A stretch of DNA of 64,000 nt. Source: Candidatus Omnitrophota bacterium (GTDB taxonomy: Bacteria > Omnitrophota > Gorgyraeia > Pluralincolimonadales > Pluralincolimonadaceae). This document shows, piece by piece, positions 1 through 64,000 of the stretch. The stretch lies in the NCBI GenBank assembly GCA_003141835.1, contig PLNR01000005.1, forward strand, positions 53,108 through 117,107. Reading direction: 5' to 3'. The position numbers were made by a program, and so were the translations under genes. The notes under the pieces were generated by a model that saw only the letters and a list, made by a program, of their open reading frames with translations, was not told the origin of the DNA and did no database searches. Each line of letters starts with the position of its first letter. Positions within the stretch are counted from its first letter, which is position 1.

Positions 1-139
1 TCTCGCCCGAAGTAGAGATATATTCGAGTTATTATTATCACTATAAGCCGCGCGAAGAGAAGCCCGGCCGGGGCGTAAAAGAGACATGATGCCCTCCGGT
101 TATACCGGTTTTCATCCCCTCGTATCGGGGTATCTTTAA

Positions 140-1420
140 TTGGGCGAATTCCTTATTCCGGTCATAACGCTGACTTGCCTGTTAGTCGGTATGCTTGTCC
201 TGGTAAATACCGATGCCGCGGTAATATTGCTTATCTTCTCCATGCTCCTTTCGCCGGAACTGGAGCTGGCGCAGGTTCCAAGCCATGCTGTAGTCCTCAG
301 GTTCGACGATATATTACTTTGCGTGGTTTTCCTGACCTGGCTGGCAAAGATGGCCATGAATAAGCAATTAGGCCTGCTAAGAAATACCCCCCTGAACCTG
401 CCGATCGCGGTTTATGTGATAATTTCCATCCTTTCGACGGCGTGGGGTATCGCCGGCGGCTGGATCGTACCGATCAAGAGCCTCTTTTATTTATTAAAAT
501 ATTTTGAGTATTTTTTATTGTTTTACATGATCTCCAATATCGTAAAAAGCAAAGAACAGTTAAAGGCGTTTATCTTTGTATTTTTATTGACCGCGTTCAT
601 AATCTGTATCTATGCCTGGACCCAGTTCGGGACGGAAGCGAGGGTCACGGCCCCGTTTGAAGGGGAGTCCGAGCCGAATACCCTTTCCGGGTACCTGTTG
701 ATAGTAATGGCCTTATGCTGGGGGCTGATCTTATGCCTGAAACGGTTTAGCGCGCGCTTCTTGATTTTCGGCCTGTTCCTTTTTACCCTGCTGCCTTTTT
801 TCCGCACGCTTTCAAGAGGCGCCTGGATAGGGGTGCCGCCGATGGCGATCACGCTTACCATGCTGCACAAGCAGAAGAGCCCTATCCTTGTAGTTATTTT
901 GACCGCCGTTATTTTATCGCTGCCGGTAGTTTTGCCCAGTTTCGTAAAGCACAGGATAGAAGAGACCTTTGTGCCGGATTCGATAACCAAGGAATATGAG
1001 GTGGCCGGGAAAAAATTACCGGTGTCTTTGGAGGGTTCGGCCATGTTGAGGCTGGTAAGCTGGGAATGGATCATCACCAAGGAGTTCCCCAAGAAACCTT
1101 TCTTTGGCTGGGGGGTGACAGGCGTGGGGTTTATCGACAGCAACTATTTCCTTATGCTGGGCGAGGTCGGTTTCTTCGGCATAGCGGTATTCTTCTGGAT
1201 GTTGTCTACGATCTTCCGGCAGGCATACTGGAATTTTCAAAATATAGATGATGATTTTTACAAGGGCTTAAGTCTGGGACTGCTCGTTTGCCTGGTGGGG
1301 CTTATGGTCCAGGCGTTGACGGCAAATAGCTTTATCATCGTTCGCATAATGGAACCCTTCTGGTTTTTGACGGCTATGGTCATGGTGTTGCCCCGGCTGG
1401 CCGAGGAAAAAGCAAGATAA
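140..1420 (+). CDS. O-antigen ligase/polymerase-like polytopic membrane protein (Wzy_C-like)
   Basis: 426 aa with at least 10 predicted TM helices, the RGAWIG motif typical of the O-antigen ligase/Wzy_C family, and a large periplasmic loop. Sits directly upstream of the Wzx-like flippase. Confidence 0.55.
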   Translation: MGEFLIPVITLTCLLVGMLVLVNTDAAVILLIFSMLLSPELELAQVPSHAVVLRFDDILLCVVFLTWLAKMAMNKQLGLLRNTPLNLPIAVYVIISILSTAWGIAGGWIVPIKSLFYLLKYFEYFLLFYMISNIVKSKEQLKAFIFVFLLTAFIICIYAWTQFGTEARVTAPFEGESEPNTLSGYLLIVMALCWGLILCLKRFSARFLIFGLFLFTLLPFFRTLSRGAWIGVPPMAITLTMLHKQKSPILVVILTAVILSLPVVLPSFVKHRIEETFVPDSITKEYEVAGKKLPVSLEGSAMLRLVSWEWIITKEFPKKPFFGWGVTGVGFIDSNYFLMLGEVGFFGIAVFFWMLSTIFRQAYWNFQNIDDDFYKGLSLGLLVCLVGLMVQALTANSFIIVRIMEPFWFLTAMVMVLPRLAEEKAR

Positions 1421-1426
1421 AAATAA

Positions 1427-3043
1427 ATGGCTGCTAAAACAGAACAAAGCCTATCGCAAAAGATAGTCAGGAATACCATTTTTAATGCCGCTGGTCGTTT
1501 TTTGGGGATCTTAGTTGCTCTATTTTTGACTCCCTACGTTATCCATCATATCGGCATCGAAAGATTTGGAATTTGGGCAATCGTAGGGGCGGTAACCGGC
1601 TATTTTGGTTTGTTTGATTTTGGGATAGGGACCTCGTTTGTAAAATACATCGCTGAATTTTATGCAAATAAAGAATTTAAAAAAATAAACGAGGTCGTTA
1701 ACACAGGTTTTGTTTTTTATTCCATGTTTGCAATAATTATTATTGCCCTGGCATTTATTTTCATTAAGCCGCTACTCTCGTTTTTTAAAATCCCCCCCTA
1801 TCTATATAGCGAAACGGTGTTTGTCTTTTTAGCCGGGGTTATTCTCTTTGGTATTTCCAATGTCTTAAGTGCCTTTGTGGTAATTCAACCTGGTTTACAA
1901 CGGATGGATATTACCAATAAGGTGGCAATAGTCCTTTCAATACCAACTATTGCCGGAACATTTTTTTTCTTAGAAAAAGGGTATGGTCTACCGGGTCTTA
2001 TGATCAACAATATTATTATGTTTGTTATAAGTGGCGTAATCAATATCGTTATTTCTTTCAAGATATTACCCGAGTTAAGGTTTAATCCTTTCCTGCAGAA
2101 CAAGAAAATGTTTAAGAAGCTATTCACCTTTGGTTATAAATTGCAAATAGTCAAAATGAGCAGTTTTGCCGGGTCACAAACCGACAAGTTGCTGATCACC
2201 TATTTCTTAAGCCTGGGATCGGTAACTTTTTATTATCTGGGTAATACAATTGTTGAGAAAGCAAAAGACGTGTCCCTTCTTATCACTTCGGCTCTTCTGC
2301 CGGCAATATCAGAACTTGATGCCGGGAGGAAAATGGACAAAATTGCTCTGCTGTATTTTAGGAGCATAAAATATGTTACATTAATTGCCCTGCCCTTGAT
2401 TTTTTTTCTTTTTACAGATGCTCGCCTAATTATTTTAACCTGGATGAACCAAGATTTTGAAAAAGCGGTTCTCGCTTTACAGATTTTATCCGTCGGGATT
2501 TTCACAAATATCCTAACCGGGCCGGCGGCAGTTACTGTACAAGGCATAGGAAAACCAGAATACAATATGAGAGTTAGCCTGTTGCATTTATTCTTGAACT
2601 TATTCTTGAGTATAACCCTAATCATCAAATTTGGTTTTGTGGGTGTTTTAATTGGCACATCCCTGTCTTGTTTTCTCACGGGCGGTTATTTCATTTTCTT
2701 AGTAAATAGATTGCTAAAAATTTCTTCCGTTGAATTTTGCAAGATTATTCTTCAACCTTTACTCGCCTGCTTACTGGCAGCTTTTTTTATTCATCTTTTA
2801 AATATTCCGTTTGCTCCGTCAGGTCTTGCGGTAGACCGCCTTGCCAATCTTGGCATTTTAGTTCGTAACGGTCTCGCTTTCGGGGTGATAATTATAGCAA
2901 TTCTTTGGGTCACCAGGTACTTTAACGAGGAAGATGTGTCCTTAGCAAAAAGCCTATTTACGCAAGTTTCTTATGGCATAAAAGGTTTGAAGGGCGGTAA
3001 TTCCCGGAGAGACGATAAGATCAATGGGAAAGACTTGCAATGA
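1427..3043 (+). CDS. Wzx-like polysaccharide flippase (MOP/PST family)
   Basis: 538 aa, about 14 TM helices, N-terminal pattern typical of polysaccharide biosynthesis/flippase proteins. Low-GC coding region. Confidence 0.65.
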   Translation: MAAKTEQSLSQKIVRNTIFNAAGRFLGILVALFLTPYVIHHIGIERFGIWAIVGAVTGYFGLFDFGIGTSFVKYIAEFYANKEFKKINEVVNTGFVFYSMFAIIIIALAFIFIKPLLSFFKIPPYLYSETVFVFLAGVILFGISNVLSAFVVIQPGLQRMDITNKVAIVLSIPTIAGTFFFLEKGYGLPGLMINNIIMFVISGVINIVISFKILPELRFNPFLQNKKMFKKLFTFGYKLQIVKMSSFAGSQTDKLLITYFLSLGSVTFYYLGNTIVEKAKDVSLLITSALLPAISELDAGRKMDKIALLYFRSIKYVTLIALPLIFFLFTDARLIILTWMNQDFEKAVLALQILSVGIFTNILTGPAAVTVQGIGKPEYNMRVSLLHLFLNLFLSITLIIKFGFVGVLIGTSLSCFLTGGYFIFLVNRLLKISSVEFCKIILQPLLACLLAAFFIHLLNIPFAPSGLAVDRLANLGILVRNGLAFGVIIIAILWVTRYFNEEDVSLAKSLFTQVSYGIKGLKGGNSRRDDKINGKDLQ

Positions 3044-4128
3044 CTGCTTTAGAAGCACTCAATAAAATATTAAGAACCCTGTATTATACCTTTCATCCAA
3101 AGCACCTCTTTTTGTCAGTAAGACGTAGGGTTTTAAGAAAGACAAAGACCTTATTTCACGGCGAACTCCCTAGTTCTCTTTTTATCGAGGTTACCGGAGT
3201 ATGTAATCTACGCTGTGTCATATGTCACCGTAGTCACATAAGGGAAGAATTAGGTGAAATGGATTTAGGCACTTTTGCCCGAGTTGCAAGGATTTTTCCG
3301 TATGTTGAATCGGTATGCCTCATGGGTATCGGCGAACCTTTAGCAAGCAAGAACATTCTCGAAATGATCGCTGTATGCAAATCATATGGGCTTTCAGTTG
3401 GTTTTAATTCTAACGGCGTTTTATTAACGCCTAGTTTAACTAAAGATCTAATCTTATCCGGGCTGGATACTTTTGTTTTTTCTATTGACGGCGCTACTAA
3501 AGAAGTATATGAAAAAATTCGTATCGGTTCAAACTTCGATAAAGTCATCGAAAATATCAAGACCTTTACTGAAATGAAAAAAGAACTTAATAGGAATAAT
3601 CCAATTTTAGGATTGGAATTTGTTGCCATAACCAAAAATATTCACGAGCTTTTACCATATATTGACTTAGCTAAAAAAATTGGCATTAATAAAATTGTCG
3701 TAAGCCATGTTATTACGTTTTCAGAAGACCAGGAAAAGGAGGCATTGTATAATCATAGTGATCCAAGACATCAACAAATATGGAATGAGGCAATATCAAA
3801 AGCGAGGGACTTAGGAATTCGTTTAATACTACCTCCGTCGCAGGCAGTAGAAAACTCAAATTGCAGGTTTAGACCCTGGAAATGTTTATTTGTATCTTGG
3901 AAAGGAGACGTAAAACCTTGTTGTACCTACCTCCATTCTTTACCACTTTTATATAAGGGTAAAAAAATAATAGTTCCTACAATGAATTTTGGGAATGTCC
4001 ATAAAGAAGATATATTAAATTTATGGTATTCTCCCGAATACATCAAATTTAGAGAGCAAATTTTGAATAAGAAATATACAGAGATATGTGATTGTTGCCT
4101 TTACTCAAAGGAACTAATACCCGCTTAA
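3040..4128 (+). CDS. radical SAM protein with Cys-rich SPASM/twitch-like C-terminal domain
   Basis: CNLRCVIC = CX3CX2C radical-SAM motif near the N-terminus. C-terminal 80 aa contain 7 Cys (CC..C..CDCC), suggesting auxiliary Fe-S cluster(s). Start overlaps the stop of the upstream gene. Confidence 0.7.
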   Translation: MTALEALNKILRTLYYTFHPKHLFLSVRRRVLRKTKTLFHGELPSSLFIEVTGVCNLRCVICHRSHIREELGEMDLGTFARVARIFPYVESVCLMGIGEPLASKNILEMIAVCKSYGLSVGFNSNGVLLTPSLTKDLILSGLDTFVFSIDGATKEVYEKIRIGSNFDKVIENIKTFTEMKKELNRNNPILGLEFVAITKNIHELLPYIDLAKKIGINKIVVSHVITFSEDQEKEALYNHSDPRHQQIWNEAISKARDLGIRLILPPSQAVENSNCRFRPWKCLFVSWKGDVKPCCTYLHSLPLLYKGKKIIVPTMNFGNVHKEDILNLWYSPEYIKFREQILNKKYTEICDCCLYSKELIPA

Positions 4129-5492
4129 TGAAAAAAGTTTTATTTATCAACCCAGCAGTTAATAAATGTGGCGTCCCCCATACAGGACTGGCGATGTTAG
4201 GTGCTGTATTGAAAGAACAAGGACACGCGGTAAAGATTGCGGACTACCATTTTTTTTCTAAAACACCAAAGATTGAAAAAATTCTTGACGATTTTAGACC
4301 CGATGTAGTGGGAATTTCACTGTTTTCTTGTGCGGTATCCGTTGCCGATAAGATGATCACGGTCATAAAGGGCAAGAATAAAAATATCCCATTGCTATGC
4401 GGCGGTCCACATACCTCTTCATATTATAAGGAATTATCTACTGACTCTCGATTCGATTATATTATTATTGGAGAAGCAGAAAGCATTATTGTTGACCTGG
4501 TGGAAAAGGCTACGAGTAATAAACTACCCCAGGTAATTTATGCCCCCTTACCTGATATTAACAAATTGCCTTTTCCAGATTACACTTCCTTTTATAATCA
4601 CGAGAGTATCGACTTATATCCAATTATCACCAGCCGCGGCTGTCCATTTAACTGTTCTTTTTGTTCTGTACGACTCTCAAATTCAAAAAACTGGAGACCG
4701 AGATCTCTAGGGAACTGTATTGAAGAATTAAAAAGAATTAAGTCGGAACTTATTTTTGTTAAAAGTGTAATGATTTGGGACGACAATTTTTCATTAGATA
4801 TAGATCGAGCAAAGCTTTTTTTGCAATTGTGGCTCAAAGAGAAATTTCAATATAAATTAAGCTTAGCTAATGTCCGGGCAGATAAGATCGATAAAGAATT
4901 CCTGTCGCTTCTTAAGAGGGCCGGATGCGAAGAAGTCCAATTTGGCGTTGAACATGGGAATCCAGAAGTTTTCAGGCACGTTGAAAAGGGAGAAACGCTG
5001 GAAGATATCAGGCGAGCGGCAAAATTGGTAAACCAATGCGGAATGAAATTGGGTTGTTCGTTTATCATAGGGTTACCTCACGATACTTTAAAAAGAACCC
5101 TCGACTCTATTAAGTTTGCGAAAGAGTTAAAACCAGATCATATTCATTGGAACATACTTGTTCCCTACAAAGGGACAAGAGTTTATGAATATTTTAAAAA
5201 GAACGGACAAGCAAATAATGCTTCTATACCCTTTACGATCCCGCAAGACGGGCTATCTTTTGAACCAAATGCCGACACTCCTTATTTTACTCGAGAGGAA
5301 CGAAAAAAAGCTTATTTAATGGCATTACTTTTGTCAAAGGACGATTTATTATTACAGGATATAAGAAAAACTTTTTATAGAGCTCTGGAATATAATCTAA
5401 TAAAAGAATTTTTGCAGTGGCTTATTAGTGCAAAAATAATAAAAAACTTGATTTGGACAGCAAGGAAGCGCATGTCAAGGTATAAAAGGTGA
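4128..5492 (+). CDS. B12-binding domain radical SAM enzyme (class B-like)
   Basis: N-terminal B12-binding-like Rossmann segment (MKKVLFINP...GISLFS) followed by SRGCPFNCSFC = CX3CX2C. ATG 4128 overlaps the upstream TAA (TAATG). Paralog of 6472..7845 and 16945..18231. Confidence 0.75.
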   Translation: MKKVLFINPAVNKCGVPHTGLAMLGAVLKEQGHAVKIADYHFFSKTPKIEKILDDFRPDVVGISLFSCAVSVADKMITVIKGKNKNIPLLCGGPHTSSYYKELSTDSRFDYIIIGEAESIIVDLVEKATSNKLPQVIYAPLPDINKLPFPDYTSFYNHESIDLYPIITSRGCPFNCSFCSVRLSNSKNWRPRSLGNCIEELKRIKSELIFVKSVMIWDDNFSLDIDRAKLFLQLWLKEKFQYKLSLANVRADKIDKEFLSLLKRAGCEEVQFGVEHGNPEVFRHVEKGETLEDIRRAAKLVNQCGMKLGCSFIIGLPHDTLKRTLDSIKFAKELKPDHIHWNILVPYKGTRVYEYFKKNGQANNASIPFTIPQDGLSFEPNADTPYFTREERKKAYLMALLLSKDDLLLQDIRKTFYRALEYNLIKEFLQWLISAKIIKNLIWTARKRMSRYKR

Positions 5493-6475
5493 ACGTATTA
5501 GTCACGGGCGGAACGGGATTTATTGGAAGTGCGCTGGTCAAACGATTACTCAGAGAGGGTAATAGAGTAGGAGTTTTGAGTAGAGGTGAAAAAATTTTAG
5601 ACATTTCTCCTGAAGAAGAAGTAAAAATATATAGGGCCGATATATCTGATTTGGCATCGCTTGAACGTTCATTTCCTCTAGCTGGGAATATGAATATAAT
5701 ATTTCACTTAGCCGCCTGCACAGATTACAATGCAAGTAAAGAGAAACTATTTCGGACAAATGTAAAAGGAACCTTAAACCTTCTTAATCTTGCTGTAAAG
5801 CGCGGAATTAAGAAGTTTGTGTATATCAGTAGCATTGAAGCAATGGGCCCTATAACGAAAGAGCAAATTCCAGCCGAGGAATCTTACGTTTGTCAGCCTG
5901 TAAATGCTTATGGAGAATCAAAATTAGAGGCAGAAAAACAAGTAACAAGAGTTGGAAGCGAGGGGAAAGTAGAAACAGTTATTTTGCGCCTAGGTAATGT
6001 ATACGGCCCTAAAAGCTTATCTTTTATTTCACCTATTTCCAGCGCTATTTTAAGTAAAAATAAAAGATGGCTATATTTTAATCGCGATAGGTATTTATGG
6101 CATCCTGTATATATTGAAGATGTTATTGATGGAATTATGAAAGCTGCAGAAATAAAAGGGATAAATAATACTTATATTCTAACAGATGCAGAATATATTA
6201 CAGTTGAAGGTTTATCTCAGTTAATAGCCCGAGCGTTAGACATAGATGCAAGAACGTTAAGGTTAAATAAAATTGAGAAATTATGTTTAAGTTTACGAAG
6301 GCAAGCAGATAATTTTTACCATTGCCGGGGAGACAGCGTCAAAGAGAGGCCCCATTGGATATTTTCAATAGAAAAAGCAATAAGGGAATTCGGGTATTCT
6401 CCTAAGGTGAATTTGCGAGAAGGGATAGCAAAAACTATAGAGTGGGCAAAAAAGGAAGGTCTTTTACCGAAATGA
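5489..6475 (+). CDS. NAD-dependent sugar epimerase/dehydratase (SDR family)
   Basis: GTG start. N-terminal VLVTGGTGFIGS Rossmann motif and YxxxK-containing core. Sits between two radical-SAM genes in the glycan locus. Confidence 0.8.
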   Translation: MNVLVTGGTGFIGSALVKRLLREGNRVGVLSRGEKILDISPEEEVKIYRADISDLASLERSFPLAGNMNIIFHLAACTDYNASKEKLFRTNVKGTLNLLNLAVKRGIKKFVYISSIEAMGPITKEQIPAEESYVCQPVNAYGESKLEAEKQVTRVGSEGKVETVILRLGNVYGPKSLSFISPISSAILSKNKRWLYFNRDRYLWHPVYIEDVIDGIMKAAEIKGINNTYILTDAEYITVEGLSQLIARALDIDARTLRLNKIEKLCLSLRRQADNFYHCRGDSVKERPHWIFSIEKAIREFGYSPKVNLREGIAKTIEWAKKEGLLPK

Positions 6476-7845
6476 GGATCTTATTTATAAATCCACCTGC
6501 AAGGGAACATCCGGTAGTCAGGGATATGGCGGGGGGGCTTGGGTTTGACGGCGGAAGCAGCATAGTTCTTCCGCCATTGGATTTGGCTTATATGGCTGCT
6601 ACTTTATTGAATAAAGGTCATAAAATAAAAATAATAGATGCTGATGTTGAAAGTTCTTCAAATGAAGATATTTACCGAATTACAGGAGAATATGGACCAG
6701 AGGTAGCAGTTGCCACAGTGTCCTTGCCCAGTATTTACTCGGATTGCTTATTCTTAAAAGGTATTCGAGAGCATACTTCAGCTAAAGTAATAGCCAAAAC
6801 AAACATTTCTTATCCCCCTATTCTAAAAGAGTTATTACAAAGAAGCTCTGCAGATTTATGTATTTATGGTGAGTGCGATCTCAATATCGAAGAGATAATT
6901 TCAGAAAAAGAAAGAAAAGGTACAGCTTATTTTAGAAATGATGAAATTATAATTGAAGAAAATAATTTTATACAGGATTTGGATAAATTGCCCCTGCCTG
7001 CAAGGCAACTCTTACCTAATGAAAAGTATAGATACGTCCTTTTAGGCGATGGAGTAACGACGATGCAGACAAGCCGGGGATGTTCGTTTCCCTGCTCATA
7101 TTATTGCCCCTATCCTTTGGCGCAGGGCCATAAATGGCGCTCAAGGAGCCCGGAACACGTCGTTCGGGAAATCGAAGATATCGTAAATAAATATCACATA
7201 CAAAAGATCTTATTTCGCGACGCCACTTTTACTTTTGACAAGGAAAGGGCAAGGCGGATATGCGAGTTAATTCTCGAAAAAGGATTAAAAGTCAACTGGT
7301 GGTGCGAAACGAGGGTAGACTGCCTGGATTTCGACCTTATGAAAAAGATGAAAACGGCCGGATGCCTTGGGATGAACATTGGCGTAGAAACCGGCGATCC
7401 GGAACTCATGAAGAGACAGGCAAAAATCGGAATGACCCTGGATAAGCTTAAGGAGATCAGGAAAGCGGCGCGGGAATTGGATATGCGGCTGCATTTTTTA
7501 CTGATGGTGGGCTTGCCTGATGAGACTAAAAAAACTCTCTACGCGACGTATAAATTGATCTGCGATCTAAGACCTGAAAGTATCGGTATCTGCATTATCA
7601 CCCCATACCCAGGAACGCTGTTATACAACGAAGCGAAACAAAAAGGCTGGATCGAGGCAGAGGAGTGGTCAAGGTTCGGGGGTCATTATCCCGTGATGCA
7701 TACCGGGAACCTTTCGGCCAAGGACTTAATAAAGGCGCAGCAAATGATGTTTAAGTACTTTTCGTTTTCGCGCGATGGTTCGCTAAAGGGCCGGTTAAGA
7801 TCAGCGCTGATGGACTGGCGTTTTAAAATGTGGGTTTTATGTTAG
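6472..7845 (+). CDS. B12-binding domain radical SAM enzyme with atypical CX3CX3C motif
   Basis: MRILFINPP B12-like N-terminal domain. Cys triad reads GCSFPCSYYC (tat tat tgc), one residue longer than the canonical CX3CX2C. DLDKLPLPAR motif shared with paralog 16945..18231. ATGA overlap with the epimerase stop. Confidence 0.7.
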   Translation: MRILFINPPAREHPVVRDMAGGLGFDGGSSIVLPPLDLAYMAATLLNKGHKIKIIDADVESSSNEDIYRITGEYGPEVAVATVSLPSIYSDCLFLKGIREHTSAKVIAKTNISYPPILKELLQRSSADLCIYGECDLNIEEIISEKERKGTAYFRNDEIIIEENNFIQDLDKLPLPARQLLPNEKYRYVLLGDGVTTMQTSRGCSFPCSYYCPYPLAQGHKWRSRSPEHVVREIEDIVNKYHIQKILFRDATFTFDKERARRICELILEKGLKVNWWCETRVDCLDFDLMKKMKTAGCLGMNIGVETGDPELMKRQAKIGMTLDKLKEIRKAARELDMRLHFLLMVGLPDETKKTLYATYKLICDLRPESIGICIITPYPGTLLYNEAKQKGWIEAEEWSRFGGHYPVMHTGNLSAKDLIKAQQMMFKYFSFSRDGSLKGRLRSALMDWRFKMWVLC

Positions 7846-7855
7846 GAAGGAAATC

Positions 7856-9733
7856 TTGAAAGACCTATCGTTAAGCGTGGTTATCCCGACGTGCAACCGA
7901 AAAGAGGTCCTTAAAAAGTGCCTTGATGCGCTTTTTAGGCAGACATATCCCAAATCCGGTTATGAAATTATCGTCATAAACGACGGCTCGTCAGACGGGA
8001 CCGACGAATTGGTTGGATCTGAAATAAACCGTTCGCCTTGCGCTTTACGATATTTTAAACAGGAAAACAAAGGGCCTGCCGCGGCAAGGAATGTGGGAAT
8101 CATGAATGCGAACGGTAAGATCATCCTGATCATCGGTGACGATATTATCGCTGCCCCTACTTTACTGGAAGAACATGCTAACCGGCATAAACAATTTTCG
8201 GGCGAAAATGTGGCTGTGCTCGGATATGTAACCTGGTCGCCGGATTTAAAAATCAATCCTTTAATGGAGTTCGTCGAACAGGTGGGATTCCAATTTGGCT
8301 ATCCCTTGATCAAGGATCCCGACGATGTACCCTTCAATTTTTTTTATACGGCCAACATTTCCTTGAAAAGAAAATTCCTGCTGGAAAAAGGGTTATTTGA
8401 CGAGGATTTTAAATATCCGGCCTATGAGGATATGGAATTAGGCGCGCGATTAAAGAACAAAGGCTTAAGGATCATCTATAACAAAAATGCTATCGGCTGG
8501 CATTATCATTCGTATACCCTAAAAAAATTTTGTGAACGCCAAAAGATGGTAGGCCGCGCTTCTGAAATTTATTCTAAAAAATATTCACAACTGACTGGCA
8601 CCGCAGAGGTTGTTAAGCCCCGGGAGCGATTGCGCTTGAAGATCAAGTTATTAGAACCGCTGCTTTTAATATCCGAAAGGTTTAAAATAAAAAGTTTCTT
8701 GTTCAAGTATTATTACACTATTTTGGAATTTTACAAAAATTTAGGGTATACCGAGCAATTGAGAACTAAAAAAGTTTCCATACAAAAGGATTTTGTATCT
8801 ATAGTTATTGTCAACTGGAACGGCAAGAAATATATAATCCAGTGCCTCGAAGCCGTATTTAAGCAGACCTATAAAAATTTCGAAGTTATAATAATAGATA
8901 ATGGCTCAACGGACGGTTCGGACCGGTCGATCGAAAGTTATTTACCCCGGATCAGGCTGATCCGGAATCAGGCAAACGCCGGATTCAGCAAAGCCAACAA
9001 CCAGGGGATCAAATTCTCAAAAGGGGAATTCGTACTATTGTTGAATACGGATGCATTTATAGAGCCGGATTTTTTGGAGGAGGCGGTCAAAGCCGCTAAG
9101 TCAGACGAAAGAATAGGCCTTGTAACGGGTAAGATATTAAAACAGTCATCTGAAAGCGGCAAAAAGGTCATAGATTCGACAGGCCATACGGGCAGCAGGT
9201 ATAGGCGTTTTTGCGACAGGGGAGGGGACGAAGAGGATAAAGGGCAATACGATATTTGCGGATATGTATTCGGCGTCTGCGCCGCCTGCGGGCTGTATAA
9301 AAGGCGGATGTTGGAGGATATCTCAATAGACGGGGAATATCTTGACGAATTGTTTTTTTCATATTATGAAGATGTGGATCTGGGATGGCGGGCGCAGCTT
9401 CGGGGATGGAAAGCTTATTATACGCCCCTGGCGATCAGCTACCATGTTCGCGGCGGAAGCGGCCTCCACGGGCGTTTGGGACGTTGTTTTGATTATCGGA
9501 ATTGGCACCTGATGATTTTCAAGAACGATTCTTTATTTAATATATTAAAAGATTTCCGCCAGGTTTGCACTTATGATTATTACAGGTCGAAAACCGCATT
9601 TATTGAAGGATATCTATTTAAAAGCTGGTTTGGCATAATAAGGCTGCTTCCATCGGTTATAAAAAAGCGGTGGATCATCCAAAGAAAAAAGACGGCAACC
9701 GATGAATACATACGCAAGTGGTTTAAAACATAA
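7856..9733 (+). CDS. tandem two-domain family 2 glycosyltransferase (GT2-GT2)
   Basis: Two GT-A modules, each with the VVIPTCN/IVIVNWN start and a D-x-D/NDGS(D) signature: VINDGSSDGTDE at the N-terminus and IIDNGSTDGSD mid-protein. Confidence 0.8.
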   Translation: MKDLSLSVVIPTCNRKEVLKKCLDALFRQTYPKSGYEIIVINDGSSDGTDELVGSEINRSPCALRYFKQENKGPAAARNVGIMNANGKIILIIGDDIIAAPTLLEEHANRHKQFSGENVAVLGYVTWSPDLKINPLMEFVEQVGFQFGYPLIKDPDDVPFNFFYTANISLKRKFLLEKGLFDEDFKYPAYEDMELGARLKNKGLRIIYNKNAIGWHYHSYTLKKFCERQKMVGRASEIYSKKYSQLTGTAEVVKPRERLRLKIKLLEPLLLISERFKIKSFLFKYYYTILEFYKNLGYTEQLRTKKVSIQKDFVSIVIVNWNGKKYIIQCLEAVFKQTYKNFEVIIIDNGSTDGSDRSIESYLPRIRLIRNQANAGFSKANNQGIKFSKGEFVLLLNTDAFIEPDFLEEAVKAAKSDERIGLVTGKILKQSSESGKKVIDSTGHTGSRYRRFCDRGGDEEDKGQYDICGYVFGVCAACGLYKRRMLEDISIDGEYLDELFFSYYEDVDLGWRAQLRGWKAYYTPLAISYHVRGGSGLHGRLGRCFDYRNWHLMIFKNDSLFNILKDFRQVCTYDYYRSKTAFIEGYLFKSWFGIIRLLPSVIKKRWIIQRKKTATDEYIRKWFKT

Positions 9734-9746
9734 CGTCAGGACAAAT

Positions 9747-10913
9747 ATGGCTAAGATCAATGTCTTATATTTTACGCCGACCCTTGATATAGGCGGAGCG
9801 GAATGGACATTGTATATGCTGACCAAGAGCTTAAATAAGGAGAGGTTTACCCCTATCGTAGCTTACTTTTTTCGAAGCGGCCCATTGGAGGATCTGTTGA
9901 AGCAAAATGGGATAGAGGTCTTATGCGTCGGCCCAAATAAGGCTGATATTTCGAGGTGGGACAGGCTCAAGGCGGTTATAAAGCTTTCCAGGTTCCTTAA
10001 GAAAAGGAAGATCAAGATCGTCCACAGCTTTCAATTCGACGTGGATATATTGGGAGCTATAGCGGCGAAATTGGCAGGGGTCCCGGTCGTTATATCGCAT
10101 ATAGCGGGTGAAAGTTATCTTACATGGTTCCGGAAATATAAATGGCGATACAGGGTTATTTCCAGGTTTTTTATCGGTAAATATATCGCGTGCTCCAAAT
10201 TTTTAGCGGGACAGTTTATTTCGAGTTGCAATGTGAACAATGCGAAGGTGTTGACGATCCAGAATTGCGTTGACGAAGGGAGATTCCTTTCCCCGCACGG
10301 CAAGGATGAGAAGGGCTTGCGTGAAGAATTAGGTTTAGGCAATGAGGGGATCGTCATAGGTTGTGTAGCGAATTTTAGCCCGGACAAAGGACATCGATAT
10401 TTGATTGATGCTATCCCTAAAATCACGTCCTTATTTCCTAATATAAAAATTATATTGATAGGCAGGTTCTCCCCGTTAAAAGAGGGGCTTATAGAACAGG
10501 CAAAGACGCTCGGCGTCCTAGCTAATCTCATCTTCCTGGATTTTCATTTAAATATAGAAGAGGTCCTGGATTTAATGGACATATTTGTCTTACCGTCTTC
10601 ATCAGAAGGCTTACCGGTCGCGATTTTGGAGGCGATGTATATGGCTAAACCCGTTGTAGCGACCAGGATCGACGGTATCCCGGAGGCTGTTATTGAAGGC
10701 GAGACGGGAATTTTGGTGCCGCCAAGGAATAGCGGCGAGCTTGCCAAGGCGATAGTCTCTCTTTTGTCCGACAGGAATAAAGCCCGGGAGATGGGCAGAA
10801 TGGGCAGGGAAAGATGCCTTAAGGAATTTAGTTCAAGTGTTTTGATAAGGAAGGTCGAGGACCTGTATGAGTCGTCTCTTAACGAAAAAGATGCTAATTC
10901 ATGTTTTCCATAG
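9747..10913 (+). CDS. family 4 glycosyltransferase (GT4)
   Basis: GT-B fold signature EGLPVAILEAMYMAKPVVATRIDGIPE near the C-terminus. Start chosen at ATG 9747 (MAKINVLYF) to avoid overlap with the upstream stop. Confidence 0.8.
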   Translation: MAKINVLYFTPTLDIGGAEWTLYMLTKSLNKERFTPIVAYFFRSGPLEDLLKQNGIEVLCVGPNKADISRWDRLKAVIKLSRFLKKRKIKIVHSFQFDVDILGAIAAKLAGVPVVISHIAGESYLTWFRKYKWRYRVISRFFIGKYIACSKFLAGQFISSCNVNNAKVLTIQNCVDEGRFLSPHGKDEKGLREELGLGNEGIVIGCVANFSPDKGHRYLIDAIPKITSLFPNIKIILIGRFSPLKEGLIEQAKTLGVLANLIFLDFHLNIEEVLDLMDIFVLPSSSEGLPVAILEAMYMAKPVVATRIDGIPEAVIEGETGILVPPRNSGELAKAIVSLLSDRNKAREMGRMGRERCLKEFSSSVLIRKVEDLYESSLNEKDANSCFP

Positions 10914-11728
10914 TCTGCACGTATAATAATGAAAAGGTCATGGACGATTATTTGCTCAGGGGGCTGAAAGAGCAAACTTCGAGCTTTGAGCTGATAAAAG
11001 TGGATAATACCTCCGGCACGATCAAATCGGCTGCCGAAGGGCTTAACCGCGGCGGCAGAAGCGCAAAAGGAGATTATATAATCTTCATGCACCAGGATGT
11101 CTATTTTATGTCCGGAGAATGGCTGGAAAAGGCGGAGTCTTTTTTGAGGAAGATCCCGGATCTGGGAGTAGCCGGAATTGCAGGCATGAGAAAAGCGAAG
11201 GCCGCCGGCGCTTTTAAAGTCGGCGAGATCCCCGTTGAAAATCGGGCCTGTTTTGTGTATCAGGGGCCTGAAAAGAAGCCGAAAATGTACGGGAATGCTT
11301 TTGCCGGGCCCATAGAGGTGCAGACTTTAGACGAACAACTGCTGATAGTCCCGGGAAATGTTTTTACCGGCATTAAATTTGACGAAAAGACCTGCGACGG
11401 CTGGCATCTATACGGCGTGGACTATTCCCTATCGGTAAAAAAGGCGGGCCTGAAAGCCTATGTTTTGCCTTTGCCGGTATGGCACCTGTCCAGCAGACCC
11501 ATGGGCGATGAATATTATATAACTCTCGACAAGATCCTGAAGAAACACAAGAGAGAGAAAGTGATATATACAACCTGCGGATCATGGCACACATCCAATT
11601 TTTTCAATTGCTTGAACCTGGTTTTGATGGCGATAAAAGGCGGGATCGGGCGATGGACCGGCAGGAATAATTACGGCGCAGCCCCCTTTATAAGGACCAT
11701 GAAATTGCTGTTAGGAAACAAAAAGTGA
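10901..11728 (+). CDS. hypothetical protein, possibly GT-A-fold glycosyltransferase-like
   Basis: 275 aa with no secure motif. The N-terminus resembles the start of GT2-type enzymes (FSIVCTYNNE...VDNTSG). Inferred from locus context. Confidence 0.3.
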   Translation: MFSIVCTYNNEKVMDDYLLRGLKEQTSSFELIKVDNTSGTIKSAAEGLNRGGRSAKGDYIIFMHQDVYFMSGEWLEKAESFLRKIPDLGVAGIAGMRKAKAAGAFKVGEIPVENRACFVYQGPEKKPKMYGNAFAGPIEVQTLDEQLLIVPGNVFTGIKFDEKTCDGWHLYGVDYSLSVKKAGLKAYVLPLPVWHLSSRPMGDEYYITLDKILKKHKREKVIYTTCGSWHTSNFFNCLNLVLMAIKGGIGRWTGRNNYGAAPFIRTMKLLLGNKK

Positions 11729-11735
11729 TCAATCC

Positions 11736-12755
11736 ATGAAGATATTACTTTGCGCATCCAGTAATCCCCGCTTTATCGAATTGGGAGGATACGTGGAGAG
11801 GGCGCTGAATGCATTAGGGCATCGGTGCGAGAAGTTCGACTTTCGTCGATTTATTGTGCCCGGTGTCATAAGATACCGGGCTCCCCTTCTTAATAAATGG
11901 GATTTAAACAGGCTAAATCGTAGTTTGATCAGAAAAGTGTCTGAATACAGGCCTGACATTTTATTTGTAATCCAGGGGCATACGCTTTTTCCGGAAACGA
12001 TATCAGCGATCAAGCGAAGATTTGGGCCGACGACGATAAACTGGTTCCAGGATTATCCGAAGGATTTCGAAGTTTCTTTGAAATTAGCGCCTGTCTTTGA
12101 CCGTTTCTTTATGACCGACTCGTATGCTGTCCAATATCATTTAAACATTGGAAATAAGAATGTGAAATGCCTCCCTTTTGCTTGCGACCCCCAAATCCAC
12201 CGCCCTTTTAATTTAACAAAAGGGGAGCAAAAAACTTACGCGGCGGATATCGTATTTGTAGGCAGCATGTACGAATACAGGATCAAACTGCTTGAAAACC
12301 TGGTTGATTTTAACCTGGCAATTTGGGGACCGGGTTGGAAGAATTTGCAAGACAGGTCTTCATTAAAGAGATTTGTCAGAGGGGATGCTGTCATTCCTTC
12401 GGAATGGGTTAAAATTTTTAATGCGTCAAAGATCACATTTAATCATATCGGAGAATATAACATGCCTCCCTATCTTACGGGGAATAATATAGTTAATATG
12501 CGATTTTTTGAAGCGCTTGGTTGTAAGGCATTTCAAATAGTCGATTATAAAAAAGATATCTCCTCTTTATTATTCTCCGATAGGGAGGATCTGGTCTGTT
12601 TTAAAGATGATGATGAACTCAAGGAATTGGTCAAGTATTATTTAGCCCGCCCCGAGGAACGCAAAAGGATCTCTGAAAATGGCTATCGAAAAGTATTAGA
12701 AAAGCATACCTATATCGACAGGATGAAAGAGGTCTTTTCTTGTTTGGAGCAGTAA
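11736..12755 (+). CDS. CgeB-like glycosyltransferase (DUF3880 plus Glyco_trans_1_2-like)
   Basis: MKILLCASSN N-terminus and C-terminal RxxIxxxGxxxVLxxHTYxxRM pattern typical of the CgeB family. Clear paralog of 13706..14737. Confidence 0.5.
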   Translation: MKILLCASSNPRFIELGGYVERALNALGHRCEKFDFRRFIVPGVIRYRAPLLNKWDLNRLNRSLIRKVSEYRPDILFVIQGHTLFPETISAIKRRFGPTTINWFQDYPKDFEVSLKLAPVFDRFFMTDSYAVQYHLNIGNKNVKCLPFACDPQIHRPFNLTKGEQKTYAADIVFVGSMYEYRIKLLENLVDFNLAIWGPGWKNLQDRSSLKRFVRGDAVIPSEWVKIFNASKITFNHIGEYNMPPYLTGNNIVNMRFFEALGCKAFQIVDYKKDISSLLFSDREDLVCFKDDDELKELVKYYLARPEERKRISENGYRKVLEKHTYIDRMKEVFSCLEQ

Positions 12756-12757
12756 AT

Positions 12758-13702
12758 ATGACATCAAAATATGCAGATTGCATCGGTTGCGGAAATAAAA
12801 ATTTTAATTTTATATGTAATTTCTTCGATGGAAGTCGCAAATTTAAGGATAAATTGCGGCTTGTAAAGTGTAAAAGCTGCGGACTCGCGTTTATCAACCC
12901 TTTACCAAGCCGGGAGAAGCTGGAATCTTACGTTCAAAACCAGCTTTTTAGCGAAATAGACGACGGATCATATTTACCCCAGGTGAGGAAATTTTTATCC
13001 ATTAAAGATAAAGGAACGATTTTGGACATAGGCTGCGGAAGGGGATTTTTCCTTAACAGGATGAAACAGTCCGGTTGGTCCGCTTTTGGAGTTGAGCTAA
13101 ATGAACAAATGGCGGCGCAGGCAAAAGAAAAGCTTGGGCTTGATATCTTTTCCGGCACGCTCCGGGAGACAAGGTTCCCCGACGGGTCCTTTGATGCCGT
13201 AAATTTGCGCCATGTTTTGGAGCACCTGTTATCGCCGTACCAGGCCTTAACCCACATTCATAGACTGCTAAAGCAGGACGGGATCATTGTTATCACCGTG
13301 CCTAATTTTGAAGGCTTCCAAAGAAAGATATTCGGCAGATATTATTTGGCGGTGGCCGGAATATTTCACATCTCCCAATTCACTCCCCGCTCATTGAAGT
13401 CGTTATTGGAAAGGGCGGGTTACCGGGTGATCTCGACCAAGACATTTCAAGAGAGCGCTTCTGCGTGGCTTTATGGAGAGAGCCTGAGGTATTTGTTGAG
13501 AGATCTCAGGTTGTATCCTCAAAAGCAGGCCCTGGCCGGAAGAAGCAATTCCCTTAACGGCGCCTCGCCAAGGCCCTCAAGCCGTATATCGGTAAAGGAT
13601 TCCCTGCATTCCATTGAGCAAATATTATTTAAGGCCGTCGGGGGGATCGGAGCGGGCCTTGGCATGGGAGATGTAATGATCTGCTGCGCAAGGAAGGTGT
13701 AA
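12758..13702 (+). CDS. class I SAM-dependent methyltransferase with N-terminal Cys4 zinc ribbon
   Basis: CIGCGN...CKSCG zinc ribbon, then ILDIGCGRGFF (motif I) and acidic motif II. Paralog of 23219..24061. Confidence 0.75.
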   Translation: MTSKYADCIGCGNKNFNFICNFFDGSRKFKDKLRLVKCKSCGLAFINPLPSREKLESYVQNQLFSEIDDGSYLPQVRKFLSIKDKGTILDIGCGRGFFLNRMKQSGWSAFGVELNEQMAAQAKEKLGLDIFSGTLRETRFPDGSFDAVNLRHVLEHLLSPYQALTHIHRLLKQDGIIVITVPNFEGFQRKIFGRYYLAVAGIFHISQFTPRSLKSLLERAGYRVISTKTFQESASAWLYGESLRYLLRDLRLYPQKQALAGRSNSLNGASPRPSSRISVKDSLHSIEQILFKAVGGIGAGLGMGDVMICCARKV

Positions 13703-13705
13703 TAA

Positions 13706-14737
13706 ATGAAGATATTGTTATGCGCCTCTTCCAATAAACGGTTCATAGAGAACGGGGGATATGTCGAACTCGCTCTTAAAAAATTGGGCCATTGCGTGCA
13801 AGTCTTTGACTTCAGGGACTATCTTTTGCCTTTCGGGATCAGAAAGAGGCTCCCGGCTTTACACGGCTGGGACACGCATAGGATCAATAGGCTTCTCTAT
13901 GAACAAGCTAAGTCCTTCAAGCCGGATATCCTATTCGTTGTCCAGGGACAGACCATCCTGCCGCAGACGATCATTGAAATGAAGAAAAATTTAGGCTTGA
14001 TCGCAGTTAATTGGTTTGTAGATTATCCTAAGGAATTAGATCACGGTTTAAAAGTTGCTAAGGCATACGATCATTTTTTTGTAAACGGGACGGATGCGTT
14101 GGAAAAATACCTGGAAAACGGGATTACGCATGTTAAGTGGCTTCCGCTCGCTTGCGAGCCCGATATACATAAACCCCTGGTATTGGATGAAAAGGATAGG
14201 CTCAGGTTTAATGATGACATAGTATTTATCGGCTCTTTATATCCGGAGAGGATAAGTCTCTTCGGGAACCTGGCAGATCTTCCGCTTGGTATCTGGACCT
14301 GGGATGAGCGCCACCAGAAAATCGGGACATCATCCGCTTTAAGGAGAAGCATAAGGGGCGGCCCCTTGCCTCCTTGCGATTGGGTAAAATTATATAATAG
14401 CGCGAAGATCGCCTTGAATTCTGTCGGTCATTTCGGCGAATACGGAGAAAAAATCGGCGGGGATAAAATTCAGATGACAAACGCCAGGACATTCGAGATA
14501 CTTGCCTGCGGGACATTCCAATTAGTGGACAGGAAAAAAGACATTCTGGCCTTATTTTCCGATAGAGAGGATTTGGTCTGTTATAAAGACGGCGATGAAT
14601 TAAGGGACCTGGCCAAGTATTATTTAACCCACCCCGAAGAACGCAGGAAGATCTCGGAGAGCGGCCATAAAAAAGTATTGGAAAAACATACTTATGTCCA
14701 CAGGATGAAAGAAATATTCTCGTATTTGAAAATATGA
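13706..14737 (+). CDS. CgeB-like glycosyltransferase, second paralog
   Basis: N-terminal MKILLCASSNKRFIENGGYVE and C-terminal ERRKISESGHKKVLEKHTYVHRMKE closely parallel 11736..12755. Confidence 0.5.
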   Translation: MKILLCASSNKRFIENGGYVELALKKLGHCVQVFDFRDYLLPFGIRKRLPALHGWDTHRINRLLYEQAKSFKPDILFVVQGQTILPQTIIEMKKNLGLIAVNWFVDYPKELDHGLKVAKAYDHFFVNGTDALEKYLENGITHVKWLPLACEPDIHKPLVLDEKDRLRFNDDIVFIGSLYPERISLFGNLADLPLGIWTWDERHQKIGTSSALRRSIRGGPLPPCDWVKLYNSAKIALNSVGHFGEYGEKIGGDKIQMTNARTFEILACGTFQLVDRKKDILALFSDREDLVCYKDGDELRDLAKYYLTHPEERRKISESGHKKVLEKHTYVHRMKEIFSYLKI

Positions 14738-16920
14738 AAAAGATAACGGTGGCCCAGGCAGTGGAAAATTTGCGCATCGGCGGCATCGAGAAGACGGTCT
14801 CGACCGTTGCGCAGGGCTTAAATAAAGATAAATATGATGTCAAGGTCTATTGCCTCGCTGAAGGCGGGGCGATCGCGGATGAATTGGTCAGAAATGGCTA
14901 CGATGTTAAGGTGTTAAATTTAAAGACCTATCATAACCCGGTAAATATTTTAAGACTCGCCGGTTTAATGCGGAAAGACAGGGTGGATATCCTCCATACC
15001 CACGGTTATTTCGCAAGCACATTCGCCCGTTTGGCAGCCATCATCGCCCGGGTGCCGGTGATCTTCACTAAGATATCGAGCACTTATTACGACCTTAAAT
15101 TTAAACACCGGTTGACGGAACGGGTGCTTTCTTTATTTTCGGACAAGATAATCTGCGTCTCTGATGCGGTAAAGGAGTTCATAATACGGACGGAGGGGAT
15201 AGATCCCGGAAAGATAGCCGTGATCCACAACGGCGGAAGGGTAAAACCCGCTTCTCATCCGGAAGCTGCGCTAAGGTCAGGATGGGGCATAAAAGAAGGC
15301 GACAAAGTGATAGGTACGGTAGCGAGGCTCGAGCCGGTCAAGGGGGTGGAATATTTTATCAGGGCGGCAGCCGAAGCGGCAAAGGCGGACGTCCATATAA
15401 AGTTTTTGGTCGCCGGGGATGGCGCGCAGAGGCGGGAATTGGAAAATTTAGCGGATGCGCTTCAAATTAAGGATAAAGTGGTCTTCACGGGCTTTTTAAT
15501 GGATCCGCAAGACGCCTTATCGATAATGGATATCTTCGTTTTAGCATCGGCGGAAAGGGAGGGTTTTTCGAGCGCTTTAACAGAGGCGATGGGATTTGGA
15601 TTGCCTGTAATCGCAACCAGAATAGGCGGAAATGTCGAAGCGGTTTCTGACGGGATAAACGGGATTTTAGTCCCTCCGAAAGACCCCGGTGCCCTGGCAG
15701 AAGCGGTTATCTCCCTGTTAAAAGACCCTCCCAGGGCGAAAAAAATGGCGGAGGAGGGCAAGAGGTTATATCGCGAGAAATTCAGCGCCGACGTCATGGT
15801 CAATAAAATAGAAGGACTCTATGATTTTTATGTCAACAAAAAACTTAAAACGAAAACCAAATATAAAGTCATATTTTTCCCGGAAGGGAATATAACTAAT
15901 CCCGCGAGCAGGTATAACTGTTATTATTTAGCAGAGGCGTTAACCAGGGAAGGCATAAGGACCTGCATTTCTCATTCTGTTTTTCCGTATGGTAAACCCC
16001 TAAATTACGTTAGAGAAAAATATTTGCTTGTTAAAAACCTGATTAAAAAATCCCTTACGGTATTAACCAGCAGGGAAGGCGACATAATATTCATCCAGCG
16101 CGGCATCCCATGGAGAGGTTTTTTCGACAGGGCGGTATTCCGGCTCTATCTTTTTGCGAAAAGAGTCTTGAAGAAAAAAATAATATTTCATTTCGACGAC
16201 GCGGTCTATTTAAACCCTCCTGAACATGTGACGAGGACCATAATAGAGGTTAGCGATGCGGTTATCGCCGGCAGCCATCATTTAAGGGATTATGCTTTGA
16301 AGTTAAATAAAAACGTATTTTTGATCCCCACCTCGATCGATACCGATAAATGGAAGCCTGGTCCAAACCCGGGAAAGGATAAGAACGGTTTTTGTATCGG
16401 CTGGTGCGGAACGGGTTCAAATTTAAAATATCTGAGTTTATTGCGGGAACCCCTTTCGACCTTAGGCAAAAAATTCGATATAGAGTTGAAGATCATCGGT
16501 CCGGAAAGTGAAGCGGCGGATCTCCCGGAATTCGAAAACGTAAAGATCGTTTACCGGCCGTGGGACCTGGATGATGAGATAGAGGTCATCTCCAAATTTG
16601 ATATCGGCATTATGCCCCTTTACGACGGGGAGGCCGAAAGAGGCAAATGCGGCCTGAAACTCCTGCTGTATATGAGCCTTGGGATACCGGCGATAGGAAG
16701 CGCGGTCGGAGAAAACAGGCATATCATCAGGAACGGCGAGAACGGATTTTTGGCGTCGAATGAAAAAGAATGGGTCGAGAAATTGGAAGCGTTGATCACG
16801 GATGATGATTTAAGGGAAAGATTTTCCCTCGAGGGGAGAAGGACGGTCCTTGAAAGGTATTCTTTAAAGGAAAGCGCGAAAAAATTAGCGCAGATCATAA
16901 GGGACCTAAGTGCAGGATGA
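14734..16920 (+). CDS. two-domain glycosyltransferase (N-terminal GT4 plus C-terminal GT1-like)
   Basis: N-terminal half has the EGFSSALTEAMGFGLPVIATRIGG GT4 signature. C-terminal about 350 aa has a second GT-B-like C-domain (GSAVGENRHIIRNGENGFL). ATGA overlap with the upstream stop. Confidence 0.7.
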   Translation: MKKITVAQAVENLRIGGIEKTVSTVAQGLNKDKYDVKVYCLAEGGAIADELVRNGYDVKVLNLKTYHNPVNILRLAGLMRKDRVDILHTHGYFASTFARLAAIIARVPVIFTKISSTYYDLKFKHRLTERVLSLFSDKIICVSDAVKEFIIRTEGIDPGKIAVIHNGGRVKPASHPEAALRSGWGIKEGDKVIGTVARLEPVKGVEYFIRAAAEAAKADVHIKFLVAGDGAQRRELENLADALQIKDKVVFTGFLMDPQDALSIMDIFVLASAEREGFSSALTEAMGFGLPVIATRIGGNVEAVSDGINGILVPPKDPGALAEAVISLLKDPPRAKKMAEEGKRLYREKFSADVMVNKIEGLYDFYVNKKLKTKTKYKVIFFPEGNITNPASRYNCYYLAEALTREGIRTCISHSVFPYGKPLNYVREKYLLVKNLIKKSLTVLTSREGDIIFIQRGIPWRGFFDRAVFRLYLFAKRVLKKKIIFHFDDAVYLNPPEHVTRTIIEVSDAVIAGSHHLRDYALKLNKNVFLIPTSIDTDKWKPGPNPGKDKNGFCIGWCGTGSNLKYLSLLREPLSTLGKKFDIELKIIGPESEAADLPEFENVKIVYRPWDLDDEIEVISKFDIGIMPLYDGEAERGKCGLKLLLYMSLGIPAIGSAVGENRHIIRNGENGFLASNEKEWVEKLEALITDDDLRERFSLEGRRTVLERYSLKESAKKLAQIIRDLSAG

Positions 16921-16944
16921 AGATATCGTCGGGGATTTAGGTGA

Positions 16945-18231
16945 TTACCGCCATTTTATCCTTTTAAAATACTCCTGAATGTCGCCTCTCCACCTTCTTT
17001 TGGTCAAAAAACCCTTCAGGTCTTCCCTCATTTCCATGAGCTCTTCCAGGTCATAGGAATCGGTTTCGGTAACCAAGCCCCCTTCTCCCTGGCCGGCTAT
17101 GTTATAAAATTCGCTATAGACCTTAACGATGCGCCTGATCCCGTATTTCTTTTTATGCTCCCAGGTGTCGCTGCCCGGGAGGGGGATGAAGGTAAAAAGC
17201 GTATATTCATCGGGATCGGCCGTTTCCATGAATCTCTTTGTTTCTTGGATGGTATCCTTATTTTCCCCGGGTATGCCCACTATAAGGTAAACCTTCGTTA
17301 TCAATCCCGCTTTTTTGGCGTCTTTTATAGCTTTGATGTTCTGCCTCACCGTGCATTTTTTATTTATCCTGTCTAAAAGGTCCTGGCTGCCGGATTCTGC
17401 CCCAAATGCGATAGTTGTGCATCCCGACTCTTTTAATCTAACAAAATCTTCGTAATTATTCCGGTCCGCCCTCCCGTTGCACCGGAATTTTATCCGCAAT
17501 TTTTTGAACTCATCCAGGAGGGGATAAAGCCGCGCTCTATTTAACGTAAAAATATCGTCATAAATGATAAAGTTCCTGATACCATATCGTTTTATGATCA
17601 GTTTTATCTCGTCTACGACCGACCGGTTGGAGCGAAATCTCATCTTTTTGAAGGTCATGGGGCTATTACAGAAAGCGCATTTGTAAGGGCATCCCCTCGA
17701 AGTTATTATGGAAGTCGCTAACTTGCCCCCCACGATCCTATGGTAATTTTTTATATCGACCAGGTCCCTGGCCGGAAGAGGTAATTTATCCAGGTCCTGC
17801 GGTATGTTAAAGTCATAAACGGCCTTCGGCTTCCCCTTAATTATATCCTTCAGGCATTCCTTTATGCTCAGGTCCGCCTCTCCTTTTATGACTATATCAA
17901 AATCTTTTAACGACTGTTTAGGCAAGGCCGTGGGGTGGGCCCCGCCGGCTACGATCTTAGATTTGGGGTTTAGTTTTTTGCAGATCTTCTTTATTTGTTT
18001 TGAGATAGGGTAATTGCAGGTGTAAATTTCTATTCCGTATACATCCGCCTTACCTATCAATTTTTCCCATTGAGCATAGGGCTGTGAAGCCAGGTCGGCG
18101 ACCCTTACCTCAATACCCATATCTCTTATTGAGGCAGCCACATATAGCAGGCCTAAAGGCGGGTCTATCCTGTCATCCAGGCTGTTGATCTGGGGCGGGC
18201 TTATTAAACAGACATTGATCGTTCTTTTCAT
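16945..18231 (-). CDS. B12-binding domain radical SAM enzyme (minus-strand paralog)
   Basis: SRGCPYKCAFC = CX3CX2C. B12-like N-terminal domain and DLDKLPLPARDL motif shared with 6472..7845. Only minus-strand gene inside the glycan locus. Start taken at the MKRTINV ATG. Confidence 0.75.
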   Translation of the reverse strand: MKRTINVCLISPPQINSLDDRIDPPLGLLYVAASIRDMGIEVRVADLASQPYAQWEKLIGKADVYGIEIYTCNYPISKQIKKICKKLNPKSKIVAGGAHPTALPKQSLKDFDIVIKGEADLSIKECLKDIIKGKPKAVYDFNIPQDLDKLPLPARDLVDIKNYHRIVGGKLATSIITSRGCPYKCAFCNSPMTFKKMRFRSNRSVVDEIKLIIKRYGIRNFIIYDDIFTLNRARLYPLLDEFKKLRIKFRCNGRADRNNYEDFVRLKESGCTTIAFGAESGSQDLLDRINKKCTVRQNIKAIKDAKKAGLITKVYLIVGIPGENKDTIQETKRFMETADPDEYTLFTFIPLPGSDTWEHKKKYGIRRIVKVYSEFYNIAGQGEGGLVTETDSYDLEELMEMREDLKGFLTKRRWRGDIQEYFKRIKWR

Positions 18232-18421
18232 AAAGTCGCTCCGGTTAGTAACAGGGTACATTTTATAGTATGGGGAAGACGGAAATCAAGACAATTTGCC
18301 CCTCAGCCGCCAGGTCAAAGCCCTAGAATACGGGTACCTCCTGTGATATAATCATCGCTTAAGGAGTATTCTATTGGCCCCATCCGTAATTCTGATCACC
18401 GAAAGTCCGGATAAATAAACT

Positions 18422-20320
18422 ATGTGCGGCATATGCGGGATCTTAGATTTTAATAAGTCCGGATCCGTCGAGCCAAGCTCGATCAAAAGGATGTGCGATG
18501 AGTTGAAGCATCGCGGACCGGATGACGAGGGCATATATTCAAACGGAAGGATCGGCCTGGGAGTAAGGCGCTTAAGCATCATAGACCTGGTTACCGGGCA
18601 CCAACCGGTCCATAATGAAGATAAAAAGATCTGGGTCGTCATGAACGGCGAGATCTATAATTTCCGGGACTTAAGGGACGGGTTAGAGGGCAAGGGGCAT
18701 AAGTTTTACACAAAGTCGGATACAGAGGTATTGGTCCATCTATACGAAGAATATGCCGAGAATTGCGTGCAGCATCTTCGCGGGATGTACGCTTTTGCGA
18801 TCTGGGATGAGAGACGGGATAAACTGATCCTCGCAAGGGACAGGGTCGGAAAGAAACCTTTGTGTTATCGTCTGGAGAACGGTAGGCTGGTCTTCGGCTC
18901 CGAGATCAAGTCGATACTGGCTGTTTCTGAAACGTCCCCCCGCATGGATTTAGAGGCTTTGGACCTGTACCTTACCTATAAATATATTCCGGCCCCACGG
19001 ACCATCTTCCAGGGGGTGAGGAAACTTCCGCCTGCGAGCATCCTGGTCTGGGAAGACGGGAAAATGACCGTAAACGAATACTGGGACCTGAAATTTACAC
19101 CCAAGGGTGATTTCACGGAGGCCGAATGGAAAGAACAGATCATGGACCGTTTAAGGGAGGCAGTAAAGATCCGCCTGGTAAGCGATGTGCCCCTGGGGGT
19201 CCTTTTAAGCGGCGGGATCGATTCAAGCGCGGTCACCGCTTTGGCATCCCAGTTTTCAGGCGGACCGGTCAAGACCTTTTCGGTGGGTTTTGAAGAGACC
19301 GATTTTTCCGAGTTAGAATACGCCCGCCTTATCGCAAAACGCTTTAATACGGAGCACCGCGAATTTATCGTAAAACCTGAGGCGGTGAAGATCCTGCCGG
19401 AATTGATTTCGCATTACGGAGAACCGTTCGCGGACGCATCCTGTATCCCGACTTTTTATCTGTCAAAATTATCGAGGGAGTTCGTGACCGTCGCGCTCTC
19501 AGGCGACGGCGGGGACGAGAATTTTGCCGGCTACGGCTGGTACAACATCCATTCTTATTTCGCGCCGTTTAAGGTCTTTCCGAGGCCTCTATTCGCCTTA
19601 AATGAATCCTTGTTTAAAGCGATGGGTTTTGCAAGGAGCAGGTCCGTCCTGTTAAGGCGCCTTCAAAAAGCGATGAAGTACGGCAGGTTAGGTCCCATCC
19701 AGCGATACGGCGAGTGGGTATCTTATTTTAACGAGGAATTAAAATCGCAGCTTTATAATGAAAAACTAAAAAAAGGATCGAGGAAAGAACGCGAGTATGG
19801 TCTATTGCTCGAATGCCTCAAGGGCGCCGGGGATCTGGGCATATTGGACAAGCATCTCTACGTGGATATCAAAAATTACCTGCCGGGAGACCTGTTGGTA
19901 AAGATGGATATCGCTTCGATGGCGAATTCGCTTGAAGTGCGCTCGCCTTTTTTAGACCATAAATTTTTGGAGTTTACCGCAACGATCCCCGCCGGATTGA
20001 AACTGAAACAAGGGGAAGGAAAATATATCTTTAAAAAAGCCATGGAAGGGTTGCTGCCGGAGGAGGTATTGAACCGGAAAAAACAAGGTTTTTCGGTCCC
20101 GTTAAAGAAATGGATAAGCAAAGACCTGAGCGGATTTATCGAGCGGACGCTATTAAGCAAAGAGTCGGCTGCCGGAGAATATTTTAATACGGATTTTATC
20201 AAGCGGATGCTGACGGACCACCGGAATGGCAGGGTAAATTATGCCGGCCACTTATGGGCGCTTGCGAATTTTGAAATATGGCATAAAATATTCATCGAGA
20301 AAAAAGATCATGCCGGATAA
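18422..20320 (+). CDS. asparagine synthase (glutamine-hydrolysing) family amidotransferase
   Basis: N-terminal MCGICGI (Cys2 Ntn nucleophile) and SGGIDSS PP-loop. In glycan loci such homologs amidate sugar carboxylates. Confidence 0.85.
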   Translation: MCGICGILDFNKSGSVEPSSIKRMCDELKHRGPDDEGIYSNGRIGLGVRRLSIIDLVTGHQPVHNEDKKIWVVMNGEIYNFRDLRDGLEGKGHKFYTKSDTEVLVHLYEEYAENCVQHLRGMYAFAIWDERRDKLILARDRVGKKPLCYRLENGRLVFGSEIKSILAVSETSPRMDLEALDLYLTYKYIPAPRTIFQGVRKLPPASILVWEDGKMTVNEYWDLKFTPKGDFTEAEWKEQIMDRLREAVKIRLVSDVPLGVLLSGGIDSSAVTALASQFSGGPVKTFSVGFEETDFSELEYARLIAKRFNTEHREFIVKPEAVKILPELISHYGEPFADASCIPTFYLSKLSREFVTVALSGDGGDENFAGYGWYNIHSYFAPFKVFPRPLFALNESLFKAMGFARSRSVLLRRLQKAMKYGRLGPIQRYGEWVSYFNEELKSQLYNEKLKKGSRKEREYGLLLECLKGAGDLGILDKHLYVDIKNYLPGDLLVKMDIASMANSLEVRSPFLDHKFLEFTATIPAGLKLKQGEGKYIFKKAMEGLLPEEVLNRKKQGFSVPLKKWISKDLSGFIERTLLSKESAAGEYFNTDFIKRMLTDHRNGRVNYAGHLWALANFEIWHKIFIEKKDHAG

Positions 20321-21086
20321 TCCTCACAAACAAGGGATACTAGCTAAAGAGAGCCCCGATTTCTTAAGTTATTCGCGGCTCTACTTTTGGTGGAAGAAGA
20401 ACAGGGTGATTTGCGATATTGTGCGCCGGGAATTGAAAAGCCGGAATATAAAAGATATCCTGGACCTGGGATGCGGCGTAGGAGACGATATTTTTTGCCT
20501 GAACTCCAAATACGGCGCCGAATTCGGTTTAACGTTCAACGGAGTCGATAAAAACGCCGAAAAAATAGGATTTTGTGAGGCGCGGAAGGATTTCAGGGGA
20601 GACGGAAATGTAAGATTCAGCGTCGGCGATATAGCCGATCTGGAATTAAAGGATTCTTCATACGACTTAGTGATCTGTTCCGAGGTAATAGAGCATTTGA
20701 CCCGGCCTTCGGATGCGATCAGGGAAATAAAAAGGGTCCTTAAAAATAACGGTGTGGCCGTAGTCAGCACGCCGAACAAGTCCAATCCCATGATGAGGAT
20801 CCGGAGATCCTTATGGTTTTTGAGATCCGCAAAAGATGGGTGCAGGGATACTTCGGACGCCGGGCATATTTCCGTCTCCGGCTTGAATGATTGGGTCGGG
20901 GTCTTTAAGGACGAAGGGTTTAAGATCGAGAAAATATGCAGGGGAAGCCTGCTTTTCGGCGGGCACCAGATCGATCCCCACAGGGTTTTATTTTTATTTG
21001 TCCTGTTTCTTGATATCGTTTTGGATCTCCTGCCTTTCGGGAAAAATTGGTCGGAAAATGTGATCTTTTGCCTAAGGAAGAGATGA
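20310..21086 (+). CDS. class I SAM-dependent methyltransferase
   Basis: LDLGCGVGDD motif I and an acidic motif II (VICSEVIEHL). Start moved to ATG 20310 (MPDNPH), just before the upstream stop. Confidence 0.7.
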   Translation: MPDNPHKQGILAKESPDFLSYSRLYFWWKKNRVICDIVRRELKSRNIKDILDLGCGVGDDIFCLNSKYGAEFGLTFNGVDKNAEKIGFCEARKDFRGDGNVRFSVGDIADLELKDSSYDLVICSEVIEHLTRPSDAIREIKRVLKNNGVAVVSTPNKSNPMMRIRRSLWFLRSAKDGCRDTSDAGHISVSGLNDWVGVFKDEGFKIEKICRGSLLFGGHQIDPHRVLFLFVLFLDIVLDLLPFGKNWSENVIFCLRKR

Positions 21087-23215
21087 GAACCTTCAATGTG
21101 TTATATGTAGACATATTCGGCGACTGGATAGGCGGCGGGCAGAGAAGCCTGATGGACCTGGCGAAGTCGTTAGATCCCGGACATTTCAATCCGGTCATAA
21201 TTTGCCCGGAGGAAGGCAAGTTTGTCGACTTGATCCGGAGCCATTCGATCACCGTTGAAATTGTGCCGATGGGCACGTTCAAAACGATAGATCCCATATC
21301 CAGGTTATTAACTTTTAATAAATTGGCGGGGCTTGTCAAAAAGCACAAGATCGACCTGATCCACGTAAACGGCCTGAGAGCGGCGATCTATTGCGGGGCG
21401 ATAGCAAAGTATTTCAAGGTCCCTCTCGTCTGGCATGTAAGGGTGCCGGAATCAGGTGGTGTCGCCGAAAGGGCGGCGTATGCCTTCGCCGATAAGATAA
21501 TCGTCAATTCAAGGGCAGTCGGTAAAAAATTCGCGAATTGGCGGGGGAGCGCAGATAAGGTCGTGGTCATATATAACGGGATAAATTTGGAAGAATTTAA
21601 GCCCTGCGAAAGGAAAAACAAGTTAGCTCCCGGACTCGGATTCGGTGAAAATGAACCTTTAGTCGGTATGGTCGGGGAATTAAGTCCGAAAAAAGGCCAG
21701 AAATGCTTTTTAGAGGCGGCGTCTAAAGTGATCGGGGAATCGCCGCAGGTTAAATTCTTGATCGTAGGAGAAGAGCATGACAGCGGCGTATATAAAGGCG
21801 AATTGACCAGGTTGGCGGATAAACTAAAGATCTCACAGTCGGTTTGTTTCCTGGGATTCCGGGATGATATAGCCGAGATACTGGATTCCCTGGCATTGTT
21901 GGTCCATTGTCCGGAGAGGGAGGGGTTCGGGAGGGTAGTGGTGGAAGCGATGGCATTAAAAGTGCCGGTTGTCGCAACTGATGCCGGCGGGATACCGGAG
22001 ATAATCAAAGACGGGGTGAACGGGTTCCTGATCCCCGTCGGGGACACAGAGGCGCTGGCTAAGACGATATTAGGCCTATTAAGGGATAAAGCGAGATCCG
22101 GGATCCTGGGAGAGGCGGGCAGGAAGACGGTCGAGGGATCATTCGATCTGAAGAGGCAGATAAAAAAGATCGAAGGGATCTACCGGGAATTGCTCCAAGG
22201 ATATGGAACAGGCGCAATAAAACAATACGCGGACCTATTCCTGGATTCGATCTGGGGCGACCGGAACGTCTTTGCGATCCAGCCGGAGCATCGGAGGCAG
22301 TTGGATGAATTCGCGGATTATCTTGCGGGGGGAGGCATAAACTTCCGGTCAACCGGTGATTTCCTTAAGGATAGGAACAATTTCTTGATAGAGAATTTTT
22401 TGACTTTCCTGATATCTAAAAAGATATTAAAAGGGTCCCGCTTATACAGGGACCTCGAAATCATCAAAAGACAAATAAGGGAGAAAACGGTAAGCGATAA
22501 AGATTACGATGAACGCATATCAATACAGACGCCGGAGTCGTTGATCGACGAATATTACGATCCCGAGGATCCCGAAAGGAAGAAGAGGCTGGAGGTGATC
22601 TTACGAAATCTGGACGCCGCGGGCGGCGAAAAGATACTGGACCTGGGCTGCGGGGCCGGCGCCCTTGTTTACCATTCGGCGCTGGCGGGGGCCGCGGCTT
22701 GGGGGATCGACTATTCAAAAAAATCGATAGAGGCCGCCGTCCGGCTTTCCGAGCGTTATAACTTTAAAGATAAAGCGACGTTTTTGGTCCACGACGTCAC
22801 GAGAGGCGCCTTGCCTTTCAATGACGGATTTTTTGACAAAGTCGTGGCGGCCGATTTTATCGAACACATAACCCATTTCGATAAGGAAAAGCTGATCAAA
22901 GAAGTACGCCGGGTTTTAAGAACCGGCGGAACGCTGGTGATCTATACGCCCAACGGGATAAGGGAGTTTTTGGGACATTTAAAGCGGCGTCTATTGCGTG
23001 CGTTCAGGAAGGGAAATGATTGTAACGACAAAACAAGGCTCCATTTCGGCTTGATCGACAGGTTTAGGTTTGAAGGCCTGTTGAGGAGGAACAACCTTAT
23101 CTTTAAAAGGTATTATGTCGATATTACACGGCCATATTTGGCGGCTATACCCCTGCTAAAGGATCTTTTAAGCGCTAATTTATTGTGGGTAATTAGAAAG
23201 GACGGTAAATCTTAA
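21083..23215 (+). CDS. fusion protein: GT4 glycosyltransferase (N) plus class I SAM methyltransferase (C)
   Basis: N-terminal about 380 aa have a GT4 signature (EGFGRVVVEAMALKVPVVATDAGGIPE). C-terminal about 200 aa have ILDLGCGAGALV motif I and DFIEHI motif. ATGA overlap at the 21083 start. Confidence 0.75.
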   Translation: MRTFNVLYVDIFGDWIGGGQRSLMDLAKSLDPGHFNPVIICPEEGKFVDLIRSHSITVEIVPMGTFKTIDPISRLLTFNKLAGLVKKHKIDLIHVNGLRAAIYCGAIAKYFKVPLVWHVRVPESGGVAERAAYAFADKIIVNSRAVGKKFANWRGSADKVVVIYNGINLEEFKPCERKNKLAPGLGFGENEPLVGMVGELSPKKGQKCFLEAASKVIGESPQVKFLIVGEEHDSGVYKGELTRLADKLKISQSVCFLGFRDDIAEILDSLALLVHCPEREGFGRVVVEAMALKVPVVATDAGGIPEIIKDGVNGFLIPVGDTEALAKTILGLLRDKARSGILGEAGRKTVEGSFDLKRQIKKIEGIYRELLQGYGTGAIKQYADLFLDSIWGDRNVFAIQPEHRRQLDEFADYLAGGGINFRSTGDFLKDRNNFLIENFLTFLISKKILKGSRLYRDLEIIKRQIREKTVSDKDYDERISIQTPESLIDEYYDPEDPERKKRLEVILRNLDAAGGEKILDLGCGAGALVYHSALAGAAAWGIDYSKKSIEAAVRLSERYNFKDKATFLVHDVTRGALPFNDGFFDKVVAADFIEHITHFDKEKLIKEVRRVLRTGGTLVIYTPNGIREFLGHLKRRLLRAFRKGNDCNDKTRLHFGLIDRFRFEGLLRRNNLIFKRYYVDITRPYLAAIPLLKDLLSANLLWVIRKDGKS

Positions 23216-23218
23216 GGG

Positions 23219-24061
23219 GTGATCATGGAAGAGGTCAGCTGCGATATATGCGGGATCGACAAGACGAAAAATATAGTGAGCTCGGATAAATTTAACATCG
23301 TCCAATGCCAGGGGTGTGGTTTGGTATATATGAACCCAAGGCCGGATAAGCGGTTGTTAGGCGAATACTATGCCAACTATTACTCGGACCTGAAAGGCCA
23401 TTACGAAGAAGAGAGGCTGTACAAGTGCCGCTTTAAAGAACGGCTAGATGCGATCAAAAAATATAAGAATGGAGGCAGGTTATTAGACATCGGATGCGGC
23501 GTCGGATTTTTTTTGCAATCGGCTAAGGAGAGGAAATGGCAGGTCTCCGGGATAGAACTTTCATCGTTGTCGGCCGATATAGCCCGGTCATCCGGCGTAG
23601 ACGTGTTTACGGGCTCGATCGAAGATGCGGACCTGGAGAGCGGCTCCTTCGACGTGATCACAATGTGGCACGTGATAGAACATTTACAGCGTCCTTCAGG
23701 GGCCCTGAAGAAAATTTATCGCGCGTTGAAAAAAGGGGGCGTATTGGCCCTTGAGACCCCGAATATGGATTATTATTTCAAATTTAAGGCCGATAAATTA
23801 AATGATGTTTTACGTCGCGAACACCTCTATAACTTTTCAAGCCGTACATTAACCCGCTTATTGGAAAATTCAGGATTTACCGTTTTAAATTTAGAACAAA
23901 AGCCGTCAGGGACGGATCTGGGAGGGATGCTGAAAAAATACGGGGTTAAAGGTTATCTGGTAAAGCACCTGCCTTTTTTGTCCGTGATCAGGGAGCCTTT
24001 GATGCGATTCAGGGGTTTATTGGGCCAAAACGAGGTTATCGTTGCTTACGCAAAAAAATAG
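23219..24061 (+). CDS. class I SAM-dependent methyltransferase with N-terminal zinc ribbon
   Basis: CDICG...CQGCG ribbon then LLDIGCGVGFF. Same architecture as 12758..13702. Confidence 0.75.
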   Translation: MIMEEVSCDICGIDKTKNIVSSDKFNIVQCQGCGLVYMNPRPDKRLLGEYYANYYSDLKGHYEEERLYKCRFKERLDAIKKYKNGGRLLDIGCGVGFFLQSAKERKWQVSGIELSSLSADIARSSGVDVFTGSIEDADLESGSFDVITMWHVIEHLQRPSGALKKIYRALKKGGVLALETPNMDYYFKFKADKLNDVLRREHLYNFSSRTLTRLLENSGFTVLNLEQKPSGTDLGGMLKKYGVKGYLVKHLPFLSVIREPLMRFRGLLGQNEVIVAYAKK

Positions 24062-25088
24062 GATTAAGAAGATCCTGATCCTCCGGTTAGACCGCATAGG
24101 GGATATAGTGCTTTCTACGCCGGCAATTAAAGCGGTGAGGGAATATTTTCCGGAAACGCACATCGCGGTAATGGTCAGGGGGGAATATAAGGGCTTACTC
24201 ATAAACGATCCCGCCATAAATGAGGTCATCGGATGCAAGCCCCTTTGGGATTTTAAGTTCATCGGGGAACTGCGGGACAGGAAGTTCGATCTAGCCGTCG
24301 ACCTGGTCATGGACCGGGATTATAAAAGCGCTTTTTTGGCTTATTTAAGCGGGGCCCCTTATCGGGCAGGGTACGATATTGCAGGCAGGGGCATATTTTT
24401 CAATATAAGGGCCGGATATGGCAAAGAGAAGAAACATCTCGTTGAAAATAATTTAGATGTCATAAGAAAGCTGGGGATAGTCCCCGGCGGGGGGAGGCCT
24501 CAACTTCATGTTGCCCCGCAGGATTCGGGATTTATCAGGGATTTTTTATCATCACAGGGCATTGATCAGGGTGAAATTTTAGTCGGCATCCATCCCGGAG
24601 GATATTATCCATCGCAGCGCTGGCCGGCGGAGAGAGTCGCCGCGCTGTCCGATGAAATAATAAAAAGATACACTGCTAAGGTGGTCCTTATCGGAGGGCC
24701 GGAAGAAAGGGATTTTATGGAAAGGGCTGCGGGATCGATGAAGGTAAAAGCTATTGTCGTAAAAGACATCTCTTTGGCGCATTTAACGGCGCTGATCCGG
24801 CGGTGCCAGCTTTTGGTCTGTAATAATTCCGGGCCCTTGCATATCGCCTGCGCATTAGGGGTGCCTACGGTATCGACTATGGGGCCGACTTTACCCTGGC
24901 GGTGGTGGCCTGTCGGGGAGGGCCACATTGTCCTGCGGAAGGACCTGCCTTGCAGCCCTTGCGGGAAAGGTTCTTGCGGGACGCACGAGTGCATGGAATT
25001 GATCACTGTGGATGAAATGCTGGAGGCGGTTGACAAGCAGATGAAACTTTTGGTGAAGAATAAATGTGCGGAATCTACGGCGCGGTAG
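24042..25088 (+). CDS. family 9 glycosyltransferase (heptosyltransferase-like)
   Basis: ILILRLDRIGDIVLSTPAIKAVREYFP N-terminal signature of GT9 (RfaF/RfaC-like) and C-terminal CxxC Cys cluster. Overlaps the upstream gene by 20 nt. Confidence 0.75.
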   Translation: MLTQKNRIKKILILRLDRIGDIVLSTPAIKAVREYFPETHIAVMVRGEYKGLLINDPAINEVIGCKPLWDFKFIGELRDRKFDLAVDLVMDRDYKSAFLAYLSGAPYRAGYDIAGRGIFFNIRAGYGKEKKHLVENNLDVIRKLGIVPGGGRPQLHVAPQDSGFIRDFLSSQGIDQGEILVGIHPGGYYPSQRWPAERVAALSDEIIKRYTAKVVLIGGPEERDFMERAAGSMKVKAIVVKDISLAHLTALIRRCQLLVCNNSGPLHIACALGVPTVSTMGPTLPWRWWPVGEGHIVLRKDLPCSPCGKGSCGTHECMELITVDEMLEAVDKQMKLLVKNKCAESTAR

Positions 25089-28033
25089 GGATCCGGGACC
25101 CTTCGCTTTTGGAGCGCATGGGCGCGGTCACGATCCATCGCGGCCCTGATGAAAGCGGCGCCTATCTGGATGATGATGCCTCATTGGGCGTGCGGAGGTT
25201 AAAGATAATCGGGTTAGAATCCGGGCATCAGCCGATACACAATGAGGATCAGGCGCTTTGGCTCGTTTATAACGGCGAGATATATAACTTTAAGGAATTA
25301 CGATATTCCCTTGAGGCGAAGGGGCATAAATTCTATACGAAGACAGACGGCGAGGTGATCGTGCACCTCTACGAGGAATACGGCGAGGATTGCGTCAAAC
25401 ATTTAAGAGGGATGTTCGCCTTCGCTGTCTGGGATAAAAAAAACCGGAACTTATTTCTGGCGCGGGACAGGATCGGGATAAAACCGCTTTATTACACATC
25501 TGTTGACGGAGTTTTGTATTTTGCCTCAGAACTTAAGGCCTTATTGGAGGCGGATGTGATCAAAAAAGAGATAAACCCTGAGGCGATACATGATTTCCTG
25601 ACGTTCCTATATATCCCCGCCCCCTCGACGATCTTTAAATCCGTCTTTAAATTACCGCCGGGGTATACCTTGAGATTCCAGGACGGGAGTTATTCGGTAC
25701 AGGAATACTGGGACCTGGAATTGGATATAAGCAAGGAAAAGGATGAAATTTTTTACCTCGATAAGATATACGATCTATTGCAAGAGGCGGTAAAGTTACA
25801 TTTAATAAGCGATGTGCCTTTAGGGGTTTTTTTGAGCGGAGGAGTGGATTCGAGCGTCCTGGTAAGCATTATGGCGGGTTTGACAAATCGACCGATAAAG
25901 ACTTTTAGCATCGGATACGGCAGGAAAGACGAAGATTATAATGAGCTGAAATACGCCCGCCTGGTCAGTGAATGCTTTGGCACGGAGCACAGGGAGTTTA
26001 TCGTCAAACCGGACGCGATCGGACTCTTACCGGAACTCGCCTGGCATTTCGATGAGCCATTCGCGGATTCATCCGCGATCCCCACTTTCTTAATTTCAAA
26101 ATTAGCGAAAAAAGATATAACGGTCGCCTTAAGCGGCATCGGCGGAGATGAGGCCTTTGGGGGATATCCCAGGTATTTAGGCGCTTATATTTCCGGATAT
26201 TACCAGCGGCTGCCGGAAATCATGAGAAAGGCGGCGTATAAAGCGGCATCTTTATTTCCCGAGAGCACGCAGAACAGGGACCTCTTTAGTTGGGCGCGGA
26301 GGTTTGCCAGGGGCGGGCTCCTTCCTTTTGGAATGAGGTATTTCGATTGGGTGACTTTCCTGCGACCGGACGAGATAAATAAACTCTACACGGCAAGTTT
26401 TATCGGAAATTTAAAAGATGCCGGTCCGGTCAAGGATAAGCAGGCTTATTTCGGCGGGGACAGATCGCTGGAGGGGATTTTTCGTTTCGATATAAAAACC
26501 TATCTCCCCGATGACCTGCTCTTTATGGCGGATAAGATGAGCATGGCGAATTCGCTGGAATTGCGGGTGCCGTATTGCGACCACAAGGTGATGGAGTTTG
26601 CCGCCTCGATCCCCTACGGATTAAAGCTCAAAGGGCTTAAATTAAAATACCTGTTAAAAAAATCCTTCAAGGGCCTGCTGCCCCGGGAGGTCTTAACCCG
26701 GCGAAAACAAGGTTTTATGATCCCCATAGGCAGATGGATAAAACAGGACCTGAAGGGCGTCGCGGAAGAGCTCTTGTCCAGGCGGCAAATTGAAAAGCGC
26801 GGCTATTTCAATTACGAATATGTCCGCTGGATCCTGGACCAGCATTACTCCGGAAAACGGGATTTCACCGACAGGATCTGGGCGCTTATGAACCTGGAGA
26901 TGTGGCACAGGATATATATAGACAAAGATCACCCGGTAAATAAGGATATGGATATAGCGGTAGAAGATGTCCCCTCAGCTACGGGCAGGCATTGCCCCCG
27001 GATCGCCGGGGACGATTTTAAGGACGCCAAAAAGATCCTTATCGTAAACCTGGCGGGCATAGGAGACGTTGTGATGTCCACCCCTGCCTTGAGGGCGGTG
27101 AGAAAGAGATTTCCGTCGGCCTTTATCTCGTTCCTTACGGTCCCCGGTTCCGCCGGCATCCTCAGGGGCAGCTCAGATGTAAACGAGATATTGGCTTTAG
27201 ACGCGGGGAGACCGGGTATAAGAGATGTTTTAAGGCTGTTGACGGATCTAAGGAAAGCCAAATATGACATGCTGATCAACCTTTACGAGATAGGTTCGCT
27301 TTCCGGCGCTATTAAGATGGCATCTCTTTTCTGGTTCGTGGGTGGAAAATATAAAGTCGGACGGAATACCGGCGGATTAGGCTTCTTCTTAAATCGTAAA
27401 ATTTTTGAAAGCGCCCGGCTGAAAAGGCATACGGTCGAGTCAATGCTGGACATAGCGAGATTTTTGGGCGGCAACTCGGACGGGAAAGGCATGGAGATAC
27501 CGCTTGAAAAAAATGAGATGGATTTCGCCAGTGATTATCTTAAGTCGCATAATATTTCCGGCGAGGACCTGTTGTTCGGGCTTCATAAAGACGCTAAAAG
27601 GCCGAGCAGGCGCTGGCCGGATGAAAGTTGGGATATTCTGGAAAAAGAATTAAGAATAAGATACGGGGCAAAAATAATCTTGACGCCGGGCGCCGGCGAA
27701 TTTAATTTAAAACAATTTGCCGCCATCCTTAAAAGGTTCGACCTTTTCATTACTAATGATACCGGAGCCATGCATATCGCCGCGGCCGTGGGTACGCCCA
27801 CGGTGGCTTTATTCGGACCGTCGGACATCCATAAGTTCCGGCCTTATGCCGAGAGTGATAAATTTGCGATCGTAAGGAAACACGTCGGTTGTAACCGGCC
27901 TTGCTATAAGCATGATTGCGCAGATAAAGGCTGTATGGAGCGTATTGCGCCTGAAGATGTACTGATAGCGGCGGAGAAAATATTAAATGAAAAAAAGATT
28001 AAAAGTCCTTCATATAATCACGCGCTTAGATAA
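25064..28033 (+). CDS. fusion protein: asparagine-synthase-like amidotransferase (about 620 aa) plus GT9 heptosyltransferase-like domain (about 350 aa)
   Basis: MCGIYGA Ntn-Cys start and SGGVDSS PP-loop, then a continuous frame into ILIVNLAGIGDVVMSTPALRAVRKRFP (GT9 signature). 989 aa with no internal stop. Confidence 0.8.
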   Translation: MCGIYGAVGIRDPSLLERMGAVTIHRGPDESGAYLDDDASLGVRRLKIIGLESGHQPIHNEDQALWLVYNGEIYNFKELRYSLEAKGHKFYTKTDGEVIVHLYEEYGEDCVKHLRGMFAFAVWDKKNRNLFLARDRIGIKPLYYTSVDGVLYFASELKALLEADVIKKEINPEAIHDFLTFLYIPAPSTIFKSVFKLPPGYTLRFQDGSYSVQEYWDLELDISKEKDEIFYLDKIYDLLQEAVKLHLISDVPLGVFLSGGVDSSVLVSIMAGLTNRPIKTFSIGYGRKDEDYNELKYARLVSECFGTEHREFIVKPDAIGLLPELAWHFDEPFADSSAIPTFLISKLAKKDITVALSGIGGDEAFGGYPRYLGAYISGYYQRLPEIMRKAAYKAASLFPESTQNRDLFSWARRFARGGLLPFGMRYFDWVTFLRPDEINKLYTASFIGNLKDAGPVKDKQAYFGGDRSLEGIFRFDIKTYLPDDLLFMADKMSMANSLELRVPYCDHKVMEFAASIPYGLKLKGLKLKYLLKKSFKGLLPREVLTRRKQGFMIPIGRWIKQDLKGVAEELLSRRQIEKRGYFNYEYVRWILDQHYSGKRDFTDRIWALMNLEMWHRIYIDKDHPVNKDMDIAVEDVPSATGRHCPRIAGDDFKDAKKILIVNLAGIGDVVMSTPALRAVRKRFPSAFISFLTVPGSAGILRGSSDVNEILALDAGRPGIRDVLRLLTDLRKAKYDMLINLYEIGSLSGAIKMASLFWFVGGKYKVGRNTGGLGFFLNRKIFESARLKRHTVESMLDIARFLGGNSDGKGMEIPLEKNEMDFASDYLKSHNISGEDLLFGLHKDAKRPSRRWPDESWDILEKELRIRYGAKIILTPGAGEFNLKQFAAILKRFDLFITNDTGAMHIAAAVGTPTVALFGPSDIHKFRPYAESDKFAIVRKHVGCNRPCYKHDCADKGCMERIAPEDVLIAAEKILNEKKIKSPSYNHALR

Positions 28034-29141
28034 AGGCGGCTCTTCGGAGAATACCTTGTTGACCGCCTCCGGCCTGGATAAGGGAAGGTTTGATGTAACC
28101 TTAGTCTTCGGGAAAACCAAGGACCCCGACGGCCGGGTAAGAAGGGCTTTGTCCGATAACGGGATAAATTATCGGGTAGTCCCCCGGCTCGTAAGACAAC
28201 TGGATCCCTGGAGCGACCTGACCGCCTTTTTGAGGTTATACGCTATAATAAAGCGGGGGGATTTCGACATCGTCCACACCCATACGTCAAAAGCAGGCAT
28301 CCTGGGCAGGTGGGCGGCGAAATTAGCCGGCGTCAAGGTCATAATCCACACCCCGCACGGCCATATCTTTTACGGTTATTTTGGCCCGGTAAGGAACAGG
28401 TTGTTCATTATGCTGGAACGGTTCACTGCGCATATTACCGACAGGATAATCACATTAACCCAAAGAGGGAAAGATGAGCACGTTAAATTCGGGATATCCA
28501 AGGCCGATAAATTCGTGTCTATTTATAGCGGAGTAGAGTTAGAAAAGTTCATAAATTCAAACTATGACCCGGCGCAGGCGAGGGAATCGCTTGGCATCCC
28601 GCCAAACGGGCCGGTGATAGGGACCATAACGAGGCTCGAGCCGGTAAAAGGGAACATGTATTTCATCGAAGCGATACCGCAGGTTATCAAGATCTTTCCT
28701 GACCTAAAAGTTATAATAACGGGCGACGGAGCGCAAAAACGCGCTATGGAAAATAAGATCAAGGAACTTTCTTTATCACGGAATGTCATTCTCCGGGGCG
28801 CCACAAATGACGCCCCCGGGGCATTGTCCGCGTTAGACATATTTGTCCTGCCTTCTTTAAATGAAGGGATGGGAAGATGCCTGCTTGAGGCGATGGCCCT
28901 GTCCAAACCGATAATCGCGACAGATGTCGGCGGGGTATCTGAAATTGTCGAGAATGGGGTGAACGGGATATTGGTCCCTCCGAAAGATCCGGACGCGCTG
29001 GCGCAAGCTATAATATCTTTACTGGGAAATAAGGCCCGCGCCGACGGGATGGGCAAGTCGGGCAAGGGTAAGCTCAACCGTTTTTTTAGCGCTCAAGCTA
29101 TGGTAGAAAAGATAGAGGCGTTATACGAAGAACTCACATAA
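27987..29141 (+). CDS. family 4 glycosyltransferase (GT4)
   Basis: EGMGRCLLEAMALSKPIIATDVGGVSEIVENG signature. Confidence 0.8.
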   Translation: MKKRLKVLHIITRLDKGGSSENTLLTASGLDKGRFDVTLVFGKTKDPDGRVRRALSDNGINYRVVPRLVRQLDPWSDLTAFLRLYAIIKRGDFDIVHTHTSKAGILGRWAAKLAGVKVIIHTPHGHIFYGYFGPVRNRLFIMLERFTAHITDRIITLTQRGKDEHVKFGISKADKFVSIYSGVELEKFINSNYDPAQARESLGIPPNGPVIGTITRLEPVKGNMYFIEAIPQVIKIFPDLKVIITGDGAQKRAMENKIKELSLSRNVILRGATNDAPGALSALDIFVLPSLNEGMGRCLLEAMALSKPIIATDVGGVSEIVENGVNGILVPPKDPDALAQAIISLLGNKARADGMGKSGKGKLNRFFSAQAMVEKIEALYEELT

Positions 29142-29148
29142 ATTTTGC

Positions 29149-30279
29149 ATAGTAAACGGCAGCCTGGTATTACCCGGGAAGATCGAGCGAGGCAAAACAC
29201 TTTTCGTAAATAACGGAAAGATCTCGTCGGTCGGAAAAAGCCGCGTCAGGGGCTATGAGGTCCTGGATGCCAAAGGCCTTTTCGTCTCGCCGGGTTTCAT
29301 AGATATCCATGTCCACGGGCTTTTCGCGGACAGGGCCGCGGACATCGGGAGCTCGGGCCTGAAAGAGATGTGCCGGCGGCTGGCTGAACACGGGGTCACG
29401 GGTTTCCTCGCGACTACGGTTTCATTTCCGCCTTCGACGCTCTTGAAGATCGTAAGAGTAGTCAAAGACTTCATTGAAGACAATCCCGGCACGAACCTTT
29501 TGGGTGTCCATCTTGAGGGGCCGTTCGTTAACCCCCAAGCCAGCGGCGCCCAGAACCGTAAATACATACGTCCGTTCGTTCCTTCCGAGATGGAAGACGT
29601 CTTCTCTGAAGGAAGGGGGATCATAAAGGCCGTGACATTCGCGCCCGAGGTAGAGAACGGGATGCGCCTGTTGAAGGCGTTGACAGCCCGCGGCATCAAA
29701 CCGTTCATCGGCCACTCGGTCGCCGGATATAAGGAGGTTGAGGCCGCCGCAGGCAAAGGCGCGACGCATGTTACCCATCTTTTTAACGCTATGCCGGCCC
29801 TGCATCACCGCGGGCCCGGCCTCATAGGCGCTGCGCTTACTATCGGTAATATTACGGCGGATATCATAGCCGACGGCGTCCACGTCGATCCCGTCGCTGT
29901 AAAATTAGCGGTCGAGGCAAAGGGTCCCGGCAAGGTCATCCTGATATCCGACGGGATAGGCGACGGGGAAAAGGCCTTTAAACTAGGCGGCCTGAAGGTG
30001 CGCGTGAAGGGAAAAGAGGCGCGGCTCGAAAACGGCAAGTTGGCCGGAAGCGTCATCGGCCTCGACGAAGCGGTCGGGAACATTATGAGGTTTGCCGGCG
30101 TAAGCCTTCCCGAAGCGGTCGGTATGGCGAGCCTTAATCCGGCGCGCGTCCTGGGCATCGACGGCAGCAAGGGCTCGCTCGAGGCCGGTAAAGACGCCGA
30201 TATCGTGATATTCGACCATGACCTGAAGGTCAGGCACACTATCGTTCACGCTACCAAAATATTTTCCAATCTGGTATAA
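29149..30279 (+). CDS. nagA: N-acetylglucosamine-6-phosphate deacetylase (amidohydrolase); start codon uncertain
   Basis: Conserved N-terminus GKI..G..L...GKI..VG......VLDA.G.FVSPGFIDIHVHG is encoded in-frame upstream of the first ATG (29368). The frame is open from 29116 but has no ATG/GTG/TTG, so the start is set at an ATA codon as a placeholder. Confidence 0.75.
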   Translation: MVNGSLVLPGKIERGKTLFVNNGKISSVGKSRVRGYEVLDAKGLFVSPGFIDIHVHGLFADRAADIGSSGLKEMCRRLAEHGVTGFLATTVSFPPSTLLKIVRVVKDFIEDNPGTNLLGVHLEGPFVNPQASGAQNRKYIRPFVPSEMEDVFSEGRGIIKAVTFAPEVENGMRLLKALTARGIKPFIGHSVAGYKEVEAAAGKGATHVTHLFNAMPALHHRGPGLIGAALTIGNITADIIADGVHVDPVAVKLAVEAKGPGKVILISDGIGDGEKAFKLGGLKVRVKGKEARLENGKLAGSVIGLDEAVGNIMRFAGVSLPEAVGMASLNPARVLGIDGSKGSLEAGKDADIVIFDHDLKVRHTIVHATKIFSNLV

Positions 30280-30287
30280 TTGCTTCT

Positions 30288-31262
30288 ATGCCTTTCTTTA
30301 TAATCCTGATCGCGGTCTTCCTCGCGATGAACGTCGGCGCGAACAACGCCGCCGCCGAAATGGAGGCGGCCTACAGGACCGGCGTCCGCACTAAAAAGGA
30401 AGCGCTGATATTGATCGCCACCTTCGTCATCCTCGGGGCGATAATATCCGGCCTCCCCGTCCTGAAGACCCTGAGCGAAGGGATAGTCCCGATCCGGACC
30501 TTCAAAACCTATTTTTATATCGTCTTCGTCGTTATGGCGGTCTCAGCCGCTTATGATTTCATATCCAGCATCTTCAAGGTATCCATCCCCACCACCTACG
30601 CGATAGTTTCTTCGATCGCGGCGGCAGGCATATATTACGAGACCATGAACGTCGATAAGTACACGGACATCCTCGCCTGGTGGTTCCTTTCGCCTATCTG
30701 CGTCTTCGGCGCCGCGTTCGCCATCGGGAAACTGCTTAATTCCAGGGCCGTAACGGATTACCGTCACCTGAAGGAGGAGAAGAAGGGCAGGGCCGTGCTA
30801 GGCGCGCTCCTGACATTTTCCGGGTGCTATGTGGCTTTCGCCGGCGGCGCGAACGGGGTGGGTAAGGCAATGGCCCCGGTAGTCTCGGTGGGTTTCATAG
30901 ATACCAGGTGGGGAATACTGATAGCCGGCGTCGGGATCGCTGCCGGGGCCCTTATCTTCGGCAAGGCGGCGCTCGAGACCGACGAGAGGGAGATGGGCGA
31001 GATCGGTTTTGTCAGGGCTATAATCATCGAACTGATATGCGCCACGGCGCTTTTGGCCGCCTCGATAAACGGTATCCCGCTCTCGGTATCCGTAACAGTT
31101 ACCGCGAGCCTGACCGGGCTCGGATGCGCCGATATGGGGATAATGCCGAGTCTGAAGAAACATCATGCGGTAAGGAACCTCCTGATGTGGCTTATAGTGC
31201 CTTTCACGTCGGCTTGGCTCACCTATGCCCTTTTGCACCTGCTTAAATCGATATTGAAATGA
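30288..31262 (+). CDS. PiT-family (PHO4-like) inorganic phosphate/sulfate permease
   Basis: N-terminal AMNVGANNAAA matches the GANDVAN signature of the PiT family. About 9 TM helices with internal repeat. Confidence 0.6.
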   Translation: MPFFIILIAVFLAMNVGANNAAAEMEAAYRTGVRTKKEALILIATFVILGAIISGLPVLKTLSEGIVPIRTFKTYFYIVFVVMAVSAAYDFISSIFKVSIPTTYAIVSSIAAAGIYYETMNVDKYTDILAWWFLSPICVFGAAFAIGKLLNSRAVTDYRHLKEEKKGRAVLGALLTFSGCYVAFAGGANGVGKAMAPVVSVGFIDTRWGILIAGVGIAAGALIFGKAALETDEREMGEIGFVRAIIIELICATALLAASINGIPLSVSVTVTASLTGLGCADMGIMPSLKKHHAVRNLLMWLIVPFTSAWLTYALLHLLKSILK

Positions 31263-31657
31263 AATTATCCCTTAAAAAAACGCACATAGCCGAGATCATA
31301 GAACACGCGAAGCGTGATTTCCCGAACGAAGCGTGCGGCCTCCTGGCCGGAAAAGGCAGGAAGGTAAGCAAGGTCTACCGGATGTCGAATACCGAAAGGG
31401 GGGGGATGAGGTATTCGATGGCCCTCAAGGAACAATTCGACGCGGCCAGGGATATGCGTTCGCAAAATATGGAGATAGTCGGGATATACCATTCTCATCC
31501 CAACGTCCGGCCCTATCCCTCTTTCCGCGATATCCAGCGCGCGATGCATCCGGAATGTTCTTATGTCATCGTCTCGCTTATCAACGGCATGCCTGAGGTC
31601 CGTTCGTTCCGGATAATAAAAGGCATGGTGACGGAGGAGGAGATAGATGCCGGCTGA
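31259..31657 (+). CDS. JAMM/MPN+ (Mov34, Mec+-like) metalloisopeptidase
   Basis: Complete JAMM motif E(25)...HSHPNVRPYPSFRD (HxHx7SxxD). 132 aa, the size of CysO/MoaD-deconjugating Mec+/QbsD enzymes. Confidence 0.8.
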   Translation: MKLSLKKTHIAEIIEHAKRDFPNEACGLLAGKGRKVSKVYRMSNTERGGMRYSMALKEQFDAARDMRSQNMEIVGIYHSHPNVRPYPSFRDIQRAMHPECSYVIVSLINGMPEVRSFRIIKGMVTEEEIDAG

Positions 31658-32405
31658 TCTCACTTCCGCCCAGCGGGAGAGGTACAGGAAACATCTCATC
31701 TTTGATGCCATAGGCGAAAAGGGCCAGAGGAAACTTCTTTCTTCGAAGGCCCTGATAATAGGCGCAGGCGGCCTCGGTTCGCCAGCCGCTTTATATCTCG
31801 CCTCCTGCGGGGTGGGCACGATCGGCCTTGTCGACAGCGACGACCTCGAACTTTCCAACCTCCACAGGCAGGTATTATATTCCACTGGCGATATAGGAAA
31901 GCCCAAAGTCTTGCTGGCGGAGAAGAGGCTGAAAGAGATAAATCCCGACGTTAATATCAGGACCTATAAGGTCAGGATGGATGCGGATAACGCGAAAGGC
32001 CTGATCAAAGATTACGACGTGATACTCGACTGCGCCGATAACTTCGAGACCAAGTATCTCATCAATGACACGTGCGTCTCTTTGGATAAGGCCCTGGCGC
32101 ACGGAGGCATTTACGGTTTTGACGGGCAGGTGACTTTCATCCTGCCGGGCAAGGGCCCGTGTTACAGGTGCATCTTCCCGGAACTGCCGGGCCCGGGCGC
32201 GTTCCGCGATTGCCAGCAGGCAGGGATCCTCGGTTCAGTGCCGGCTGTGATCGGCGCGCTGCAGGCGAACGAGGCGTTGAAATACCTGCTCGGGATAGGG
32301 AAGAACCTCGTCGGGCGGCTGTTAAGGTACGACGCGCTTACCGGAGAGTTCAGGATATCGGAATATAAAAAGGACGTGAAATGCCCTGTTTGCGGCGGGA
32401 GATAA
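31647..32405 (+). CDS. ThiF/MoeB/HesA-family E1-like adenylyltransferase
   Basis: IIGAGGLGSPAALYLASCGVGTIGLVDSDDLELSNLHRQ nucleotide-binding signature. Cys clusters CYRC and CPVCGG (zinc site). No rhodanese domain. Overlaps the JAMM gene. Confidence 0.85.
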   Translation: MPADLTSAQRERYRKHLIFDAIGEKGQRKLLSSKALIIGAGGLGSPAALYLASCGVGTIGLVDSDDLELSNLHRQVLYSTGDIGKPKVLLAEKRLKEINPDVNIRTYKVRMDADNAKGLIKDYDVILDCADNFETKYLINDTCVSLDKALAHGGIYGFDGQVTFILPGKGPCYRCIFPELPGPGAFRDCQQAGILGSVPAVIGALQANEALKYLLGIGKNLVGRLLRYDALTGEFRISEYKKDVKCPVCGGR

Positions 32406-32411
32406 ACTGAT

Positions 32412-33332
32412 ATGACGGCCAGGTTTGAATTGTGGGCGGTATTCGGCGTCGCGATAACCGCTATGCTTTTCATCGACCTGTTCGTCGTGAACAGGAAGTC
32501 GCACGCGATCTCGGTCAAGGAGGCGCTGAAGTGGGTCGCCATCTGGGTCGGGGCAGCGCTGTTCTTTTGCGCGGGGATATTCTTCCTTATGGGGAAGGTA
32601 AAGGCCCTCGAATTCCTTACCGGTTATATCCTCGAAGAATCGCTGAGTGTCGACAACCTTTTCGTCTTTATCATGATATTCGAATATTTCCACGTTCCCC
32701 GGACTTTCCAGCCCCGCGTGCTCAAGTGGGGGATAATCGGCGCCATAGTGTTGAGGGCATTGTTCATCATAGCGGGGGTAGGGCTCTTCACGAAGTTCGG
32801 CTGGATAATATACGTTTTTGGCGCGTTCCTTATTTTTACCGCGGTCAAGCTTGTGTTGAGGAAAGAGGAAAAATTCGAACCCGAGAAGAACCCGTTATTG
32901 CGCTTGTTCAGGAGGTTCTTCAGGGTCTCCGCGGAATACCACGAGGACAGGTTTTTCGTATTGCACAGCGGCGCCTGGGCGGCGACCCCTCTTTTCATCG
33001 CGCTGCTCCTGATAGAGTCGAGTGATGTGATATTCGCGATGGACTCGATACCGGCGGTCCTCGCCGTCACCAGGGACCCGTTCATCGTATATACTTCCAA
33101 CATATTCGCGATACTCGGCTTGCGTTCGCTCTTCTTCGTGATATCCGGCATAATGCCGGTCTTCCGTTACCTGAAGCTGGGCATCTCGGCGATACTCTGT
33201 TTCGTGGGCGTCAAGATGCTCATCTCCCATTTCGTAGAGATAGATATCCGTATCTCACTGGCGGTCATATTCGGGTTATTGGCCGCGTCGATAGCCGCGT
33301 CACTCGTCTTTAAAGAAAAAGGAGAGAAATAG
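32412..33332 (+). CDS. TerC-family integral membrane protein
   Basis: About 8 TM helices with the paired DNLFVF/acidic motifs typical of the TerC/Alx family. Confidence 0.7.
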   Translation: MTARFELWAVFGVAITAMLFIDLFVVNRKSHAISVKEALKWVAIWVGAALFFCAGIFFLMGKVKALEFLTGYILEESLSVDNLFVFIMIFEYFHVPRTFQPRVLKWGIIGAIVLRALFIIAGVGLFTKFGWIIYVFGAFLIFTAVKLVLRKEEKFEPEKNPLLRLFRRFFRVSAEYHEDRFFVLHSGAWAATPLFIALLLIESSDVIFAMDSIPAVLAVTRDPFIVYTSNIFAILGLRSLFFVISGIMPVFRYLKLGISAILCFVGVKMLISHFVEIDIRISLAVIFGLLAASIAASLVFKEKGEK

Positions 33333-34370
33333 ATGCCCGAGCTCAGGGAGAACCTCGCCACTAAAAGATGGGTGGCGATCGCCACCGAGCGCGCGAAGAG
33401 GTCCGACGATTTCAATAAAGGCAAAGAATTGCCGGCGCCGCGTCCGGCATATGACGCGAAATGCCCGTTCTGCGAGGGGAACGAGACCCCGGACCAGACC
33501 GAGGAGTTCTCGATCCGTGACCCCGGGACCAGGCCCGGCGAAAAGGGATGGAAGATAAGAGCGATCCCCAATAAGTATCCTGTGCTTGTCCCCGCGCGTA
33601 AAGGCGCTTCAATCGAGGTGAAGAGGCACAAGGCCGGCATATACCTCCATATGGAAGGGATCGGAAAGCATGAAGTTATCGTCGAGAACCCGGCCCACAA
33701 CAAGACTATTGCGACGATGACGCTCGACGAGGTCGCGACCGTAATAAAGGCATACCACGAAAGATACCTTGCGCTCGACCGGGACCCGGCGTATAAGCAG
33801 GTCCTGATATTCCGCAACCAGGGCGCCGGCGCCGGCGCTTCACAGCTGCATCCGCACTCTCAGATAATAGCCACAGCTATCATCGCGCAGCATATGAGGT
33901 ATGCCTTGATAGAAGCGCAAAGATATTTCGACGAACTCGGAAAGTGCGTCTTCTGCGACATGATAAAATATGAGCTTGCGGAGAAAGAGCGGCTGGTGAT
34001 GCAAAATGATAAATTCGTCGCATTCGTCCCTTATGCGGCGCTGCTCCCTTATGAGACCTGGATATTGCCGCTCAAGCACTCGACCTCTTTCGCCAACCTG
34101 CTGCCCGAGGACACAGGGTCGCTCGCCCAGATACTGCGTGACATCCTTGCGAAATTATATTACGGCCTGAACAATCCCGATTACAATTACTGCATAAAGA
34201 GCGTCCCCCATTACTCGGCGTGCGAGCCTTATTACCACTGGCATATACAGATACTCCCGCGCCTTACGACGCCGGCGGGCTTTGAGATCGGTTCGGGTAT
34301 GGCCGTAAATGTCGCGCTCCCTGAGGAGTCGGCTAAATTCCTGCGCGAATTCAAGGTCGGGACGCCGTGA
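33333..34370 (+). CDS. GalT-like (HIT superfamily) hexose-1-phosphate nucleotidyltransferase
   Basis: CPFCEGNE zinc motif and HPHSQ active-site histidine motif of class I galactose-1-phosphate uridylyltransferases. Second CVFCD motif. Confidence 0.7.
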   Translation: MPELRENLATKRWVAIATERAKRSDDFNKGKELPAPRPAYDAKCPFCEGNETPDQTEEFSIRDPGTRPGEKGWKIRAIPNKYPVLVPARKGASIEVKRHKAGIYLHMEGIGKHEVIVENPAHNKTIATMTLDEVATVIKAYHERYLALDRDPAYKQVLIFRNQGAGAGASQLHPHSQIIATAIIAQHMRYALIEAQRYFDELGKCVFCDMIKYELAEKERLVMQNDKFVAFVPYAALLPYETWILPLKHSTSFANLLPEDTGSLAQILRDILAKLYYGLNNPDYNYCIKSVPHYSACEPYYHWHIQILPRLTTPAGFEIGSGMAVNVALPEESAKFLREFKVGTP

Positions 34371-35761
34371 GATCAGCCGCCGCGTTCGCATTATTTTGCC
34401 TGCTTTTCCTTCCTGCGGCCGAAGCCGCCCCCGGCAATACCGTTCCTCCTAAGCTCGAGGGGTGGTACCTGGTCTGGCACGACGAGTTCGACGGTGACAA
34501 GGTTGACCCGGCAAAGTGGAGGGTCGAAGATGCCGCTCTCGTGAAGAACAAGGAACTGGAATATTATTCCCCGGCGAACGTCTACGTTAGGGACGGGAAG
34601 CTTATCATAAAGAGCGAAAAGAAGGAACAGGGCGGGCGTCCGTACACCTCGGGCCTTGTAGAGACGAAAGGCAGGTATTCTTTTGAATACGGCCGGGTCG
34701 AGGTCCGCGCCAAGCTACCCGGCACAAAAGGCTTATGGCCGGCCCATTGGATGATGCCGGCGAAGGGCGGATGGCCGCCGGAGATAGATATAATGGAACT
34801 CGTGGGGAGCAAGCCCGATGCGATACACATGACGAACCACTACGGCGAATTCCCGCGTAATCGTTATGACTCAAAGGTCTTCAACGGCCCGGATTACACG
34901 AAAGATTTCCACGTCTTTGCGCTGGAATGGGATCCTGCGGGACTGCACTGGTATATAGACGGCGTCATGCATTTTTCCGTGTCGAGGAACGTCCCGCACG
35001 AACCATTCTATATAATACTCAATACCGCGGTAGGGGGTACGATGCCCCGTGACCCCGACGAAACGACGGTCTTTCCGCAACACCACGAGGTAGATTATGT
35101 GCGCGTCTACATGAAGGAGATACCCGGCACATACTTTCTCATGACATCTGCAGTAAACGGGAAGATAACGGTCGACCCCAGGCTTCCGAGGTATAACAAG
35201 GGCGATAAGGTAAGGGTGGCCGCCGTCCCCGCGATAGGCTATAAATTCGAAGGTTGGAACGGGGACGCAAACCTTGGCAGCAATAATCCCGGTACAGTAT
35301 TGATGAACAGGCACAAGACGATAACCGCGAATTTCGCACCTGATCCCAACGCGCCGAAACTCATTTCGCGCGGCAAGAAAACGGCTGCGTCGACCTCAGA
35401 GAGCCCCGAATTATCGGCAGGGAACGCCGTCGACGGGGATATGGGCACCCGCTGGTCGTCGGAGTTCTTTGACCCCCAGTGGATATATGTAGACCTCGGC
35501 AAGTCCTGCGCGATAGAGGCGGTCCGCCTCGAATGGGAGAATGCGTCCGCGAGGGCGTTCAAGCTCCAGGTCTCTGATGACGCCAGGAGCTGGAGGACAG
35601 TCTATTCGACCGATAACGGGGCAGGGGGGACCGAGGAGATCACCGGCCTGGACGTTACCGGCAGGTATGTGCGCATGTACGGCTCAGAGCGCAGGTCAAA
35701 GTACGGTTATTCTCTCTGGGAGTTCGAGGTCTTCGGCAAAGAGCCGCCTTCCGTTATGTAG
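34367..35761 (+). CDS. secreted family 16 glycoside hydrolase with C-terminal F5/8 type C (discoidin) domain
   Basis: GTG start and signal peptide. GH16 catalytic motif EIDIMELVG (E-x-D-x-x-E). C-terminal GNAVDGDMGTRWSSE...WIYVDLG discoidin signature. Confidence 0.8.
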   Translation: MRSAAAFALFCLLFLPAAEAAPGNTVPPKLEGWYLVWHDEFDGDKVDPAKWRVEDAALVKNKELEYYSPANVYVRDGKLIIKSEKKEQGGRPYTSGLVETKGRYSFEYGRVEVRAKLPGTKGLWPAHWMMPAKGGWPPEIDIMELVGSKPDAIHMTNHYGEFPRNRYDSKVFNGPDYTKDFHVFALEWDPAGLHWYIDGVMHFSVSRNVPHEPFYIILNTAVGGTMPRDPDETTVFPQHHEVDYVRVYMKEIPGTYFLMTSAVNGKITVDPRLPRYNKGDKVRVAAVPAIGYKFEGWNGDANLGSNNPGTVLMNRHKTITANFAPDPNAPKLISRGKKTAASTSESPELSAGNAVDGDMGTRWSSEFFDPQWIYVDLGKSCAIEAVRLEWENASARAFKLQVSDDARSWRTVYSTDNGAGGTEEITGLDVTGRYVRMYGSERRSKYGYSLWEFEVFGKEPPSVM

Positions 35762-35780
35762 GTCCCCGGTACATTTCCTC

Positions 35781-35808
35781 TTGACAAAACCCCGGATATC
35801 ATTATAAT
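35781..35808 (+). promoter_or_regulatory. consensus sigma70 promoter (TTGACA-16-TATAAT) for the TetR/efflux operon
   Basis: TTGACA at 35781-35786 and TATAAT at 35803-35808 with a 16-nt spacer. Confidence 0.6.
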
Positions 35809-35812
35809 CATC

Positions 35813-35838
35813 TTATTGAGTGAGCGCTCACTCAATAA
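35813..35838. promoter_or_regulatory. perfect 26-bp palindromic operator TTATTGAGTGAGCGCTCACTCAATAA
   Basis: Exact inverted repeat between the -10 element and the AAGGAG RBS/ATG of the TetR gene. Typical TetR-family autoregulatory operator placement. Confidence 0.6.
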
Positions 35839-35845
35839 GGAGACC

Positions 35846-36436
35846 ATGGCAAACGTGACCGCATTACATACCGATACAAGGCAGAAGATCATAAATGCCA
35901 CTTTGATCGTCGCCGCCAAGAACGGCTTCGACGGGGCGACGACCGGGGAGATATCGCGCACGGCCGGGGTCTCCGAAGGCATCATATACCATTATTTCAG
36001 GAGCAAGCAGGAGCTTTACGTAAACATGATAAAGGAGAGGGCCGATAACTACAGGCAGGCCCTCGATAAGGAGATCTCCGGGATAGGCAGCCCGAGAAAG
36101 AAACTCGAAAAGCTCATAGATTTCCATTTTGGGCATTTTACAGGCAAGAAGAGCATGTTCCGGGGCGTCCTCGACAGGACAAGCGATACCCCGGTGATAA
36201 AAGAGCAGTTGTTAAAGTTGGCCATGTCGCCCTACTGCCGGATGATCGCGGAGATAATCGGCAAGGGCATCAAAGCAGGTGAGTTCAGGGATGTAAACCC
36301 GCAGGCCGCGGCATTCGGCCTGCTCGGCATGATGCAGATCCCTGCGATCGCGATGCATTTCGGCCACGCCGAATTTTCCGCCCGGGACGCGGTGGATACC
36401 GTCAAAAAAATATACTTCGGAGGCATTCTAAAATGA
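35846..36436 (+). CDS. TetR-family transcriptional repressor
   Basis: HTH TGEISRTAGVSEGIIYHYFRSKQELY. ATG 35846 preceded by AAGGAG is preferred over the TTG at 35816 used by the ORF track. Confidence 0.85.
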   Translation: MANVTALHTDTRQKIINATLIVAAKNGFDGATTGEISRTAGVSEGIIYHYFRSKQELYVNMIKERADNYRQALDKEISGIGSPRKKLEKLIDFHFGHFTGKKSMFRGVLDRTSDTPVIKEQLLKLAMSPYCRMIAEIIGKGIKAGEFRDVNPQAAAFGLLGMMQIPAIAMHFGHAEFSARDAVDTVKKIYFGGILK

Positions 36437-37347
36437 AGAAACATTTAAAGAGATCCGTTATCCTGCTTGTGGTCGTCGCCATTTTAGCCGCAGCCTTATT
36501 TTATATAATGCCGCGCAAAGCGCCGAAAGGCATATTCCAGACTACCGGGATCATAGAAGCGACAGAAGTGAACCTTGCCCCGAAGATCTCCGAGCGGATT
36601 AAAGAGATCAGGCTCCACGAGGGGGATTACGTAAAGGAAGGCGAGGTCGTGGTGGTCCTTGATGACAGGAAGGAAAAAGCGCAGTACGAACAGGCCCAGG
36701 CCGACCTCGAGGTCGCGAAAGCGAACGTCCTGACCTCTGACGCTAATATAGAGAAGGCGAAGGTCAAGATCGAAGATACAAAGCGCGACCTCGGCAGGTA
36801 TTCGCGGCTTCTGGAAAAAAAATTGGCCGCTCAGAACGATGTCGACAAGGCGAAGACGGCTTACGATACGGCGGTCGCCGAGTTGAACGGGTCTGTTGCC
36901 CAGAAGACCCTATCCGAAGCGACCGTTAAACAGTCTGAAGCCGCTTTAACGGTCGCCAAAACAAATCTCGACGATACGGTAATTTATTCCAGTTTATCCG
37001 GGATGGTGGTCTTGCGGGCGTTCGAGCCCGGGGAGATGTCCTCGAACGGCACGACCATCCTGACTATTGTTGACTTGTCGGACATATGGGTGCGCGTAGA
37101 CGTGGAGGAGACGGTGGTCTCGAAGATAAAACTCGGCGATATCACGCAGGTCAGGGTAGATTCCCTTAAAGGCAGCGAATTCAAAGGCCGCGTCACCGAG
37201 ATAAACAGTGAGGGCGAGTTCGCGACCCAGCGAGACGTGAAGAGGGGCAGGCAGGATATCAAAACATTCAGGGTGAAGGTAAAGATAGACGAGCCGAAAG
37301 GGCTGTTTAAGCAGGGTATGACTGCCACAGCCGTATTCGGGGAATAA
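36433..37347 (+). CDS. HlyD-family periplasmic adaptor (membrane fusion protein)
   Basis: N-terminal TM anchor, long coiled-coil, beta-barrel/lipoyl-like segments (IIEATEVNLAPKISERIKEI...). Operon with the ABC and TolC genes. Confidence 0.8.
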   Translation: MKKHLKRSVILLVVVAILAAALFYIMPRKAPKGIFQTTGIIEATEVNLAPKISERIKEIRLHEGDYVKEGEVVVVLDDRKEKAQYEQAQADLEVAKANVLTSDANIEKAKVKIEDTKRDLGRYSRLLEKKLAAQNDVDKAKTAYDTAVAELNGSVAQKTLSEATVKQSEAALTVAKTNLDDTVIYSSLSGMVVLRAFEPGEMSSNGTTILTIVDLSDIWVRVDVEETVVSKIKLGDITQVRVDSLKGSEFKGRVTEINSEGEFATQRDVKRGRQDIKTFRVKVKIDEPKGLFKQGMTATAVFGE

Positions 37348-37354
37348 GGATGCG

Positions 37355-38365
37355 ATGGCATACGCGGCGGAAGTGAAAAATATAGTAAAAAAATTCTCGT
37401 CGGTCACGGCGGTCAACGATGTCAGCTTCTCGGTCAACGAGGGCGAGATATTCGGATTCCTGGGCCCAAACGGGGCGGGCAAGACGACATTGATAAGGAT
37501 ACTCACCTGCCTGATGAAACCGACATCCGGCCAGGCGAGCATAAGGGGCATCGACGTCGTCAAGCACCCGTCGCTTGTCAGGCGCAATATCGGCGTCGTC
37601 TCGCAGGCGCTTACCAGCGACCTCGACCTGACGGCTTATGAGAACCTGAATATCTACGGGAAATATTTCGATGTGCCGAAGAAAGAGCGCAAGCAGAGCA
37701 TAGATTACCTTCTCGGCAAGGTCGACCTGAAGGACAGGGCGAAGGACCTCGTCGCGACATACTCGGGCGGCATGAGGCGGCGCCTCGAGATAGCGCGCGG
37801 GCTCATACATAAGCCGTATATCCTGTTCCTCGACGAGCCGACGATCGGGCTAGACCCGCAGTCGCGCCGCGTGATATGGGAACTCCTGCAGAAGATACGC
37901 AAGGAGACGGGGCTTACGATATTCATCACGACCCATTACATGGACGAGGCCGATGTCCTCTGCGACAGGATAGGGATAATCGATTACGGCAAGATCGTGG
38001 CGCTCGACTCGCCGGCCAACTTAAAAAGGACCATCGGAGGTTTCGATATCATCGAGGTCACGCTCGGCAATTTCGGGACGGAAGCCATGGAAAAGCTCAA
38101 GGCGATGCCGTTTGTAAAGAGCGTAACCGAAAAGGATGAGAGTTTGCGGATATACGTCGAAGACGCCGCAAAGTCCATGCCTGTGCTCTTCGAAGAATTC
38201 AAGAAGACGGGTGTCATCATAGAGTACCTCGCGATACACGAGCAGACGCTCGAGGACGTTTTTATACATTATACGGGGAAAACAATAAGGGAAGCGGAAA
38301 CCCAAAAGGTGAACTTCTTTATAGGGGCCGGGGCCCCGAGGAAAATGCCGGGAGCCAGGATATGA
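37355..38365 (+). CDS. ABC transporter ATP-binding protein
   Basis: Walker A GPNGAGKTT, signature YSGGMRRR, Walker B ILFLDEPTIGLD. Confidence 0.9.
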   Translation: MAYAAEVKNIVKKFSSVTAVNDVSFSVNEGEIFGFLGPNGAGKTTLIRILTCLMKPTSGQASIRGIDVVKHPSLVRRNIGVVSQALTSDLDLTAYENLNIYGKYFDVPKKERKQSIDYLLGKVDLKDRAKDLVATYSGGMRRRLEIARGLIHKPYILFLDEPTIGLDPQSRRVIWELLQKIRKETGLTIFITTHYMDEADVLCDRIGIIDYGKIVALDSPANLKRTIGGFDIIEVTLGNFGTEAMEKLKAMPFVKSVTEKDESLRIYVEDAAKSMPVLFEEFKKTGVIIEYLAIHEQTLEDVFIHYTGKTIREAETQKVNFFIGAGAPRKMPGARI

Positions 38366-39474
38366 GAGCGCTGGCGGTAAGCGAAAGGGACCTGAAAAGG
38401 TTCATGCGCAACCCGTTCGTCATAATAGCGAGCATATTCATGCCGCTCATGTACCTTGTCATAATGGGCAATTCGTTCCAGGGCGAACTCAAGCACCTTC
38501 CGGTCCTCCTGGTAAACCAGGATAGCGGCCCTTACTCCAGGCGCGTGGTCGAATTACTTCAGGCGCTCGAGGACGGCCCCCGCACTCTCGAGATAACCAG
38601 GGAGAACGACCAGAAGAAAGCGGTCGACATGGTAAGGGACGGTTTTTATAAAGGGGTCATAATAATACCGCCGGATTTCAGCAAAAATGTCGTCAAGAAC
38701 GTGGAGCCGCAGGTCGGGCTGCTGCTGGATAATACCGATTCGATATCCGCGGGGAGCATCTCCGGCGCGGTCTCGAGGTCGATGGCTTACCTCAAATCCG
38801 ATTACCTGGCGGTCCGTCCGGACAGGGCGACGCCCCAGCTGCGCTCGATAGAATTATATAAGAAGATAGACTACGACGCCTCGCTGGTCCCGGGCATAAT
38901 CGTCATGGCGATATTCATGGGCACGACGTTCACCGGGGCGTTCAGCCTCGTCATGGATAAGTTCCTCGGCATACACGAGAGCTACCTGTCGACGCCGCTT
39001 ACCCGGTTTGACCTCGTCGCCGGAACGATAATGAGCGGAGTGCTCATCACGACGGTCATGTCGATAATAGTCATGATAGGCGGACTTATGATAACCGGGA
39101 TAAAGCTTGCGGGCGGCATAGGTACCCTCCTGCTACTGCTGGTCACGATGGTACTTACAGCCCTCGGGCTGTTGAGCATGATATTTACGGTACTGGGGCG
39201 GGCAGACCATCCGAGGATAGTCGGCGTGCTGGTAGGCTTCCTGAACGTCATATTCTATTTCCCGAGCGGTGCGGTCTATCCGATAGAGAGCCTGCCCAAC
39301 TGGTTAAGGGCTTTCGCGAAAGTCAATCCCGAGGCATACGCGGTGCACGCTTTCAAGGAACTTATACTTAAAGGTTCCGGTTTCACGGCGATCCGGGGTG
39401 ACCTTATGTTTTTCGTGGCGTTTATCGCGTTTATGTTATGTTTAGCGACTTTGACGTTCAAGAGGACGATGTGA
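38362..39474 (+). CDS. ABC-2 type transporter permease
   Basis: 370 aa with a large periplasmic loop after TM1 then 5 TM helices. Coupled to the ATPase by ATGA overlap. Confidence 0.8.
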   Translation: MRALAVSERDLKRFMRNPFVIIASIFMPLMYLVIMGNSFQGELKHLPVLLVNQDSGPYSRRVVELLQALEDGPRTLEITRENDQKKAVDMVRDGFYKGVIIIPPDFSKNVVKNVEPQVGLLLDNTDSISAGSISGAVSRSMAYLKSDYLAVRPDRATPQLRSIELYKKIDYDASLVPGIIVMAIFMGTTFTGAFSLVMDKFLGIHESYLSTPLTRFDLVAGTIMSGVLITTVMSIIVMIGGLMITGIKLAGGIGTLLLLLVTMVLTALGLLSMIFTVLGRADHPRIVGVLVGFLNVIFYFPSGAVYPIESLPNWLRAFAKVNPEAYAVHAFKELILKGSGFTAIRGDLMFFVAFIAFMLCLATLTFKRTM

Positions 39475-40832
39475 TGATATATATAAGGAAGATAGTTATA
39501 TTCTCGGCCGTGCTTGCGCTCATGGCGGCAAGCAGCGCATATCCCGCCGAGGCGGTTATCCCCGGTACGGCGACGCTAACCCTGGACGACTGCGTCAAGG
39601 CCGCGCTCGCGAACAGTCCCAAGCTGCAGGAAGCCGTCAGTAATGTTGACCTGAATAAGGCCGGGGTCGGTTCGGCGAAGTCCGCTTACCTGCCGCAGCT
39701 CTCGACTACAGCCAGCTACTTGCATTATGATACCTCGAAAGTTGCTTTCGGCTCTTTCGCGATCTCGAGCAACGTGGCAAACGCGTTCCCTGCGGTAGAT
39801 AAGAGATACGAAGTCTTATCGGAGAACACCGCCGTAAGCCAGCTTATCTGGGATTTCGGCCAGACGCTGAACAGGATCAAGTTTGCCAACGAGACTCTCT
39901 CGGCCTCGCAGTATGAGTTCCTTGAGACGCAGGAGAACACGATACTTAATTCCGAAAAGGGGTATTTCGACGCGATGCGCGCTCAGCTCCTGCTTGAGGC
40001 GGCGAAAGATAACTATGAGATGATGAAAGTCCACCTCGAACGCACAAAGGGATTCTTTGAGGTGGGATACCGGCAGGCCTATGACGTTACGAAGGACGAG
40101 GTCAACGTAGCTAACGCGAACCTCGACCTCGTGACCGCGAAGAAGAATTTCGAGATGTCCAAAGTGACGCTCAATAATATAATGGGGAATACCGGCGGGA
40201 CGGCATACAGGGTGGTCGAGATCGGGGATTTCAAACCGGACGAGATAAACCTTGATGAGGCGCTGAAGTCGGCGGCGTCAAACCGCGTCGAGCTCTCGAA
40301 GCTCCAGGCCAGGGCGCGGGCGGCCCAGGCCGATCTCGCGGCTAAGAAGAAAGGCAATTGGCCGGTCATCTCGGTCGGCGGCAGCCACCAGGTCAGCGAT
40401 ACGAGCACGCCCGGCGTCGGAAACGTCCATAGCTGGAACGCAGGGCCACAGATCAGTTGGCCGTGGTTCGACGGTTTCAAGACAAAGTCCGATATCGAGG
40501 CCGCGCAGGCGAACCTTAAGTTAGCCCAGCTCGGGATACAGGACGAGACATTGAACATAGCCCTTGAGGTCCAGAGCGCGGTGCTTTCTCTCGGGGAATC
40601 GAAGGAGCGGATCACCGCGACGGGAAAACTCCTCCAGCAGTCGAAAGAATACCTCGATATATCCAACGCGAGGTACGAGGAAGGCCTCGGCTCGATAATA
40701 GAAGTCACCGACGCAGAGAACTCGCTCGTCTCGGCCAGGCAGGGCCACGCCTCCGCGATCGCGGACTATTTGACCGCCTCCGCGTCATACCAAAAATCCA
40801 TCGGCGTCATCTCCCAGGGCATAGTAAAGTAG
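39474..40832 (+). CDS. TolC-like outer membrane efflux protein
   Basis: Signal peptide and duplicated OEP repeats (LTLDDCVKAAL...; ...EVTDAENSLVSARQ). ATG 39474 overlaps the permease stop by 1 nt. Confidence 0.8.
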   Translation: MIYIRKIVIFSAVLALMAASSAYPAEAVIPGTATLTLDDCVKAALANSPKLQEAVSNVDLNKAGVGSAKSAYLPQLSTTASYLHYDTSKVAFGSFAISSNVANAFPAVDKRYEVLSENTAVSQLIWDFGQTLNRIKFANETLSASQYEFLETQENTILNSEKGYFDAMRAQLLLEAAKDNYEMMKVHLERTKGFFEVGYRQAYDVTKDEVNVANANLDLVTAKKNFEMSKVTLNNIMGNTGGTAYRVVEIGDFKPDEINLDEALKSAASNRVELSKLQARARAAQADLAAKKKGNWPVISVGGSHQVSDTSTPGVGNVHSWNAGPQISWPWFDGFKTKSDIEAAQANLKLAQLGIQDETLNIALEVQSAVLSLGESKERITATGKLLQQSKEYLDISNARYEEGLGSIIEVTDAENSLVSARQGHASAIADYLTASASYQKSIGVISQGIVK

Positions 40833-40874
40833 ATTCTTCCGGTCGGCCCCCATATTTAACCCTCCTTATTATGC

Positions 40875-40902
40875 TTGAAATAAGCATTTCTGGCGTTATA
40901 AT
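40875..40902 (+). promoter_or_regulatory. sigma70-like promoter (TTGAAA-16-TATAAT) at the edge of the AT-rich islet
   Basis: TTGAAA at 40875-40880 and TATAAT at 40897-40902. The -35 lies inside a 6-bp-stem palindrome ATGCTT gaaat AAGCAT (40871-40887). Confidence 0.45.
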
Positions 40903-40922
40903 CATGTTATATGCTAAGGGCA

Positions 40923-40946
40923 CAGCCGCTGAGTTCAAACGTTAGG
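40923..40946 (+). repeat. 24-nt GC-rich direct repeat copy 1 (CAGCCGCTGAGTTCAAACGTTAGG) just 5' of a small-ORF start
   Basis: Matches copy 2 at 23/24 positions. Followed by an A-rich tract and ATG 40954. Ends in GTTAGG, which fits the GTTRRRY core-site consensus. Confidence 0.6.
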
Positions 40947-40953
40947 TTTAAAA

Positions 40954-41331
40954 ATGATTAATGAGCTAATAATGAAATTAAATGAGAAAAATATACCCTA
41001 TGTGAATAACGGCAAGGGTATAAAAATCAAAGGTAATTCTGACTTTGATATTGACATATATGATGAAGGGCATGAATTAACGCTGGCTATGGGCGAAACT
41101 CATTGTCACCGCGATACCATTGAAGAAGCTTTGAAAATTATAGATTATTCTTTAAGTGGAAAGCTAAAAATTGTTAATAAATTGCGCGGAACTACAGTAG
41201 TAGGGTCCCAAATACAGATAGTTGATTCTGATGGGAATAATAAGGTTTTAGAGTATTCTGGATCATTATTAAGCATTCTTTATTTTTGGAAGAAAAAATC
41301 ATTCGAAGAAAGATATTTCAAAAAAATCTAA
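40954..41331 (+). CDS. hypothetical small protein (125 aa) in AT-rich islet
   Basis: About 30% GC ORF in about 55-60% GC surroundings. No recognisable motif. Soluble, Lys/Asp-rich. Confidence 0.4.
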   Translation: MINELIMKLNEKNIPYVNNGKGIKIKGNSDFDIDIYDEGHELTLAMGETHCHRDTIEEALKIIDYSLSGKLKIVNKLRGTTVVGSQIQIVDSDGNNKVLEYSGSLLSILYFWKKKSFEERYFKKI

Positions 41332-41375
41332 CATTTCACTCCAGCGGACTGCGCCAACTACCTGTTTTAAAGTCG

Positions 41376-41399
41376 CAGCCGCTGAGTTCAGACGTTAGG
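41376..41399 (+). repeat. 24-nt GC-rich direct repeat copy 2 (CAGCCGCTGAGTTCAGACGTTAGG)
   Basis: 453 nt downstream of copy 1, again followed by an A-run then ATG (41408). An in-frame TGA overlaps the ATG (ATGA). Confidence 0.6.
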
Positions 41400-41407
41400 C
41401 ATAAAAA

Positions 41408-41656
41408 ATGAATAAAATAATAGACGTTTTGGGAATAGTTATCTATGCGATTTTAATCATAGCGTACTATCGTTTCATTACTAAAGAAAAAAGGATAGAA
41501 AATATATTTAATTGGCAAAAGAAAAATATTCCTTTCATTATGAAAACGCAGGGCTTAGATCAATATAAAGCATTTATGATTTGGGGCCATCGCTTACTTA
41601 TCGCATTTGGGCTTATTGCCTGCGCTTGTTGGTTATATCAAATATTTACCCAATAA
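41408..41656 (+). CDS. hypothetical small membrane protein (82 aa, 2 TM) in AT-rich islet
   Basis: AT-rich ORF with two hydrophobic helices (VLGIVIYAILIIAYY and LLIAFGLIACACWLY). No known motif. Confidence 0.4.
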   Translation: MNKIIDVLGIVIYAILIIAYYRFITKEKRIENIFNWQKKNIPFIMKTQGLDQYKAFMIWGHRLLIAFGLIACACWLYQIFTQ

Positions 41657-41669
41657 TCAGAAAAAGAAG

Positions 41670-42149
41670 ATGATTAAAGACTTCAGGTTCTCTGCGACAA
41701 ATGACGCATACCATGCGCACTCTGACAGTATGAAGTTCGATCTGTCACAACCACCTGTCGTTTGCACCTTTAAACGCCGCAATGCTCCCCAAGAGCTCAT
41801 CCTATCCATCGGACAAACACAGGGCGACGCTCAACGGGGTCCCACGTATCAAGATGTTGCGGCTCAAGGAGAGATCCGATTCTTAAATCCTTTTGAACCG
41901 GGCAGATTCAACGCCTTTTTAGCCGAGGCGGTTGTGCGTTACTATCTCGCAAAAGCGTCAAACACTCGCACGACCATCGCCAAGATCCTTGTGTTGATTA
42001 TCGGAGGTAAGTTCGAAGCCCAGCTTGACCTTTCAGGGTATGAGAATGTTTCGCCGGAGGGGCAAAGGGACTTCGAGTCGCGCCTCTCAAGCATTCTTTT
42101 GATCAGGACATGGAGAATAATACAGAAACCGAACAAACAAAACGGTTGA
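41670..42149 (+). CDS. hypothetical protein (160 aa)
   Basis: Open frame of normal GC immediately after the islet. Start chosen at the MIKDFRF ATG. No recognisable domain. Confidence 0.35.
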   Translation: MIKDFRFSATNDAYHAHSDSMKFDLSQPPVVCTFKRRNAPQELILSIGQTQGDAQRGPTYQDVAAQGEIRFLNPFEPGRFNAFLAEAVVRYYLAKASNTRTTIAKILVLIIGGKFEAQLDLSGYENVSPEGQRDFESRLSSILLIRTWRIIQKPNKQNG

Positions 42150-42174
42150 GTTTCAACCCGCGAAGTTATAGAAT

Positions 42175-42729
42175 ATGCCTGTGCCGGAGAAGCCAAGATT
42201 ACTTTTGCATGTCTGCTGCGCGCCTTGCTGCACCTACCCGATAACAGCCCTGCAGGATGAATTTGAGGTAGAATTATTCTTTTACAACCCGAACATCCAT
42301 CCTGAGGAAGAGTACAAGGCGCGGCTTGACGAGGCGGAGAGATACGCCGCTAAGATCGGCTTGATCCTGTACAAGTCCGCATACGAGGCAGACGCCTGGT
42401 ATCGCGCCACGTCAGGCCTCCAGGACGAGCCGGAGGGCGGCGACCGCTGCGAGATATGTTACCGGATGCGGCTGGGCAAGACCGCTAAGTTTGCCGTGGC
42501 TAATGATTTTGATTATTTCGCTACGACGCTGACTATCAGCCCGCATAAGGACGCGAAAAAGATAAACTCGCTCGGCGCGATGATCGCGGATATGTACATG
42601 CTGAAATTCCACGGCGCCGATTTCAAGAAGAAGGACGGTTTCAAGAAGTCCGCGCAGATGTCCAAAGAGGCGGGATTATACAGGCAGGATTACTGCGGCT
42701 GCCAGTACAGCAAAAAAGGGAAAGGCTAA
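42175..42729 (+). CDS. queH: epoxyqueuosine reductase QueH (DUF208)
   Basis: LLLHVCCAPCCTYP N-terminal Cys motif and C-terminal CGC..Y motif characteristic of QueH. Confidence 0.8.
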   Translation: MPVPEKPRLLLHVCCAPCCTYPITALQDEFEVELFFYNPNIHPEEEYKARLDEAERYAAKIGLILYKSAYEADAWYRATSGLQDEPEGGDRCEICYRMRLGKTAKFAVANDFDYFATTLTISPHKDAKKINSLGAMIADMYMLKFHGADFKKKDGFKKSAQMSKEAGLYRQDYCGCQYSKKGKG

Positions 42730-42731
42730 AG

Positions 42732-43046
42732 ATGAAGAAATGCCCGTATTGCGCTGAAGAGATACAGGACGACGCGATAAAATGCAAGCATTGCGGCGAA
42801 TTCCTCGATAAGCAGAAGCAGAAATGGTATTTCAAGACCTACTCCTTCGTGATAGCTTTCCTCTGCATCGGGCCGTTCGCCCTGCCGATGGTATGGTTCA
42901 ACCCTAATTACAGCAAATCGAAGAAGATGAACATAACGATCATAACTTTGGCGGTCAGCGTGGCGCTGACCATCGTATTCTGGGGCGCTTTCCAGTCTAT
43001 CGGAAGTTATTATAAGCAGCTCGAAGAATTGTTCCCGAAGGCATAA
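42732..43046 (+). CDS. zinc-ribbon membrane protein
   Basis: N-terminal CPYC...CKHC ribbon followed by two TM helices. Confidence 0.5.
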   Translation: MKKCPYCAEEIQDDAIKCKHCGEFLDKQKQKWYFKTYSFVIAFLCIGPFALPMVWFNPNYSKSKKMNITIITLAVSVALTIVFWGAFQSIGSYYKQLEELFPKA

Positions 43047-43062
43047 AAGAGGAGGAGACAAA

Positions 43063-43299
43063 ATGGCAGGCGATCAGGATCTAAAACCAAAAGTTCAGCA
43101 GGCCCTGAACAAGATACGCCCGATGCTCCAGGCCGACGGCGGCGACATCGAGCTGGTAGACGTCGTAGGGAAGGTCGTTAAAGTGAAACTTACCGGCGCG
43201 TGCGGATGCTGCCCGATGTCGCAGATGACGCTCCAGATGGGCGTACAGCGCGCGATCAAAGAGGCAGTTCCCGAGATAGAGAAGGTGGAGGCGGTTTAA
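43063..43299 (+). CDS. NifU-like (Nfu) Fe-S cluster domain protein
   Basis: 78 aa with GACGCCPMSQMTLQ CxxC motif typical of the NifU C-terminal domain. Good RBS GAGGAG. Confidence 0.8.
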   Translation: MAGDQDLKPKVQQALNKIRPMLQADGGDIELVDVVGKVVKVKLTGACGCCPMSQMTLQMGVQRAIKEAVPEIEKVEAV

Positions 43300-43384
43300 G
43301 CGTAACGCCGTTCGTGAGGGAGGAAATTTCCTTGACAAAGGTTTTTCGGTTAAGTATACTTATTACAAAAGAAAGGGGGAAATT

Positions 43385-43723
43385 ATGAAGAGCAGACTGT
43401 TGACGACCGCAATTTTAGTATTGGTAGTGATCGGACTTTTATCGGTAAGCTCGCCTTCATACGCCCAGGGTGCCTTGAATAAGCTAGGCCGCGGAGTCGT
43501 GAATACATTGACCGGCTGGCTCGAGATCCCGAAGGGGATAGTCGATGAGAGCAAGGCCAATAACGTATTCACCGGGCTGACAGTCGGGACGATAAAAGGA
43601 TTAGGCTTAGGCCTGGTCCGTACCGGCGCGGGTATCTATGAAGCCCTGACGTTCCCGTTCCCGATCCCCGAAGGCTATGCGCCAATCGTAAAGCCTGAGT
43701 TTGTTTATTCTAACGAAAAGTAA
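43385..43723 (+). CDS. small exported protein, possibly exosortase-system-associated (TIGR04073-like)
   Basis: Signal peptide. LNKLGRGVVNTLTGWLEIPKG pattern recalled from the about 100-aa putative exosortase-associated family. Assignment is from memory, not verified. Confidence 0.4.
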   Translation: MKSRLLTTAILVLVVIGLLSVSSPSYAQGALNKLGRGVVNTLTGWLEIPKGIVDESKANNVFTGLTVGTIKGLGLGLVRTGAGIYEALTFPFPIPEGYAPIVKPEFVYSNEK

Positions 43724-43742
43724 AATCTTGTAGTCGGAAGGA

Positions 43743-43769
43743 AGAATCTTGCGGGGCCTTGGAAAAGGC
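43743..43769 (+). terminator. rho-independent terminator
   Basis: GGGGCCTT ggaa AAGGCCCC perfect 8-bp stem followed by GTTTTTT. Confidence 0.8.
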
Positions 43770-43928
43770 CCCGTTTTTTAAGGCACAATTCGAAACGTGA
43801 ATAATTAATCTTGACAAGGCCCTGTTTATATGGCAATATTAAAACAACCTACTTAATAACAATACCTTACATACCTGTTTTAAAAAGTCCCCTGCTGCAA
43901 AAATTACATTTGGAGAAGGAGGCCTTGA

Positions 43929-45884
43929 ATGCGTTTTAAAGCATTTCTTCTTATCGGTTCTTTTGTGGTGCTATTGGCGGGCCATGCGGCGCCGGCTTTT
44001 ACGGCAGTCGCCAAGCAGATAGCGCCGCTTTTTGACCCGGGAACCGAAGAAGCGGTTGACTACGCCAAATACGGTGAGTTCAAGGGCATAGGCACCGAGG
44101 CTTACAAGTATGAGATCAAAGACAGGCAGGGCCTTGCCGCAGCCGTAGGCGAGGGCATATATCCAAACACCAGCGTCACCAAAGACCCCGCATACAGGGA
44201 AGCGCAGGCGAGCGGGAAGCTCGTGGGAAAACACTGGGATTTCGTGAATAACGAGGACCAGATGCTCGCCTTTTACAAATGGGCGACGGCAAGCGAAGAA
44301 TCCGGCGTAAAGCTGTATTATACCGCCGCTGCCCTCGCCAGGTCCGGCCACACGCTCCAGGCGATAAAAGCATATTATGCGGTGCTGGTGAATTACCCGA
44401 GGTCGATAGGCTGGACATATTGGCACACCCCGCTTTATAGCTCGAAGATGGCATTAAATGACATCGAATACCTTACCAGGACCCATCCGGAGCTGGGCAT
44501 TAAACTGGTGGGCGCTAAGATAACCGTAGAAAATTCTTTCGACAACGACGTATCCAACGACAAATTCATCATAGACCCGGGAAAACTCGTCAAGGTAAAA
44601 CCCGAAGAAGTCATCCCCCCGAAGATAGATCTCTCAAAACTTAAAGTCATCAAGACCGCAGGCGGCGCGCACGTCAAGCTCGTCGAATACGAGAACGGCC
44701 ACTGGCAGCTTTTGGTCGACGGCAAGCCTTTCCCGATGAAGGCGATGGCGTATTCCCCGAACAAGGTCGGCCTCTCGCCTGATAACGGCTCCCTGAACGT
44801 TCAGACCGACTGGATGACCGCGGATTTTAACAAGAACGGCAAGATCGACGGGCCGTATGACGCCTACGTCGACATGAATAAGAACAACAAGCAGGACCCG
44901 GACGAACCGTTCGTCGGCGATTTCCAATTAATGAAGGATATGGGGGTCAACACTATACGCCTTTATCACCATTCTACCAATAAAGACCTCCTTAAGGACG
45001 GTTACGAGAAGTACGGTTTCATGTACCTCATGGGCGATTTCCTCGGGATGTACGCGGCCGGCTCGGGCGCGGATTGGTATTCGGGCACCGATTACACCGA
45101 CGAAGGGCAAAAGAAGAAGATGATGGATAGCGTCAGGCAGGTCGTCATGGAATATAAGGATGAACCTTATATCCTCATGTGGGTGCTTGGCAACGAGAAC
45201 AATTACGGATATCCCGGCACGCCTGATGTCGAACCGGGAATGGGTTGCCGCGCGAAACTCCAGCCCGACGCCTATTACGCCTTCGTCAACGAAGTCGCTA
45301 AGATGATTAAATCGATCGACCCTAACCATCCGGTCGCCATCTGCAACGGCGAGACGGTATATCTCAATTATTTCGCAAAATATTGCACGGATGTGGACGT
45401 CTTCGGCGCGAATGTCTACCGCGGCCCGAACGGTTTCGGGAGGACGTATTGGGAGGATGTAAAGGACCTGACCGGCAGGCCTTCGATCATAACCGAATAC
45501 GGCTGCCCCTCTTATTTTAAAGATGATCCGGAAAAAGGGGAGACACTGCAGGCGGAATACCATAAAGGCAACTGGGAAGACATCGCCTATAATATGGCCG
45601 GCTCGGGTTTCGGCAATGCCCTCGGCGGCGTCTGTTTCGAATGGGTGGACGAGTGGTGGAAGGCAGGGCCTCCGCCGCAGCTTGATCCGGCGAAGCAGGA
45701 GCCGGAGGGCTGGGATTACAAGACAAAATCAAAGACCCCGGGGAATTTCCGCGGGCCGTTCCCTGACGGATGGCTGCATGAGGAATATTTGGGTGTGACA
45801 AGCCAGGGTAACGGGTCTGACAGCCCGTTCTTAAGGCAGATAAAGAAGGCTTATTACTGGTACAAGGAAAACTGGACAAAATAG
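43929..45884 (+). CDS. secreted multidomain glycoside hydrolase, clan GH-A TIM-barrel (paralog of 47863..49236)
   Basis: Signal peptide and N-terminal about 200-aa helical domain. Core with MKDMGVNTIRLYHH, WVLGNENNYG (acid/base NE) and ITEYGCPSY (nucleophile E). EF-hand-like insert DFNKNGKIDGPYD. Confidence 0.6.
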   Translation: MRFKAFLLIGSFVVLLAGHAAPAFTAVAKQIAPLFDPGTEEAVDYAKYGEFKGIGTEAYKYEIKDRQGLAAAVGEGIYPNTSVTKDPAYREAQASGKLVGKHWDFVNNEDQMLAFYKWATASEESGVKLYYTAAALARSGHTLQAIKAYYAVLVNYPRSIGWTYWHTPLYSSKMALNDIEYLTRTHPELGIKLVGAKITVENSFDNDVSNDKFIIDPGKLVKVKPEEVIPPKIDLSKLKVIKTAGGAHVKLVEYENGHWQLLVDGKPFPMKAMAYSPNKVGLSPDNGSLNVQTDWMTADFNKNGKIDGPYDAYVDMNKNNKQDPDEPFVGDFQLMKDMGVNTIRLYHHSTNKDLLKDGYEKYGFMYLMGDFLGMYAAGSGADWYSGTDYTDEGQKKKMMDSVRQVVMEYKDEPYILMWVLGNENNYGYPGTPDVEPGMGCRAKLQPDAYYAFVNEVAKMIKSIDPNHPVAICNGETVYLNYFAKYCTDVDVFGANVYRGPNGFGRTYWEDVKDLTGRPSIITEYGCPSYFKDDPEKGETLQAEYHKGNWEDIAYNMAGSGFGNALGGVCFEWVDEWWKAGPPPQLDPAKQEPEGWDYKTKSKTPGNFRGPFPDGWLHEEYLGVTSQGNGSDSPFLRQIKKAYYWYKENWTK

Positions 45885-45902
45885 GGAAAGGGGGTCAGGG
45901 AG

Positions 45903-46556
45903 ATGAAGAAGTCAGTGATTCTGTTGGTGGTAATGGCGCTTGCCGTATGCGTCGCGGGTATATCCGTAGCCGCCGATGTGGCTGTAACAACTCCTGCTGC
46001 AACCACAACGACAGGGTTCAAGAGGTTTAATGTCTACACCGACCGCACAGCTCGGGATAACCATTTTATACCTTCCGGTTGGATGGGTGATTACGGTGAC
46101 ATAAAACTTGATACCGGTTGGAAGGATAATCCTCATGGCGGGACAACGTGCATAAAGATCGTTTACACCGGCGAGCAGAAGCAGGGCGCCGGATGGGCAG
46201 GCATCTTCTGGCAGAACCCGGCGAATAACTGGGGAACCAAGCCGGGCGGCTACGACCTTACCGGAGCCAAGAAGCTAGTCTTCTGGGCGAGGGGCGAAAA
46301 AGGCGGAGAGATGCTTTCGAAGACCCAGGTAGGCACCCTGGCCGAGGTTAAGGTCGGCGGCATCACGGGTGAATATGCCGATTCGGATTCCGTCTCGATC
46401 GGGCCTTTGATGCTCACGCCCGAATGGAAGGAATATACGATAGACCTGACCGGCAAGGACCTCACCTACATCTCGGGAGGTTTCTGCTGGGCGGCAAGCG
46501 CTGCGGATAACCCGAGCGGGTTCACGATCTACTTTGATGATATTTATTACGAGTAG
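45903..46556 (+). CDS. secreted putative carbohydrate-binding beta-sandwich protein, tandem paralog 1 of 3
   Basis: Signal peptide. Conserved FKRFNVYTD.....DNH(F/Y)IPSGWMGD...GWK..PHGG.T.IKI.Y..EQKQGAGW.GI(F/Y)WQNPANNWGT.PGG.DLTGAKKL.FWARGE.GGE across the three tandem genes. Confidence 0.55.
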   Translation: MKKSVILLVVMALAVCVAGISVAADVAVTTPAATTTTGFKRFNVYTDRTARDNHFIPSGWMGDYGDIKLDTGWKDNPHGGTTCIKIVYTGEQKQGAGWAGIFWQNPANNWGTKPGGYDLTGAKKLVFWARGEKGGEMLSKTQVGTLAEVKVGGITGEYADSDSVSIGPLMLTPEWKEYTIDLTGKDLTYISGGFCWAASAADNPSGFTIYFDDIYYE

Positions 46557-46631
46557 ACGTTAGCTTTTTCTGATAGTATAATATGGATTTAGTATGAAAG
46601 CGCGGTTCTTGACAAAAGGAGGTCACGTTAG

Positions 46632-47216
46632 ATGAAGAGGTTTGTTGTTTTAGTGATAGCTCTCGGTATGCTCGCGGCGGCGGCGGTATCATACGCCGAG
46701 TTCAAGGGACTGAATGTCTATACCGATAAAACGGCAAAAGACAACCATTACATCCCTTCGGGCTGGATGGGCGATACCGGGGATATCAAGATCGACGCCG
46801 GTTGGAAAGAGAAACCCCACGGCGGGGCAACTTCCATAAAGATCACCTACACGGCCGAGCAGAAGCAGGGCGCGGGCTGGGCGGGTGTATATTGGCAGAA
46901 CCCGGCGAACAACTGGGGCACGCAGCCCGGCGGCATAGATCTTACCGGAGCCAAGAAGCTCGTCTTCTGGGCGAGGGGCGAGAAGGGCGGAGAGAAGTTA
47001 GCGGAATTCAAGATCGGCGGCATTACCGGTGAATACGCTGATTCCGATACCGCCGGCCTGACCGACGTGGTGCTCGCGCCCGAATGGAAGGAATATACGA
47101 TAGACCTGGCCGGAAAAGACCTCAAATCGATCTCCGGAGGTTTCTGCTGGGTCGCTAACGCCGCGTCTAATCCGGGCGGTTTTACGATGTATCTGGACGA
47201 TATACGTTACGAATAG
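46632..47216 (+). CDS. secreted putative carbohydrate-binding protein, tandem paralog 2 of 3
   Basis: Same conserved blocks as 45903..46556. Shorter N-terminal linker. Own RBS GGAGG. Confidence 0.55.
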   Translation: MKRFVVLVIALGMLAAAAVSYAEFKGLNVYTDKTAKDNHYIPSGWMGDTGDIKIDAGWKEKPHGGATSIKITYTAEQKQGAGWAGVYWQNPANNWGTQPGGIDLTGAKKLVFWARGEKGGEKLAEFKIGGITGEYADSDTAGLTDVVLAPEWKEYTIDLAGKDLKSISGGFCWVANAASNPGGFTMYLDDIRYE

Positions 47217-47234
47217 CGAAAGGGGGTTAAGGGA

Positions 47235-47855
47235 ATGAAGAAGTTGGCAATTCTGTTGGTGCTTTTGGCGATGGTAGGCTGCGCCGCGGGCCGTTCATAC
47301 GCGGCTGATACTACCGCGACTTCCGCCGTTAACACGGGGTTCAAGAGATTCAACGTCTATACAGACAGGTCGGTGCGCGATAACCATTACATACCTTCGG
47401 GCTGGATGGGCGATTACGGCGACATAAAGATCGATGCCGGGTGCAAAGATAATCCGCATAGCGGGACGACATCCATCAAGATCGTATACTCGGCCGAGCA
47501 GAAACAGGGCGCGGGCTGGTGCGGCATATTCTGGCAGAACCCTGCGAATAACTGGGGCACTAAGCAGGGCGGATTTGACCTGACAGGCGCCAAGAAACTT
47601 ACATTCTGGGCGCGCGGCGAACGCGGCGGAGAAGTGCTGGCCGAGGTCAAGGTAGGCGGCATCACCGGTGAATACTCGGATTCGGATTCTGCCTCCATAG
47701 GGCCTATAACCCTTACACGCGACTGGAAGGAATACACGATAGACTTGGCCGGGAAGAACCTTTCGTACATCTCAGGCGGTTTCTGCTGGTCGGCAAGCGC
47801 CGCAGATAACCCGAACGGGTTTACTATCTACTTAGATGAAATCTATTACGAGTAA
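47235..47855 (+). CDS. secreted putative carbohydrate-binding protein, tandem paralog 3 of 3
   Basis: Same family. Variant Cys in DAGCKDNPHSGTT and CGIFWQNP. Ends 8 nt before the next gene. Confidence 0.55.
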   Translation: MKKLAILLVLLAMVGCAAGRSYAADTTATSAVNTGFKRFNVYTDRSVRDNHYIPSGWMGDYGDIKIDAGCKDNPHSGTTSIKIVYSAEQKQGAGWCGIFWQNPANNWGTKQGGFDLTGAKKLTFWARGERGGEVLAEVKVGGITGEYSDSDSASIGPITLTRDWKEYTIDLAGKNLSYISGGFCWSASAADNPNGFTIYLDEIYYE

Positions 47856-47862
47856 ATAAAAT

Positions 47863-49236
47863 ATGGACCATCACACGAACCACCATCCCGGGCATCACGA
47901 GACGCATCATGTGGGCCATCACGAGATCCATCATGCGGGCGGCCGGCGCAGGAAGAGACGCTACCTTGTAGTCCTGCTGGCGCTCCTGCTCCTGGGCTTC
48001 TTCGTCGGCGGGTCATTCCTCCTGAACTTCATTTCGCATAAGGCCGCGGTTAAGAAGAATAAGGTCGTCCTGGAGAGGCTGCTGAAAAACGGCCATTACA
48101 GGCTTTTGGTCGGCGGCGAACCGTATCTTATCACGGGTGTATGCTACCAGCCTGTACCTCCGGGGAATGACTATAACTACAATTGGTGGGGAGACCCGGC
48201 GAAGCCGTGGCTGGTCGACGGGCAGCTCATGAAGGATGCAGGGATCAATACGGTCCGTATCTACCAGCCGGGCGAGAACCCGAAAGAGGTCAAGCAGGTG
48301 ATAAGCGACCTTTTCCAGAAGTTCGGCGTGCGCACTATCCTCGGCCACAACCTCGGGATATATGATATCCCGCCGCCTAATTATACCGATGAAGGTTACA
48401 GGCAGCTGCTGAAGGAACAGGTGTTGAGTATAGTCAAGACCTACAAGGATGAACCCGGGATATTGATGTGGGTGCTTGGCAACGAGAACGATTATAGTTT
48501 TGACGACACGATCGCGGCCTGGGGTTCTGCCGAGCTCGATGCGATAGCCGATCCGAAAGAGAGGGCGAACGCCAAGGCGAAGATATATTATTCTTTCGTG
48601 AACGATATCGCCAGGGATCTTAAGAAGATAGACCCGAACCACCCGGTCGCGATGGGGAACGGCGAAGTATTCTATCTTGATATCGCAAAGCCGTTGACGC
48701 CGGATGTGGACATACTCGGGCTTATCTCTTACCGGGGCATAAGTTTCGGCAATACATGGGAACAGGTGGATAAGCGTATCGGAAAACCCGTAGTGTTGAT
48801 CGAATTCGGCTGCGACAGGTTCAACTCCCTCACGAAAAAGGAAGACGAGGACGACCAGGTCAAGTTCCTCATATCCCAGTGGAAGGAGATGCTCCGCAAT
48901 ACCTACGATATGACCGGCAGGGGGACGGTGCTGGGAGGATGCATATTCGAGTGGAACGATGAATGGTGGAAGCATGACCCGGCCAATCCCGCCGGCTGGT
49001 TTGTCCAGGACGAGGCCGCCGGCTGGACGAATGGTTCCTATTATTTCGATATCGAGGCCGAAGGCCATATGAACATGAACGAGGAATGGTACGGCATCGT
49101 GGGGATGAGCCTCGAGAAAGAAGATAACGGCGTCAACAAGAGGATTCCCAAAAAGGCGTATTATGCCCTTAAGGAATTATGGTCGAAGGGCCGCGCGGCA
49201 GTCGGGCCGCCGAGGGTGGGCAAGAAGCCTAACTGA
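47863..49236 (+). CDS. membrane-anchored clan GH-A glycoside hydrolase with His-rich cytoplasmic N-terminus
   Basis: MDHHTNHHPGHHETHHVGHHEIHHAGG then RRRKRR and a TM helix. Catalytic core WVLGNENDYS / VLIEFGCDRF parallels 43929..45884. Confidence 0.6.
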   Translation: MDHHTNHHPGHHETHHVGHHEIHHAGGRRRKRRYLVVLLALLLLGFFVGGSFLLNFISHKAAVKKNKVVLERLLKNGHYRLLVGGEPYLITGVCYQPVPPGNDYNYNWWGDPAKPWLVDGQLMKDAGINTVRIYQPGENPKEVKQVISDLFQKFGVRTILGHNLGIYDIPPPNYTDEGYRQLLKEQVLSIVKTYKDEPGILMWVLGNENDYSFDDTIAAWGSAELDAIADPKERANAKAKIYYSFVNDIARDLKKIDPNHPVAMGNGEVFYLDIAKPLTPDVDILGLISYRGISFGNTWEQVDKRIGKPVVLIEFGCDRFNSLTKKEDEDDQVKFLISQWKEMLRNTYDMTGRGTVLGGCIFEWNDEWWKHDPANPAGWFVQDEAAGWTNGSYYFDIEAEGHMNMNEEWYGIVGMSLEKEDNGVNKRIPKKAYYALKELWSKGRAAVGPPRVGKKPN

Positions 49237-49237
49237 T

Positions 49238-49271
49238 CCCTTAACGGATTTAAGGGACAACTAGTCCCTTA
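49238..49271. terminator. bidirectional terminator: two overlapping hairpins between convergent genes
   Basis: CCCTTAA cggat TTAAGGG (49238-49256) and TAAGGGAC aact GTCCCTTA (49251-49271). Sits at the junction of the + glycosidase and the - HAMP gene. Confidence 0.5.
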
Positions 49272-50430
49272 GGTGGGCGTCCGCGTATTGCGCGATCATC
49301 TCCGCGACTTTGGTGGGCGGGGTGACCGAGAAGTAATGGTCCACGACGCAATGCGCTATCTCGTGGGCGAGGACGTTGGCCGAGAGTTTCTCTTCGCTTG
49401 CGAAGAGCGTGTTTATCTTGAAGACGTAATAAGCTATGAACTTGTTATCCTGGCTGAATATTTCCACGTATATCCTGTTAAGGTCATCCTGCCCCTTGTA
49501 GATCCTGACGTTTAAGTGAAGGTCATTCGGCCTCATATCCAGTATCTCCTGCACCTTTGAAAATATCAGGTCGAATTTGTAGGCGATCTCATCCTTCGCG
49601 TCATTTCCGGCGCGCGCCGGTTTTTCCGTAAGGCCGTAATCTATCTTGTATGTGTCTATCCTGTCGTTTACCGACGAGAGGTCGACGCCGTCCTTGAAGA
49701 AGACGTTGCAATAGGTGCTGTTTACGCTCGTCCAGTCGCTGCCGTCGGAGAACCGGTCGTCGGAAACGACGGCCGCCGACGCAGCCGACGCGGTGAATAG
49801 CAGGATGAACAAAAATACCGGCGATACCTTGAAATAAGAGAGGCTGTTCTTTACCTGCCCGATCTTTTTCTCCATCTCCGCTATCTTCTTGTCTATCTCA
49901 CCTCCGGGTGCTTCCTTCGACCGCAGCAGTGACCTTATCCCTTTGACCTCTTCTTCCAGTTCATTTATTTTGGCTTGTGAAGAGGAGAGCGGGTTTTTTA
50001 TGTTCCGGACCATGGCGTTGATCACGTCGCTTAAACCCTTGAACTCGTCGTGCTGCCTTAAATGCACTTCCATGGTCAAGTTGCCCTTGCCTATCTCAGT
50101 GACGTCTTTTTCCAGGCGATATATAGGACCGTAGATGCGGTGGGATATGAAAAGGAGCACCGCTATGGTCGCGAGGCTCACGAGGACTATCGCTATTACG
50201 CCGCTTGAGGCCAAAACCGGCAGTATATAGTCGGCCGTGCTCTTTACTACAAGCCTCAGGCCCTCGAAACTTGTAGTTACGGTCTTTTTTGTCAGAAGGA
50301 GGGAGATCGAGCTCATTATCAGGCACGCCAATATAAGGAGGAGGCAGAACTTAAGTATGAAACTCGCCTGGAATTTTTTCTTTATGAAATAATTCCTTCT
50401 CCTATTCCTCTGATCCGGGGCGTTTGTCAT
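49261..50430 (-). CDS. membrane protein: TM-TM-HAMP-coiled coil-TM plus extracytoplasmic HExxH (zincin-like) domain
   Basis: HAMP region IYGPIYRLEKDVTEIGKGNLTMEV. A third hydrophobic segment looks like an internal signal/anchor (VSPVFLFILLFTASAASA). C-terminal AHEIAHCVVDHYF HExxH motif. Confidence 0.5.
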   Translation of the reverse strand: MTNAPDQRNRRRNYFIKKKFQASFILKFCLLLILACLIMSSISLLLTKKTVTTSFEGLRLVVKSTADYILPVLASSGVIAIVLVSLATIAVLLFISHRIYGPIYRLEKDVTEIGKGNLTMEVHLRQHDEFKGLSDVINAMVRNIKNPLSSSQAKINELEEEVKGIRSLLRSKEAPGGEIDKKIAEMEKKIGQVKNSLSYFKVSPVFLFILLFTASAASAAVVSDDRFSDGSDWTSVNSTYCNVFFKDGVDLSSVNDRIDTYKIDYGLTEKPARAGNDAKDEIAYKFDLIFSKVQEILDMRPNDLHLNVRIYKGQDDLNRIYVEIFSQDNKFIAYYVFKINTLFASEEKLSANVLAHEIAHCVVDHYFSVTPPTKVAEMIAQYADAHLRD

Positions 50431-50936
50431 TTTAACTCGATCTTATTAAGGGCTTCCCTGTTGATCTCGATCTTCGTATTCTTCTCGAGGCCGGCTATCC
50501 ACGCCTTGATCATCCCGCTCGCCTTTTTGCCGCGGTCTTTTTCCGCCTCGGGGATCAACAAGAGGACCTCGGCGGATTTCTTGCTCAAAAGCGAACGCAG
50601 GAGGCTCTGTTCCCAGAACCGCTCGATCATCTTCATGAATTCAGGTTCCCTGTCCATGCCCTGGCGCCTGGCCTCCATGAGCAAGACTTTCTTCTCTATC
50701 ACGTCGTTTATGAACTGTTCTTTCGGGACTTTGTTGCGGTATTCGGGAGGGTAGAGCGATAATTCCGAGAGGAGATCCTCCTTATATAAGGAATAATCGC
50801 CTATTTTAGCGATAACCTCTTTTTTAGGCCCTTTTTCCCCGCATCCGGCCGCGGAAAACACGGAAACCGCGATAAGGATAAAGGATATGAAATATCTCAC
50901 ATCCGCTATTATAAGGGCTTTACTTCCTTTTTGCAA
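50427..50936 (-). CDS. lipoprotein with SurA-N-like chaperone domain
   Basis: Lipobox AAGC after the signal helix. Pattern KIGDYSLYKEDLLSEL...KKVLLMEARRQG resembles the SurA/PpiD N-terminal domain. Operon with the HAMP gene (4-nt overlap). Confidence 0.4.
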   Translation of the reverse strand: MQKGSKALIIADVRYFISFILIAVSVFSAAGCGEKGPKKEVIAKIGDYSLYKEDLLSELSLYPPEYRNKVPKEQFINDVIEKKVLLMEARRQGMDREPEFMKMIERFWEQSLLRSLLSKKSAEVLLLIPEAEKDRGKKASGMIKAWIAGLEKNTKIEINREALNKIELK

Positions 50937-50953
50937 TATGTTAATTTAGTACT

Positions 50954-51730
50954 ATGAAATTTCCCGTTTTTTTGGCGATTTTTCCCGTCCTCCTTTGCTC
51001 GGTGCCGGTTTACGCTGAATATAACACCGTCACGAACAGGGATGAGCCGGTCCGCATGTCCACCGAACAGGAGGTGGCCATAGGCGATAATGTCGCCAAG
51101 CAGATCGAAAAAGCTTACAAACTCGTCCAGGACAAGCATATGGAGGAGCGGGTGGAGCTTATAGGCAACAACCTGGCAAAGGTCTGCGACCGCAAAGAGC
51201 TCATCTACCATTTCAAGGTGCTGGATATTGACGACATAAACGCGGTCTCCCTGCCCGGCGGCTGGGTCTATGTCTTCAAGGGCCTGGTCGAGAAGTGCAA
51301 GAACGACGATGAGCTGGCTGGGGTAATTGCCCATGAAATCGGGCACATCTGCGCGCGGCACTCCGCCAAACAACAGGAAACAAGTTCTATAATGACCGCC
51401 ATTATGATAGCCGCAGCGTTGGGCACAGGGGGGCAAGGCGCCCAGGCGACCAATCTCGCCCTCACGTCCCTCATGGCGGCCTATTCGAGGGAGGATGAGT
51501 TCGAGGCCGACAGGCGGGCGGTCATATACACCAAAAAGGCCGGTTACGACTCGTACGCCCTGATAACTTTTATGCAGACGATGCACGAGGCCGAGAGGGA
51601 TAGGATAAGGCCCTACACTTACTTCAGGTCCCACCCTTACGAAGGGGAGAGGATCGGAAATATCAACCGCGAGATAAACGGCGTCAGGGATTTCAACGGC
51701 TGGATAAACAAGCCGATTGATAAAGATTAG
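50954..51730 (+). CDS. M48-family zinc metallopeptidase
   Basis: Signal peptide, HEIGHICARH (HExxH) and downstream EFEADRRA glutamate motif. Confidence 0.8.
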   Translation: MKFPVFLAIFPVLLCSVPVYAEYNTVTNRDEPVRMSTEQEVAIGDNVAKQIEKAYKLVQDKHMEERVELIGNNLAKVCDRKELIYHFKVLDIDDINAVSLPGGWVYVFKGLVEKCKNDDELAGVIAHEIGHICARHSAKQQETSSIMTAIMIAAALGTGGQGAQATNLALTSLMAAYSREDEFEADRRAVIYTKKAGYDSYALITFMQTMHEAERDRIRPYTYFRSHPYEGERIGNINREINGVRDFNGWINKPIDKD

Positions 51731-51751
51731 TGATAATATTAGGAGGGTGAT

Positions 51752-52579
51752 ATGAAGGCAAGATTTCTTTTTTCAGCGACCATTCTGTGTTTGGTTTTTC
51801 TCCCGGTTAGTAACGCATATTCTGCGGACAAGCCGCAGCAGAAACCCGCGGTCCGCATCCCGAAAGCGGAAAAGCCCGTCTTGATAGACGGGAACCTGGA
51901 TGAGTACCCCGCGTACGCCATAAGGATGGATAATGAGTCCTTCGAAAGGCTCCAGTATTTCGAATACGGCGGAAAGAATGACATCAGCGCGGATATATAT
52001 CTCCTATGGGACGATGAAAACCTCTACGTCGCGGCCAGGGTGACCGATGATGTCCCGTTCGATAACAACAAAGAAGGGCCTGACATCTGGGACGGCGACT
52101 CGCTTGAGGTCCTCCTGGGGATGGACGGGAAGGCGGATCCCGCGAGGATCTATTTCGGAAAGGGCGATTACCAGATAGGGTTAAGCCCGGGCAACAACAA
52201 GGATATCAAGCCGGGCGAGTGGGTCTGGCGGCGCGATGATTATAAAGGCGGTATTGAGGTTGCGGCGAAGCCGTGGTCAAAAGGATATACGATCGAAGCC
52301 AAAATACCTTTTAAGGTGTTGGGAGGTTTCACCCCGGCGCTCGGTAAGAAGTTCGATTTCGATATAGCTGTCGATGACAGCGACAAAGGCAAAAGGAAAG
52401 AGCAATTAGCGTGGACCGGGACGAAAGAGTTCTATTCAGACCCGAGCCAGTGGGGGACGGCGGTCCTCGCCGCGCCGCAGGCCGCATTTACGCTCTCTTA
52501 TGCCGGCATCATAGGCATAATTATCGCCGTTACGGCTATCGTGGTCTTTATGACTTTCACCGTCCATAAGCCTAAATAG
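51752..52579 (+). CDS. CBM9-like (DOMON-type) carbohydrate-binding protein with C-terminal TM anchor
   Basis: Signal peptide. DGNLDEYPAYAIRMDNE....IYLLWDDENLYVAARVTDD signature of family 9 CBM. C-terminal hydrophobic helix. Confidence 0.55.
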   Translation: MKARFLFSATILCLVFLPVSNAYSADKPQQKPAVRIPKAEKPVLIDGNLDEYPAYAIRMDNESFERLQYFEYGGKNDISADIYLLWDDENLYVAARVTDDVPFDNNKEGPDIWDGDSLEVLLGMDGKADPARIYFGKGDYQIGLSPGNNKDIKPGEWVWRRDDYKGGIEVAAKPWSKGYTIEAKIPFKVLGGFTPALGKKFDFDIAVDDSDKGKRKEQLAWTGTKEFYSDPSQWGTAVLAAPQAAFTLSYAGIIGIIIAVTAIVVFMTFTVHKPK

Positions 52580-52632
52580 CCATTGAAAAAGCCCGTTAAT
52601 ATTGATAAAATCATCACATCGGAGGACTTCCT

Positions 52633-52791
52633 ATGAAATGCGACACATGCGGACGCGACGTGCCCGAGGTAAGAAGGGTGGTAGTCGCCCCTGGATACGA
52701 CAGGGCGCTGGCCAAGCCGGTCTACAATTGCCCGGAATGCTACGAGAAGAAAGAGAAAGCCAAGAAGTACAACACCCCGGAAAATAAATAG
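52633..52791 (+). CDS. 52-aa zinc-ribbon protein (below the ORF-track size cut-off)
   Basis: GGAGG RBS 8 nt upstream of the ATG. MKCDTCGRDV...YNCPECYEKKEKAKKYNTPENK with two CxxC pairs. The overlapping 61-aa TTG ORF is Arg-rich low complexity. Confidence 0.45.
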   Translation: MKCDTCGRDVPEVRRVVVAPGYDRALAKPVYNCPECYEKKEKAKKYNTPENK

Positions 52792-52797
52792 CCTATC

Positions 52798-53412
52798 ATG
52801 CCCCAGAAGATAAAAGTACTGGATAACGGATATGTCGCGCTCGTCGATTCAATGGGCGGCGATAAGGCGGTAATAGAAGGCGCCCGCCGCTGCTACATGA
52901 GCGAGCCGCAGGGTGAGTCTGCGGACTCAAAGCTCATCCGCCACCTCATCACAAAAGACCACGGCACGCCGTTCGAGCATGCCTATTTCAGGTTCGACGT
53001 AAAATGCCCGATATTCGTCGCGCGCCAGTGGATCCGCCACCGCATCGGTACATACAACGAGATGTCGCTGCGCTATTGCCTGGCCAAGAGGGATTTCTAT
53101 ATACCGGAGGATCTCTCCGGTGAAACGCTGGAAAAATACAAAAAGACCATCAACGACGCCTTTGATGCCTATGAGGCGATCGTCGCTTCGGGAGTGAAAC
53201 GGGAACAAGCACGCGGCGTCCTGCCGCTTTCCCTTTACACGCTCTATTACTGGACCGTGAACGCCCGGTCGCTGATGAATTTCCTCAAGCTGCGCCTGGA
53301 CAAGGCCGCGCAGCCTGAGATCCGCGAATACGCGAAAGCGCTCCTGGAGATATTTAGGGAGACGATGCCGGTCACGGCTAAGGCCTTTGAAGAAAAGGTC
53401 ATGCCGAAATAA
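52798..53412 (+). CDS. thyX: FAD-dependent thymidylate synthase
   Basis: ThyX signature QWIRHRIGTYNEMSLRY (RHRxxxxxxxS). Confidence 0.9.
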   Translation: MPQKIKVLDNGYVALVDSMGGDKAVIEGARRCYMSEPQGESADSKLIRHLITKDHGTPFEHAYFRFDVKCPIFVARQWIRHRIGTYNEMSLRYCLAKRDFYIPEDLSGETLEKYKKTINDAFDAYEAIVASGVKREQARGVLPLSLYTLYYWTVNARSLMNFLKLRLDKAAQPEIREYAKALLEIFRETMPVTAKAFEEKVMPK

Positions 53413-53416
53413 GTAA

Positions 53417-54055
53417 ATGGGATCCTCAGACCTGGCCAGCCCATCCCCGGAACAATTGATAGAAGGGTGCATAAATAAAGACAAGCGTTCGTGGGACATC
53501 TTCGTCGAGCGTTATTCGAAAGTCGTATACTGGGCGATAAGGGACAGGCTGAAGCGTTTCGGGTACAGTTTCGAGGACGAGGACATAAATGACATCCACC
53601 AGGATGTCTTTATCGCTTTATGGGCCGACGGTAAGCTCGCGCAGCTCAAGGAGAGGGAGAAGGTCGCCGGATGGCTCGCGATGGTGGCAGGCAACGCGGC
53701 GATAGACTATTTCAGGAGGATGAAACGCCAGTCTCCTCCAAATTCGATATCGATATATGAAGAGATATACAAGAACGGCGACGGCGAGGCGAGGACCCTC
53801 GAAGATGTCCTGCCGTCCAAAGCCGCCGGGCCCGACGAACAGGCGCAATTAAACGACGCCCGCGAGGCCCTGGAATCGGCCATCGAGGATTTCAAGCCGA
53901 AGGAGAGGGCGGTCGTAAAACTCAACCTCCTGCACGGGATGAAGCATGAAGAGATAGCCGATATGCTCAATATCCCGGTAAATACCGTATCTACTACGAT
54001 AGCGCGGGCCAAGAAATACTTGAAAGAAAAACTAGAAGGAAAGCGTCTATTATAG
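53417..54055 (+). CDS. ECF-subfamily RNA polymerase sigma factor
   Basis: Region 2 (DINDIHQDVFIALW) and region 4 HTH (EEIADMLNIPVNTVSTTIARAKKYLKE). Confidence 0.85.
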   Translation: MGSSDLASPSPEQLIEGCINKDKRSWDIFVERYSKVVYWAIRDRLKRFGYSFEDEDINDIHQDVFIALWADGKLAQLKEREKVAGWLAMVAGNAAIDYFRRMKRQSPPNSISIYEEIYKNGDGEARTLEDVLPSKAAGPDEQAQLNDAREALESAIEDFKPKERAVVKLNLLHGMKHEEIADMLNIPVNTVSTTIARAKKYLKEKLEGKRLL

Positions 54056-54056
54056 T

Positions 54057-54539
54057 ATGGAAAAGAACATGACGAAATTACATGATGCTACGGCGCTAAA
54101 ATGTCCGGATGAGGCCGCGCTGGCCGCCTTCCTCGGCGGCAAGCTCAAGGAGGCTGATGCCCGCGCCATCGAAGGCCATATAGCCGGCTGTCCCGCATGC
54201 CTGGAGAACGTAAGGGCCGGTTACCTGGGCGAGAGATTGCATGACGGGGGAGGCCTGCCGGCATCGGATACGGAAATAATACGAAAGGCGAAAGGCATAG
54301 CGAAGATGGATCCCAGAAAGAAGAATATCCGGACAAACCTGTGGCTGGCCGCGACAGCGGCGGCGTTCCTGTTGTCATTTATCGCGCCGAAATTTTTCGC
54401 GCAATTCCTGGTCGCGTCGCTGATACTCGGGCTCAAATGGGTCTCGGAGAGCGAGAGTGTCCGCACCCTGATCGTAGCGATGGACGCGAAACGCCGGCAT
54501 GAAAATAAGGAAGAAGAGATATCTAAATGGAGACGGTGA
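54057..54539 (+). CDS. zinc-finger (HxxxCxxC) anti-sigma factor with TM segment
   Basis: HIAGCPAC ZAS-type motif in the N-terminal domain, central TM helix. Immediately downstream of the ECF sigma. Confidence 0.65.
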   Translation: MEKNMTKLHDATALKCPDEAALAAFLGGKLKEADARAIEGHIAGCPACLENVRAGYLGERLHDGGGLPASDTEIIRKAKGIAKMDPRKKNIRTNLWLAATAAAFLLSFIAPKFFAQFLVASLILGLKWVSESESVRTLIVAMDAKRRHENKEEEISKWRR

Positions 54540-55756
54540 CAGTAAATCACAGGAAAGCCGCTTTCCACCTGATAATCATATTCGGGCTGGTCAGCCTATT
54601 CGGCGACATCGTCTATGAGGGCGCGCGCAGCGTCAACGGCCCGTACCTAAAGACATTGGGCGTCAGCGCTGCCGTGGTCGGGTTTATCGCCGGGCTCGGC
54701 GAGTTCATAGGTTACGCGATACGTTTGGTTTCCGGTTATTTCGCCGACAAGACAAAGGCATATTGGGTCTTCACTTTCCTGGGATACGGGATGCTCATTT
54801 CTGTCCCGCTGCTTTCCCTGACCGGCGTTTGGCAGGTCGCGGCGCTTTTCATAGTAATGGAAAGGTTCGGTAAGGCGCTTAGGGCGCCGGCAAGGGACAC
54901 AATAGTCTCCCAGGCGTCCAAGCAGGTCGGAACAGGCTTAGGGTTCGCGATATCAGAGGTCATGGACCAGGTCGGGGCTTTGACCGGCCCGCTCATCCTC
55001 AGCGGGCTTTTTCTGGTCATGGGCACGTCCGGAAATGAGATAGCCAAATACCAGAAAGGTTACAGCCTCTTCTGGATACCGTTCATCCTCGTAATGGCCT
55101 GTGTCACGTTCGCGTTCATAAAGGTCCCGAACCCGGAAAAACTGGAGATGGCGGTAAAGAAAGCCCCGGAACCGGACAAATTATCGAAGACCTTCTGGCT
55201 TTATACAGTTTTTTCTTTTATTACTACCATGGGTTTCGTGAATTTCGCGCTTATAGGTTATCACTTCAAGGCCAAGAACGTCCTCTCAGACGCCCAGATA
55301 CCGCTTTTTTACGCCGTCGCGATGGCCGTAGACGGTGTCGCCGCCTGGTTCATCGGCATCCGTTACGACCGGCTAAAAAAGAGGCACGATAACGAGAGGG
55401 CCGGCCTCGGCGCGCTGCTGATGATCCCGCTTTTTTCGGTCTTCATACCCGTCTTTGCTTTTTCCATGAATTTTACATTCGCCTTGATAAGCGCTATTAT
55501 CTGGGGTATAGTTATGGGCATACATGAGACGATCATGAAATCGGCTATCGCAGACCTTACCCCGATGAAGAAGAGGGGGACGGGATACGGGATATTCAAT
55601 ACGGCTTACGGGCTCGCGATGTTCGTAGGCAGCGCGGCGATGGGTGTGCTCTACGACCATTCCATTGCGGCGGTAATAGCGGTTGCAGTCGTCTTACAGT
55701 TGCTTGCGATACCTGTTTTCTTTTTGATGAAGAAGGAAGCTTATGGGACCCGATAA
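54527..55756 (+). CDS. MFS transporter
   Basis: 12 predicted TM helices with MFS-like loop motifs (GKALRAPARDTIVSQ). Confidence 0.75.
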   Translation: METVTVNHRKAAFHLIIIFGLVSLFGDIVYEGARSVNGPYLKTLGVSAAVVGFIAGLGEFIGYAIRLVSGYFADKTKAYWVFTFLGYGMLISVPLLSLTGVWQVAALFIVMERFGKALRAPARDTIVSQASKQVGTGLGFAISEVMDQVGALTGPLILSGLFLVMGTSGNEIAKYQKGYSLFWIPFILVMACVTFAFIKVPNPEKLEMAVKKAPEPDKLSKTFWLYTVFSFITTMGFVNFALIGYHFKAKNVLSDAQIPLFYAVAMAVDGVAAWFIGIRYDRLKKRHDNERAGLGALLMIPLFSVFIPVFAFSMNFTFALISAIIWGIVMGIHETIMKSAIADLTPMKKRGTGYGIFNTAYGLAMFVGSAAMGVLYDHSIAAVIAVAVVLQLLAIPVFFLMKKEAYGTR

Positions 55757-57734
55757 GACGATAGGCAGAAAACTTAAAAATATAGTGATAGGCGGGGCGC
55801 ACGACCCGCACGATAAGAAACTATTCCATAATATCTCCCTTATAGCTTTCTTCGCGTGGATAGGTATCGGCGCTGACGGCCTTTCTTCGTCTTGCTACGG
55901 TCCGCAGGAAGCGTTCCTAGCGTTACAGGGGCATATGTACCTGGGCATATTCGTCGCCCTGCTTTCTGCCGCTACCATCATCATCATAAGCACTAGCTAT
56001 TCGCAGATAGTCGAGGTATTCCCATCAGGCGGCGGAGGGTATCTTGTCGCCAGCAAACTGCTTTCTCCGAGGACCGGAATGGTCTCCGGCTGCGCCCTCC
56101 TGATAGACTACATACTTACGATAACCGTCTCTGTCGCGGCCGGTGCAGACGCGGTTTTTAGTTTCCTTCCGGCGAGCTGGTATCCTTACAGGCTTTTATT
56201 CGCCTGTCTTGTATTGTTCGGACTTATACTGCTTAATCTGAGGGGCGTAAAGGAATCCGTGCTGGTCCTTATGCCGATCTTCATAATATTCATGATAACC
56301 CATATATTGCTGATCTTATATGCCCTCTCGCTGCATGCCTCGAATTTCCCGCAGGTCGTATCGCAGACTAGGCTCGACGCGAGCGGGACGGCCGCACAAC
56401 TCGGATTTTTCGGGATGATATTCCTCATATTAAGGGCATACAGTATGGGTGCAGGTACTTATACCGGTATAGAGGCGGTCAGTAACTCTCTTCCCGTTTT
56501 AAGGGAGCCGAAAGTCGAGACAGCGAAGCGGACGATGCTCTACATGTCCCTGTCTCTCGCTTTTATGGTCTTGGGCCTTACGCTTGCTTACGTCCTTTTT
56601 AAGATACAGTTCCAGGAAGGCAAGACATTAAACGCCGTATTACTGGAGCAAGTGACCGGCTCATGGAGTAGGAGTTGGGGAGTGCCGTTTGTCCTGATAA
56701 CGCTCGTCTCCGAAGCAGTACTGCTTTTCGTCGCGGCGCAGACCGGTTTTATCGACGGGCCGAGGGTGTTATCGTATATGGCGCTCGACAAATGGGTCCC
56801 GACAAGGTTCGCGACGTTAAGCGACCGTTTTGTCACGTTAAACGGTGTCCTGATAATGGGCGCCGGGGCATTGATACTGATGATTGTTACCCAGGGCTCA
56901 GTCGCGCTCCTGGTCGTCCTCTATAGTATCAACGTTTTTATAACCTTCACCCTTTCGCAGGCGGGGATGGTCCGTCACTGGTGGATAGAGCGCAAGGTAT
57001 TGTCATCGTGGCGCAGGAAACTCGCGATAAACAGCATCGGCCTGATCATGACCGCTTTTATACTTATATCGATCATCGTGGTGAAATTCACAGAGGGTGG
57101 ATGGATAACGCTGGTCGTGACCGGGAGCCTTGTCGCAGTAGTGCTTATAATAAAACGCAATTATGAAAATACCGCTAAACTGTTAAAAAGGCTCGATGCC
57201 CTTGTAATGGCGGCCGGTTATTCAAGCTCCGAGGAGATCCCGGGCATAACAAAGAAAGAGATAGGGGAGTTCGACCCGGAGGCCAAGACGGCCGTCCTGC
57301 TCGTCAACGGATTTAACGGGATGGGGCTCCATACGCTCTTCAACGTCTTCCGGCTCTTCGGGGATTCGTTCAAGAATTTCGTTTTCGTCCAGATAGGCGT
57401 CATAGACGCGGGGAATTTCAAGGGGGCGGCCGAATTAGACAAGCTGCAGGCGCAAGCCAAGAGCGAGATAGACCGCTACGTCAAATTTGTCCAGCAGCAC
57501 GGCTACCATGCCGAAGGCCTCTTCTCGATCGGCACCGACGTGGTCGAGGAGGCCTCAAAACTCGGCCCGAAGATAGTCGAAAAATATCCTCAGTCAGTCT
57601 TTTTCGGGGGACAGATAGTCTTCCCGAAGGAGACCTTCCTTACCAGATTGCTACACAACTATACGGTATTTTCGATGCAGAGGAAGTTCTACCACGAGGG
57701 GATACCGGTAGTCATCCTTCCGATAAGGGTATGA
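55743..57734 (+). CDS. APC-superfamily permease with C-terminal cytoplasmic domain
   Basis: About 12 TM helices with GADGLSSSCYGPQEA-type N-terminal motif of amino-acid/cation permeases. About 190-aa soluble C-terminal extension. Confidence 0.65.
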   Translation: MGPDKTIGRKLKNIVIGGAHDPHDKKLFHNISLIAFFAWIGIGADGLSSSCYGPQEAFLALQGHMYLGIFVALLSAATIIIISTSYSQIVEVFPSGGGGYLVASKLLSPRTGMVSGCALLIDYILTITVSVAAGADAVFSFLPASWYPYRLLFACLVLFGLILLNLRGVKESVLVLMPIFIIFMITHILLILYALSLHASNFPQVVSQTRLDASGTAAQLGFFGMIFLILRAYSMGAGTYTGIEAVSNSLPVLREPKVETAKRTMLYMSLSLAFMVLGLTLAYVLFKIQFQEGKTLNAVLLEQVTGSWSRSWGVPFVLITLVSEAVLLFVAAQTGFIDGPRVLSYMALDKWVPTRFATLSDRFVTLNGVLIMGAGALILMIVTQGSVALLVVLYSINVFITFTLSQAGMVRHWWIERKVLSSWRRKLAINSIGLIMTAFILISIIVVKFTEGGWITLVVTGSLVAVVLIIKRNYENTAKLLKRLDALVMAAGYSSSEEIPGITKKEIGEFDPEAKTAVLLVNGFNGMGLHTLFNVFRLFGDSFKNFVFVQIGVIDAGNFKGAAELDKLQAQAKSEIDRYVKFVQQHGYHAEGLFSIGTDVVEEASKLGPKIVEKYPQSVFFGGQIVFPKETFLTRLLHNYTVFSMQRKFYHEGIPVVILPIRV

Positions 57735-57867
57735 AATAAATTTCCGGGAGCTCTTGACAAATCCGGGATATATGGTAAAATATCTGCCAGTAAGATCGTT
57801 ATAGACAAAGGCGTTCCACATTGGGGCGTCTTTTTATTTTTACAAAATACACGCTTAATTTCTCATT

Positions 57868-57992
57868 ATCACCCGCGTCTATCGGGGATAAAAGAGGAAG
57901 CGGGGGAACCAAGTTTTTGGGGCGAATATCTGAAGTTTAGATTAGGGCCGCTCAGCCCGAGTCCGACAGCTAACCTCGTCAGCCCATTTTAG
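57868..57992 (+). ncRNA. candidate c-di-AMP (ydaO/kimA-type) riboswitch in kdp leader
   Basis: Leader contains CGGGGGAACCA, GGGGCGAAT and CCGACAGCTAACCTCGT blocks resembling the two pseudo-symmetric conserved segments of the ydaO motif. Followed directly by a terminator. Assignment by memory only. Confidence 0.4.
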
Positions 57993-58029
57993 AGAGAACA
58001 CACCGGAGAATGCGTTCTCTGGTTTTTTA
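57993..58029 (+). terminator. rho-independent terminator / attenuator upstream of kdpF
   Basis: AGAGAAC (14-nt loop) GTTCTCT then GGTTTTTTATTT. Confidence 0.7.
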
Positions 58030-58087
58030 TTTGGAGCGAAAGCGACATACCTGCCTATAGGCAGGTATTACGATCAAGGAGGATGAA

Positions 58088-58168
58088 ATGGACGTTATTT
58101 TCGTAGCGTTAATAATTTTTCTTACGGTGATTTCCTTTGGCTTTATCGCCCTCTGCGATAAGGTCTGA
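58088..58168 (+). CDS. KdpF-like 26-aa hydrophobic peptide
   Basis: AAGGAGG RBS. MDVIFVALIIFLTVISFGFIALCDKV single TM. Precedes canonical kdpF. Confidence 0.45.
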   Translation: MDVIFVALIIFLTVISFGFIALCDKV

Positions 58169-58180
58169 CAGGAGGCATTG

Positions 58181-58270
58181 ATGACGGCTATTTACTGGAT
58201 CGGCGGTATTGTTTCTCTCGTTATTTTTGTTTATTTGTTGGTCGCTTTATTGAAGCCGGAGATATTCTAA
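58181..58270 (+). CDS. kdpF: KdpF, 29-aa subunit of the Kdp ATPase
   Basis: MTAIYWIGGIVSLVIFVYLLVALLKPEIF matches the KdpF pattern (aromatic/Gly-rich TM ending ALLxPExF). Stop shares a base with the kdpA ATG. Confidence 0.7.
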   Translation: MTAIYWIGGIVSLVIFVYLLVALLKPEIF

Positions 58271-60018
58271 TGAGCTGGAATGACCTGATACAGAGCGTCA
58301 TTTTTCTCGGGGTGCTGCTTTTATTGGTAAAGCCGCTAGGGACATATATGGCGCGTATATACGAAGGCAAGCCGGCCGGAGTCAATGTCTGGCTGGGCCC
58401 GCTCGAGAGAGGGATCTATCGGCTCTCCGGAGCGGATCCCGAGAGGGAGATGTCGTGGAAGACGTATACGGCAGCCGTTATGTTGTTTAACATTATCGGC
58501 TTAATAGTCGTATATGGCCTCCAGCGCCTTCAGGCGCATCTTCCCTTGAACTCGATGTCCATGGCCGCGGTGAGCCCGGATTTGTCTTTTAATACGGCCG
58601 TCAGTTTTGCCACGAACACGAACTGGCAGAGCTACGGCGGCGAGACGACCTTGAGCTATTTTACCCAGATGCTCGGGCTGACGGTGCAGAATTTCGTTTC
58701 TGCCGCGACCGGGATGGCAGTACTTATAGCTTTTATAAGGGGATTTATCCGGAAACAGGCCGAGACGATAGGCAACTTCTGGGTAGACCTGGTCAGGTCG
58801 ACGCTATATATACTGATACCGCTTTCGCTGATACTTGCTTTATTGTTGGTCTCCCAGGGAGTCGTGCAGACATTTAATCCGAGCGCGAAGGTCGCGTTGC
58901 TCCAGCCGACGCAAAATGCGGACGGGAAACCTGTCACGGAACAGGTGCTTGCTCTCGGCCCGGCCGCGTCGCAGATCGCCATCAAGCAGCTGGGTACGAA
59001 CGGCGGAGGGTTCTTTAACGTCAATTCCGCGCATCCTTTCGAAAATCCTACGCCTCTGTCAAACTTTCTCGAGGTCATATCGATACTCGTGATATCCGCC
59101 GCTTTGTGTTACACCTTCGGTTACATGGTCAGGGACAAGCGCCAGGGATGGGCCTTATTGGCAGCGATGCTCATCATCTTTATCCCTTGTCTTTGGATAT
59201 GCGTCCACTTTGAGCAAATAGGCAATCCCGCTTTTGACCGCTTGGGGATCGACCGGAAAGCCGCCGCCTCCCAGCCGGGCGGGAACATGGAAGGCAAAGA
59301 GGCCCGTTTCGGTATAGCAAGTTCCGCTATCTGGGCGACGGCTACTACGGCTGCCTCCAACGGGTCGGTAAATTCGATGCACGACTCTTACATGCCGCTT
59401 GGCGGCCTGGTCCCGATGTGGCTTATGCAATTGGGAGAGGTCATATTCGGCGGCGTAGGGTCAGGCCTTTACGGGATGCTTGCGTTTGTGATCGTCGCCG
59501 TCTTTATCGCCGGGCTCATGATCGGCCGGACTCCTGAATATCTGGGCAAGAAGATAGAGTCTTTTGAGATGAAGATGGCCGCGCTCATACTTTTGATACC
59601 TCACATGTGCGTCCTTATCGGGACCGCGCTCGCCGTGGTCTTGCCCAAGGCGAAGGCGGCCATATTCAATCCCGGCGCCCACGGTTTCAGCGAAGTGCTC
59701 TATGCATTCACTTCCGCGGGGAACAATAACGGCAGCGCGTTCGCCGGCCTGGGCACTAATACGTTTTTTTACAATATAGCTTTAGGGTTGGCGATGTTCT
59801 TTTCCCGGTATTGGCTCATCATACCGACGCTGGCGATCGCAGGTTCGCTTTCCAGGAAGAAGATAGTGCCCGCGACCCAGGGGACTTTGCCCACTCACAC
59901 TCCGCTTTTTATCGTCTTTCTGGTCATGGTCGTCCTGATCGTCGGGGCGCTTACTTTTTTTCCTGCGATGGCCCTTGGCCCGATCGTAGAGCACTTGATG
60001 CTATATGCCGGTCAATAG
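58270..60018 (+). CDS. kdpA: potassium-transporting ATPase subunit A
   Basis: 582 aa polytopic. TNGGGFF, NAD/NNGSAF selectivity-filter-like motifs typical of KdpA. Confidence 0.9.
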   Translation: MSWNDLIQSVIFLGVLLLLVKPLGTYMARIYEGKPAGVNVWLGPLERGIYRLSGADPEREMSWKTYTAAVMLFNIIGLIVVYGLQRLQAHLPLNSMSMAAVSPDLSFNTAVSFATNTNWQSYGGETTLSYFTQMLGLTVQNFVSAATGMAVLIAFIRGFIRKQAETIGNFWVDLVRSTLYILIPLSLILALLLVSQGVVQTFNPSAKVALLQPTQNADGKPVTEQVLALGPAASQIAIKQLGTNGGGFFNVNSAHPFENPTPLSNFLEVISILVISAALCYTFGYMVRDKRQGWALLAAMLIIFIPCLWICVHFEQIGNPAFDRLGIDRKAAASQPGGNMEGKEARFGIASSAIWATATTAASNGSVNSMHDSYMPLGGLVPMWLMQLGEVIFGGVGSGLYGMLAFVIVAVFIAGLMIGRTPEYLGKKIESFEMKMAALILLIPHMCVLIGTALAVVLPKAKAAIFNPGAHGFSEVLYAFTSAGNNNGSAFAGLGTNTFFYNIALGLAMFFSRYWLIIPTLAIAGSLSRKKIVPATQGTLPTHTPLFIVFLVMVVLIVGALTFFPAMALGPIVEHLMLYAGQ

Positions 60019-60027
60019 GAGGTTTAG

Positions 60028-62106
60028 ATGGACAGGTCACATAAAGCAAGATCATTATTTGAGCCGGCTATAGTCGGGCCGGCGGCCATAGATTCGTTCA
60101 GGAAGCTGGACCCGAGGCACCAGATAAAGAATCCGGTGATGTTCGTGGTATTGGTAGTGAGCGTATTGACCACCGGATTATGGTTCCAGGCGTTGATTAG
60201 CCGCGGGGAAGCCCCGGCCAGTTTTATCCTGGCGATAACTTTATGGCTGTGGTTTACCCTGATCTTCGCGAATTTCTCTGAGGCGATGGCTGAAGGACGC
60301 GGAAAAGCGCAAGCAGCCAGCCTTAGGAAAGCCAGGAAGGATACCCCCGCAAAAAAATTGGCAAAGCCAAAATTCGGCTCTAATTACGATATGGTCTCGG
60401 CTACGGCTCTCAGGAAAGGGGATGTCGTCCTTATCGAGGCCGGGGACATGATCCCGATGGACGGGGAAGTCATAGAGGGCGTAGCTTCGGTCGATGAGAG
60501 CGCCATTACCGGAGAGAGTGCGCCTGTCATACGCGAAAGCGGCGGAGACCGCAGCGCGGTTACCGGCGGCACGCGCGTCCTTTCCGACTGGCTTGTCGTG
60601 CGCATCAGCTCAAATCCCGGGGAGACATTCCTTGACCACATGATCGAGATGGTCGAAGGGGCCAAGAGGCAGAAGACCCCCAATGAGATAGCCCTCAGCA
60701 TACTGCTGGCGGTATTTACCATTATTTTTCTTTTGGCGACGATCACACTTTTACCATTTTCTATTTACAGTGTGGTCACATCCGGTCACGGATCGCCAAT
60801 CACGGTGACCGTATTGGCAGCGCTGCTCGTTTGCCTTATTCCTACGACTATAGGCGGTTTATTACCTGCTATCGGGATAGCGGGTATGGACAGGATGATC
60901 CAGGCCAATGTCATCGCCACTTCGGGCCGGGCGGTAGAAGCGGCCGGAGATGTCGACGTCCTGCTCTTGGATAAGACAGGGACCATTACTCTCGGTAACA
61001 GGCAGGCCGTGTCCTTTATCCCGGCTCAAGGCGTTGGCGCTGAAGCGTTGGCTGATGCGGCGCAGATATCCTCTTTATCCGACGAGACGCCTGAGGGAAG
61101 GAGTATCGTCGTTTTGGCCAAAGAGAAATATAATATCAGGGAACGCCAGATACATGAGCTCAACGCGAAATTCATCCCCTTCACGGCGCAGACGCGGATG
61201 AGCGGCGTAGACTTAGGCGACGGCAGGCAGATCCGGAAAGGCGCCGTTGATGCTATCGAGAAGTACATAAAAGAACTCGGAGGGTCATTCCCCGAAGACC
61301 TTAAGGCGAGCATCACATCGATATCCAAAAGCGGAGGCACACCGCTTGTAGTAGCGGAACATAAACATGTGCTCGGCGTCATCCATTTGAAAGATATTGT
61401 CAAAGGCGGCATTAAAGAGCGTTTCGCGGAATTGCGGCGGATGGGCATCAAGACCATAATGATCACGGGAGACAATCCCCTGACCGCGGCAGCTATTTCC
61501 GCCGAAGCCGGCATGGATGATTTCCTTGCTCAGGCTACTCCCGAGACCAAGCTTAAACTCATCCGCGATATGCAGACAGGAGGCAGGCTCGTCGCCATGA
61601 CCGGCGACGGCACTAATGACGCGCCGGCCCTCGCGCAGGCGGACGTCGCTGTTGCCATGAACACCGGGACGCAGGCGGCTAAAGAGGCCGGAAACCTGAT
61701 AGACCTTGATTCCAACCCAACAAAGCTGATCGAGATCGTGGAGATAGGCAAACAGCTTCTAATGACGCGCGGGTCATTGACCACTTTCAGTATCGCCAAT
61801 GACGTCTCGAAATATTTCGCGATAATACCCGCGGCGTTCGTAGGGACTTACCCGGCGCTCGGCGCGCTTAACATAATGCACCTGGCAACACCGGCAAGCG
61901 CTGTCTTGTCCGCGGTCATTTTTAACGCGATCATCATAGTAGCTTTGATCCCGCTTGCTTTGCGCGGCATACCTTATAAACCGATGCCGGCAAGCAAGCT
62001 GTTAAGGGATAACCTTTGGATCTACGGTGCAGGCGGCATCATAACGCCGTTCATTGGCATTAAATTAATAGATATGATCCTGGTCGCTTTACACTTGGTG
62101 AGGTAA
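60028..62106 (+). CDS. kdpB: potassium-transporting P-type ATPase subunit B
   Basis: DKTGTIT phosphorylation motif, [16 protein letters not shown] hinge motif. Confidence 0.95.
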
Positions 62107-62109
62107 AAA

Positions 62110-62691
62110 ATGATAAAAGAACAAGTCAAGCCGGCGATTTTGATATTTATAATATTAACGGTGATCACGGGGATCGTATATCCGCTTTTTGTAACAGGCG
62201 TTTCCAAGGCGCTTTTTCCAAAAAAGGCGGAAGGGAGCCTGATCTATCGGGACGGTAAGGCCGTCGGATCATCGCTTATCGGACAGCCGTTCGATGATCC
62301 GAAGTACCTGTGGGGCCGCATCTCCGCGACATCGCCGGCGCAATATAACGCCTCATCTTCATCGGGTTCTAATATCGGTCCCTCGAATCCCGCCTTGGTC
62401 GACGAGATAAAGGGACGCATCAAAGCGCTGCAGGCGGCCGATCCGGGCAACAAAGCGCCGATCCCGGTAGACCTTGTCACTTCTTCATCGAGCGGATTAG
62501 ACCCGCATATTAGCCTGGCCGCCGCGGATTACCAGGTGCCGCGCATCGCGCGCCTCAGTGGATTACCCGAAGAAACGGTCAGGGGTATCGTAAAACAGCA
62601 TACCTATGGACGGTTCCTGGGATTGATCGGTGAGCCGGTCGTGAACGTGCTGGAAGTGAACCTGGCGCTGGACGGATACAAAAATAAATAG
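62110..62691 (+). CDS. kdpC: potassium-transporting ATPase subunit C
   Basis: 193 aa, single N-terminal TM. SGLDPHIS and YQVPRIAR motifs of KdpC. Confidence 0.85.
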   Translation: MIKEQVKPAILIFIILTVITGIVYPLFVTGVSKALFPKKAEGSLIYRDGKAVGSSLIGQPFDDPKYLWGRISATSPAQYNASSSSGSNIGPSNPALVDEIKGRIKALQAADPGNKAPIPVDLVTSSSSGLDPHISLAAADYQVPRIARLSGLPEETVRGIVKQHTYGRFLGLIGEPVVNVLEVNLALDGYKNK

Positions 62692-62723
62692 CGTAAAAAG
62701 CGAATAGGATATATCATATCCAT

Positions 62724-64000
62724 ATGGAAAAACGTCCGAACCCGGATGAAATATTAGCGAGGGTCAAAGCGGAAGAGGCCCGTCGCGGAAAACTCAAGAT
62801 ATTCTTCGGCGCCGTTGCGGGTGTCGGCAAGACCTATTCGATGCTCGAGGCCGCAAGATCGCGTAAAAAAGAAGGCATCGATGCCGTAGTCGGCTACGCG
62901 GAAACTCATAAGCGCGCCGAAACCGAAGCGCTCCTGGAAGGCCTCGAGATACTTCCCCCAAAGATAATCCCGTACAAAAATGTCGACCTGCGCGAATTCG
63001 ATGTCGACGCCGCATTAAAAAGGAACCCCGGCCTTATTTTAGTCGATGAATTAGCTCACACGAACGCTCCCGGGTCGCGCCATACCAAACGCTGGCAGGA
63101 TATCGATGAGCTTCTTGATAAGGGCATCAATGTTTATACGACGTTAAATGTGCAGCATTGCGAGAGCGCTAACGATATAGTCTCCCAGGTGACCGGTATC
63201 ACGGTGCAGGAGACCGTCCCCGATACATTTATCGAGAAGGCCGATGAGATGGAGCTTGTCGACCTGCCTTCCGAAGAGCTGCTTAAACGCCTTAAGGAAG
63301 GGAAGGTCTATCTCGGCGAGCAGGCAGAACGCGCTGCCCAGCATTTCTTCCAGCCGGGTAACCTGATCGCTTTACGCCAGTTGGCTCTGCGTTATACCGA
63401 ACGCAACGTCGATACCCAATTGATGTCATATAAGAGGGCGCATTCTGTCTCAAAGATCTGGAACGTAAGGGACAGGTTTTTGGTATGCATAAGCCCGAGC
63501 CCGACCGCGATGCGTTTGATAAGGGCAGGCAAGCGCATATCCTCGGACCTGGGTGAAGAGTGGATAGTCGCGTATGTCGAGACCCTTGCGGAATTGCGCC
63601 CCGAGGACAGGAACAGGGTGGCCGAGATGATGAATTTCGCGGAAAAGCTTGGCGCGGAGACCGTTACGCTCAGCGGCCAGGAGGTCGCCGATACATTGAT
63701 CTCTTACGCGCGCTCAAGGAACGTCACCAAGATAATCGTGGGAAAACCCGGCAAACCCAGGTTGCGGGAGCGCATTTTAGGGTCCGTAATAGACAAATTG
63801 GCGAGAAAATGCGGGGAGATAGACCTGTACCTATTGAGCGGCGATGTCCAGGCGCAGCCGGTCAAATTTAAGCCGCCTGTTTTAAAGCCATTTTCCTGGA
63901 AGAATCTCGGCTGGTCCGTAGGCATAATAGCCCTTTGCTCCCTGATCGACCGGATGCTGTTATCTCATCTTGCCCTCGTAAACTTGATAATGATCTACCT
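62724..64000 (+). CDS. kdpD: sensor histidine kinase KdpD, N-terminal part (runs off window)
   Basis: KdpD N-terminal P-loop KIFFGAVAGVGKTYSMLEAA, then Usp-like domain and start of the TM region. No stop before the window end. Confidence 0.85.
   Translation, partial: MEKRPNPDEILARVKAEEARRGKLKIFFGAVAGVGKTYSMLEAARSRKKEGIDAVVGYAETHKRAETEALLEGLEILPPKIIPYKNVDLREFDVDAALKRNPGLILVDELAHTNAPGSRHTKRWQDIDELLDKGINVYTTLNVQHCESANDIVSQVTGITVQETVPDTFIEKADEMELVDLPSEELLKRLKEGKVYLGEQAERAAQHFFQPGNLIALRQLALRYTERNVDTQLMSYKRAHSVSKIWNVRDRFLVCISPSPTAMRLIRAGKRISSDLGEEWIVAYVETLAELRPEDRNRVAEMMNFAEKLGAETVTLSGQEVADTLISYARSRNVTKIIVGKPGKPRLRERILGSVIDKLARKCGEIDLYLLSGDVQAQPVKFKPPVLKPFSWKNLGWSVGIIALCSLIDRMLLSHLALVNLIMIY

Follow-up and report, generated by a model that had tools for sequence, protein, structure and literature searches.

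An AprD4-like radical-SAM enzyme in a strain-variable cassette of a predicted surface-polysaccharide locus from an uncultured Omnitrophota bacterium

Gene content and extent of the locus

The analyzed stretch of DNA (64,000 nucleotides, hereafter the window) carries at 140-29141 a run of 21 open reading frames, 20 on the plus strand and one on the minus strand, all of which were confirmed at their coordinates. Pfam backs nearly all 21 gene assignments at E ≤ 1e-14, in agreement with an initial annotation that had described a 21-gene glycan locus of Wzx/Wzy type, unusually rich in tailoring enzymes. The window edge cuts the locus. Directly upstream on the source contig are genes for Wza, an NTP_transf_5 protein and Wzc, the last of which bears a kinase domain. 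Because of these neighbors, we identify the run, from its sequence, as the larger part of a ~33 kb Wza/Wzc/Wzy/Wzx-type surface-polysaccharide assembly and export region. It ends at 29141, where an amidohydrolase gene and other unrelated housekeeping genes follow. A gene-content and Pfam survey of the window and the 10 kb upstream found neither an initiating phosphoglycosyl transferase nor nucleotide-sugar synthesis genes.

The gene directly after wzc (140-1420, plus strand) encodes a polytopic membrane protein with 11 hydrophobic segments and a Wzy_C match below the Pfam cut-off (E 3.5e-6; 27.3 vs. 31.7 bits). Its sequence would suit a polymerase, a ligase and an O-oligosaccharyltransferase alike; the Wzy_C family takes in WaaL ligases and PglL-type O-oligosaccharyltransferases. 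This breadth and the sub-threshold match leave some room for a product other than an exported capsule or exopolysaccharide, namely the O-antigen or outer core of LPS, or a glycan moved en bloc by this protein to an S-layer protein, pilin or giant adhesin. Consistent with such a product are two GT9 (heptosyltransferase-family) domains, the PMT_2/ArnT-like GT-C enzymes present in related loci, and a 2554-aa C25-peptidase-like protein (L002 ...1676) whose gene is ~8.3 kb upstream of that for the Wzy_C protein. We consider it unlikely, as Wza and a kinase-domain Wzc, which together are a hallmark of capsule and exopolysaccharide export, are encoded directly upstream and are retained along with the cassette described below in other phyla, and every curated heptosyltransferase model scores the GT9 proteins below its cut-off. 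By a hydrophobic-segment scan, Wzy and the Wzx-type flippase (1427-3043, plus strand; Polysacc_synt E 4e-17) are the only polytopic proteins of the locus, and all tailoring enzymes are soluble.

Most of the 3′ part consists of glycosyltransferase genes, all on the plus strand. After a double GT2 (7856-9733) come a GT4 (9702-10913), a GT2_5 (10901-11728), a CgeB-like protein (11736-12755), a methyltransferase (12740-13702), a second CgeB-like protein (13706-14737) and a GT4 plus GT1-like protein (14734-16920), each assigned by Pfam and with 89% nucleotide identity in sister genomes. Beyond a minus-strand radical-SAM gene, the plus strand resumes with an AsnB-type glutamine amidotransferase (18422-20320), a methyltransferase (20241-21086; motif I at residue 73), a GT4-methyltransferase fusion (21047-23215; motif I at residue 530), another methyltransferase (23219-24061; motif I at residue 88), a GT9 (24042-25088; Glyco_transf_9 E 6e-31), a second AsnB-type protein fused in frame to a GT9 (25064-28033) and, as the last gene, a Pfam-assigned GT4 (27987-29141). 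The locus thus encodes twelve glycosyltransferase domains and, by Pfam and motif I, four methyltransferase domains where five had been annotated.

Both AsnB homologs start with MCGI, the Ntn Cys2 signature, and have Asn_synthase domains (E 7e-103, with GATase domains, in the first; E 6e-106 over residues 235-616 in the second, followed by Glyco_transf_9 at ~residues 657-943). The first exceeds the cut-off of TIGR01536 (519 bits). In pairing an Ntn-Cys glutaminase with Asn_synthase within a polysaccharide locus they resemble the WbpS-type and XrtA/PEP-CTERM (TIGR03108) proteins, and TIGR03108 is the best curated match of both (648 and 608 bits); unlike that type, they fall below its cut-off of 817, have no exosortase in view, and include one GT9-fused copy. 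The fusion, also present in three related genomes (979-989 aa), strengthens the previously proposed link of these enzymes to the glycan.

A strain-variable cassette of radical enzymes

Compared by blastn with three sister genomes (L089, L090, L091), the window is collinear at 1-2145 (83%) and from 8780 on (89%), with no match between. Where the window has 2146-8779, the sisters carry a segment of 2.5 kb that holds a single B12 radical-SAM gene, on the minus strand. At 38.8% GC, the 6.6-kb interval of the window is poorer in GC than the remainder of the locus (44-49%) and the remaining window (52.9%). It encodes the C-terminal half of Wzx, one twitch-type and one B12 radical-SAM enzyme, an SDR, an AprD4-like protein and the first domain of the double GT2. 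Identity to the sister's Wzx is 70-85% up to residue 240 and 17-47% thereafter, so that residues 1-240 belong to the backbone and 241-538 to the cassette. The latter half co-varies with cassette type and is 67-73% identical to Wzx of L087, a carrier of the same type. At the other end, sister homology restarts at 8780 (~residue 309 of the double GT2), which places the N-domain (7856-8779) in the cassette and the C-domain (8780-9733) in the backbone; this protein, with two Glycos_transf_2 stretches, has a bifunctional chondroitin polymerase as its best PDB match. In a third relative the 3′ block is retained, but the 5′ block is of acylation type and lacks radical-SAM genes. Since the sisters are collinear on both sides and differ in content at 2146-8779, we interpret the cassette as a discrete, swappable and horizontally exchanged module.

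The first radical-SAM enzyme of the cassette (3040-4128, plus strand; Radical_SAM E 3e-18, SPASM E 3.6e-14) has a truncated-SPASM (twitch-like) C-terminal Fe-S domain. Its CX3CX2C motif is at residues 55-62, and C275, G289, C294, C350 and C353 are invariant; the seven-Cys tail noted initially was confirmed for this protein, although no more than four to five of these cysteines are conserved in the family. The proposed likeness to BtrN, the twitch-domain dehydrogenase that acts in butirosin biosynthesis, holds at the level of architecture, a radical-SAM core with four conserved C-terminal cysteines in the pattern CX(n)GX4C...CX2C. It does not extend to specific sequence or fold similarity: the match is marginal (24 bits), the protein is ~100 residues longer, and BtrN ranks 36th in Foldseek, behind peptide maturases and DesII/BlsE, the AF2 model (pLDDT 90) having no specific structural neighbor. 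One fully ligated auxiliary cluster is typical of two-electron oxidizing twitch enzymes (PMC9012708), and the four invariant C-terminal cysteines would fit a single auxiliary cluster.

Peptide enzymes (SuiB, CteB, SkfB) are among the top Foldseek matches of this protein, and its best curated matches are two families of putative metalloenzyme maturases, TIGR04317 (228 bits) and TIGR04311 (221 bits). An SCM-like cassette (a ScmC-like protein, PqqD, a radical-SAM/SPASM protein and a 52-aa ORF) also precedes the window start by ~6 kb. It is nevertheless scarcely credible that the radical-SAM enzymes of SPASM and B12 type mature peptides or proteins (RiPPs or metalloenzymes) and merely neighbor a glycan locus. 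The curated scores are far under the cut-offs of 380 and 400, and the sugar enzymes DesII and BlsE score equally well in the fold search. Neither domain search nor model revealed an RRE or PqqD domain in 3040-4128, and since its gene overlaps both neighbors, there is no room for a precursor gene. Among its eight close orthologs, both contexts examined (L087, L088) are the same Wzx/B12/SDR/AprD4-like/GT2 block, and relatives exist fused to GT2 or SDR domains. A HemN-like (coproporphyrinogen-oxidase-like) identity was rejected for all four radical-SAM proteins of the locus.

Two radical-SAM proteins have B12-binding domains above the Pfam threshold (32.1 bits). B12a, of class-B type, is in the cassette (4092-5492, plus strand; B12-binding 66.6 bits, Radical_SAM 79.5 bits, CX3CX2C at residue 184). 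B12b (16945-18261; B12-binding 59.2 bits, Radical_SAM 103 bits, CX3CX2C at residue 191) is the sole minus-strand gene of the locus; present in the sister genomes, it belongs to the backbone. The best curated matches of both are functionally mixed, all at ~100-140 bits, and about equally far from methylases and non-methylases. C-methylation, as initially proposed, is the commonest activity of this enzyme class and on that class-typical basis, rather than by homology, the most likely one for B12a. All four radical-SAM proteins score below the cut-offs of every curated NCBIfam family, and in the searchable literature we found neither a characterized equivalent of the locus nor a matching well-characterized LPS/CPS cluster, in keeping with the initial view of the structure and enzymology of its glycan as uncharacterized.

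The AprD4-like enzyme and its conserved partners

A third protein had been annotated as a B12-binding radical-SAM enzyme and putative C-methylase. Its B12-binding domain is not significant (6442-7845; 17 bits against a Pfam cut-off of 32), and the enzyme (6472-7845, plus strand; ORF from 6442) is instead of AprD4 type, for which the C-methylation call is wrong. It matches AprD4 (PDB 6fd2) over its full length at E 2.4e-63, the second-best structure being at 1e-7, and its predicted fold, with two domains of which the N-terminal one is Rossmann-like, aligns with AprD4 at a Foldseek TM of 0.86-0.89 vs. 0.67 for the next fold. Both have the rare non-canonical motif CX3CX3C, invariant in 26 homologs. 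The model thus places 6472-7845 as a close structural relative of AprD4, to our knowledge the sole radical enzyme known to dehydrate a sugar. Structure-based identity is only ~29%, however, and the NCBIfam AprD4 model gives 264 bits against a cut-off of 500, with HpnJ as the second family (195 bits); the protein is therefore a relative rather than an equivalog, and may catalyze another radical rearrangement.

The cassette SDR (5489-6475, plus strand; Epimerase E 1e-40) is of extended type and a predicted NADPH-dependent ketoreductase partner. It has GGTGFIG at residues 7-13, the catalytic YxxxK as YGESK at 141-145, and, after beta2, Arg rather than Asp, an NADP-type feature. Its stop codon overlaps the ATG of the AprD4-like gene as ATGA. 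We take AprD3, the partner of AprD4 in apramycin biosynthesis, to belong to the same SDR class. AprD4 is a radical-SAM 1,2-diol dehydratase that together with the NADPH reductase AprD3 brings about C3′ deoxygenation (PMC5461906, PMC7941887), and it does not bind cobalamin (PMC12931638; also PMC5461906). An AprD4-type enzyme paired with a reductase-like SDR thus predicts deoxygenation rather than methylation.

Another outcome is conceivable within the same locus and cassette: the AprD4-like enzyme might, for example, contract the sugar ring in HpnJ fashion to give a carbocycle or cyclitol, epimerize the sugar or form a C-C bond, with the SDR as epimerase or oxidase. The low AprD4-model score, the second place of HpnJ, the modest identity to AprD4 and the best curated match of the SDR, the hopanoid-associated sugar epimerase HpnA (119 bits), all point this way. 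The HpnI/HpnJ/HpnA system, which converts hopanoid glucosamine to a cyclitol ether, is also similar in outline: the sugar placed by a GT2 on a lipid-linked acceptor is remodeled by a related radical-SAM enzyme, and the system has an associated SDR. The scores for HpnJ and HpnA are far below their cut-offs, however (195 vs. 578 and 119 vs. 368), and the window contains no deacetylase, squalene-hopene cyclase or other hpn genes. As AprD4 stands well ahead of all other matches by both sequence and fold, the rare cysteine motif is common to both and the SDR is of NADP type, we regard a non-dehydrating enzyme as fairly unlikely.

The AprD4-like enzyme keeps the same company elsewhere. Across a comparison set of ~80 metagenomic loci, adjacency was counted for orthologs that share at least 45% identity and have sufficient flanking sequence: an SDR adjoins the gene in 16 of 18 loci, a GT2 adjoins it in 17 of 18, and 10 of 11 have a further B12-type radical-SAM gene within 4 kb. 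The downstream GT2 matches residues 1-300 of 7856-9733, the N-terminal GT2, in 26 of 28 loci, and B12a orthologs (65-67% identity) adjoin the SDR and AprD4-like genes in L012, L014 and L016. All three partners were also found fused to an AprD4-like domain: GT2 in six proteins, SDR in one (P0376), and B12 radical-SAM.

The tight link to GT2, fusions included, bears on whether the cassette could act on a lipid (the polyprenyl carrier, a hopanoid-like or ether lipid, or a moenomycin-like phosphoglycolipid) rather than on the repeat unit. Generic matches to lipid-modifying B12 radical-SAM families (ladderane-type TIGR04072, HpnR, HpnJ; ~95-195 bits) would suit a lipid substrate, as would a minimal Nitrospiraceae locus (L006) in which UbiA prenyltransferase and PMT_2 genes adjoin the module and Wza, Wzc and Wzy are absent. 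Yet in addition to the GT2 link, the cassette is embedded between wzx and glycosyltransferase genes and co-varies with half of Wzx, and all its enzymes are soluble, making a lipid substrate very improbable.

Predicted pathway and relation to known systems

The reading we prefer, with a probability of roughly 0.55, is a Wza/Wzc/Wzy/Wzx polysaccharide locus with an exchanged cassette that installs and radically tailors one sugar, methylation and amidation taking place elsewhere on the glycan. From the observed gene content, homologies, conserved four-part unit, fusions and cassette replacement, we infer the chemical steps and their order throughout. A large repeat unit would be assembled in the cytoplasm, on a lipid carrier, by the twelve glycosyltransferase domains; it would receive O/N-methyl groups from the four SAM methyltransferase domains and amides on carboxylates from the two AsnB-type enzymes. 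In the cassette step, the GT2 domain would handle a sugar, as either a lipid-linked glycoside or a nucleotide sugar. The AprD4-like enzyme would take a carbinol hydrogen, with elimination of the neighboring hydroxyl (1,2-diol dehydration) yielding a keto-deoxy sugar, and the translationally coupled NADPH-type SDR would reduce the ketone, for a net deoxygenation (cf. AprD4/AprD3). For B12a the most likely role would be addition of a C-methyl group, and for the twitch enzyme a two-electron oxidation or epimerization. The decorated unit would then be flipped, polymerized and exported.

The closest known export systems are group-1-type capsule and colanic-acid-type pathways, with which the locus shares Wza (OPX), Wzc (PCP, kinase domain), a Wzy_C-family protein, Wzx, a run of glycosyltransferases, low GC and a mosaic serotype-like structure. 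It differs from them in having no initiating phosphoglycosyl transferase or nucleotide-sugar genes in view and an NTP_transf_5 gene between wza and wzc. The same combination of enzyme classes occurs in moenomycin biosynthesis (MoeK5, MoeF5/MoeH5, MoeE5), there on a lipid-linked oligosaccharide. MoeF5 and MoeH5 are the AsnB-like amidotransferases of moenomycin tailoring, and MoeE5, itself an SDR, is among the PDB matches of the cassette SDR (60 bits). MoeK5, a B12 radical-SAM C-methylase, is counted among the Csp3 methylases (PMC12931638). Moenomycin, however, is a small phosphoglycolipid antibiotic made without Wzx, Wzy, Wza or Wzc, and the likeness seen here is at the level of enzyme classes. 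The apramycin enzymes AprD4/AprD3 come from an actinomycete aminoglycoside cluster, whereas the AprD4-like enzyme here is in a Wzx/Wzy surface-polysaccharide locus of an anaerobic uncultured lineage, and is linked, elsewhere fused, to GT2 and B12 radical-SAM domains. We found no description of four radical-SAM enzymes in Wza-Wzc-Wzx-Wzy-type loci in the searchable literature.

Domain searches, structure prediction and comparison of related loci thus uphold the glycan-locus reading and reveal the AprD4 link and the cassette. The radical enzymes do not form a single tailoring set: three of the four sit in the exchanged cassette, a division that the initial annotation had missed.

Composition and extent of the glycan locus

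The mechanical ORF list places 21 packed or overlapping ORFs between positions 140 and 29141, 20 on the plus strand and one on the minus strand (16945–18261), and Pfam supports the initial annotation of a Wzx/Wzy-type glycan locus with a dense tailoring set almost gene by gene (E-values from 1e-14 to 1e-106). Glycosyltransferase domains number 12: two fused GT2, four GT4, one GT2_5, two CgeB-like, a second GT1-like, and two GT9. Class I methyltransferase domains number four, one fewer than initially counted. Both of the asparagine-synthase homologs recognized at that stage start with MCGI (an Ntn-type Cys2 glutaminase), and one is fused to a GT9 domain. At 519 and 516 bits against TIGR01536 (cut-off 267) they are AsnB-type amidotransferases, while their scores against TIGR03108, the XrtA/PEP-CTERM-associated EPS amidotransferase, are under the cut-off (648 and 608 vs. 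817 bits); neither the window nor the 10 kb upstream of it showed an exosortase. Surface-polysaccharide loci commonly carry amidotransferases and methyltransferases. An NCBIfam scan returned no family at cut-off for the radical-SAM proteins, the SDR, the GT9 proteins, or Wzx, and scans for promoters and terminators, run around the minus-strand gene and at the end of the locus, were uninformative.

The export machinery is ordinary. Wzx matches Polysacc_synt (E = 4e-17) and has 10 hydrophobic windows, as befits a MOP-family flippase. The Wzy candidate is polytopic and its position fits, with a weak match (27.3 bits vs. a cut-off of 31.7) to Wzy_C, a family that also takes in ligases and O-oligosaccharyltransferases. 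Directly 5′ of the Wzy_C gene, outside the window on the 443-kb source contig, are genes for Wza (Poly_export), an NTP_transf_5 protein, and a Wzc-type co-polymerase/kinase (Wzz, GNVR, and AAA_31). Both an OPX (Wza) and a PCP/BY-kinase (Wzc) are thus present, and both are kept in three loci of relatives (L005, L014, and L088) and in the sister locus L091. The locus therefore begins upstream of position 140 and is a Wza/Wzc/Wzy/Wzx-type system of ~33 kb in all. It ends at 29141, followed by genes for an amidohydrolase, a phosphate transporter, a JAB/ThiF pair, TerC, GalT, and an efflux operon, among others, and its GC content is 39–49%, vs. 53% for the remainder of the window. An Omnitrophota origin is probable: a 90%-identity cluster around the first AsnB-type protein includes entries that carry the NCBI name Candidatus Omnitrophota. 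No initiating phosphoglycosyl transferase of the WbaP or WecA type (Bac_transf or MraY-like Glycos_transf_4) was found among the window genes tested or in the 10 kb upstream; such a gene may lie on another part of the 443-kb contig.

Some neighboring features were recorded in passing. The NTP_transf_5 gene, coding for an uncharacterised nucleotidyltransferase, lies between wza and wzc on the source-contig stretch upstream of the window (L002, 6932–7981) and in the sisters (L091), and adjoins wza in L005. The tripartite efflux operon at 35816–40832 (TetR regulator, HlyD-type adaptor, ABC ATPase, ABC-2 permease, and TolC-like outer-membrane factor) supports a diderm envelope. At 31259–32405, the genes for a JAB/MPN-family protease and a ThiF/MoeB-type E1-like protein overlap in what looks like a sulfur-carrier or ubiquitin-like system. 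Between 43929 and 49236, two GH2-TIM-barrel-like proteins (43929–45884 and 47863–49236) bracket three consecutive ORFs of 194–217 aa (45903–47855) that have no Pfam match. A c-di-AMP riboswitch (Rfam RF00379, 79.8 bits) at 57842–57999 lies upstream of kdpA (58270–60018) and kdpB (60028–62106), which is an ordinary, known arrangement.

Radical-SAM enzymes and a predicted reductase

Three of the radical-SAM proteins were initially taken to bind B12. Two of them, B12a (4092–5492) and B12b (minus strand, 16945–18261), do combine an N-terminal B12-binding domain (66.6 and 59.2 bits, respectively) with a CX3CX2C core, the class-B architecture. The third, whose gene spans 6472–7845 in the database gene call and starts at 6442 in the mechanical ORF, has no significant B12-binding match (17 bits vs. 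a cut-off of 32) and is AprD4-like. Its best NCBIfam model is the AprD4 diol dehydratase (NF033070, 264.1 bits, model positions 21–431 of 456), and HpnJ is the second-best curated family (195 bits). Because the score is under the NF033070 equivalog cut-off of 500, we describe the protein as an AprD4 homolog that may work in a similar way, and do not count it in that family. Its best match among solved structures is AprD4 (PDB 6FD2), over residues 14–445 with an E-value of 2.4e-63, the next match being at 1e-7. Residues C214, C218, and C222 (motif GCSFPCSYYCPYPL) align opposite the AprD4 cluster motif GCPYPCRFYCPYPL, and this non-canonical CX3CX3C spacing is kept without exception in 26 homologs with identities as low as 48%. 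The AF2 model (pLDDT 89) has the Rossmann-like N-terminal domain and radical-SAM barrel of the AprD4 fold; Foldseek ranks 6fd2 first (TM 0.86–0.89, rmsd 3.0, E = 9e-40), followed by TsrM at TM 0.67.

AprD4 is a 1,2-diol dehydratase that deoxygenates C3′ of paromamine with the NADPH reductase AprD3 (PMC5461906, PMC7941887), and it has a Rossmann-like domain yet does not bind cobalamin (PMC12931638). In the window, the stop codon of an extended-SDR gene (5489–6475) overlaps the AprD4-like start as ATGA. The SDR carries GxxGxxG and YxxxK, and an Arg in place of Asp after beta2 suggests, from the sequence, that it uses NADP(H). We put the chance that the AprD4-like enzyme and the SDR together deoxygenate at slightly below even.

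B12a and B12b are roughly equidistant from methylases, BchE, HpnJ, and ladderane-type enzymes (~95–143 bits, far under the cut-offs). Their top curated NCBIfam matches are a mixture of BchE, PhpK, HpnJ, ladderane-type, and RiPP enzymes, which places neither in a characterised methylase family, and their PDB matches to TokK and TsrM are weak. Since methylases and non-methylases are about equally distant, methylation is a class prior and not a homology call, and we consider C-methylation by B12a less likely than not. A HemN-like identity for the radical-SAM enzymes was rejected, matches being weak and remote only.

The fourth radical-SAM enzyme (3040–4128) had been described as having a seven-Cys SPASM/twitch-like tail. 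Seven C-terminal cysteines are indeed present in addition to CX3CX2C, with a Pfam SPASM match at 3.6e-14, but invariance across the family is limited to C275, G289, C294, C350, and C353; C295 is retained in most members, C282 and C352 lack conservation, and there is thus no conserved seven-Cys SPASM motif. The few invariant cysteines, together with a C-terminus only 9 residues after C353, give the pattern CX(n)GX4C...CX2C, a truncated SPASM that is twitch-like and would hold one fully ligated auxiliary cluster. Twitch enzymes are typically two-electron oxidants (PMC9012708).

A more specific likeness to BtrN, proposed at the outset, is marginal by sequence (24 bits), and the fold search offers no separation, since TM values of 0.55–0.63 are shared by peptide maturases and by sugar or nucleotide enzymes, including DesII and BlsE. 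We accordingly dropped both “BtrN-like” and “RiPP maturase” as descriptions of this protein. Pfam detects no RRE/PqqD domain in it, its modeled N-terminus consists of two helices, and its gene overlaps both neighbors, so that the initially envisaged alternative of a peptide maturase with a nearby precursor finds neither a recognition domain nor an adjacent precursor gene inside the locus. The twitch-type enzyme is a rarer accessory with only eight close orthologs; the two contexts examined (L087 and L088, loci of relatives) both read Wzx, twitch, B12a, SDR, AprD4-like, GT2, and more distant relatives are fused to GT2 or SDR domains. Overall, the initial annotation was essentially right in what it observed and right in outline in its interpretation, but wrong in a mechanistically important detail.

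Apart from the glycan locus, ~6–8 kb upstream of window position 1 (L002, 1694–4016), lies an SCM-like peptide-maturation cassette of the type of neighbor named initially as a possible refutation. It comprises a ScmC-like protein, PqqD, a radical-SAM/SPASM protein (350 aa), and a 52-aa ORF, and adjoins a 2554-aa Peptidase_C25-like protein; an S24 peptidase and a divergent ABC-2 transporter come after it.

A conserved unit and an exchangeable cassette

Relatives of the AprD4-like enzyme comprise 862 proteins with E ≤ 1e-3 among 8000 scored candidates, and each of the 120 best listed shares 48% identity or more with the query. Where a source is named, it is Omnitrophota, Elusimicrobiota, Nitrospiraceae, Geobacteraceae, Pseudomonadota, or Gottesmanbacteria. 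An exhaustive search finds more than 150 clusters (50% identity) that reach 206 bits or higher against the query, about equal to AprD4 itself. A single-protein scan of genome contigs gave one distant archaeal relative only (29% identity).

Gene context was surveyed in 80 metagenomic loci around these relatives, with ORFs assigned to window proteins by blastp and adjacency counted for AprD4-like orthologs that share 45% identity or more and have sufficient flanking sequence. An SDR ortholog adjoins the AprD4-like gene in 16 of 18 loci, GT2 lies within 2.5 kb in 17 of 18, a further B12-type radical-SAM gene within 4 kb in 10 of 11, and Wzx within 6 kb in 6 of 11. The GT2 directly downstream corresponds to the N-terminal domain of the window’s double GT2 (7856–9733) in 26/28 loci. 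Whole-locus views from other samples have the same block after Wza-Wzc-Wzy-Wzx, and a Nitrospiraceae MAG has a minimal version (PMT_2, UbiA, B12 radical-SAM, Wzx, SDR, AprD4-like, GT2, GT2, GT9). Domain fusions are independent support for a functional unit: the AprD4-like domain is fused to GT2 domains in six large proteins, to a B12-binding radical-SAM enzyme in one, and to an SDR in another (P0376). Taken with the ATGA overlap and the adjacency, the last of these marks the SDR as a dedicated partner and putative NAD(P)H reductase.

Some proteins with an N-terminal AprD4-like domain are very large: P0354 (2494 aa), P0358 (1990 aa), P0359 (1402 aa), and P0363 (1846 aa). In P0358 and P0359, Pfam places GT2 domains and TPR repeats alongside it, with additional GT4/GT1 domains in P0358. 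There may be a connection to the giant proteins described from Omnitrophota.

Four sister loci (L089–L092, one of them from MAG GCA_028716565.1) share their flanks and most of the locus with the window. Nucleotide identity is 83–87% from upstream of wza to position 2145 and 89% from 8780 to past 30239, and between 2145 and 8780 nothing is alignable. Here the window has a cassette of 6.6 kb (38.8% GC) encoding Wzx residues 241–538, the twitch enzyme, B12a, the SDR, the AprD4-like enzyme, and the first GT2 domain. At this site the sisters carry 2.5 kb, with a different Wzx C-terminal half, one B12 radical-SAM gene on the minus strand (478 aa, 28% identity with B12a), and the first part of a GT2 that has one domain. 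The right breakpoint, at about nt 8780, falls exactly at the domain junction of the in-frame double GT2, which makes the window’s 625-aa protein a junction product, although P0235 is a comparable fusion from elsewhere. The left breakpoint cuts wzx, where identity to the sister Wzx is 70–85% before residue 240 and 17–47% after it. The C-terminal half of the window’s Wzx is 67–73% identical to that of L087, a carrier of the same cassette type. Exchange of the cassette with a matching half of Wzx argues that the cassette product passes through this flippase.

A third relative (ENA ERZ1426844) keeps the 3′ block (AsnB, MT, GT4-MT, MT, GT9, AsnB-GT9, GT4) and has no radical-SAM gene; its 5′ set is DltA/DltC/MBOAT/AlgX-like (AMP-ligase, carrier protein, and MBOAT), which suggests that the same backbone glycan can be decorated by acylation instead. 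Hypervariable polysaccharide cassettes have been reported for Omnitrophota (bioRxiv 10.64898/2026.06.07.730766), and the swap pattern fits them. We read the whole as a surface-polysaccharide locus with a swappable radical-chemistry cassette, with a probability of roughly 0.85.

Proposed chemistry and its meaning

The backbone genes, common to the window and the sister genomes, would build a large, methylated and amidated repeat unit, and the cassette would supply one sugar remodeled by radical chemistry. The AprD4-like enzyme would dehydrate a vicinal diol and the SDR reduce the resulting ketone, for a net deoxygenation; B12a might add a C-methyl group, and the twitch enzyme would carry out an oxidation or epimerisation. 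The nearest characterised relatives, AprD4 and HpnJ, act on glycosides, not on nucleotide sugars, and fusions of the AprD4-like domain to GT2 recur. For these reasons we favor a lipid-linked intermediate made by the cassette GT2 as the substrate of the AprD4-like enzyme, the weakest step of the model.

AprD4-, BtrN-, and GenK-like classes occurring together could also point to an aminoglycoside-like small-molecule cluster. That explanation was rejected, as neither a 2-deoxy-scyllo-inosose synthase nor an aminotransferase accompanies the genes, which lie between wzx and the glycosyltransferase genes; a hopanoid pathway was likewise rejected, there being no hpn or shc genes in the window.

No relevant paper came up in literature searches on radical-SAM enzymes of Wzx/Wzy, capsule, or polysaccharide loci. 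As far as these searches reach, an AprD4-type enzyme in a surface-glycan pathway, the four-part unit with its fusions, and the exchangeable-cassette behavior are undescribed. To our knowledge, AprD4-type diol dehydration is known from an antibiotic pathway only. In surface-polysaccharide loci, a reductase, a glycosyltransferase, and a B12 radical-SAM enzyme consistently accompany relatives of the AprD4-like enzyme and are sometimes fused to them. A broader reading, which we offer tentatively and consider less likely than not, is that the B12 radical-SAM/SDR/AprD4-like/GT2 unit is a widespread, oxygen-sensitive route to deoxy and branched sugars, formed directly on growing surface glycans by uncultured anaerobes (among them Omnitrophota, Elusimicrobiota, Nitrospirota, Geobacteraceae, and candidate-phyla-radiation bacteria). 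AprD4-type diol dehydration would thereby gain its first role beyond aminoglycoside antibiotics, and the unit would travel with a matching Wzx half as a serotype-switching cassette.

The four-part unit is compact enough for heterologous, anaerobic reconstitution. If the predicted chemistry is true, the swap between near-identical Omnitrophota genomes would be a natural plus/minus comparison for assigning that chemistry, useful also for surface variation under phage or host pressure. Radical deoxygenation or branching would then be a mainstream form of surface diversification in anaerobes, and the polysaccharides of these uncultured phyla would hold sugars not yet catalogued.

Follow-up and report, generated by a model that had tools for sequence, protein, structure and literature searches.

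The locus and its three-cysteine loop

The window—the whole stretch of 64,000 nucleotides of contig PLNR01000005.1, from a Candidatus Omnitrophota bacterium, that was analysed—carries a polysaccharide locus with Wzy, Wzx, Wzz, and Wza genes, glycosyltransferases, and methyltransferases. It includes the gene considered here, which encodes a radical SAM protein and stands among the neighbours listed in Table 1. Its start codon, the ATG at 6472, matches the start of an identical 457-aa database protein (P0001) and is preceded, at a distance of about 12 nt, by a Shine-Dalgarno-like sequence (AGGAAGG); the preceding gene is overlapped in the tetranucleotide ATGA. An in-frame GTG further upstream, at 6442, was considered as a start and rejected, as database relatives are mostly 456–457 aa long, and it appears to be unused.

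Table 1. Coordinates of the radical SAM gene, its motifs, and its immediate neighbours in the window (residues numbered from the ATG at 6472)
Feature	Position	Strand	Remarks
B12-binding-domain radical SAM gene, CPFNCSFC	4092..5492	+	Pfam B12-binding and Radical_SAM; overlaps the SDR start by 4 nt
Extended SDR (NAD-dependent epimerase/dehydratase family), candidate ketoreductase partner	5489..6475	+	Pfam Epimerase, 1.1e-40
AprD4-like radical SAM gene	6472..7845	+	ORF intact, 457 aa from ATG
CX3CX3C [4Fe-4S] cluster-binding loop (by homology)	7081..7107	+	Cys204 7081-7083, Cys208 7093-7095, Cys212 7105-7107
Tyr210, inserted residue relative to canonical CX3CX2C	7099..7101	+	first tat; placed by alignment column
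Tyr211	7102..7104	+	aromatic preceding the third Cys in all groups
Pro213-Tyr214-Pro215, 'CPYP' signature after the third Cys	7108..7116	+	P213 and Y214 invariant in alignment A1
W-W-C-E279-T-R281 strand motif	7297..7314	+	pairs wwcetr/wwcetr with AprD4; E279 and R281 invariant in alignment A1
G304-V-E306-T-G-D	7381..7398	+	aligns to AprD4 GVESGD; G304 and E306 invariant in all three groups
Double GT2 glycosyltransferase gene, directly downstream	7856..9733	+	two Glycos_transf_2 domains

The loop itself reads tgt tcg ttt ccc tgc tca tat tat tgc at 7081–7107 and is followed by ccc tat cct, which in frame gives Cys204-SFP-Cys208-SYY-Cys212 and then PYP. A preliminary description of this DNA had drawn attention to such a CX3CX3C motif at 7081–7125; the motif is indeed present, in frame and within an intact 457-aa gene, and its start is as given, but the end was placed 18 nt beyond the third cysteine. 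A check of the whole 457-aa protein found no alternative CX3CX2C motif elsewhere. Residues 209–373 of the 467-aa ORF score 66.9 bits (gathering threshold 29.5) with the Pfam Radical_SAM profile (PF04055), covering positions 2–166 of its 166, and the three cysteines are located exactly where this domain begins; they thus form the cluster loop rather than a chance cysteine pattern. By homology, Cys204, Cys208, and Cys212 would bind the [4Fe-4S] cluster, and G304-V-E306-T-G-D, judged by its position, would be the motif of the 'GGE' type that binds SAM in the radical SAM core.

The same description had set the loop against the canonical motifs of two paralogs in the locus. Both motifs were found—CPFNCSFC at about 4641 on the forward strand and CPYKCAFC at about 17691 on the reverse strand—and a fourth radical SAM gene in the window, of the SPASM type, has CNLRCVIC at 3202. 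These proteins are distant from the target, with no more than 27% and 29% identity to it, and both match the B12-binding domain PF02310 at 1e-16 to 1e-18, unlike the target, in which no match to this domain was found at E ≤ 0.001. They belong to different subfamilies (class B) and are not recent duplicates. Some homologues of the window protein carry weak or faint precomputed B12-binding matches.

Conservation of the spacing

Three origins had been offered for the additional residue: a genuine, tolerated one-residue insertion in the loop; a replication slip from tat to tattat, leaving a non-functional copy; and an assembly artefact. Alignment with database homologues, which had been suggested as a check, shows that the residue recurs and that the homologues are not of the CX3CX2C type: in a search made with no selection on the motif, G-C-x3-C-x3-C is present in 120/120 of the best database homologues (48–100% identity). 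Among representatives of 50% clusters with at least 38% identity, the motif is found in every one whose listed sequence covers the region (P0149, a C-terminal fragment without the motif region, stands outside this count), and across such representatives overall it occurs in 61 of 150. The three cysteines are invariant, as are P213 and Y214, in an alignment of 37 family members (A1), and the cysteines remain so across 113 representatives.

The alignment of these 113 relatives confines the extra residue to a single column, at position 210. This column holds an aromatic residue, Y or F, in 41 of the 44 CX3CX3C proteins (Y33/F8/S2) and is a gap in all 68 CX3CX2C relatives, so that the first of the three origins, a genuine insertion, is borne out. 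Set beside the canonical C-x3-C-x-aromatic-C, the loop thus has one residue more, placed in front of the conserved aromatic Tyr211. The dipeptide P213-Y214 is common to the CX3CX3C group and to a CX3CX2C sister group with the same 'CPYP' signature and is absent from the HpnJ/BchE-like group; E279 and T280 are likewise specific to the CX3CX3C and CPYP groups. The canonical spacing of the sister group is likely to represent the ancestral state of the loop. In a rough neighbour-joining (NJ) tree, the window protein and AprD4 are both among 33 tips grouped in a single clade that contains CX3CX3C sequences only, and the remaining 11 CX3CX3C tips nest among the 'CPYP' CX3CX2C sequences; the tree is star-like and unsupported, and hence a single origin of the CX3CX3C group is not claimed.

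A scan of genomes for relatives used the motif itself as the search pattern and therefore provides no evidence for its conservation; it served only for taxonomy, codons, and gene context. At the two aromatic positions, 50 of 81 related loci have different codons or encode Phe-Tyr, and the relative with 74% identity spells the pair TAC TAT. The dN/dS ratio is 0.14 against an 80%-identical relative and 0.11 against the 74%-identical one: the gene is under purifying selection.

Taken with the conservation of the spacing, these observations leave a recent slip in a paralogous copy of a canonical CX3CX2C gene with almost no probability. The two codons of the window are identical (tat tat), as a slip would leave them, and canonical radical SAM genes do lie nearby; against this, the extra residue is shared by all 120 of the closest homologues, its codons vary between loci, dN/dS is low, the ORF is intact and full length relative to AprD4, an active enzyme with the same spacing, and the neighbouring radical SAM genes, at 27–29% identity, are too distant to have given rise to a recent copy. 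Three bases inserted by a sequencing or assembly error are just as hard to credit. The contig does come from a metagenome assembly (k141_397642, ERZ27254250), but homologues obtained independently from many samples and assemblers all show this spacing, as does the PDB sequence of the crystallised AprD4, and the identical protein is recorded in NCBI, Logan, and ENA assemblies on several contigs; that a 3-nt error should exactly reproduce the family consensus is not credible, and the differing codons and low dN/dS also weigh against it. The insertion of Tyr210 is ancient and fixed in the AprD4-like clade and is not a lesion of contig PLNR01000005.1.

Relationship to AprD4 and to other radical SAM groups

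The best NCBIfam match of the window protein is NF033070, the AprD4 equivalog, with 264.1 bits—below the 500-bit cut-off—and the closest solved structure is PDB 6fd2, that of AprD4, the radical SAM 1,2-diol dehydratase of apramycin (E 2.4e-63, ORF residues 14–445 of 467). Around the cluster, GCSFPCSYYCPYPL of the window protein aligns gap-free to GCPYPCRFYCPYPL of 6fd2, with C-SFP-C-SYY-C of the former facing C-PYP-C-RFY-C of the latter; the bona fide AprD4 equivalog P0241, which scores 692 bits, has the loop CPYPCRFYC. An AlphaFold (AF2) model of the window protein has a pLDDT of 95.8, and Foldseek places this predicted model on 6fd2 with TM scores of 0.89/0.89 (E 2.8e-40), the next folds reaching 0.67–0.74.

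The two proteins share the C-x3-C-x3-C-P-Y-P cluster loop, a full-length domain architecture with the same predicted fold (TM 0.89), and the motifs AGGLG, FRD, WWCETR, GVExGD, and TPYPGT. In addition, a candidate gene of the NAD(P)-dependent reductase type adjoins that of the window protein, and the lack of a Pfam B12-binding match in the latter parallels the report that AprD4 does not bind cobalamin (PMC12931638). They differ in sequence, being about 29–32% identical; in setting, the window gene lying in a polysaccharide locus and not, as with AprD4 and its paromamine-type substrate, in an aminoglycoside cluster; and in partner, the relation of the window gene's extended SDR to AprD3 being uncertain.

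In the full texts searched, CX3CX3C was found only in an unrelated sentence on NifB (probably a typo) and in a 2011 paper on sactibiotic mining. The abstract of Lv et al. 2016 (JACS) reportedly describes AprD4 as using a noncanonical CX3CX3C motif. The earlier expectation that a genuine CX3CX3C enzyme would be an unusual radical SAM variant thus holds as regards unusual, but the variant is not new, as the spacing is visible in the deposited sequence of 6fd2. Since both the loop and the fold of AprD4 match the loop and the predicted fold of the window protein, CX3CX3C is to be regarded as a known hallmark of the family.

We consider it highly probable (about 85%) that the gene at 6472–7845 encodes a functional radical SAM enzyme of an AprD4-like clade whose C-x3-C-x3-C loop is natively conserved. 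Its membership of the clade should not be mistaken for orthology. A true AprD4 orthologue, in a biosynthetic cluster for an aminoglycoside of the apramycin or tobramycin type, might be suspected from the top NCBIfam and PDB matches, both of which are AprD4, yet real AprD4s score about 690 bits, far above the 264 bits obtained here against a cut-off of 500; and the surrounding genes encode Wzy, Wzx, Wzz, Wza, and glycosyltransferases, in contrast to Streptoalloteichus hindustanus (locus L076), where AprD4 stands between a GMC oxidoreductase and an alkaline phosphatase. Such an orthologue is very improbable, and the window protein is AprD4-like without being AprD4.

Comparison with other groups sharpens this placement. 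The second-best NCBIfam match is HpnJ (TIGR03471), at 195.5 bits and below its cut-off of 577.6. The overall layout of an N-terminal Rossmann-like domain and a radical SAM core is the same in HpnJ, and the SDR adjoining the window gene resembles HpnA; in the HpnJ-like proteins P0195 and P0202, however (both below the HpnJ cut-off), a canonical C-x3-C-x2-C is followed by xWPQ, and the CPYP, FRD, and CETR signatures are absent. The uncharacterised sister group (for example P0158, P0161, and P0174), with the loop ending C-x-Y-C-P-Y-P, shares AGGxG, C-P-Y-P, F-R-D, and W-x-C-E-T-R with the CX3CX3C group but lacks residue 210 and keeps the canonical spacing; its members match the AprD4 and HpnJ models about equally. 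Cobalamin-dependent (class B) enzymes such as TsrM, OxsB, TokK, CysS, and MgmA provide the next-best structural matches (TM 0.66–0.74, normalised to the query) and have the same two-domain layout, whereas their cluster motif is canonical, their B12-binding domain is bona fide, and their identity to the window protein is 14–19%.

A recurring cassette and its possible chemistry

AprD4-like genes outside antibiotic clusters were found in the window and in the genomes of about 100 species by the motif-pattern scan; Tumebacillus avium AR23208 and Nostoc calcicola FACHB-3891 carry more distant homologues. For the 53 genome loci with at least 41% identity, an SDR on the same strand lies within 3 kb in 37, a homologue of the B12-type radical SAM protein in 44, and a GT2 homologue, often aligned over more than 550 aa, in 41. 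The B12-type radical SAM protein, the SDR, the CX3CX3C radical SAM protein, and the GT2 enzyme thus make up a recurring four-gene cassette, which is seen in Nitrospira, Omnitrophota, Binatia, Desulfobacterota-like lineages, and other uncultured groups. In the window, the last 4 nt of the SDR gene are shared with the radical SAM gene; an SDR is directly upstream also in L082, with an ATGA overlap, and in L083, L084, and L085. Locus L082, from a Nitrospiraceae genome, also contains UbiA and PMT_2 genes.

The window SDR has HpnA as its best NCBIfam match, at 119 bits and below cut-off, and its PDB neighbours are generic SDRs of the GalE type, which do not discriminate between a reductase and an epimerase. 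A search for AprD3 among the three SDR-type genes of the Streptoalloteichus locus—an adh_short SDR, a Polysacc_synt_2 SDR, and an extended SDR—found none that could be named AprD3, and the window SDR matches the extended SDR of that locus weakly (26%, 61 bits).

The dehydratase-reductase logic of AprD4 and AprD3 has been described (PMC5461906, PMC11033246) and suggests, by analogy, how the cassette might work. The cluster of the window enzyme would reductively cleave SAM to a 5'-deoxyadenosyl radical, which would abstract a hydrogen from a hydroxyl-bearing carbon of a sugar; the substrate radical would then lose the neighbouring hydroxyl, and this 1,2-diol dehydration would yield a keto-deoxy sugar whose ketone could be reduced by the upstream SDR with NAD(P)H. 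The substrate may be a nucleotide sugar, a sugar linked to polyprenyl phosphate, or a glycan, and the product would be a deoxygenated sugar for the surface polysaccharide of the surrounding Wzx/Wzy/glycosyltransferase locus. On this analogy, the cassette would first dehydrate a glycan sugar by radical chemistry and then reduce the resulting ketone. At 264 bits and about 29–32% identity, chemistry shared with AprD4 is an extrapolation.

The AprD4 scaffold and its loop may instead serve another radical reaction, with a sugar or glycolipid as substrate, a reading that has an appreciable chance of being correct, though one short of even. This reaction could be an epimerisation, an oxidation to a ketone, a C-C rearrangement or ring contraction of the kind proposed for HpnJ, or some other transformation, and the SDR would then act as an epimerase or dehydrogenase instead of reducing a dehydration product. 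Consistent with this are the score below the AprD4 equivalog cut-off with HpnJ second at 195 bits, the resemblance of the SDR to HpnA, a 'hopanoid-associated sugar epimerase', and the B12-type and SPASM radical SAM proteins of the cassette, which make several radical steps plausible; the UbiA and PMT_2 genes of L082 hint at chemistry on polyprenyl-phosphate-linked sugars. On the other side, among characterised relatives AprD4 stands clearly nearest by sequence as well as by predicted fold, the window protein has the FRD, WWCETR, and GVExGD motifs in common with it, and a radical SAM gene translationally coupled to that of an NAD(P)-dependent SDR resembles the pairing of AprD4 with AprD3.

For the family, CX3CX3C is a signature of AprD4-type enzymes, and there is no novelty in the spacing itself; it should therefore not lead annotators to suspect a frameshift-like error or a pseudogene. 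Most of the closer AprD4-like genes lie in glycan loci, within the conserved SDR/B12-radical-SAM/GT2 cassette. We tentatively propose—as a suggestion whose odds are somewhat below even—that the AprD4-like enzyme, its coupled SDR, the B12-type radical SAM protein, and the double GT2 together install a deoxy sugar made by radical SAM chemistry, possibly also C-methylated, into cell-surface glycans. To our knowledge, radical SAM diol dehydration has so far come from aminoglycoside antibiotic pathways only. If the proposal is true, many environmental bacteria would make the deoxysugars of their envelope polysaccharides by such dehydration. Knowledge of the substrate would bring radical deoxygenation chemistry to the envelope polysaccharides of Nitrospira and the candidate phyla.

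The cysteine motif and its extra codon

The sequence tgt tcg ttt ccc tgc tca tat tat tgc at 7081-7107, followed by ccc tat cct, translates as C-SFP-C-SYY-C-PYP in frame with the ORF ending at 7845, bearing out the reading in the preliminary description. The gene likely starts at the ATG at 6472, which has AGGAAGG ~12 nt upstream and overlaps the previous gene's stop codon as ATGA; P0001, a database protein identical to the window protein, is 457 aa long with the N-terminus MRILFINPP. Numbered from this ATG, the motif cysteines are C204, C208, and C212. The Pfam Radical_SAM match begins at this motif, and no alternative CX3CX2C was found across the protein.

The motif had been contrasted with two canonical ones, CPFNCSFC and CPYKCAFC, ascribed to paralogues in the same locus. 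Both motifs are present; however, the proteins bearing them share only 27-29% identity with the window protein and possess clear B12-binding domains, which the latter lacks. They are therefore members of other subfamilies and not recent paralogues.

A word-indexed search of ~5.8 billion proteins, in which the motif was not a selection criterion, returned 852 matches at E<=1e-10; the best 120 of these (48-100% identity) all carry G-C-x3-C-x3-C, with the consensus GC-P-[FY]-x-C-x-[YF]-Y-C-[PA]-Y-P. When 1.84 billion 50%-cluster representatives were searched exhaustively with HMMER, CX3CX3C was present in 61 of the best 150 matches (28-61% identity). Every representative of at least 38% identity whose listed sequence spans the motif region has CX3CX3C—P0149, a C-terminal fragment without that region, being left out—and the more distant ones have the canonical motif. 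When 113 single-domain representatives are aligned with MAFFT, the two spacings differ by a single column: residue 210, encoded by the first tat, is Y in 33, F in 8, and S in 2 of the 44 CX3CX3C sequences, and every one of the 68 CX3CX2C sequences has a gap there. Residue 211 is the Y/F preceding the third cysteine in all groups. Thus, alignment against homologues, proposed earlier as a check, shows the extra aromatic residue to recur (41/44), and in a few representatives the inserted position is non-aromatic (D, S, or N).

The two closest relatives, which come from other samples and share 80% and 74% identity with the window protein, give dN/dS values of 0.14 and 0.11; one of the two encodes the aromatic pair as TAC TAT. 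The codons at positions 210 and 211 differ from each other in 50 of 81 related loci, including TTC TAC for Phe-Tyr, and a protein identical to the window protein is recorded from NCBI, Logan, and ENA assemblies. This conservation among homologues, the single alignment column, the dN/dS values, the differing codons, and the repeated recovery of an identical protein together exclude, to the extent that sequence comparison can, the alternatives entertained at the outset: a recent slip at the tat-tat repeat, a copy in decay, or an artefact of assembly. The remaining option, a genuine CX3CX3C enzyme whose extra residue is kept in homologues, was the right one.

Relationship to AprD4 and origin of the loop

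NF033070 ('AprD4 family radical SAM diol-dehydratase') is the top NCBIfam match of the window protein at 264 bits, followed by HpnJ (195 bits) and BchE (157 bits). Among solved structures, its best sequence match is 6fd2, which the PDB listing describes as AprD4 in complex with paromamine (E 2.4e-63, residues 14-445 of the 467-aa ORF), and the alignment pairs GCSFPCSYYCPYPLAQG with GCPYPCRFYCPYPLSEG without a gap. An AlphaFold2 model built from a 37-sequence alignment (mean pLDDT 95.8, pTM 0.93) likewise has 6fd2 as its top PDB match (TM 0.89 in both directions), cobalamin-dependent radical SAM enzymes being the next folds (TM 0.66-0.74). AprD4, a crystallised and biochemically active enzyme, has exactly the same CX3CX3C-PYP loop, and P0241, a homologue above the AprD4 equivalog cut-off (692 bits), reads CPYPCRFYC. 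The AprD4 motif was reportedly noted as non-canonical by Lv and colleagues (JACS 2016), and the structure is said to be that of Liu and colleagues (JACS 2018). The earlier remark that a genuine enzyme of this kind would be an unusual variant thus needs qualifying: the motif is already known for AprD4 and so is not novel.

AprD4 is a radical SAM diol dehydratase partnered by the NADPH-dependent reductase AprD3 (PMC5461906; PMC11033246); it is not a cobalamin enzyme, and its N-terminal domain is Rossmann-like (PMC12931638). The window protein resembles AprD4 but is no orthologue of it, because it scores below the equivalog cut-off of 500 bits, shares ~29-32% identity with AprD4, and lies among surface polysaccharide genes, whereas the neighbours at an actinomycete AprD4 locus (L076) are a GMC oxidoreductase and an alkaline phosphatase.

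One uncharacterised group of CX3CX2C proteins, with the pattern C-x-Y-C-P-Y-P, has AGGxG near the N-terminus, C-P-Y-P, F-R-D, and W-x-C-E-T-R in common with the CX3CX3C proteins, whereas the HpnJ/BchE-like group lacks these signatures; the loop insertion therefore happened inside the super-group formed by the first two. In a rough NJ tree, the window protein and AprD4 fall together in one 33-tip clade, all CX3CX3C, and 11 other CX3CX3C tips (P0164, P0166, P0168, P0170, P0172, P0200, P0210, P0214, P0228, P0239, and P0270) sit among the CPYP CX3CX2C sequences. As these lie outside the clade, one or more origins of the loop are possible, and the split placement suggests that the extra residue may have been gained or lost more than once.

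Among the closest 50%-cluster representatives, P0122, P0126, P0127, P0129, and P0131 (1391-2494 aa) carry an AprD4-like CX3CX3C domain at the N-terminus and may be true multi-domain fusions or merged gene calls.

The surrounding glycan locus

The gene lies in a surface-polysaccharide locus, with Wza, Wzz-kinase, Wzy, and a Wzx-type flippase upstream (database calls, same contig) and many GT2/GT4 glycosyltransferases and methyltransferases downstream. The locus also holds two asparagine-synthase-type (glutamine amidotransferase) genes; the 989-aa protein encoded at 25064-28033 has a Glyco_transf_9 (heptosyltransferase) match at its C-terminus, a fusion that would be out of the ordinary should the ORF prove real. 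Two Glyco_trans_1_2/DUF3880 proteins, both with the N-terminus MKILLCASSN.RFIE.GGYVE, are clear paralogues flanking a class I methyltransferase. Elsewhere in the window, kdpA and a P-type ATPase gene are preceded by a c-di-AMP riboswitch (RF00379 in Rfam; 79.8 bits vs a gathering score of 38), a known type of association.

Features of the window, with motifs or remarks
Feature	Position	Strand	Motif or remark
Radical SAM/SPASM	3040-4128	+	
SPASM-type radical SAM motif	3202		CNLRCVIC; fourth radical SAM in window
B12-type radical SAM	4092/4128-5492	+	
B12-type radical SAM motif	~4641	+	CPFNCSFC
SDR	5489-6475	+	
CX3CX3C radical SAM	6472-7845	+	
Double GT2	7856-9733	+	
Glyco_trans_1_2/DUF3880	11736-12755	+	
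Class I methyltransferase	12740-13702		
Glyco_trans_1_2/DUF3880	13706-14737	+	
Radical SAM motif	~17691	-	CPYKCAFC
Asparagine-synthase type	18422-20320	+	putative AsnB, our reading of the translation
Asparagine-synthase type	25064-28033	+	
c-di-AMP riboswitch	57842-57999	+	RF00379
kdpA	58270-60018		
P-type ATPase	60028-62106		probably kdpB

A recurring cassette and its possible chemistry

The target belongs to a five-gene run (3040-9733, +), in which 4-nt start/stop overlaps chain the B12-type radical SAM, SDR, and CX3CX3C radical SAM genes. On this contig the database annotates a 299-aa SDR, whose start would correspond to a site near 5576; the longer ORF from the GTG at 5489, which overlaps the upstream stop as GTGA, is the better gene model because both the Rossmann motif VTGGTGFIGS and the Pfam Epimerase match start within its residues 3-14.

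By analogy with AprD4/AprD3, we infer that SAM would be cleaved by the C204/C208/C212 cluster, that the resulting 5'-deoxyadenosyl radical would take hydrogen from a sugar carbinol carbon, that loss of the adjacent hydroxyl would give a keto-deoxy sugar, and that the coupled SDR would reduce the ketone. The SDR is a generic extended GalE-like enzyme with HpnA as its best family match and is at most a candidate counterpart of AprD3; some other radical reaction on the AprD4 scaffold is therefore a serious rival, though less likely than not.

Relatives occur in 98 species in a scan of one genome per species that used the motif as its search pattern and thus serves for context only. Many of the carriers are Nitrospira, Omnitrophota, Planctomycetota, Binatia, or Patescibacteria; Nostoc, Tumebacillus avium, and the actinomycete AprD4 hosts are also among them. 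Counting partners within 3 kb on the same strand, the 53 loci of at least 41% identity have an SDR in 37, a B12-type radical SAM in 44, and a GT2 in 41, with all three in 32; none of the 27 more distant loci has all three. Independent database gene calls put the SDR immediately 5' of the CX3CX3C gene in a Nitrospiraceae MAG, where the overlap is again 4 nt, in an Omnitrophica contig, and in both of the closest relatives. No characterised system of this composition turned up in searches that were aimed elsewhere than the cassette.

In the Nitrospiraceae MAG (L082, 3405-7357), the cassette adjoins a PMT_2 (ArnT-like) glycosyltransferase and a UbiA prenyltransferase, which suggests that the pathway may act on polyprenyl-phosphate-linked sugars. 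It is the recurrence of this cassette in glycan loci of environmental bacteria, and this part only, that deserves follow-up.

Follow-up and report, generated by a model that had tools for sequence, protein, structure and literature searches.

The stretch of Candidatus Omnitrophota DNA analysed here (64,000 nucleotides; hereafter the window) encodes, in one reading frame, an AsnB-like amidotransferase fused to a family 9 glycosyltransferase (GT9), and the product is probably a bifunctional enzyme that, in the assembly of a Wzx/Wzy-type glycan, couples the amidation of a sugar carboxylate to a single glycosyl transfer. Both halves retain intact catalytic motifs, and the same architecture recurs in other bacteria. 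Translation and Pfam bear out the description in an earlier note on this DNA of a single-frame, 989-residue product: the N-terminus reads MCGIYGA, with the Cys2 nucleophile, SGGVDSS spans residues 258–264, and the GT9 domain is complete. The AsnB-type glutaminase and synthetase (residues 1–618; Pfam GATase_7 at 44–161, E 7.5e-50, and Asn_synthase at 235–616, E 5.7e-106) are connected by a linker of 37 residues to the GT9 domain (656–975; Glyco_transf_9, E 7.5e-27; 94.7 bits, cutoff 22 bits), which includes the motif ILIVNLAGIGDVVMSTPALRAVRKRFP at residues 658–684. The AF2 model of the full-length protein has a mean pLDDT of 90.3 and a pTM of 0.76, scores that do not bear on the packing of the two halves; within the linker, which is weakly conserved and predicted to be partly disordered, the pLDDT falls below 50 for residues 640–647. 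No transmembrane helices were found in the fusion protein, and we propose that it is soluble and cytoplasmic.

Table 1. Coordinates of the fusion gene, its domains and associated features within the window
Feature	Position	Strand	Details and basis
Surface-glycan biosynthesis cluster holding the fusion	140..29141	+	Pfam/NCBIfam content; GC; synteny
Free-standing AsnB-like amidotransferase paralogue	18422..20320	+	632 aa; Pfam; TIGR03108, 648 bits
Free-standing GT9 paralogue	24042..25088	+	348 aa; Pfam PF01075, E 6.4e-31; overlaps fusion start by 25 nt
Fused AsnB-like amidotransferase/GT9 glycosyltransferase gene	25064..28033	+	989 aa plus stop; ATG start, single frame, no internal stops (ORF translation)
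Class II (Ntn) glutaminase domain, residues 1–200	25064..25663	+	Pfam GATase_7 and GATase_6; 1CT9 alignment
ATP-dependent synthetase (adenylating) domain, residues 201–618	25664..26917	+	Pfam Asn_synthase; TIGR03108; Foldseek
Interdomain linker, residues 619–655 (IDKDHPVNKDMDIAVEDVPSATGRHCPRIAGDDFKDA)	26918..27028	+	Orthologue alignment; dN/dS; pLDDT
GT9 (GT-B fold) glycosyltransferase domain, residues 656–975	27029..27988	+	Pfam PF01075; alignments; Foldseek
GT4 glycosyltransferase, last cluster gene	27987..29141	+	Pfam Glycos_transf_1 and Glyco_transf_4; overlaps fusion 3' end by 47 nt

Within the glutaminase domain, Cys2 is accompanied by R45, N70, E72 and D95, which correspond to R49, N74, E76 and D98 of Escherichia coli AsnB in the alignment with 1CT9; column analysis shows that these residues, together with the PP-loop, are invariant in 123/123 family members. 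In the synthetase domain, the motif LSGIGGDE (residues 356–363) presents Ile359 at the position occupied by Glu348 in AsnB and Glu364 in ASNS; this position is Ile or Val across the AsnB subfamily of the fusion, and Asp in the free-standing AsnB paralogue. Glu348 is important for acyl-adenylate formation in AsnB, and with its replacement the chemistry may differ from that of AsnB. The AsnB part superposes on 7YLZ and 1CT9 with Foldseek TMt values of 0.80–0.82. For the N-terminal 613 residues, the best NCBIfam model is TIGR03108 (eps_aminotran_1) at 608 bits; the trusted cutoff is 817, and membership of the WbpS family is therefore not established, although, judged by this score, no model comes closer to the AsnB half than that of the uronic-acid amidotransferases WbpS and WbqG. 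It also matches NF033535 (lasso-peptide precursors) and passes the broad TIGR01536 (516 versus a cutoff of 267), but falls short of the true-AsnB equivalog NF006949 (331 versus 499); on its sequence, a housekeeping AsnB can be ruled out.

The GT9 half carries its catalytic Asp668 in a GIGD motif, Asp899 in NDTG and Trp851 in RRWP, all three being conserved in 159–168 of 168 relatives. It aligns in sequence with 3TOV, 1PSW and 2GT1, and Foldseek comparison to GT9 structures gives TMt values of 0.70–0.74. Additionally, a Cys4 motif (C943, C947, C952 and C957) is nearly invariant in this GT9 subfamily; it may resemble the iron-finger known from TibC and other protein heptosyltransferases. In NCBIfam, the GT9 half reaches none of the HepI/II/III equivalog cutoffs; it is therefore not orthologous to any heptosyltransferase of the LPS core, and the label 'heptosyltransferase', under which it was originally noted, is not established.

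The surrounding cluster encodes a Wzy-like protein, a Wzx flippase, GT2, GT4 and GT9 transferases, an SDR epimerase, at least five SAM methyltransferases and radical-SAM/B12 enzymes; a single gene (16945–18261) lies on the minus strand. Its GC content is 0.37–0.49, against 0.53–0.55 downstream, and its synteny is the same in the related contig L090 and in the contigs that encode the close variant P0001. The best NCBIfam match of the terminal GT4 is TIGR03088 (PEP-CTERM/XrtA-system GT), below cutoff. Every locus examined has a glycan assembly context (GT2/GT4, Wzx or Wzt, WbqC, PIG-L, initiating transferase). Within the 64-kb window, we found neither a uronic-acid-making gene (Ugd, WbpO or WbpA type dehydrogenase) nor an ADP-heptose pathway gene, and thus neither substrate of the fusion is anchored by context.

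In the mechanism that we propose, Met1 would be removed and the N-terminal Cys would hydrolyse glutamine; the ammonia would pass to the synthetase domain, where ATP at the PP-loop would adenylate a carboxylate. What this carboxylate is, which sugar is donated and which of the two reactions comes first are inferred. Most likely, the carboxylate is that of a sugar, the uronic acid being part of either a nucleotide sugar or a lipid-linked repeat unit, and would be converted to a carboxamide, as with WbpS, WbqG and PGN_1234. The C-terminal GT9, a GT-B transferase that retains its catalytic Asp and is putatively inverting, would perform a transfer step that directly uses or follows the amidated sugar. 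The covalent joining would hold both steps at 1:1 stoichiometry and at the same site. That amidation and glycosyl transfer are coupled was already surmised in the earlier note; the surmise gains weight from the independent fusions that recur and from the conserved adjacency of the unfused orthologues, and the recurrent joining of AsnB and GT9 in other bacteria points to two steps that work together.

A rather unlikely alternative, albeit one to be taken seriously, is that the carboxylate which the AsnB-like domain amidates or activates is not that of a sugar uronate. It might instead belong to Kdo or a different ulosonic acid, to an amino acid or peptide attached to the glycan, or to a protein, at its C-terminus or on a side-chain; the GT9 could then transfer heptose to a protein or lipid instead of serving as a repeat-unit transferase. 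The lack of a uronic-acid biosynthesis gene in the window, the TIGR03108 score below cutoff and the near-invariant Cys4 motif, with its possible likeness to the TibC-type iron-finger, would all be compatible with this. Moreover, AsnB relatives take many carboxylates, including trichostatic acid, lasso-peptide precursors and, in peptidoglycan, mDAP (PMC8554201, PMC5485061). Against this, the glycan assembly context extends to all loci examined, the neighbourhood showed no gene for an autotransporter or PEP-CTERM substrate, and the repeated joining to two glycosyltransferase families, GT9 and GT4, fits a sugar substrate best.

Around 50 proteins among the best 120 database matches have the AsnB–GT9 architecture, the exact protein of the window included. 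They are annotated only as 'asparagine synthase (glutamine-hydrolyzing)', a name that reflects the passing of the TIGR01536 cutoff. The literature search found no paper on AsnB–GT9 or AsnB–GT4 fusions; the initial impression that such a fusion had not been described is in line with that search, but the databases already contain the architecture. Linker positions are similar in the AsnB–GT9 fusions, and AsnB forms the N-terminal part in 52/52 of those among the matches listed, as is explained by the Ntn mechanism, for which the N-terminus must be free. In neighbour-joining (NJ) trees of both domains, the fusions fall into clades of 41, 6 and 3 members (bootstrap 96–100) separated by many free-standing sequences, which amounts to at least three separately supported fusion lineages; most simply, the gene in the window is an independent, younger fusion. 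It is improbable that it survives instead from a single ancient fusion followed by many fissions. The poorly supported deep nodes of the NJ trees (bootstraps 0–61) leave room for this, as do the shared domain order and similar linker positions; however, the order is forced by the N-terminal Cys requirement, and is thus no evidence of common origin. The interposed free-standing sequences also argue against a single event, as does the occurrence of the same AsnB subfamily joined to GT4 transferases, which illustrates repeated joining to a glycosyltransferase; in addition, where the stop codon of one gene overlaps the start codon of the next, only one mutation separates the pair from fusion.

The closest relatives of the two halves are separate proteins of other genomes, with identities of 55–58% (AsnB) and 40–45% (GT9). 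The orthologous GT9 lies directly 3' of the closest unfused AsnB in three loci, with a 14-nt gap (L002), a 1-nt overlap (L006) or an 11-nt overlap (L086), and 1–2 kb downstream of the unfused AsnB in two others (L001 and L004). As the closest relatives are thus neighbouring AsnB and GT9 genes, the fusion is a joining of adjacent genes, in which the stop codon between translationally coupled neighbours, AsnB then GT9, would have been lost. The presence of a free-standing GT9 gene and a free-standing AsnB homologue upstream of the fusion, as first noted, is confirmed by Pfam, and it had suggested a duplication of this pair inside the cluster, with one copy fusing afterwards. Such an origin is very unlikely: although the cluster does hold one additional AsnB and one additional GT9, these share only 46% and 31% identity with the fused halves, and are hence more distant than the unfused orthologues elsewhere; they lie 3.7 kb apart and are not adjacent to each other, whereas relatives possess the adjacent split pair; and in the domain trees the nearest neighbours of the fused halves are free-standing proteins of other genomes rather than the two local copies.

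It is scarcely credible that the protein is a genuine asparagine synthetase bearing an incidental glycosyltransferase domain: TIGR01536 is passed, but the AsnB equivalog cutoff is not, the gene resides in a glycan cluster that holds a second AsnB paralogue, and an Ile replaces the Glu that helps to hold the aspartate moiety (in an ASNS model, human Glu-364 contacts this moiety; PMC6748925).

The junction itself, flagged at the outset as a possible artefact, is real. A database protein identical to that of the window (P0241) occurs on three contigs (NCBI, ENA and Logan), and seven more close variants of 86–97% identity (P0001, P0242, P0243, P0002, P0244 and P0245 among them) derive from independent assemblies, including GCA_028716565.1 and the ENA assemblies ERZ1426817 and ERZ1426844. 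All eight close orthologues keep the frame and a constant linker length of 37 residues, although the linker is 54% identical where the domains are 85–89% identical. Relative to L090, dN/dS is 0.11 for the glutaminase domain; the values are 0.135 for the synthetase domain, 0.27 for GT9 and 0.76 for the linker, and both halves are under purifying selection. The window is metagenome-type sequence, but that a frameshift, mis-assembly or pseudogene joined two separate genes can be dismissed, given this selection, the 100%, 97% and 86% identical versions that share one frame with no indels in independent assemblies, and some 50 further AsnB–GT9 fusions in other phyla.

Among known systems, the uronic-acid amidotransferases WbpS (Pseudomonas aeruginosa O6), WbqG (E. 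coli O121) and PGN_1234 (Porphyromonas gingivalis), whose knock-outs lose the uronamide (PMC7468200; PMC6025236), share with the AsnB half the Ntn-Cys glutaminase, PP-loop and synthetase, TIGR03108 as the matching model, and an O-antigen or surface-glycan cluster. They are, however, free-standing proteins of ~630 residues, whereas the window protein carries a covalently attached GT9, scores below the trusted cutoff and has no uronic-acid precursor genes nearby. E. coli AsnB (1CT9) and human ASNS (6GQ3) share the fold (Foldseek TMt 0.75–0.80) and have identical glutaminase residues and PP-loop; the fusion differs in its Ile at Glu348/Glu-364, its sub-cutoff equivalog score, a longer synthetase C-terminal region, its glycan-cluster context and the attached glycosyltransferase. 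In the PDB, the hydroxyamidotransferase TsnB9 (7YLZ) ranks first in sequence (E 2e-58) as well as in fold (TMt 0.82); it is an AsnB-like enzyme that acts on a non-aspartate carboxylate, trichostatic acid, but it retains the Glu (LSGEAADE), belongs to a natural-product pathway and has no glycosyltransferase domain.

For the GT9 half, the Veillonella GT9 (3TOV), E. coli HepII/WaaF (1PSW) and HepI/WaaC (2GT1, 2H1H) have the GT-B fold in common with it; it also keeps two features found in 3TOV, HepII and HepI, namely the catalytic Asp of an N-terminal G-D motif and, at the nucleotide-sugar site, a D-T/S-G motif, whereas the Cys4 motif is absent from the aligned parts of these proteins. Moreover, in contrast to HepI and HepII, the fusion lies in a Wzx/Wzy-type cluster rather than a core-LPS locus, and is attached to an amidotransferase. 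The nearest parallels are the AsnB–GT9 families of ~975 residues from Elusimicrobia and others (e.g. OGR80201.1, P0029) and of ~1040 residues, with a Candidatus Methylomirabilis member (P0050): domain order is identical, linker positions are comparable, and both, like the window gene, occur in methyltransferase-rich glycan clusters. Nevertheless, they are only 45–50% (AsnB) and 30–36% (GT9) identical to the window fusion and, in both domain trees, form strongly supported clades apart from its trio.

The window encodes an uninterrupted open reading frame of 989 codons with an ATG start (25064-28033, +), which joins, in one frame, an N-terminal AsnB-like amidotransferase to a C-terminal GT9 glycosyltransferase. 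The earlier note had described this single-frame fusion, together with a free-standing GT9 gene (24042-25088) and a free-standing AsnB homologue (18422-20320) nearby; the unbroken frame, the Pfam domains and the presence of all three quoted motifs in the translated protein bear out the former, and Pfam likewise identifies both neighbours. An AlphaFold2 model of the full fusion, based on a 105-sequence alignment, has a mean pLDDT of 90.3 and a pTM of 0.76, with disorder only at residues 640-647 and in the C-terminal tail. In Foldseek, residues 1 to approximately 620 superpose on TsnB9 and AsnB with TMt values of 0.80-0.82, whereas the rest of the model, with the two-Rossmann GT-B fold, matches the GT9 structures 3TOV, 1PSW and 2H1H (TMt 0.70-0.74); no PDB chain spanning both halves was found in this search, and no transmembrane segment is predicted in the fusion.

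Features of the fusion, of its cluster in the window and of the database loci (L-numbers) compared with it
Feature	Location	Remarks
Glycan cluster	140-29141	one cluster holding the fusion, its local paralogues and a final GT4
GATase_7 (class-II glutaminase)	fusion residues 44-161	Pfam PF13537, 168.5 bits (threshold 25)
Asn_synthase	fusion residues 235-616	Pfam PF00733, 355.6 bits (threshold 21), E 5.7e-106
Glyco_transf_9	C-terminal third of fusion	Pfam, 94.7 bits (threshold 22), E 7.5e-27
Motif MCGIYGA	fusion N-terminus	translated ORF
Motif SGGVDSS	fusion residues 258-264	translated ORF
Motif ILIVNLAGIGDVVMSTPALRAVRKRFP	fusion residues 658-684	translated ORF
Four radical-SAM enzymes	3040-4128, 4092-5492, 6442-7845, 16945-18261 (-)	inside the glycan cluster
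Other multi-domain cluster enzymes	7856-9733, 14734-16920, 21047-23215	
WbqC-family genes (PF08889)	L002 14511-15206, L086 12463-13158, L088 12771-13445, L089 13770-14444	
L002 split pair		AsnB then GT9, 14-nt gap
L006 split pair		AsnB stop and GT9 start codons overlap
L086 split pair		AsnB and GT9 overlap by 11 nt
L001, L004		one or two small genes between AsnB and GT9
L087	6001-9095	nearest free-standing AsnB, directly followed by a GT4 gene, not GT9
Unmatched ORFs	45903-46556, 46632-47216, 47235-47855, 47863-49236 (+); 49261-50430, 50427-50936 (-)	

Catalytic competence is evident in both halves. The glutaminase site is complete: the cysteine following the initiator methionine is kept in 117 of 123 relatives, the other six having a gap at this column, and Arg45, Asn70, Glu72 and Asp95, which correspond to Arg49, Asn74, Glu76 and Asp98 of E. 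coli AsnB, are invariant in all 123 aligned sequences. The PP-loop is also intact, and these residues together with the Pfam scores place the protein within the class II (Ntn)/AsnB superfamily. Among the family models, the equivalog for true AsnB (NF006949; EC 6.3.5.4) gives 330.7 bits, under its cutoff of 499, and only the broad TIGR01536 is passed (516 versus 267), which explains the database name 'asparagine synthase'; the best-scoring NCBIfam model is TIGR03108 (XrtA/PEP-CTERM system amidotransferase), at 607.9 bits, below its trusted cutoff of 816.9. No exosortase or PEP-CTERM gene was found in the 64-kb window. Ile359, within LSGIGGDE, occupies the position of Glu348 (E. coli) or Glu-364 (human) in the aligned LSGEGSDE motif of AsnB/ASNS, and 121 of the 123 relatives, whether fused or free-standing, carry Ile or Val here; in a model of human ASNS, Glu-364 contacts the aspartyl moiety (PMC6748925). 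WbpS, WbqG and PGN_1234 of P. gingivalis have been placed in TIGR03108, and PGN_1234 is required for the glucuronamide form of a sugar (PMC7468200); a wbpS mutant of Helicobacter pullorum has HexNAcA in place of HexNAcAN (PMC6025236).

3TOV, HepII and HepI can be aligned along the whole of the GT9 half. Asp668 (in the G-D motif) and Asp899 (in NDTG) align in 2GT1 and 1PSW with the positions of Asp13, the catalytic aspartate of the GD motif in HepI, and Asp261, the donor-site aspartate of its D-T/S-G motif; of 168 relatives, 163 keep the former and 159 the latter. The scores lie under the equivalog cutoffs for HepI, HepII and HepIII (TIGR02193, 69.5 versus 185.3; TIGR02195, 74.8 versus 134.6; TIGR02201, 93 versus 170.2). 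Near the C-terminus of the domain, four cysteines (C943, C947, C952 and C957; window 27890-27934) form a CX3CX4CX4C motif. Of 168 relatives, fused or free-standing, 158-159 keep it, and the aligned parts of 3TOV, HepI and HepII lack it. This is probably a structural metal site, and it may resemble the iron-finger of protein heptosyltransferases.

The surrounding cluster encodes a Wzy-like protein, a Wzx flippase, an SDR epimerase, a double GT2 and several GT4s, of which two are joined to further domains. It also contains at least five SAM methyltransferases which, with a radical-SAM/SPASM enzyme and three B12/radical-SAM enzymes (two with B12-binding domains, and one resembling the AprD4 diol dehydratase at 264 bits, under cutoff), suggest sugars that are heavily methylated or deoxygenated. 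Domains are commonly fused in this locus: the three other multi-domain enzymes of the table are, in order, GT2+GT2 (625 aa), GT4+Glyco_trans_1_2 (728 aa) and GT4+SAM-methyltransferase (722 aa), and a 97%-identical contig has a gene call of 951 aa where the last of these lies. The GC content is 0.37-0.49 over the cluster (1-29141), with its minimum at 2-6 kb, and 0.53-0.55 over 29142-64000; low GC is usual in horizontally exchanged surface-glycan loci. Loci with split AsnB/GT9 pairs, and those of the main fusion family, are glycan clusters of the same kind, often with WbqC, PIG-L and an initiating transferase. A WbqC-family gene recurs a few kb downstream of both, and is absent from the window's cluster; a search of the whole window gave no WbqC gene either. 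Outside the cluster, a c-di-AMP riboswitch (RF00379; 57842-57999, +; 79.8 bits, E 6e-17) immediately precedes a kdpA-kdpB-kdpC potassium-pump operon (58270-62691); a Prok-JAB gene directly followed by a ThiF-family E1-like gene (31259-32405) sits between a PHO4 phosphate transporter and TerC, an arrangement also seen in the contigs of a close fusion locus (L090) and a close variant (P0001); and a run of six ORFs (45903-50936) is without a Pfam match, the two of them that were also scanned against NCBIfam being likewise without a match.

We favour, with moderate confidence, the view that the fusion is a bifunctional enzyme of sugar-carboxylate amidation and GT9 transfer. The architecture, the competence of both active sites, the selection and the partnership with a glycosyltransferase are shown; which carboxylate is amidated, which donor is used and which reaction comes first are what we infer here. 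In the cytoplasm, glutamine would be hydrolysed at Cys2 and the ammonia passed to the synthetase domain, where an ATP-activated sugar carboxylate would be converted to the carboxamide by WbpS-like chemistry; the GT9 domain would then carry out a transfer step that either uses the amidated residue directly or follows its formation. Because Ntn chemistry depends on an unblocked N-terminus, AsnB always comes first in the fusions. The context fixes neither substrate, since no uronic-acid precursor gene (dehydrogenases of the WbpO, Ugd or WbpA type) was found in the 64-kb window, and nothing there passed cutoff for the ADP-heptose pathway (GmhA, HldE, GmhB, HldD-like), the SDR at 5489-6475 scoring 87 against the heptose epimerase cutoff of 274.6. 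The main rival is that the carboxylate is other than a uronate, or that the acceptor is not a glycan; we regard this as rather improbable.

The bifunctional reading can be extended, albeit only tentatively and with more doubt than conviction on our part. WbpS is usually assumed to act on free nucleotide sugars. This AsnB subfamily might instead be the obligate partner of one GT-B transferase, working on a membrane-bound lipid-linked glycan or channelling an amidated donor, and not on free nucleotide sugars at all. If so, the recurring joins of AsnB to GT9 and to GT4 would be fossil traces of an amidotransferase-glycosyltransferase complex of general occurrence, and would offer a single-polypeptide model for the timing of uronamide formation. 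The stage at which WbpS/WbqG-type amidation takes place (nucleotide sugar, lipid-linked oligosaccharide or polymer) has been a matter of proposal only (PMC2615507, PMC6025236).

Free-standing proteins of approximately 626 aa are closest to the AsnB half (55-58% identity), and the GT9 half is likewise most similar to unfused GT9 proteins (40-45% identity). Moreover, these unfused relatives adjoin one another in the AsnB to GT9 order of the fusion, and the simplest history is that, in this Omnitrophota lineage, two translationally coupled neighbours lost the stop codon that separated them. The 37-residue linker (residues 619-655) approximates the AsnB C-terminal tail plus the GT9 N-terminal tail of L006. 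An octamer, TAAGGATA, is common to the AsnB stop codon of L002 (9879-9889) and the window's linker (26935-26945), where it is out of frame. This may be a remnant of the ancestral stop codon and Shine-Dalgarno/ribosome-binding site, or the match may be due to chance; linker lengths differ.

A database search for the same architecture, as the earlier note had proposed, found both Pfam domains in 52 of the best 120 matches. Most of these fusions are proteins of about 975 aa from Elusimicrobia and other phyla, with no name beyond 'asparagine synthase (glutamine-hydrolyzing)'. Their halves are 45-50% (AsnB) and 30-36% (GT9) identical to those of the window, below the unfused relatives. In unrooted neighbour-joining trees of each domain (Kimura distances, 100 bootstraps), a main fusion clade has 41 members in the AsnB tree (bootstrap 100) and 39 in the GT9 tree (bootstrap 96), a long-linker clade has six members, including P0050 from Candidatus Methylomirabilis (bootstrap 100 in both), and the trio containing the window's fusion has a bootstrap of 100 in both; there are a few singleton fusions besides. 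Free-standing proteins separate these groups, and the well-supported shallow clades point to at least three separately supported fusion lineages, the count being claimed only as a minimum since the deep nodes are without resolution. A single old fusion followed by many fissions is a less parsimonious history. The architecture is recurrent but rare: a full-length fusion profile, searched against 1.84 billion 50%-identity representatives, matched just seven or so of the 60,752 AsnB-like representatives (E <= 1e-30) from end to end. The same AsnB-like subfamily is also found with a C-terminal GT4, in proteins of approximately 1013-1097 aa (several of the database proteins P0252, P0259, P0260, P0290, P0315, P0364 and P0276), and one protein of 1,846 aa carries AsnB with several GT4/GT1_2 domains; what recurs as the partner is, therefore, the broader class of GT-B glycosyltransferases. 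A general AsnB-GT9 linkage is ruled out, as a GT9 gene lies within approximately 6 kb in only one (L006) of 80 species-genome loci with more distant AsnB homologues, and linkage is thus limited to the fusion families and the subclade close to the window's fusion.

The earlier note had further supposed that the local gene pair was duplicated and then fused. This did not hold: the local paralogues are only 46% (AsnB) and 31% (GT9) identical to the fusion's halves, too distant to support such an origin, and the pairwise identities and domain trees together rule out a recent local duplication.

An exact match of the window protein (P0241) occurs on three contigs (NCBI, ENA and Logan), and seven more fusion variants, at 97% and approximately 86% identity, occur in other assemblies, including ENA ERZ1426817 and ERZ1426844 and NCBI GCA_028716565.1; two variants, MDD5546620.1 and MFA5339946.1, are named by NCBI as Candidatus Omnitrophota proteins. 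All close variants keep one frame and the same linker length, and at the 86% level the linker is 54% identical versus 85-89% for the domains. When the window is compared codon by codon with L090, to which it is 88.7% identical in nucleotides and without indels, dN/dS is 0.11 in the glutaminase, 0.135 in the synthetase, 0.27 in GT9 and 0.76 in the linker. These features are the mark of a functional polypeptide in which a relaxed tether joins two enzymes. An assembly artefact, frameshift or chimera at the junction is ruled out by the independent assemblies and the codon analysis.

The fusion is, thus, natural, repeatedly arisen and under purifying selection, with relatives whose genes are adjacent and translationally coupled, and it provides Rosetta-stone evidence for a dedicated glycosyltransferase partner of the amidotransferase. 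As a single soluble polypeptide, it is also a convenient model for the order of amidation and transfer. The suggestion that such a fusion was undescribed stands for the full-text literature searched, where we found background on WbpS-type enzymes only and no paper describing an AsnB-GT fusion, but not for the public databases, which already hold this protein and about 50 like it under a misleading name. Those approximately 50 'asparagine synthase (glutamine-hydrolyzing)' entries are almost certainly not asparagine synthetases, and on the reading favoured here would be bifunctional glycan-modifying enzymes. Overall, this is not a new kind of biology, as both domains, the type of pathway and multi-domain glycan enzymes are well known; like enzymes of the WbpS/WbqG type, the fusion is encoded in a surface-polysaccharide cluster, with Wzx, a Wzy-like protein and GT2, GT4 and GT9 glycosyltransferases.
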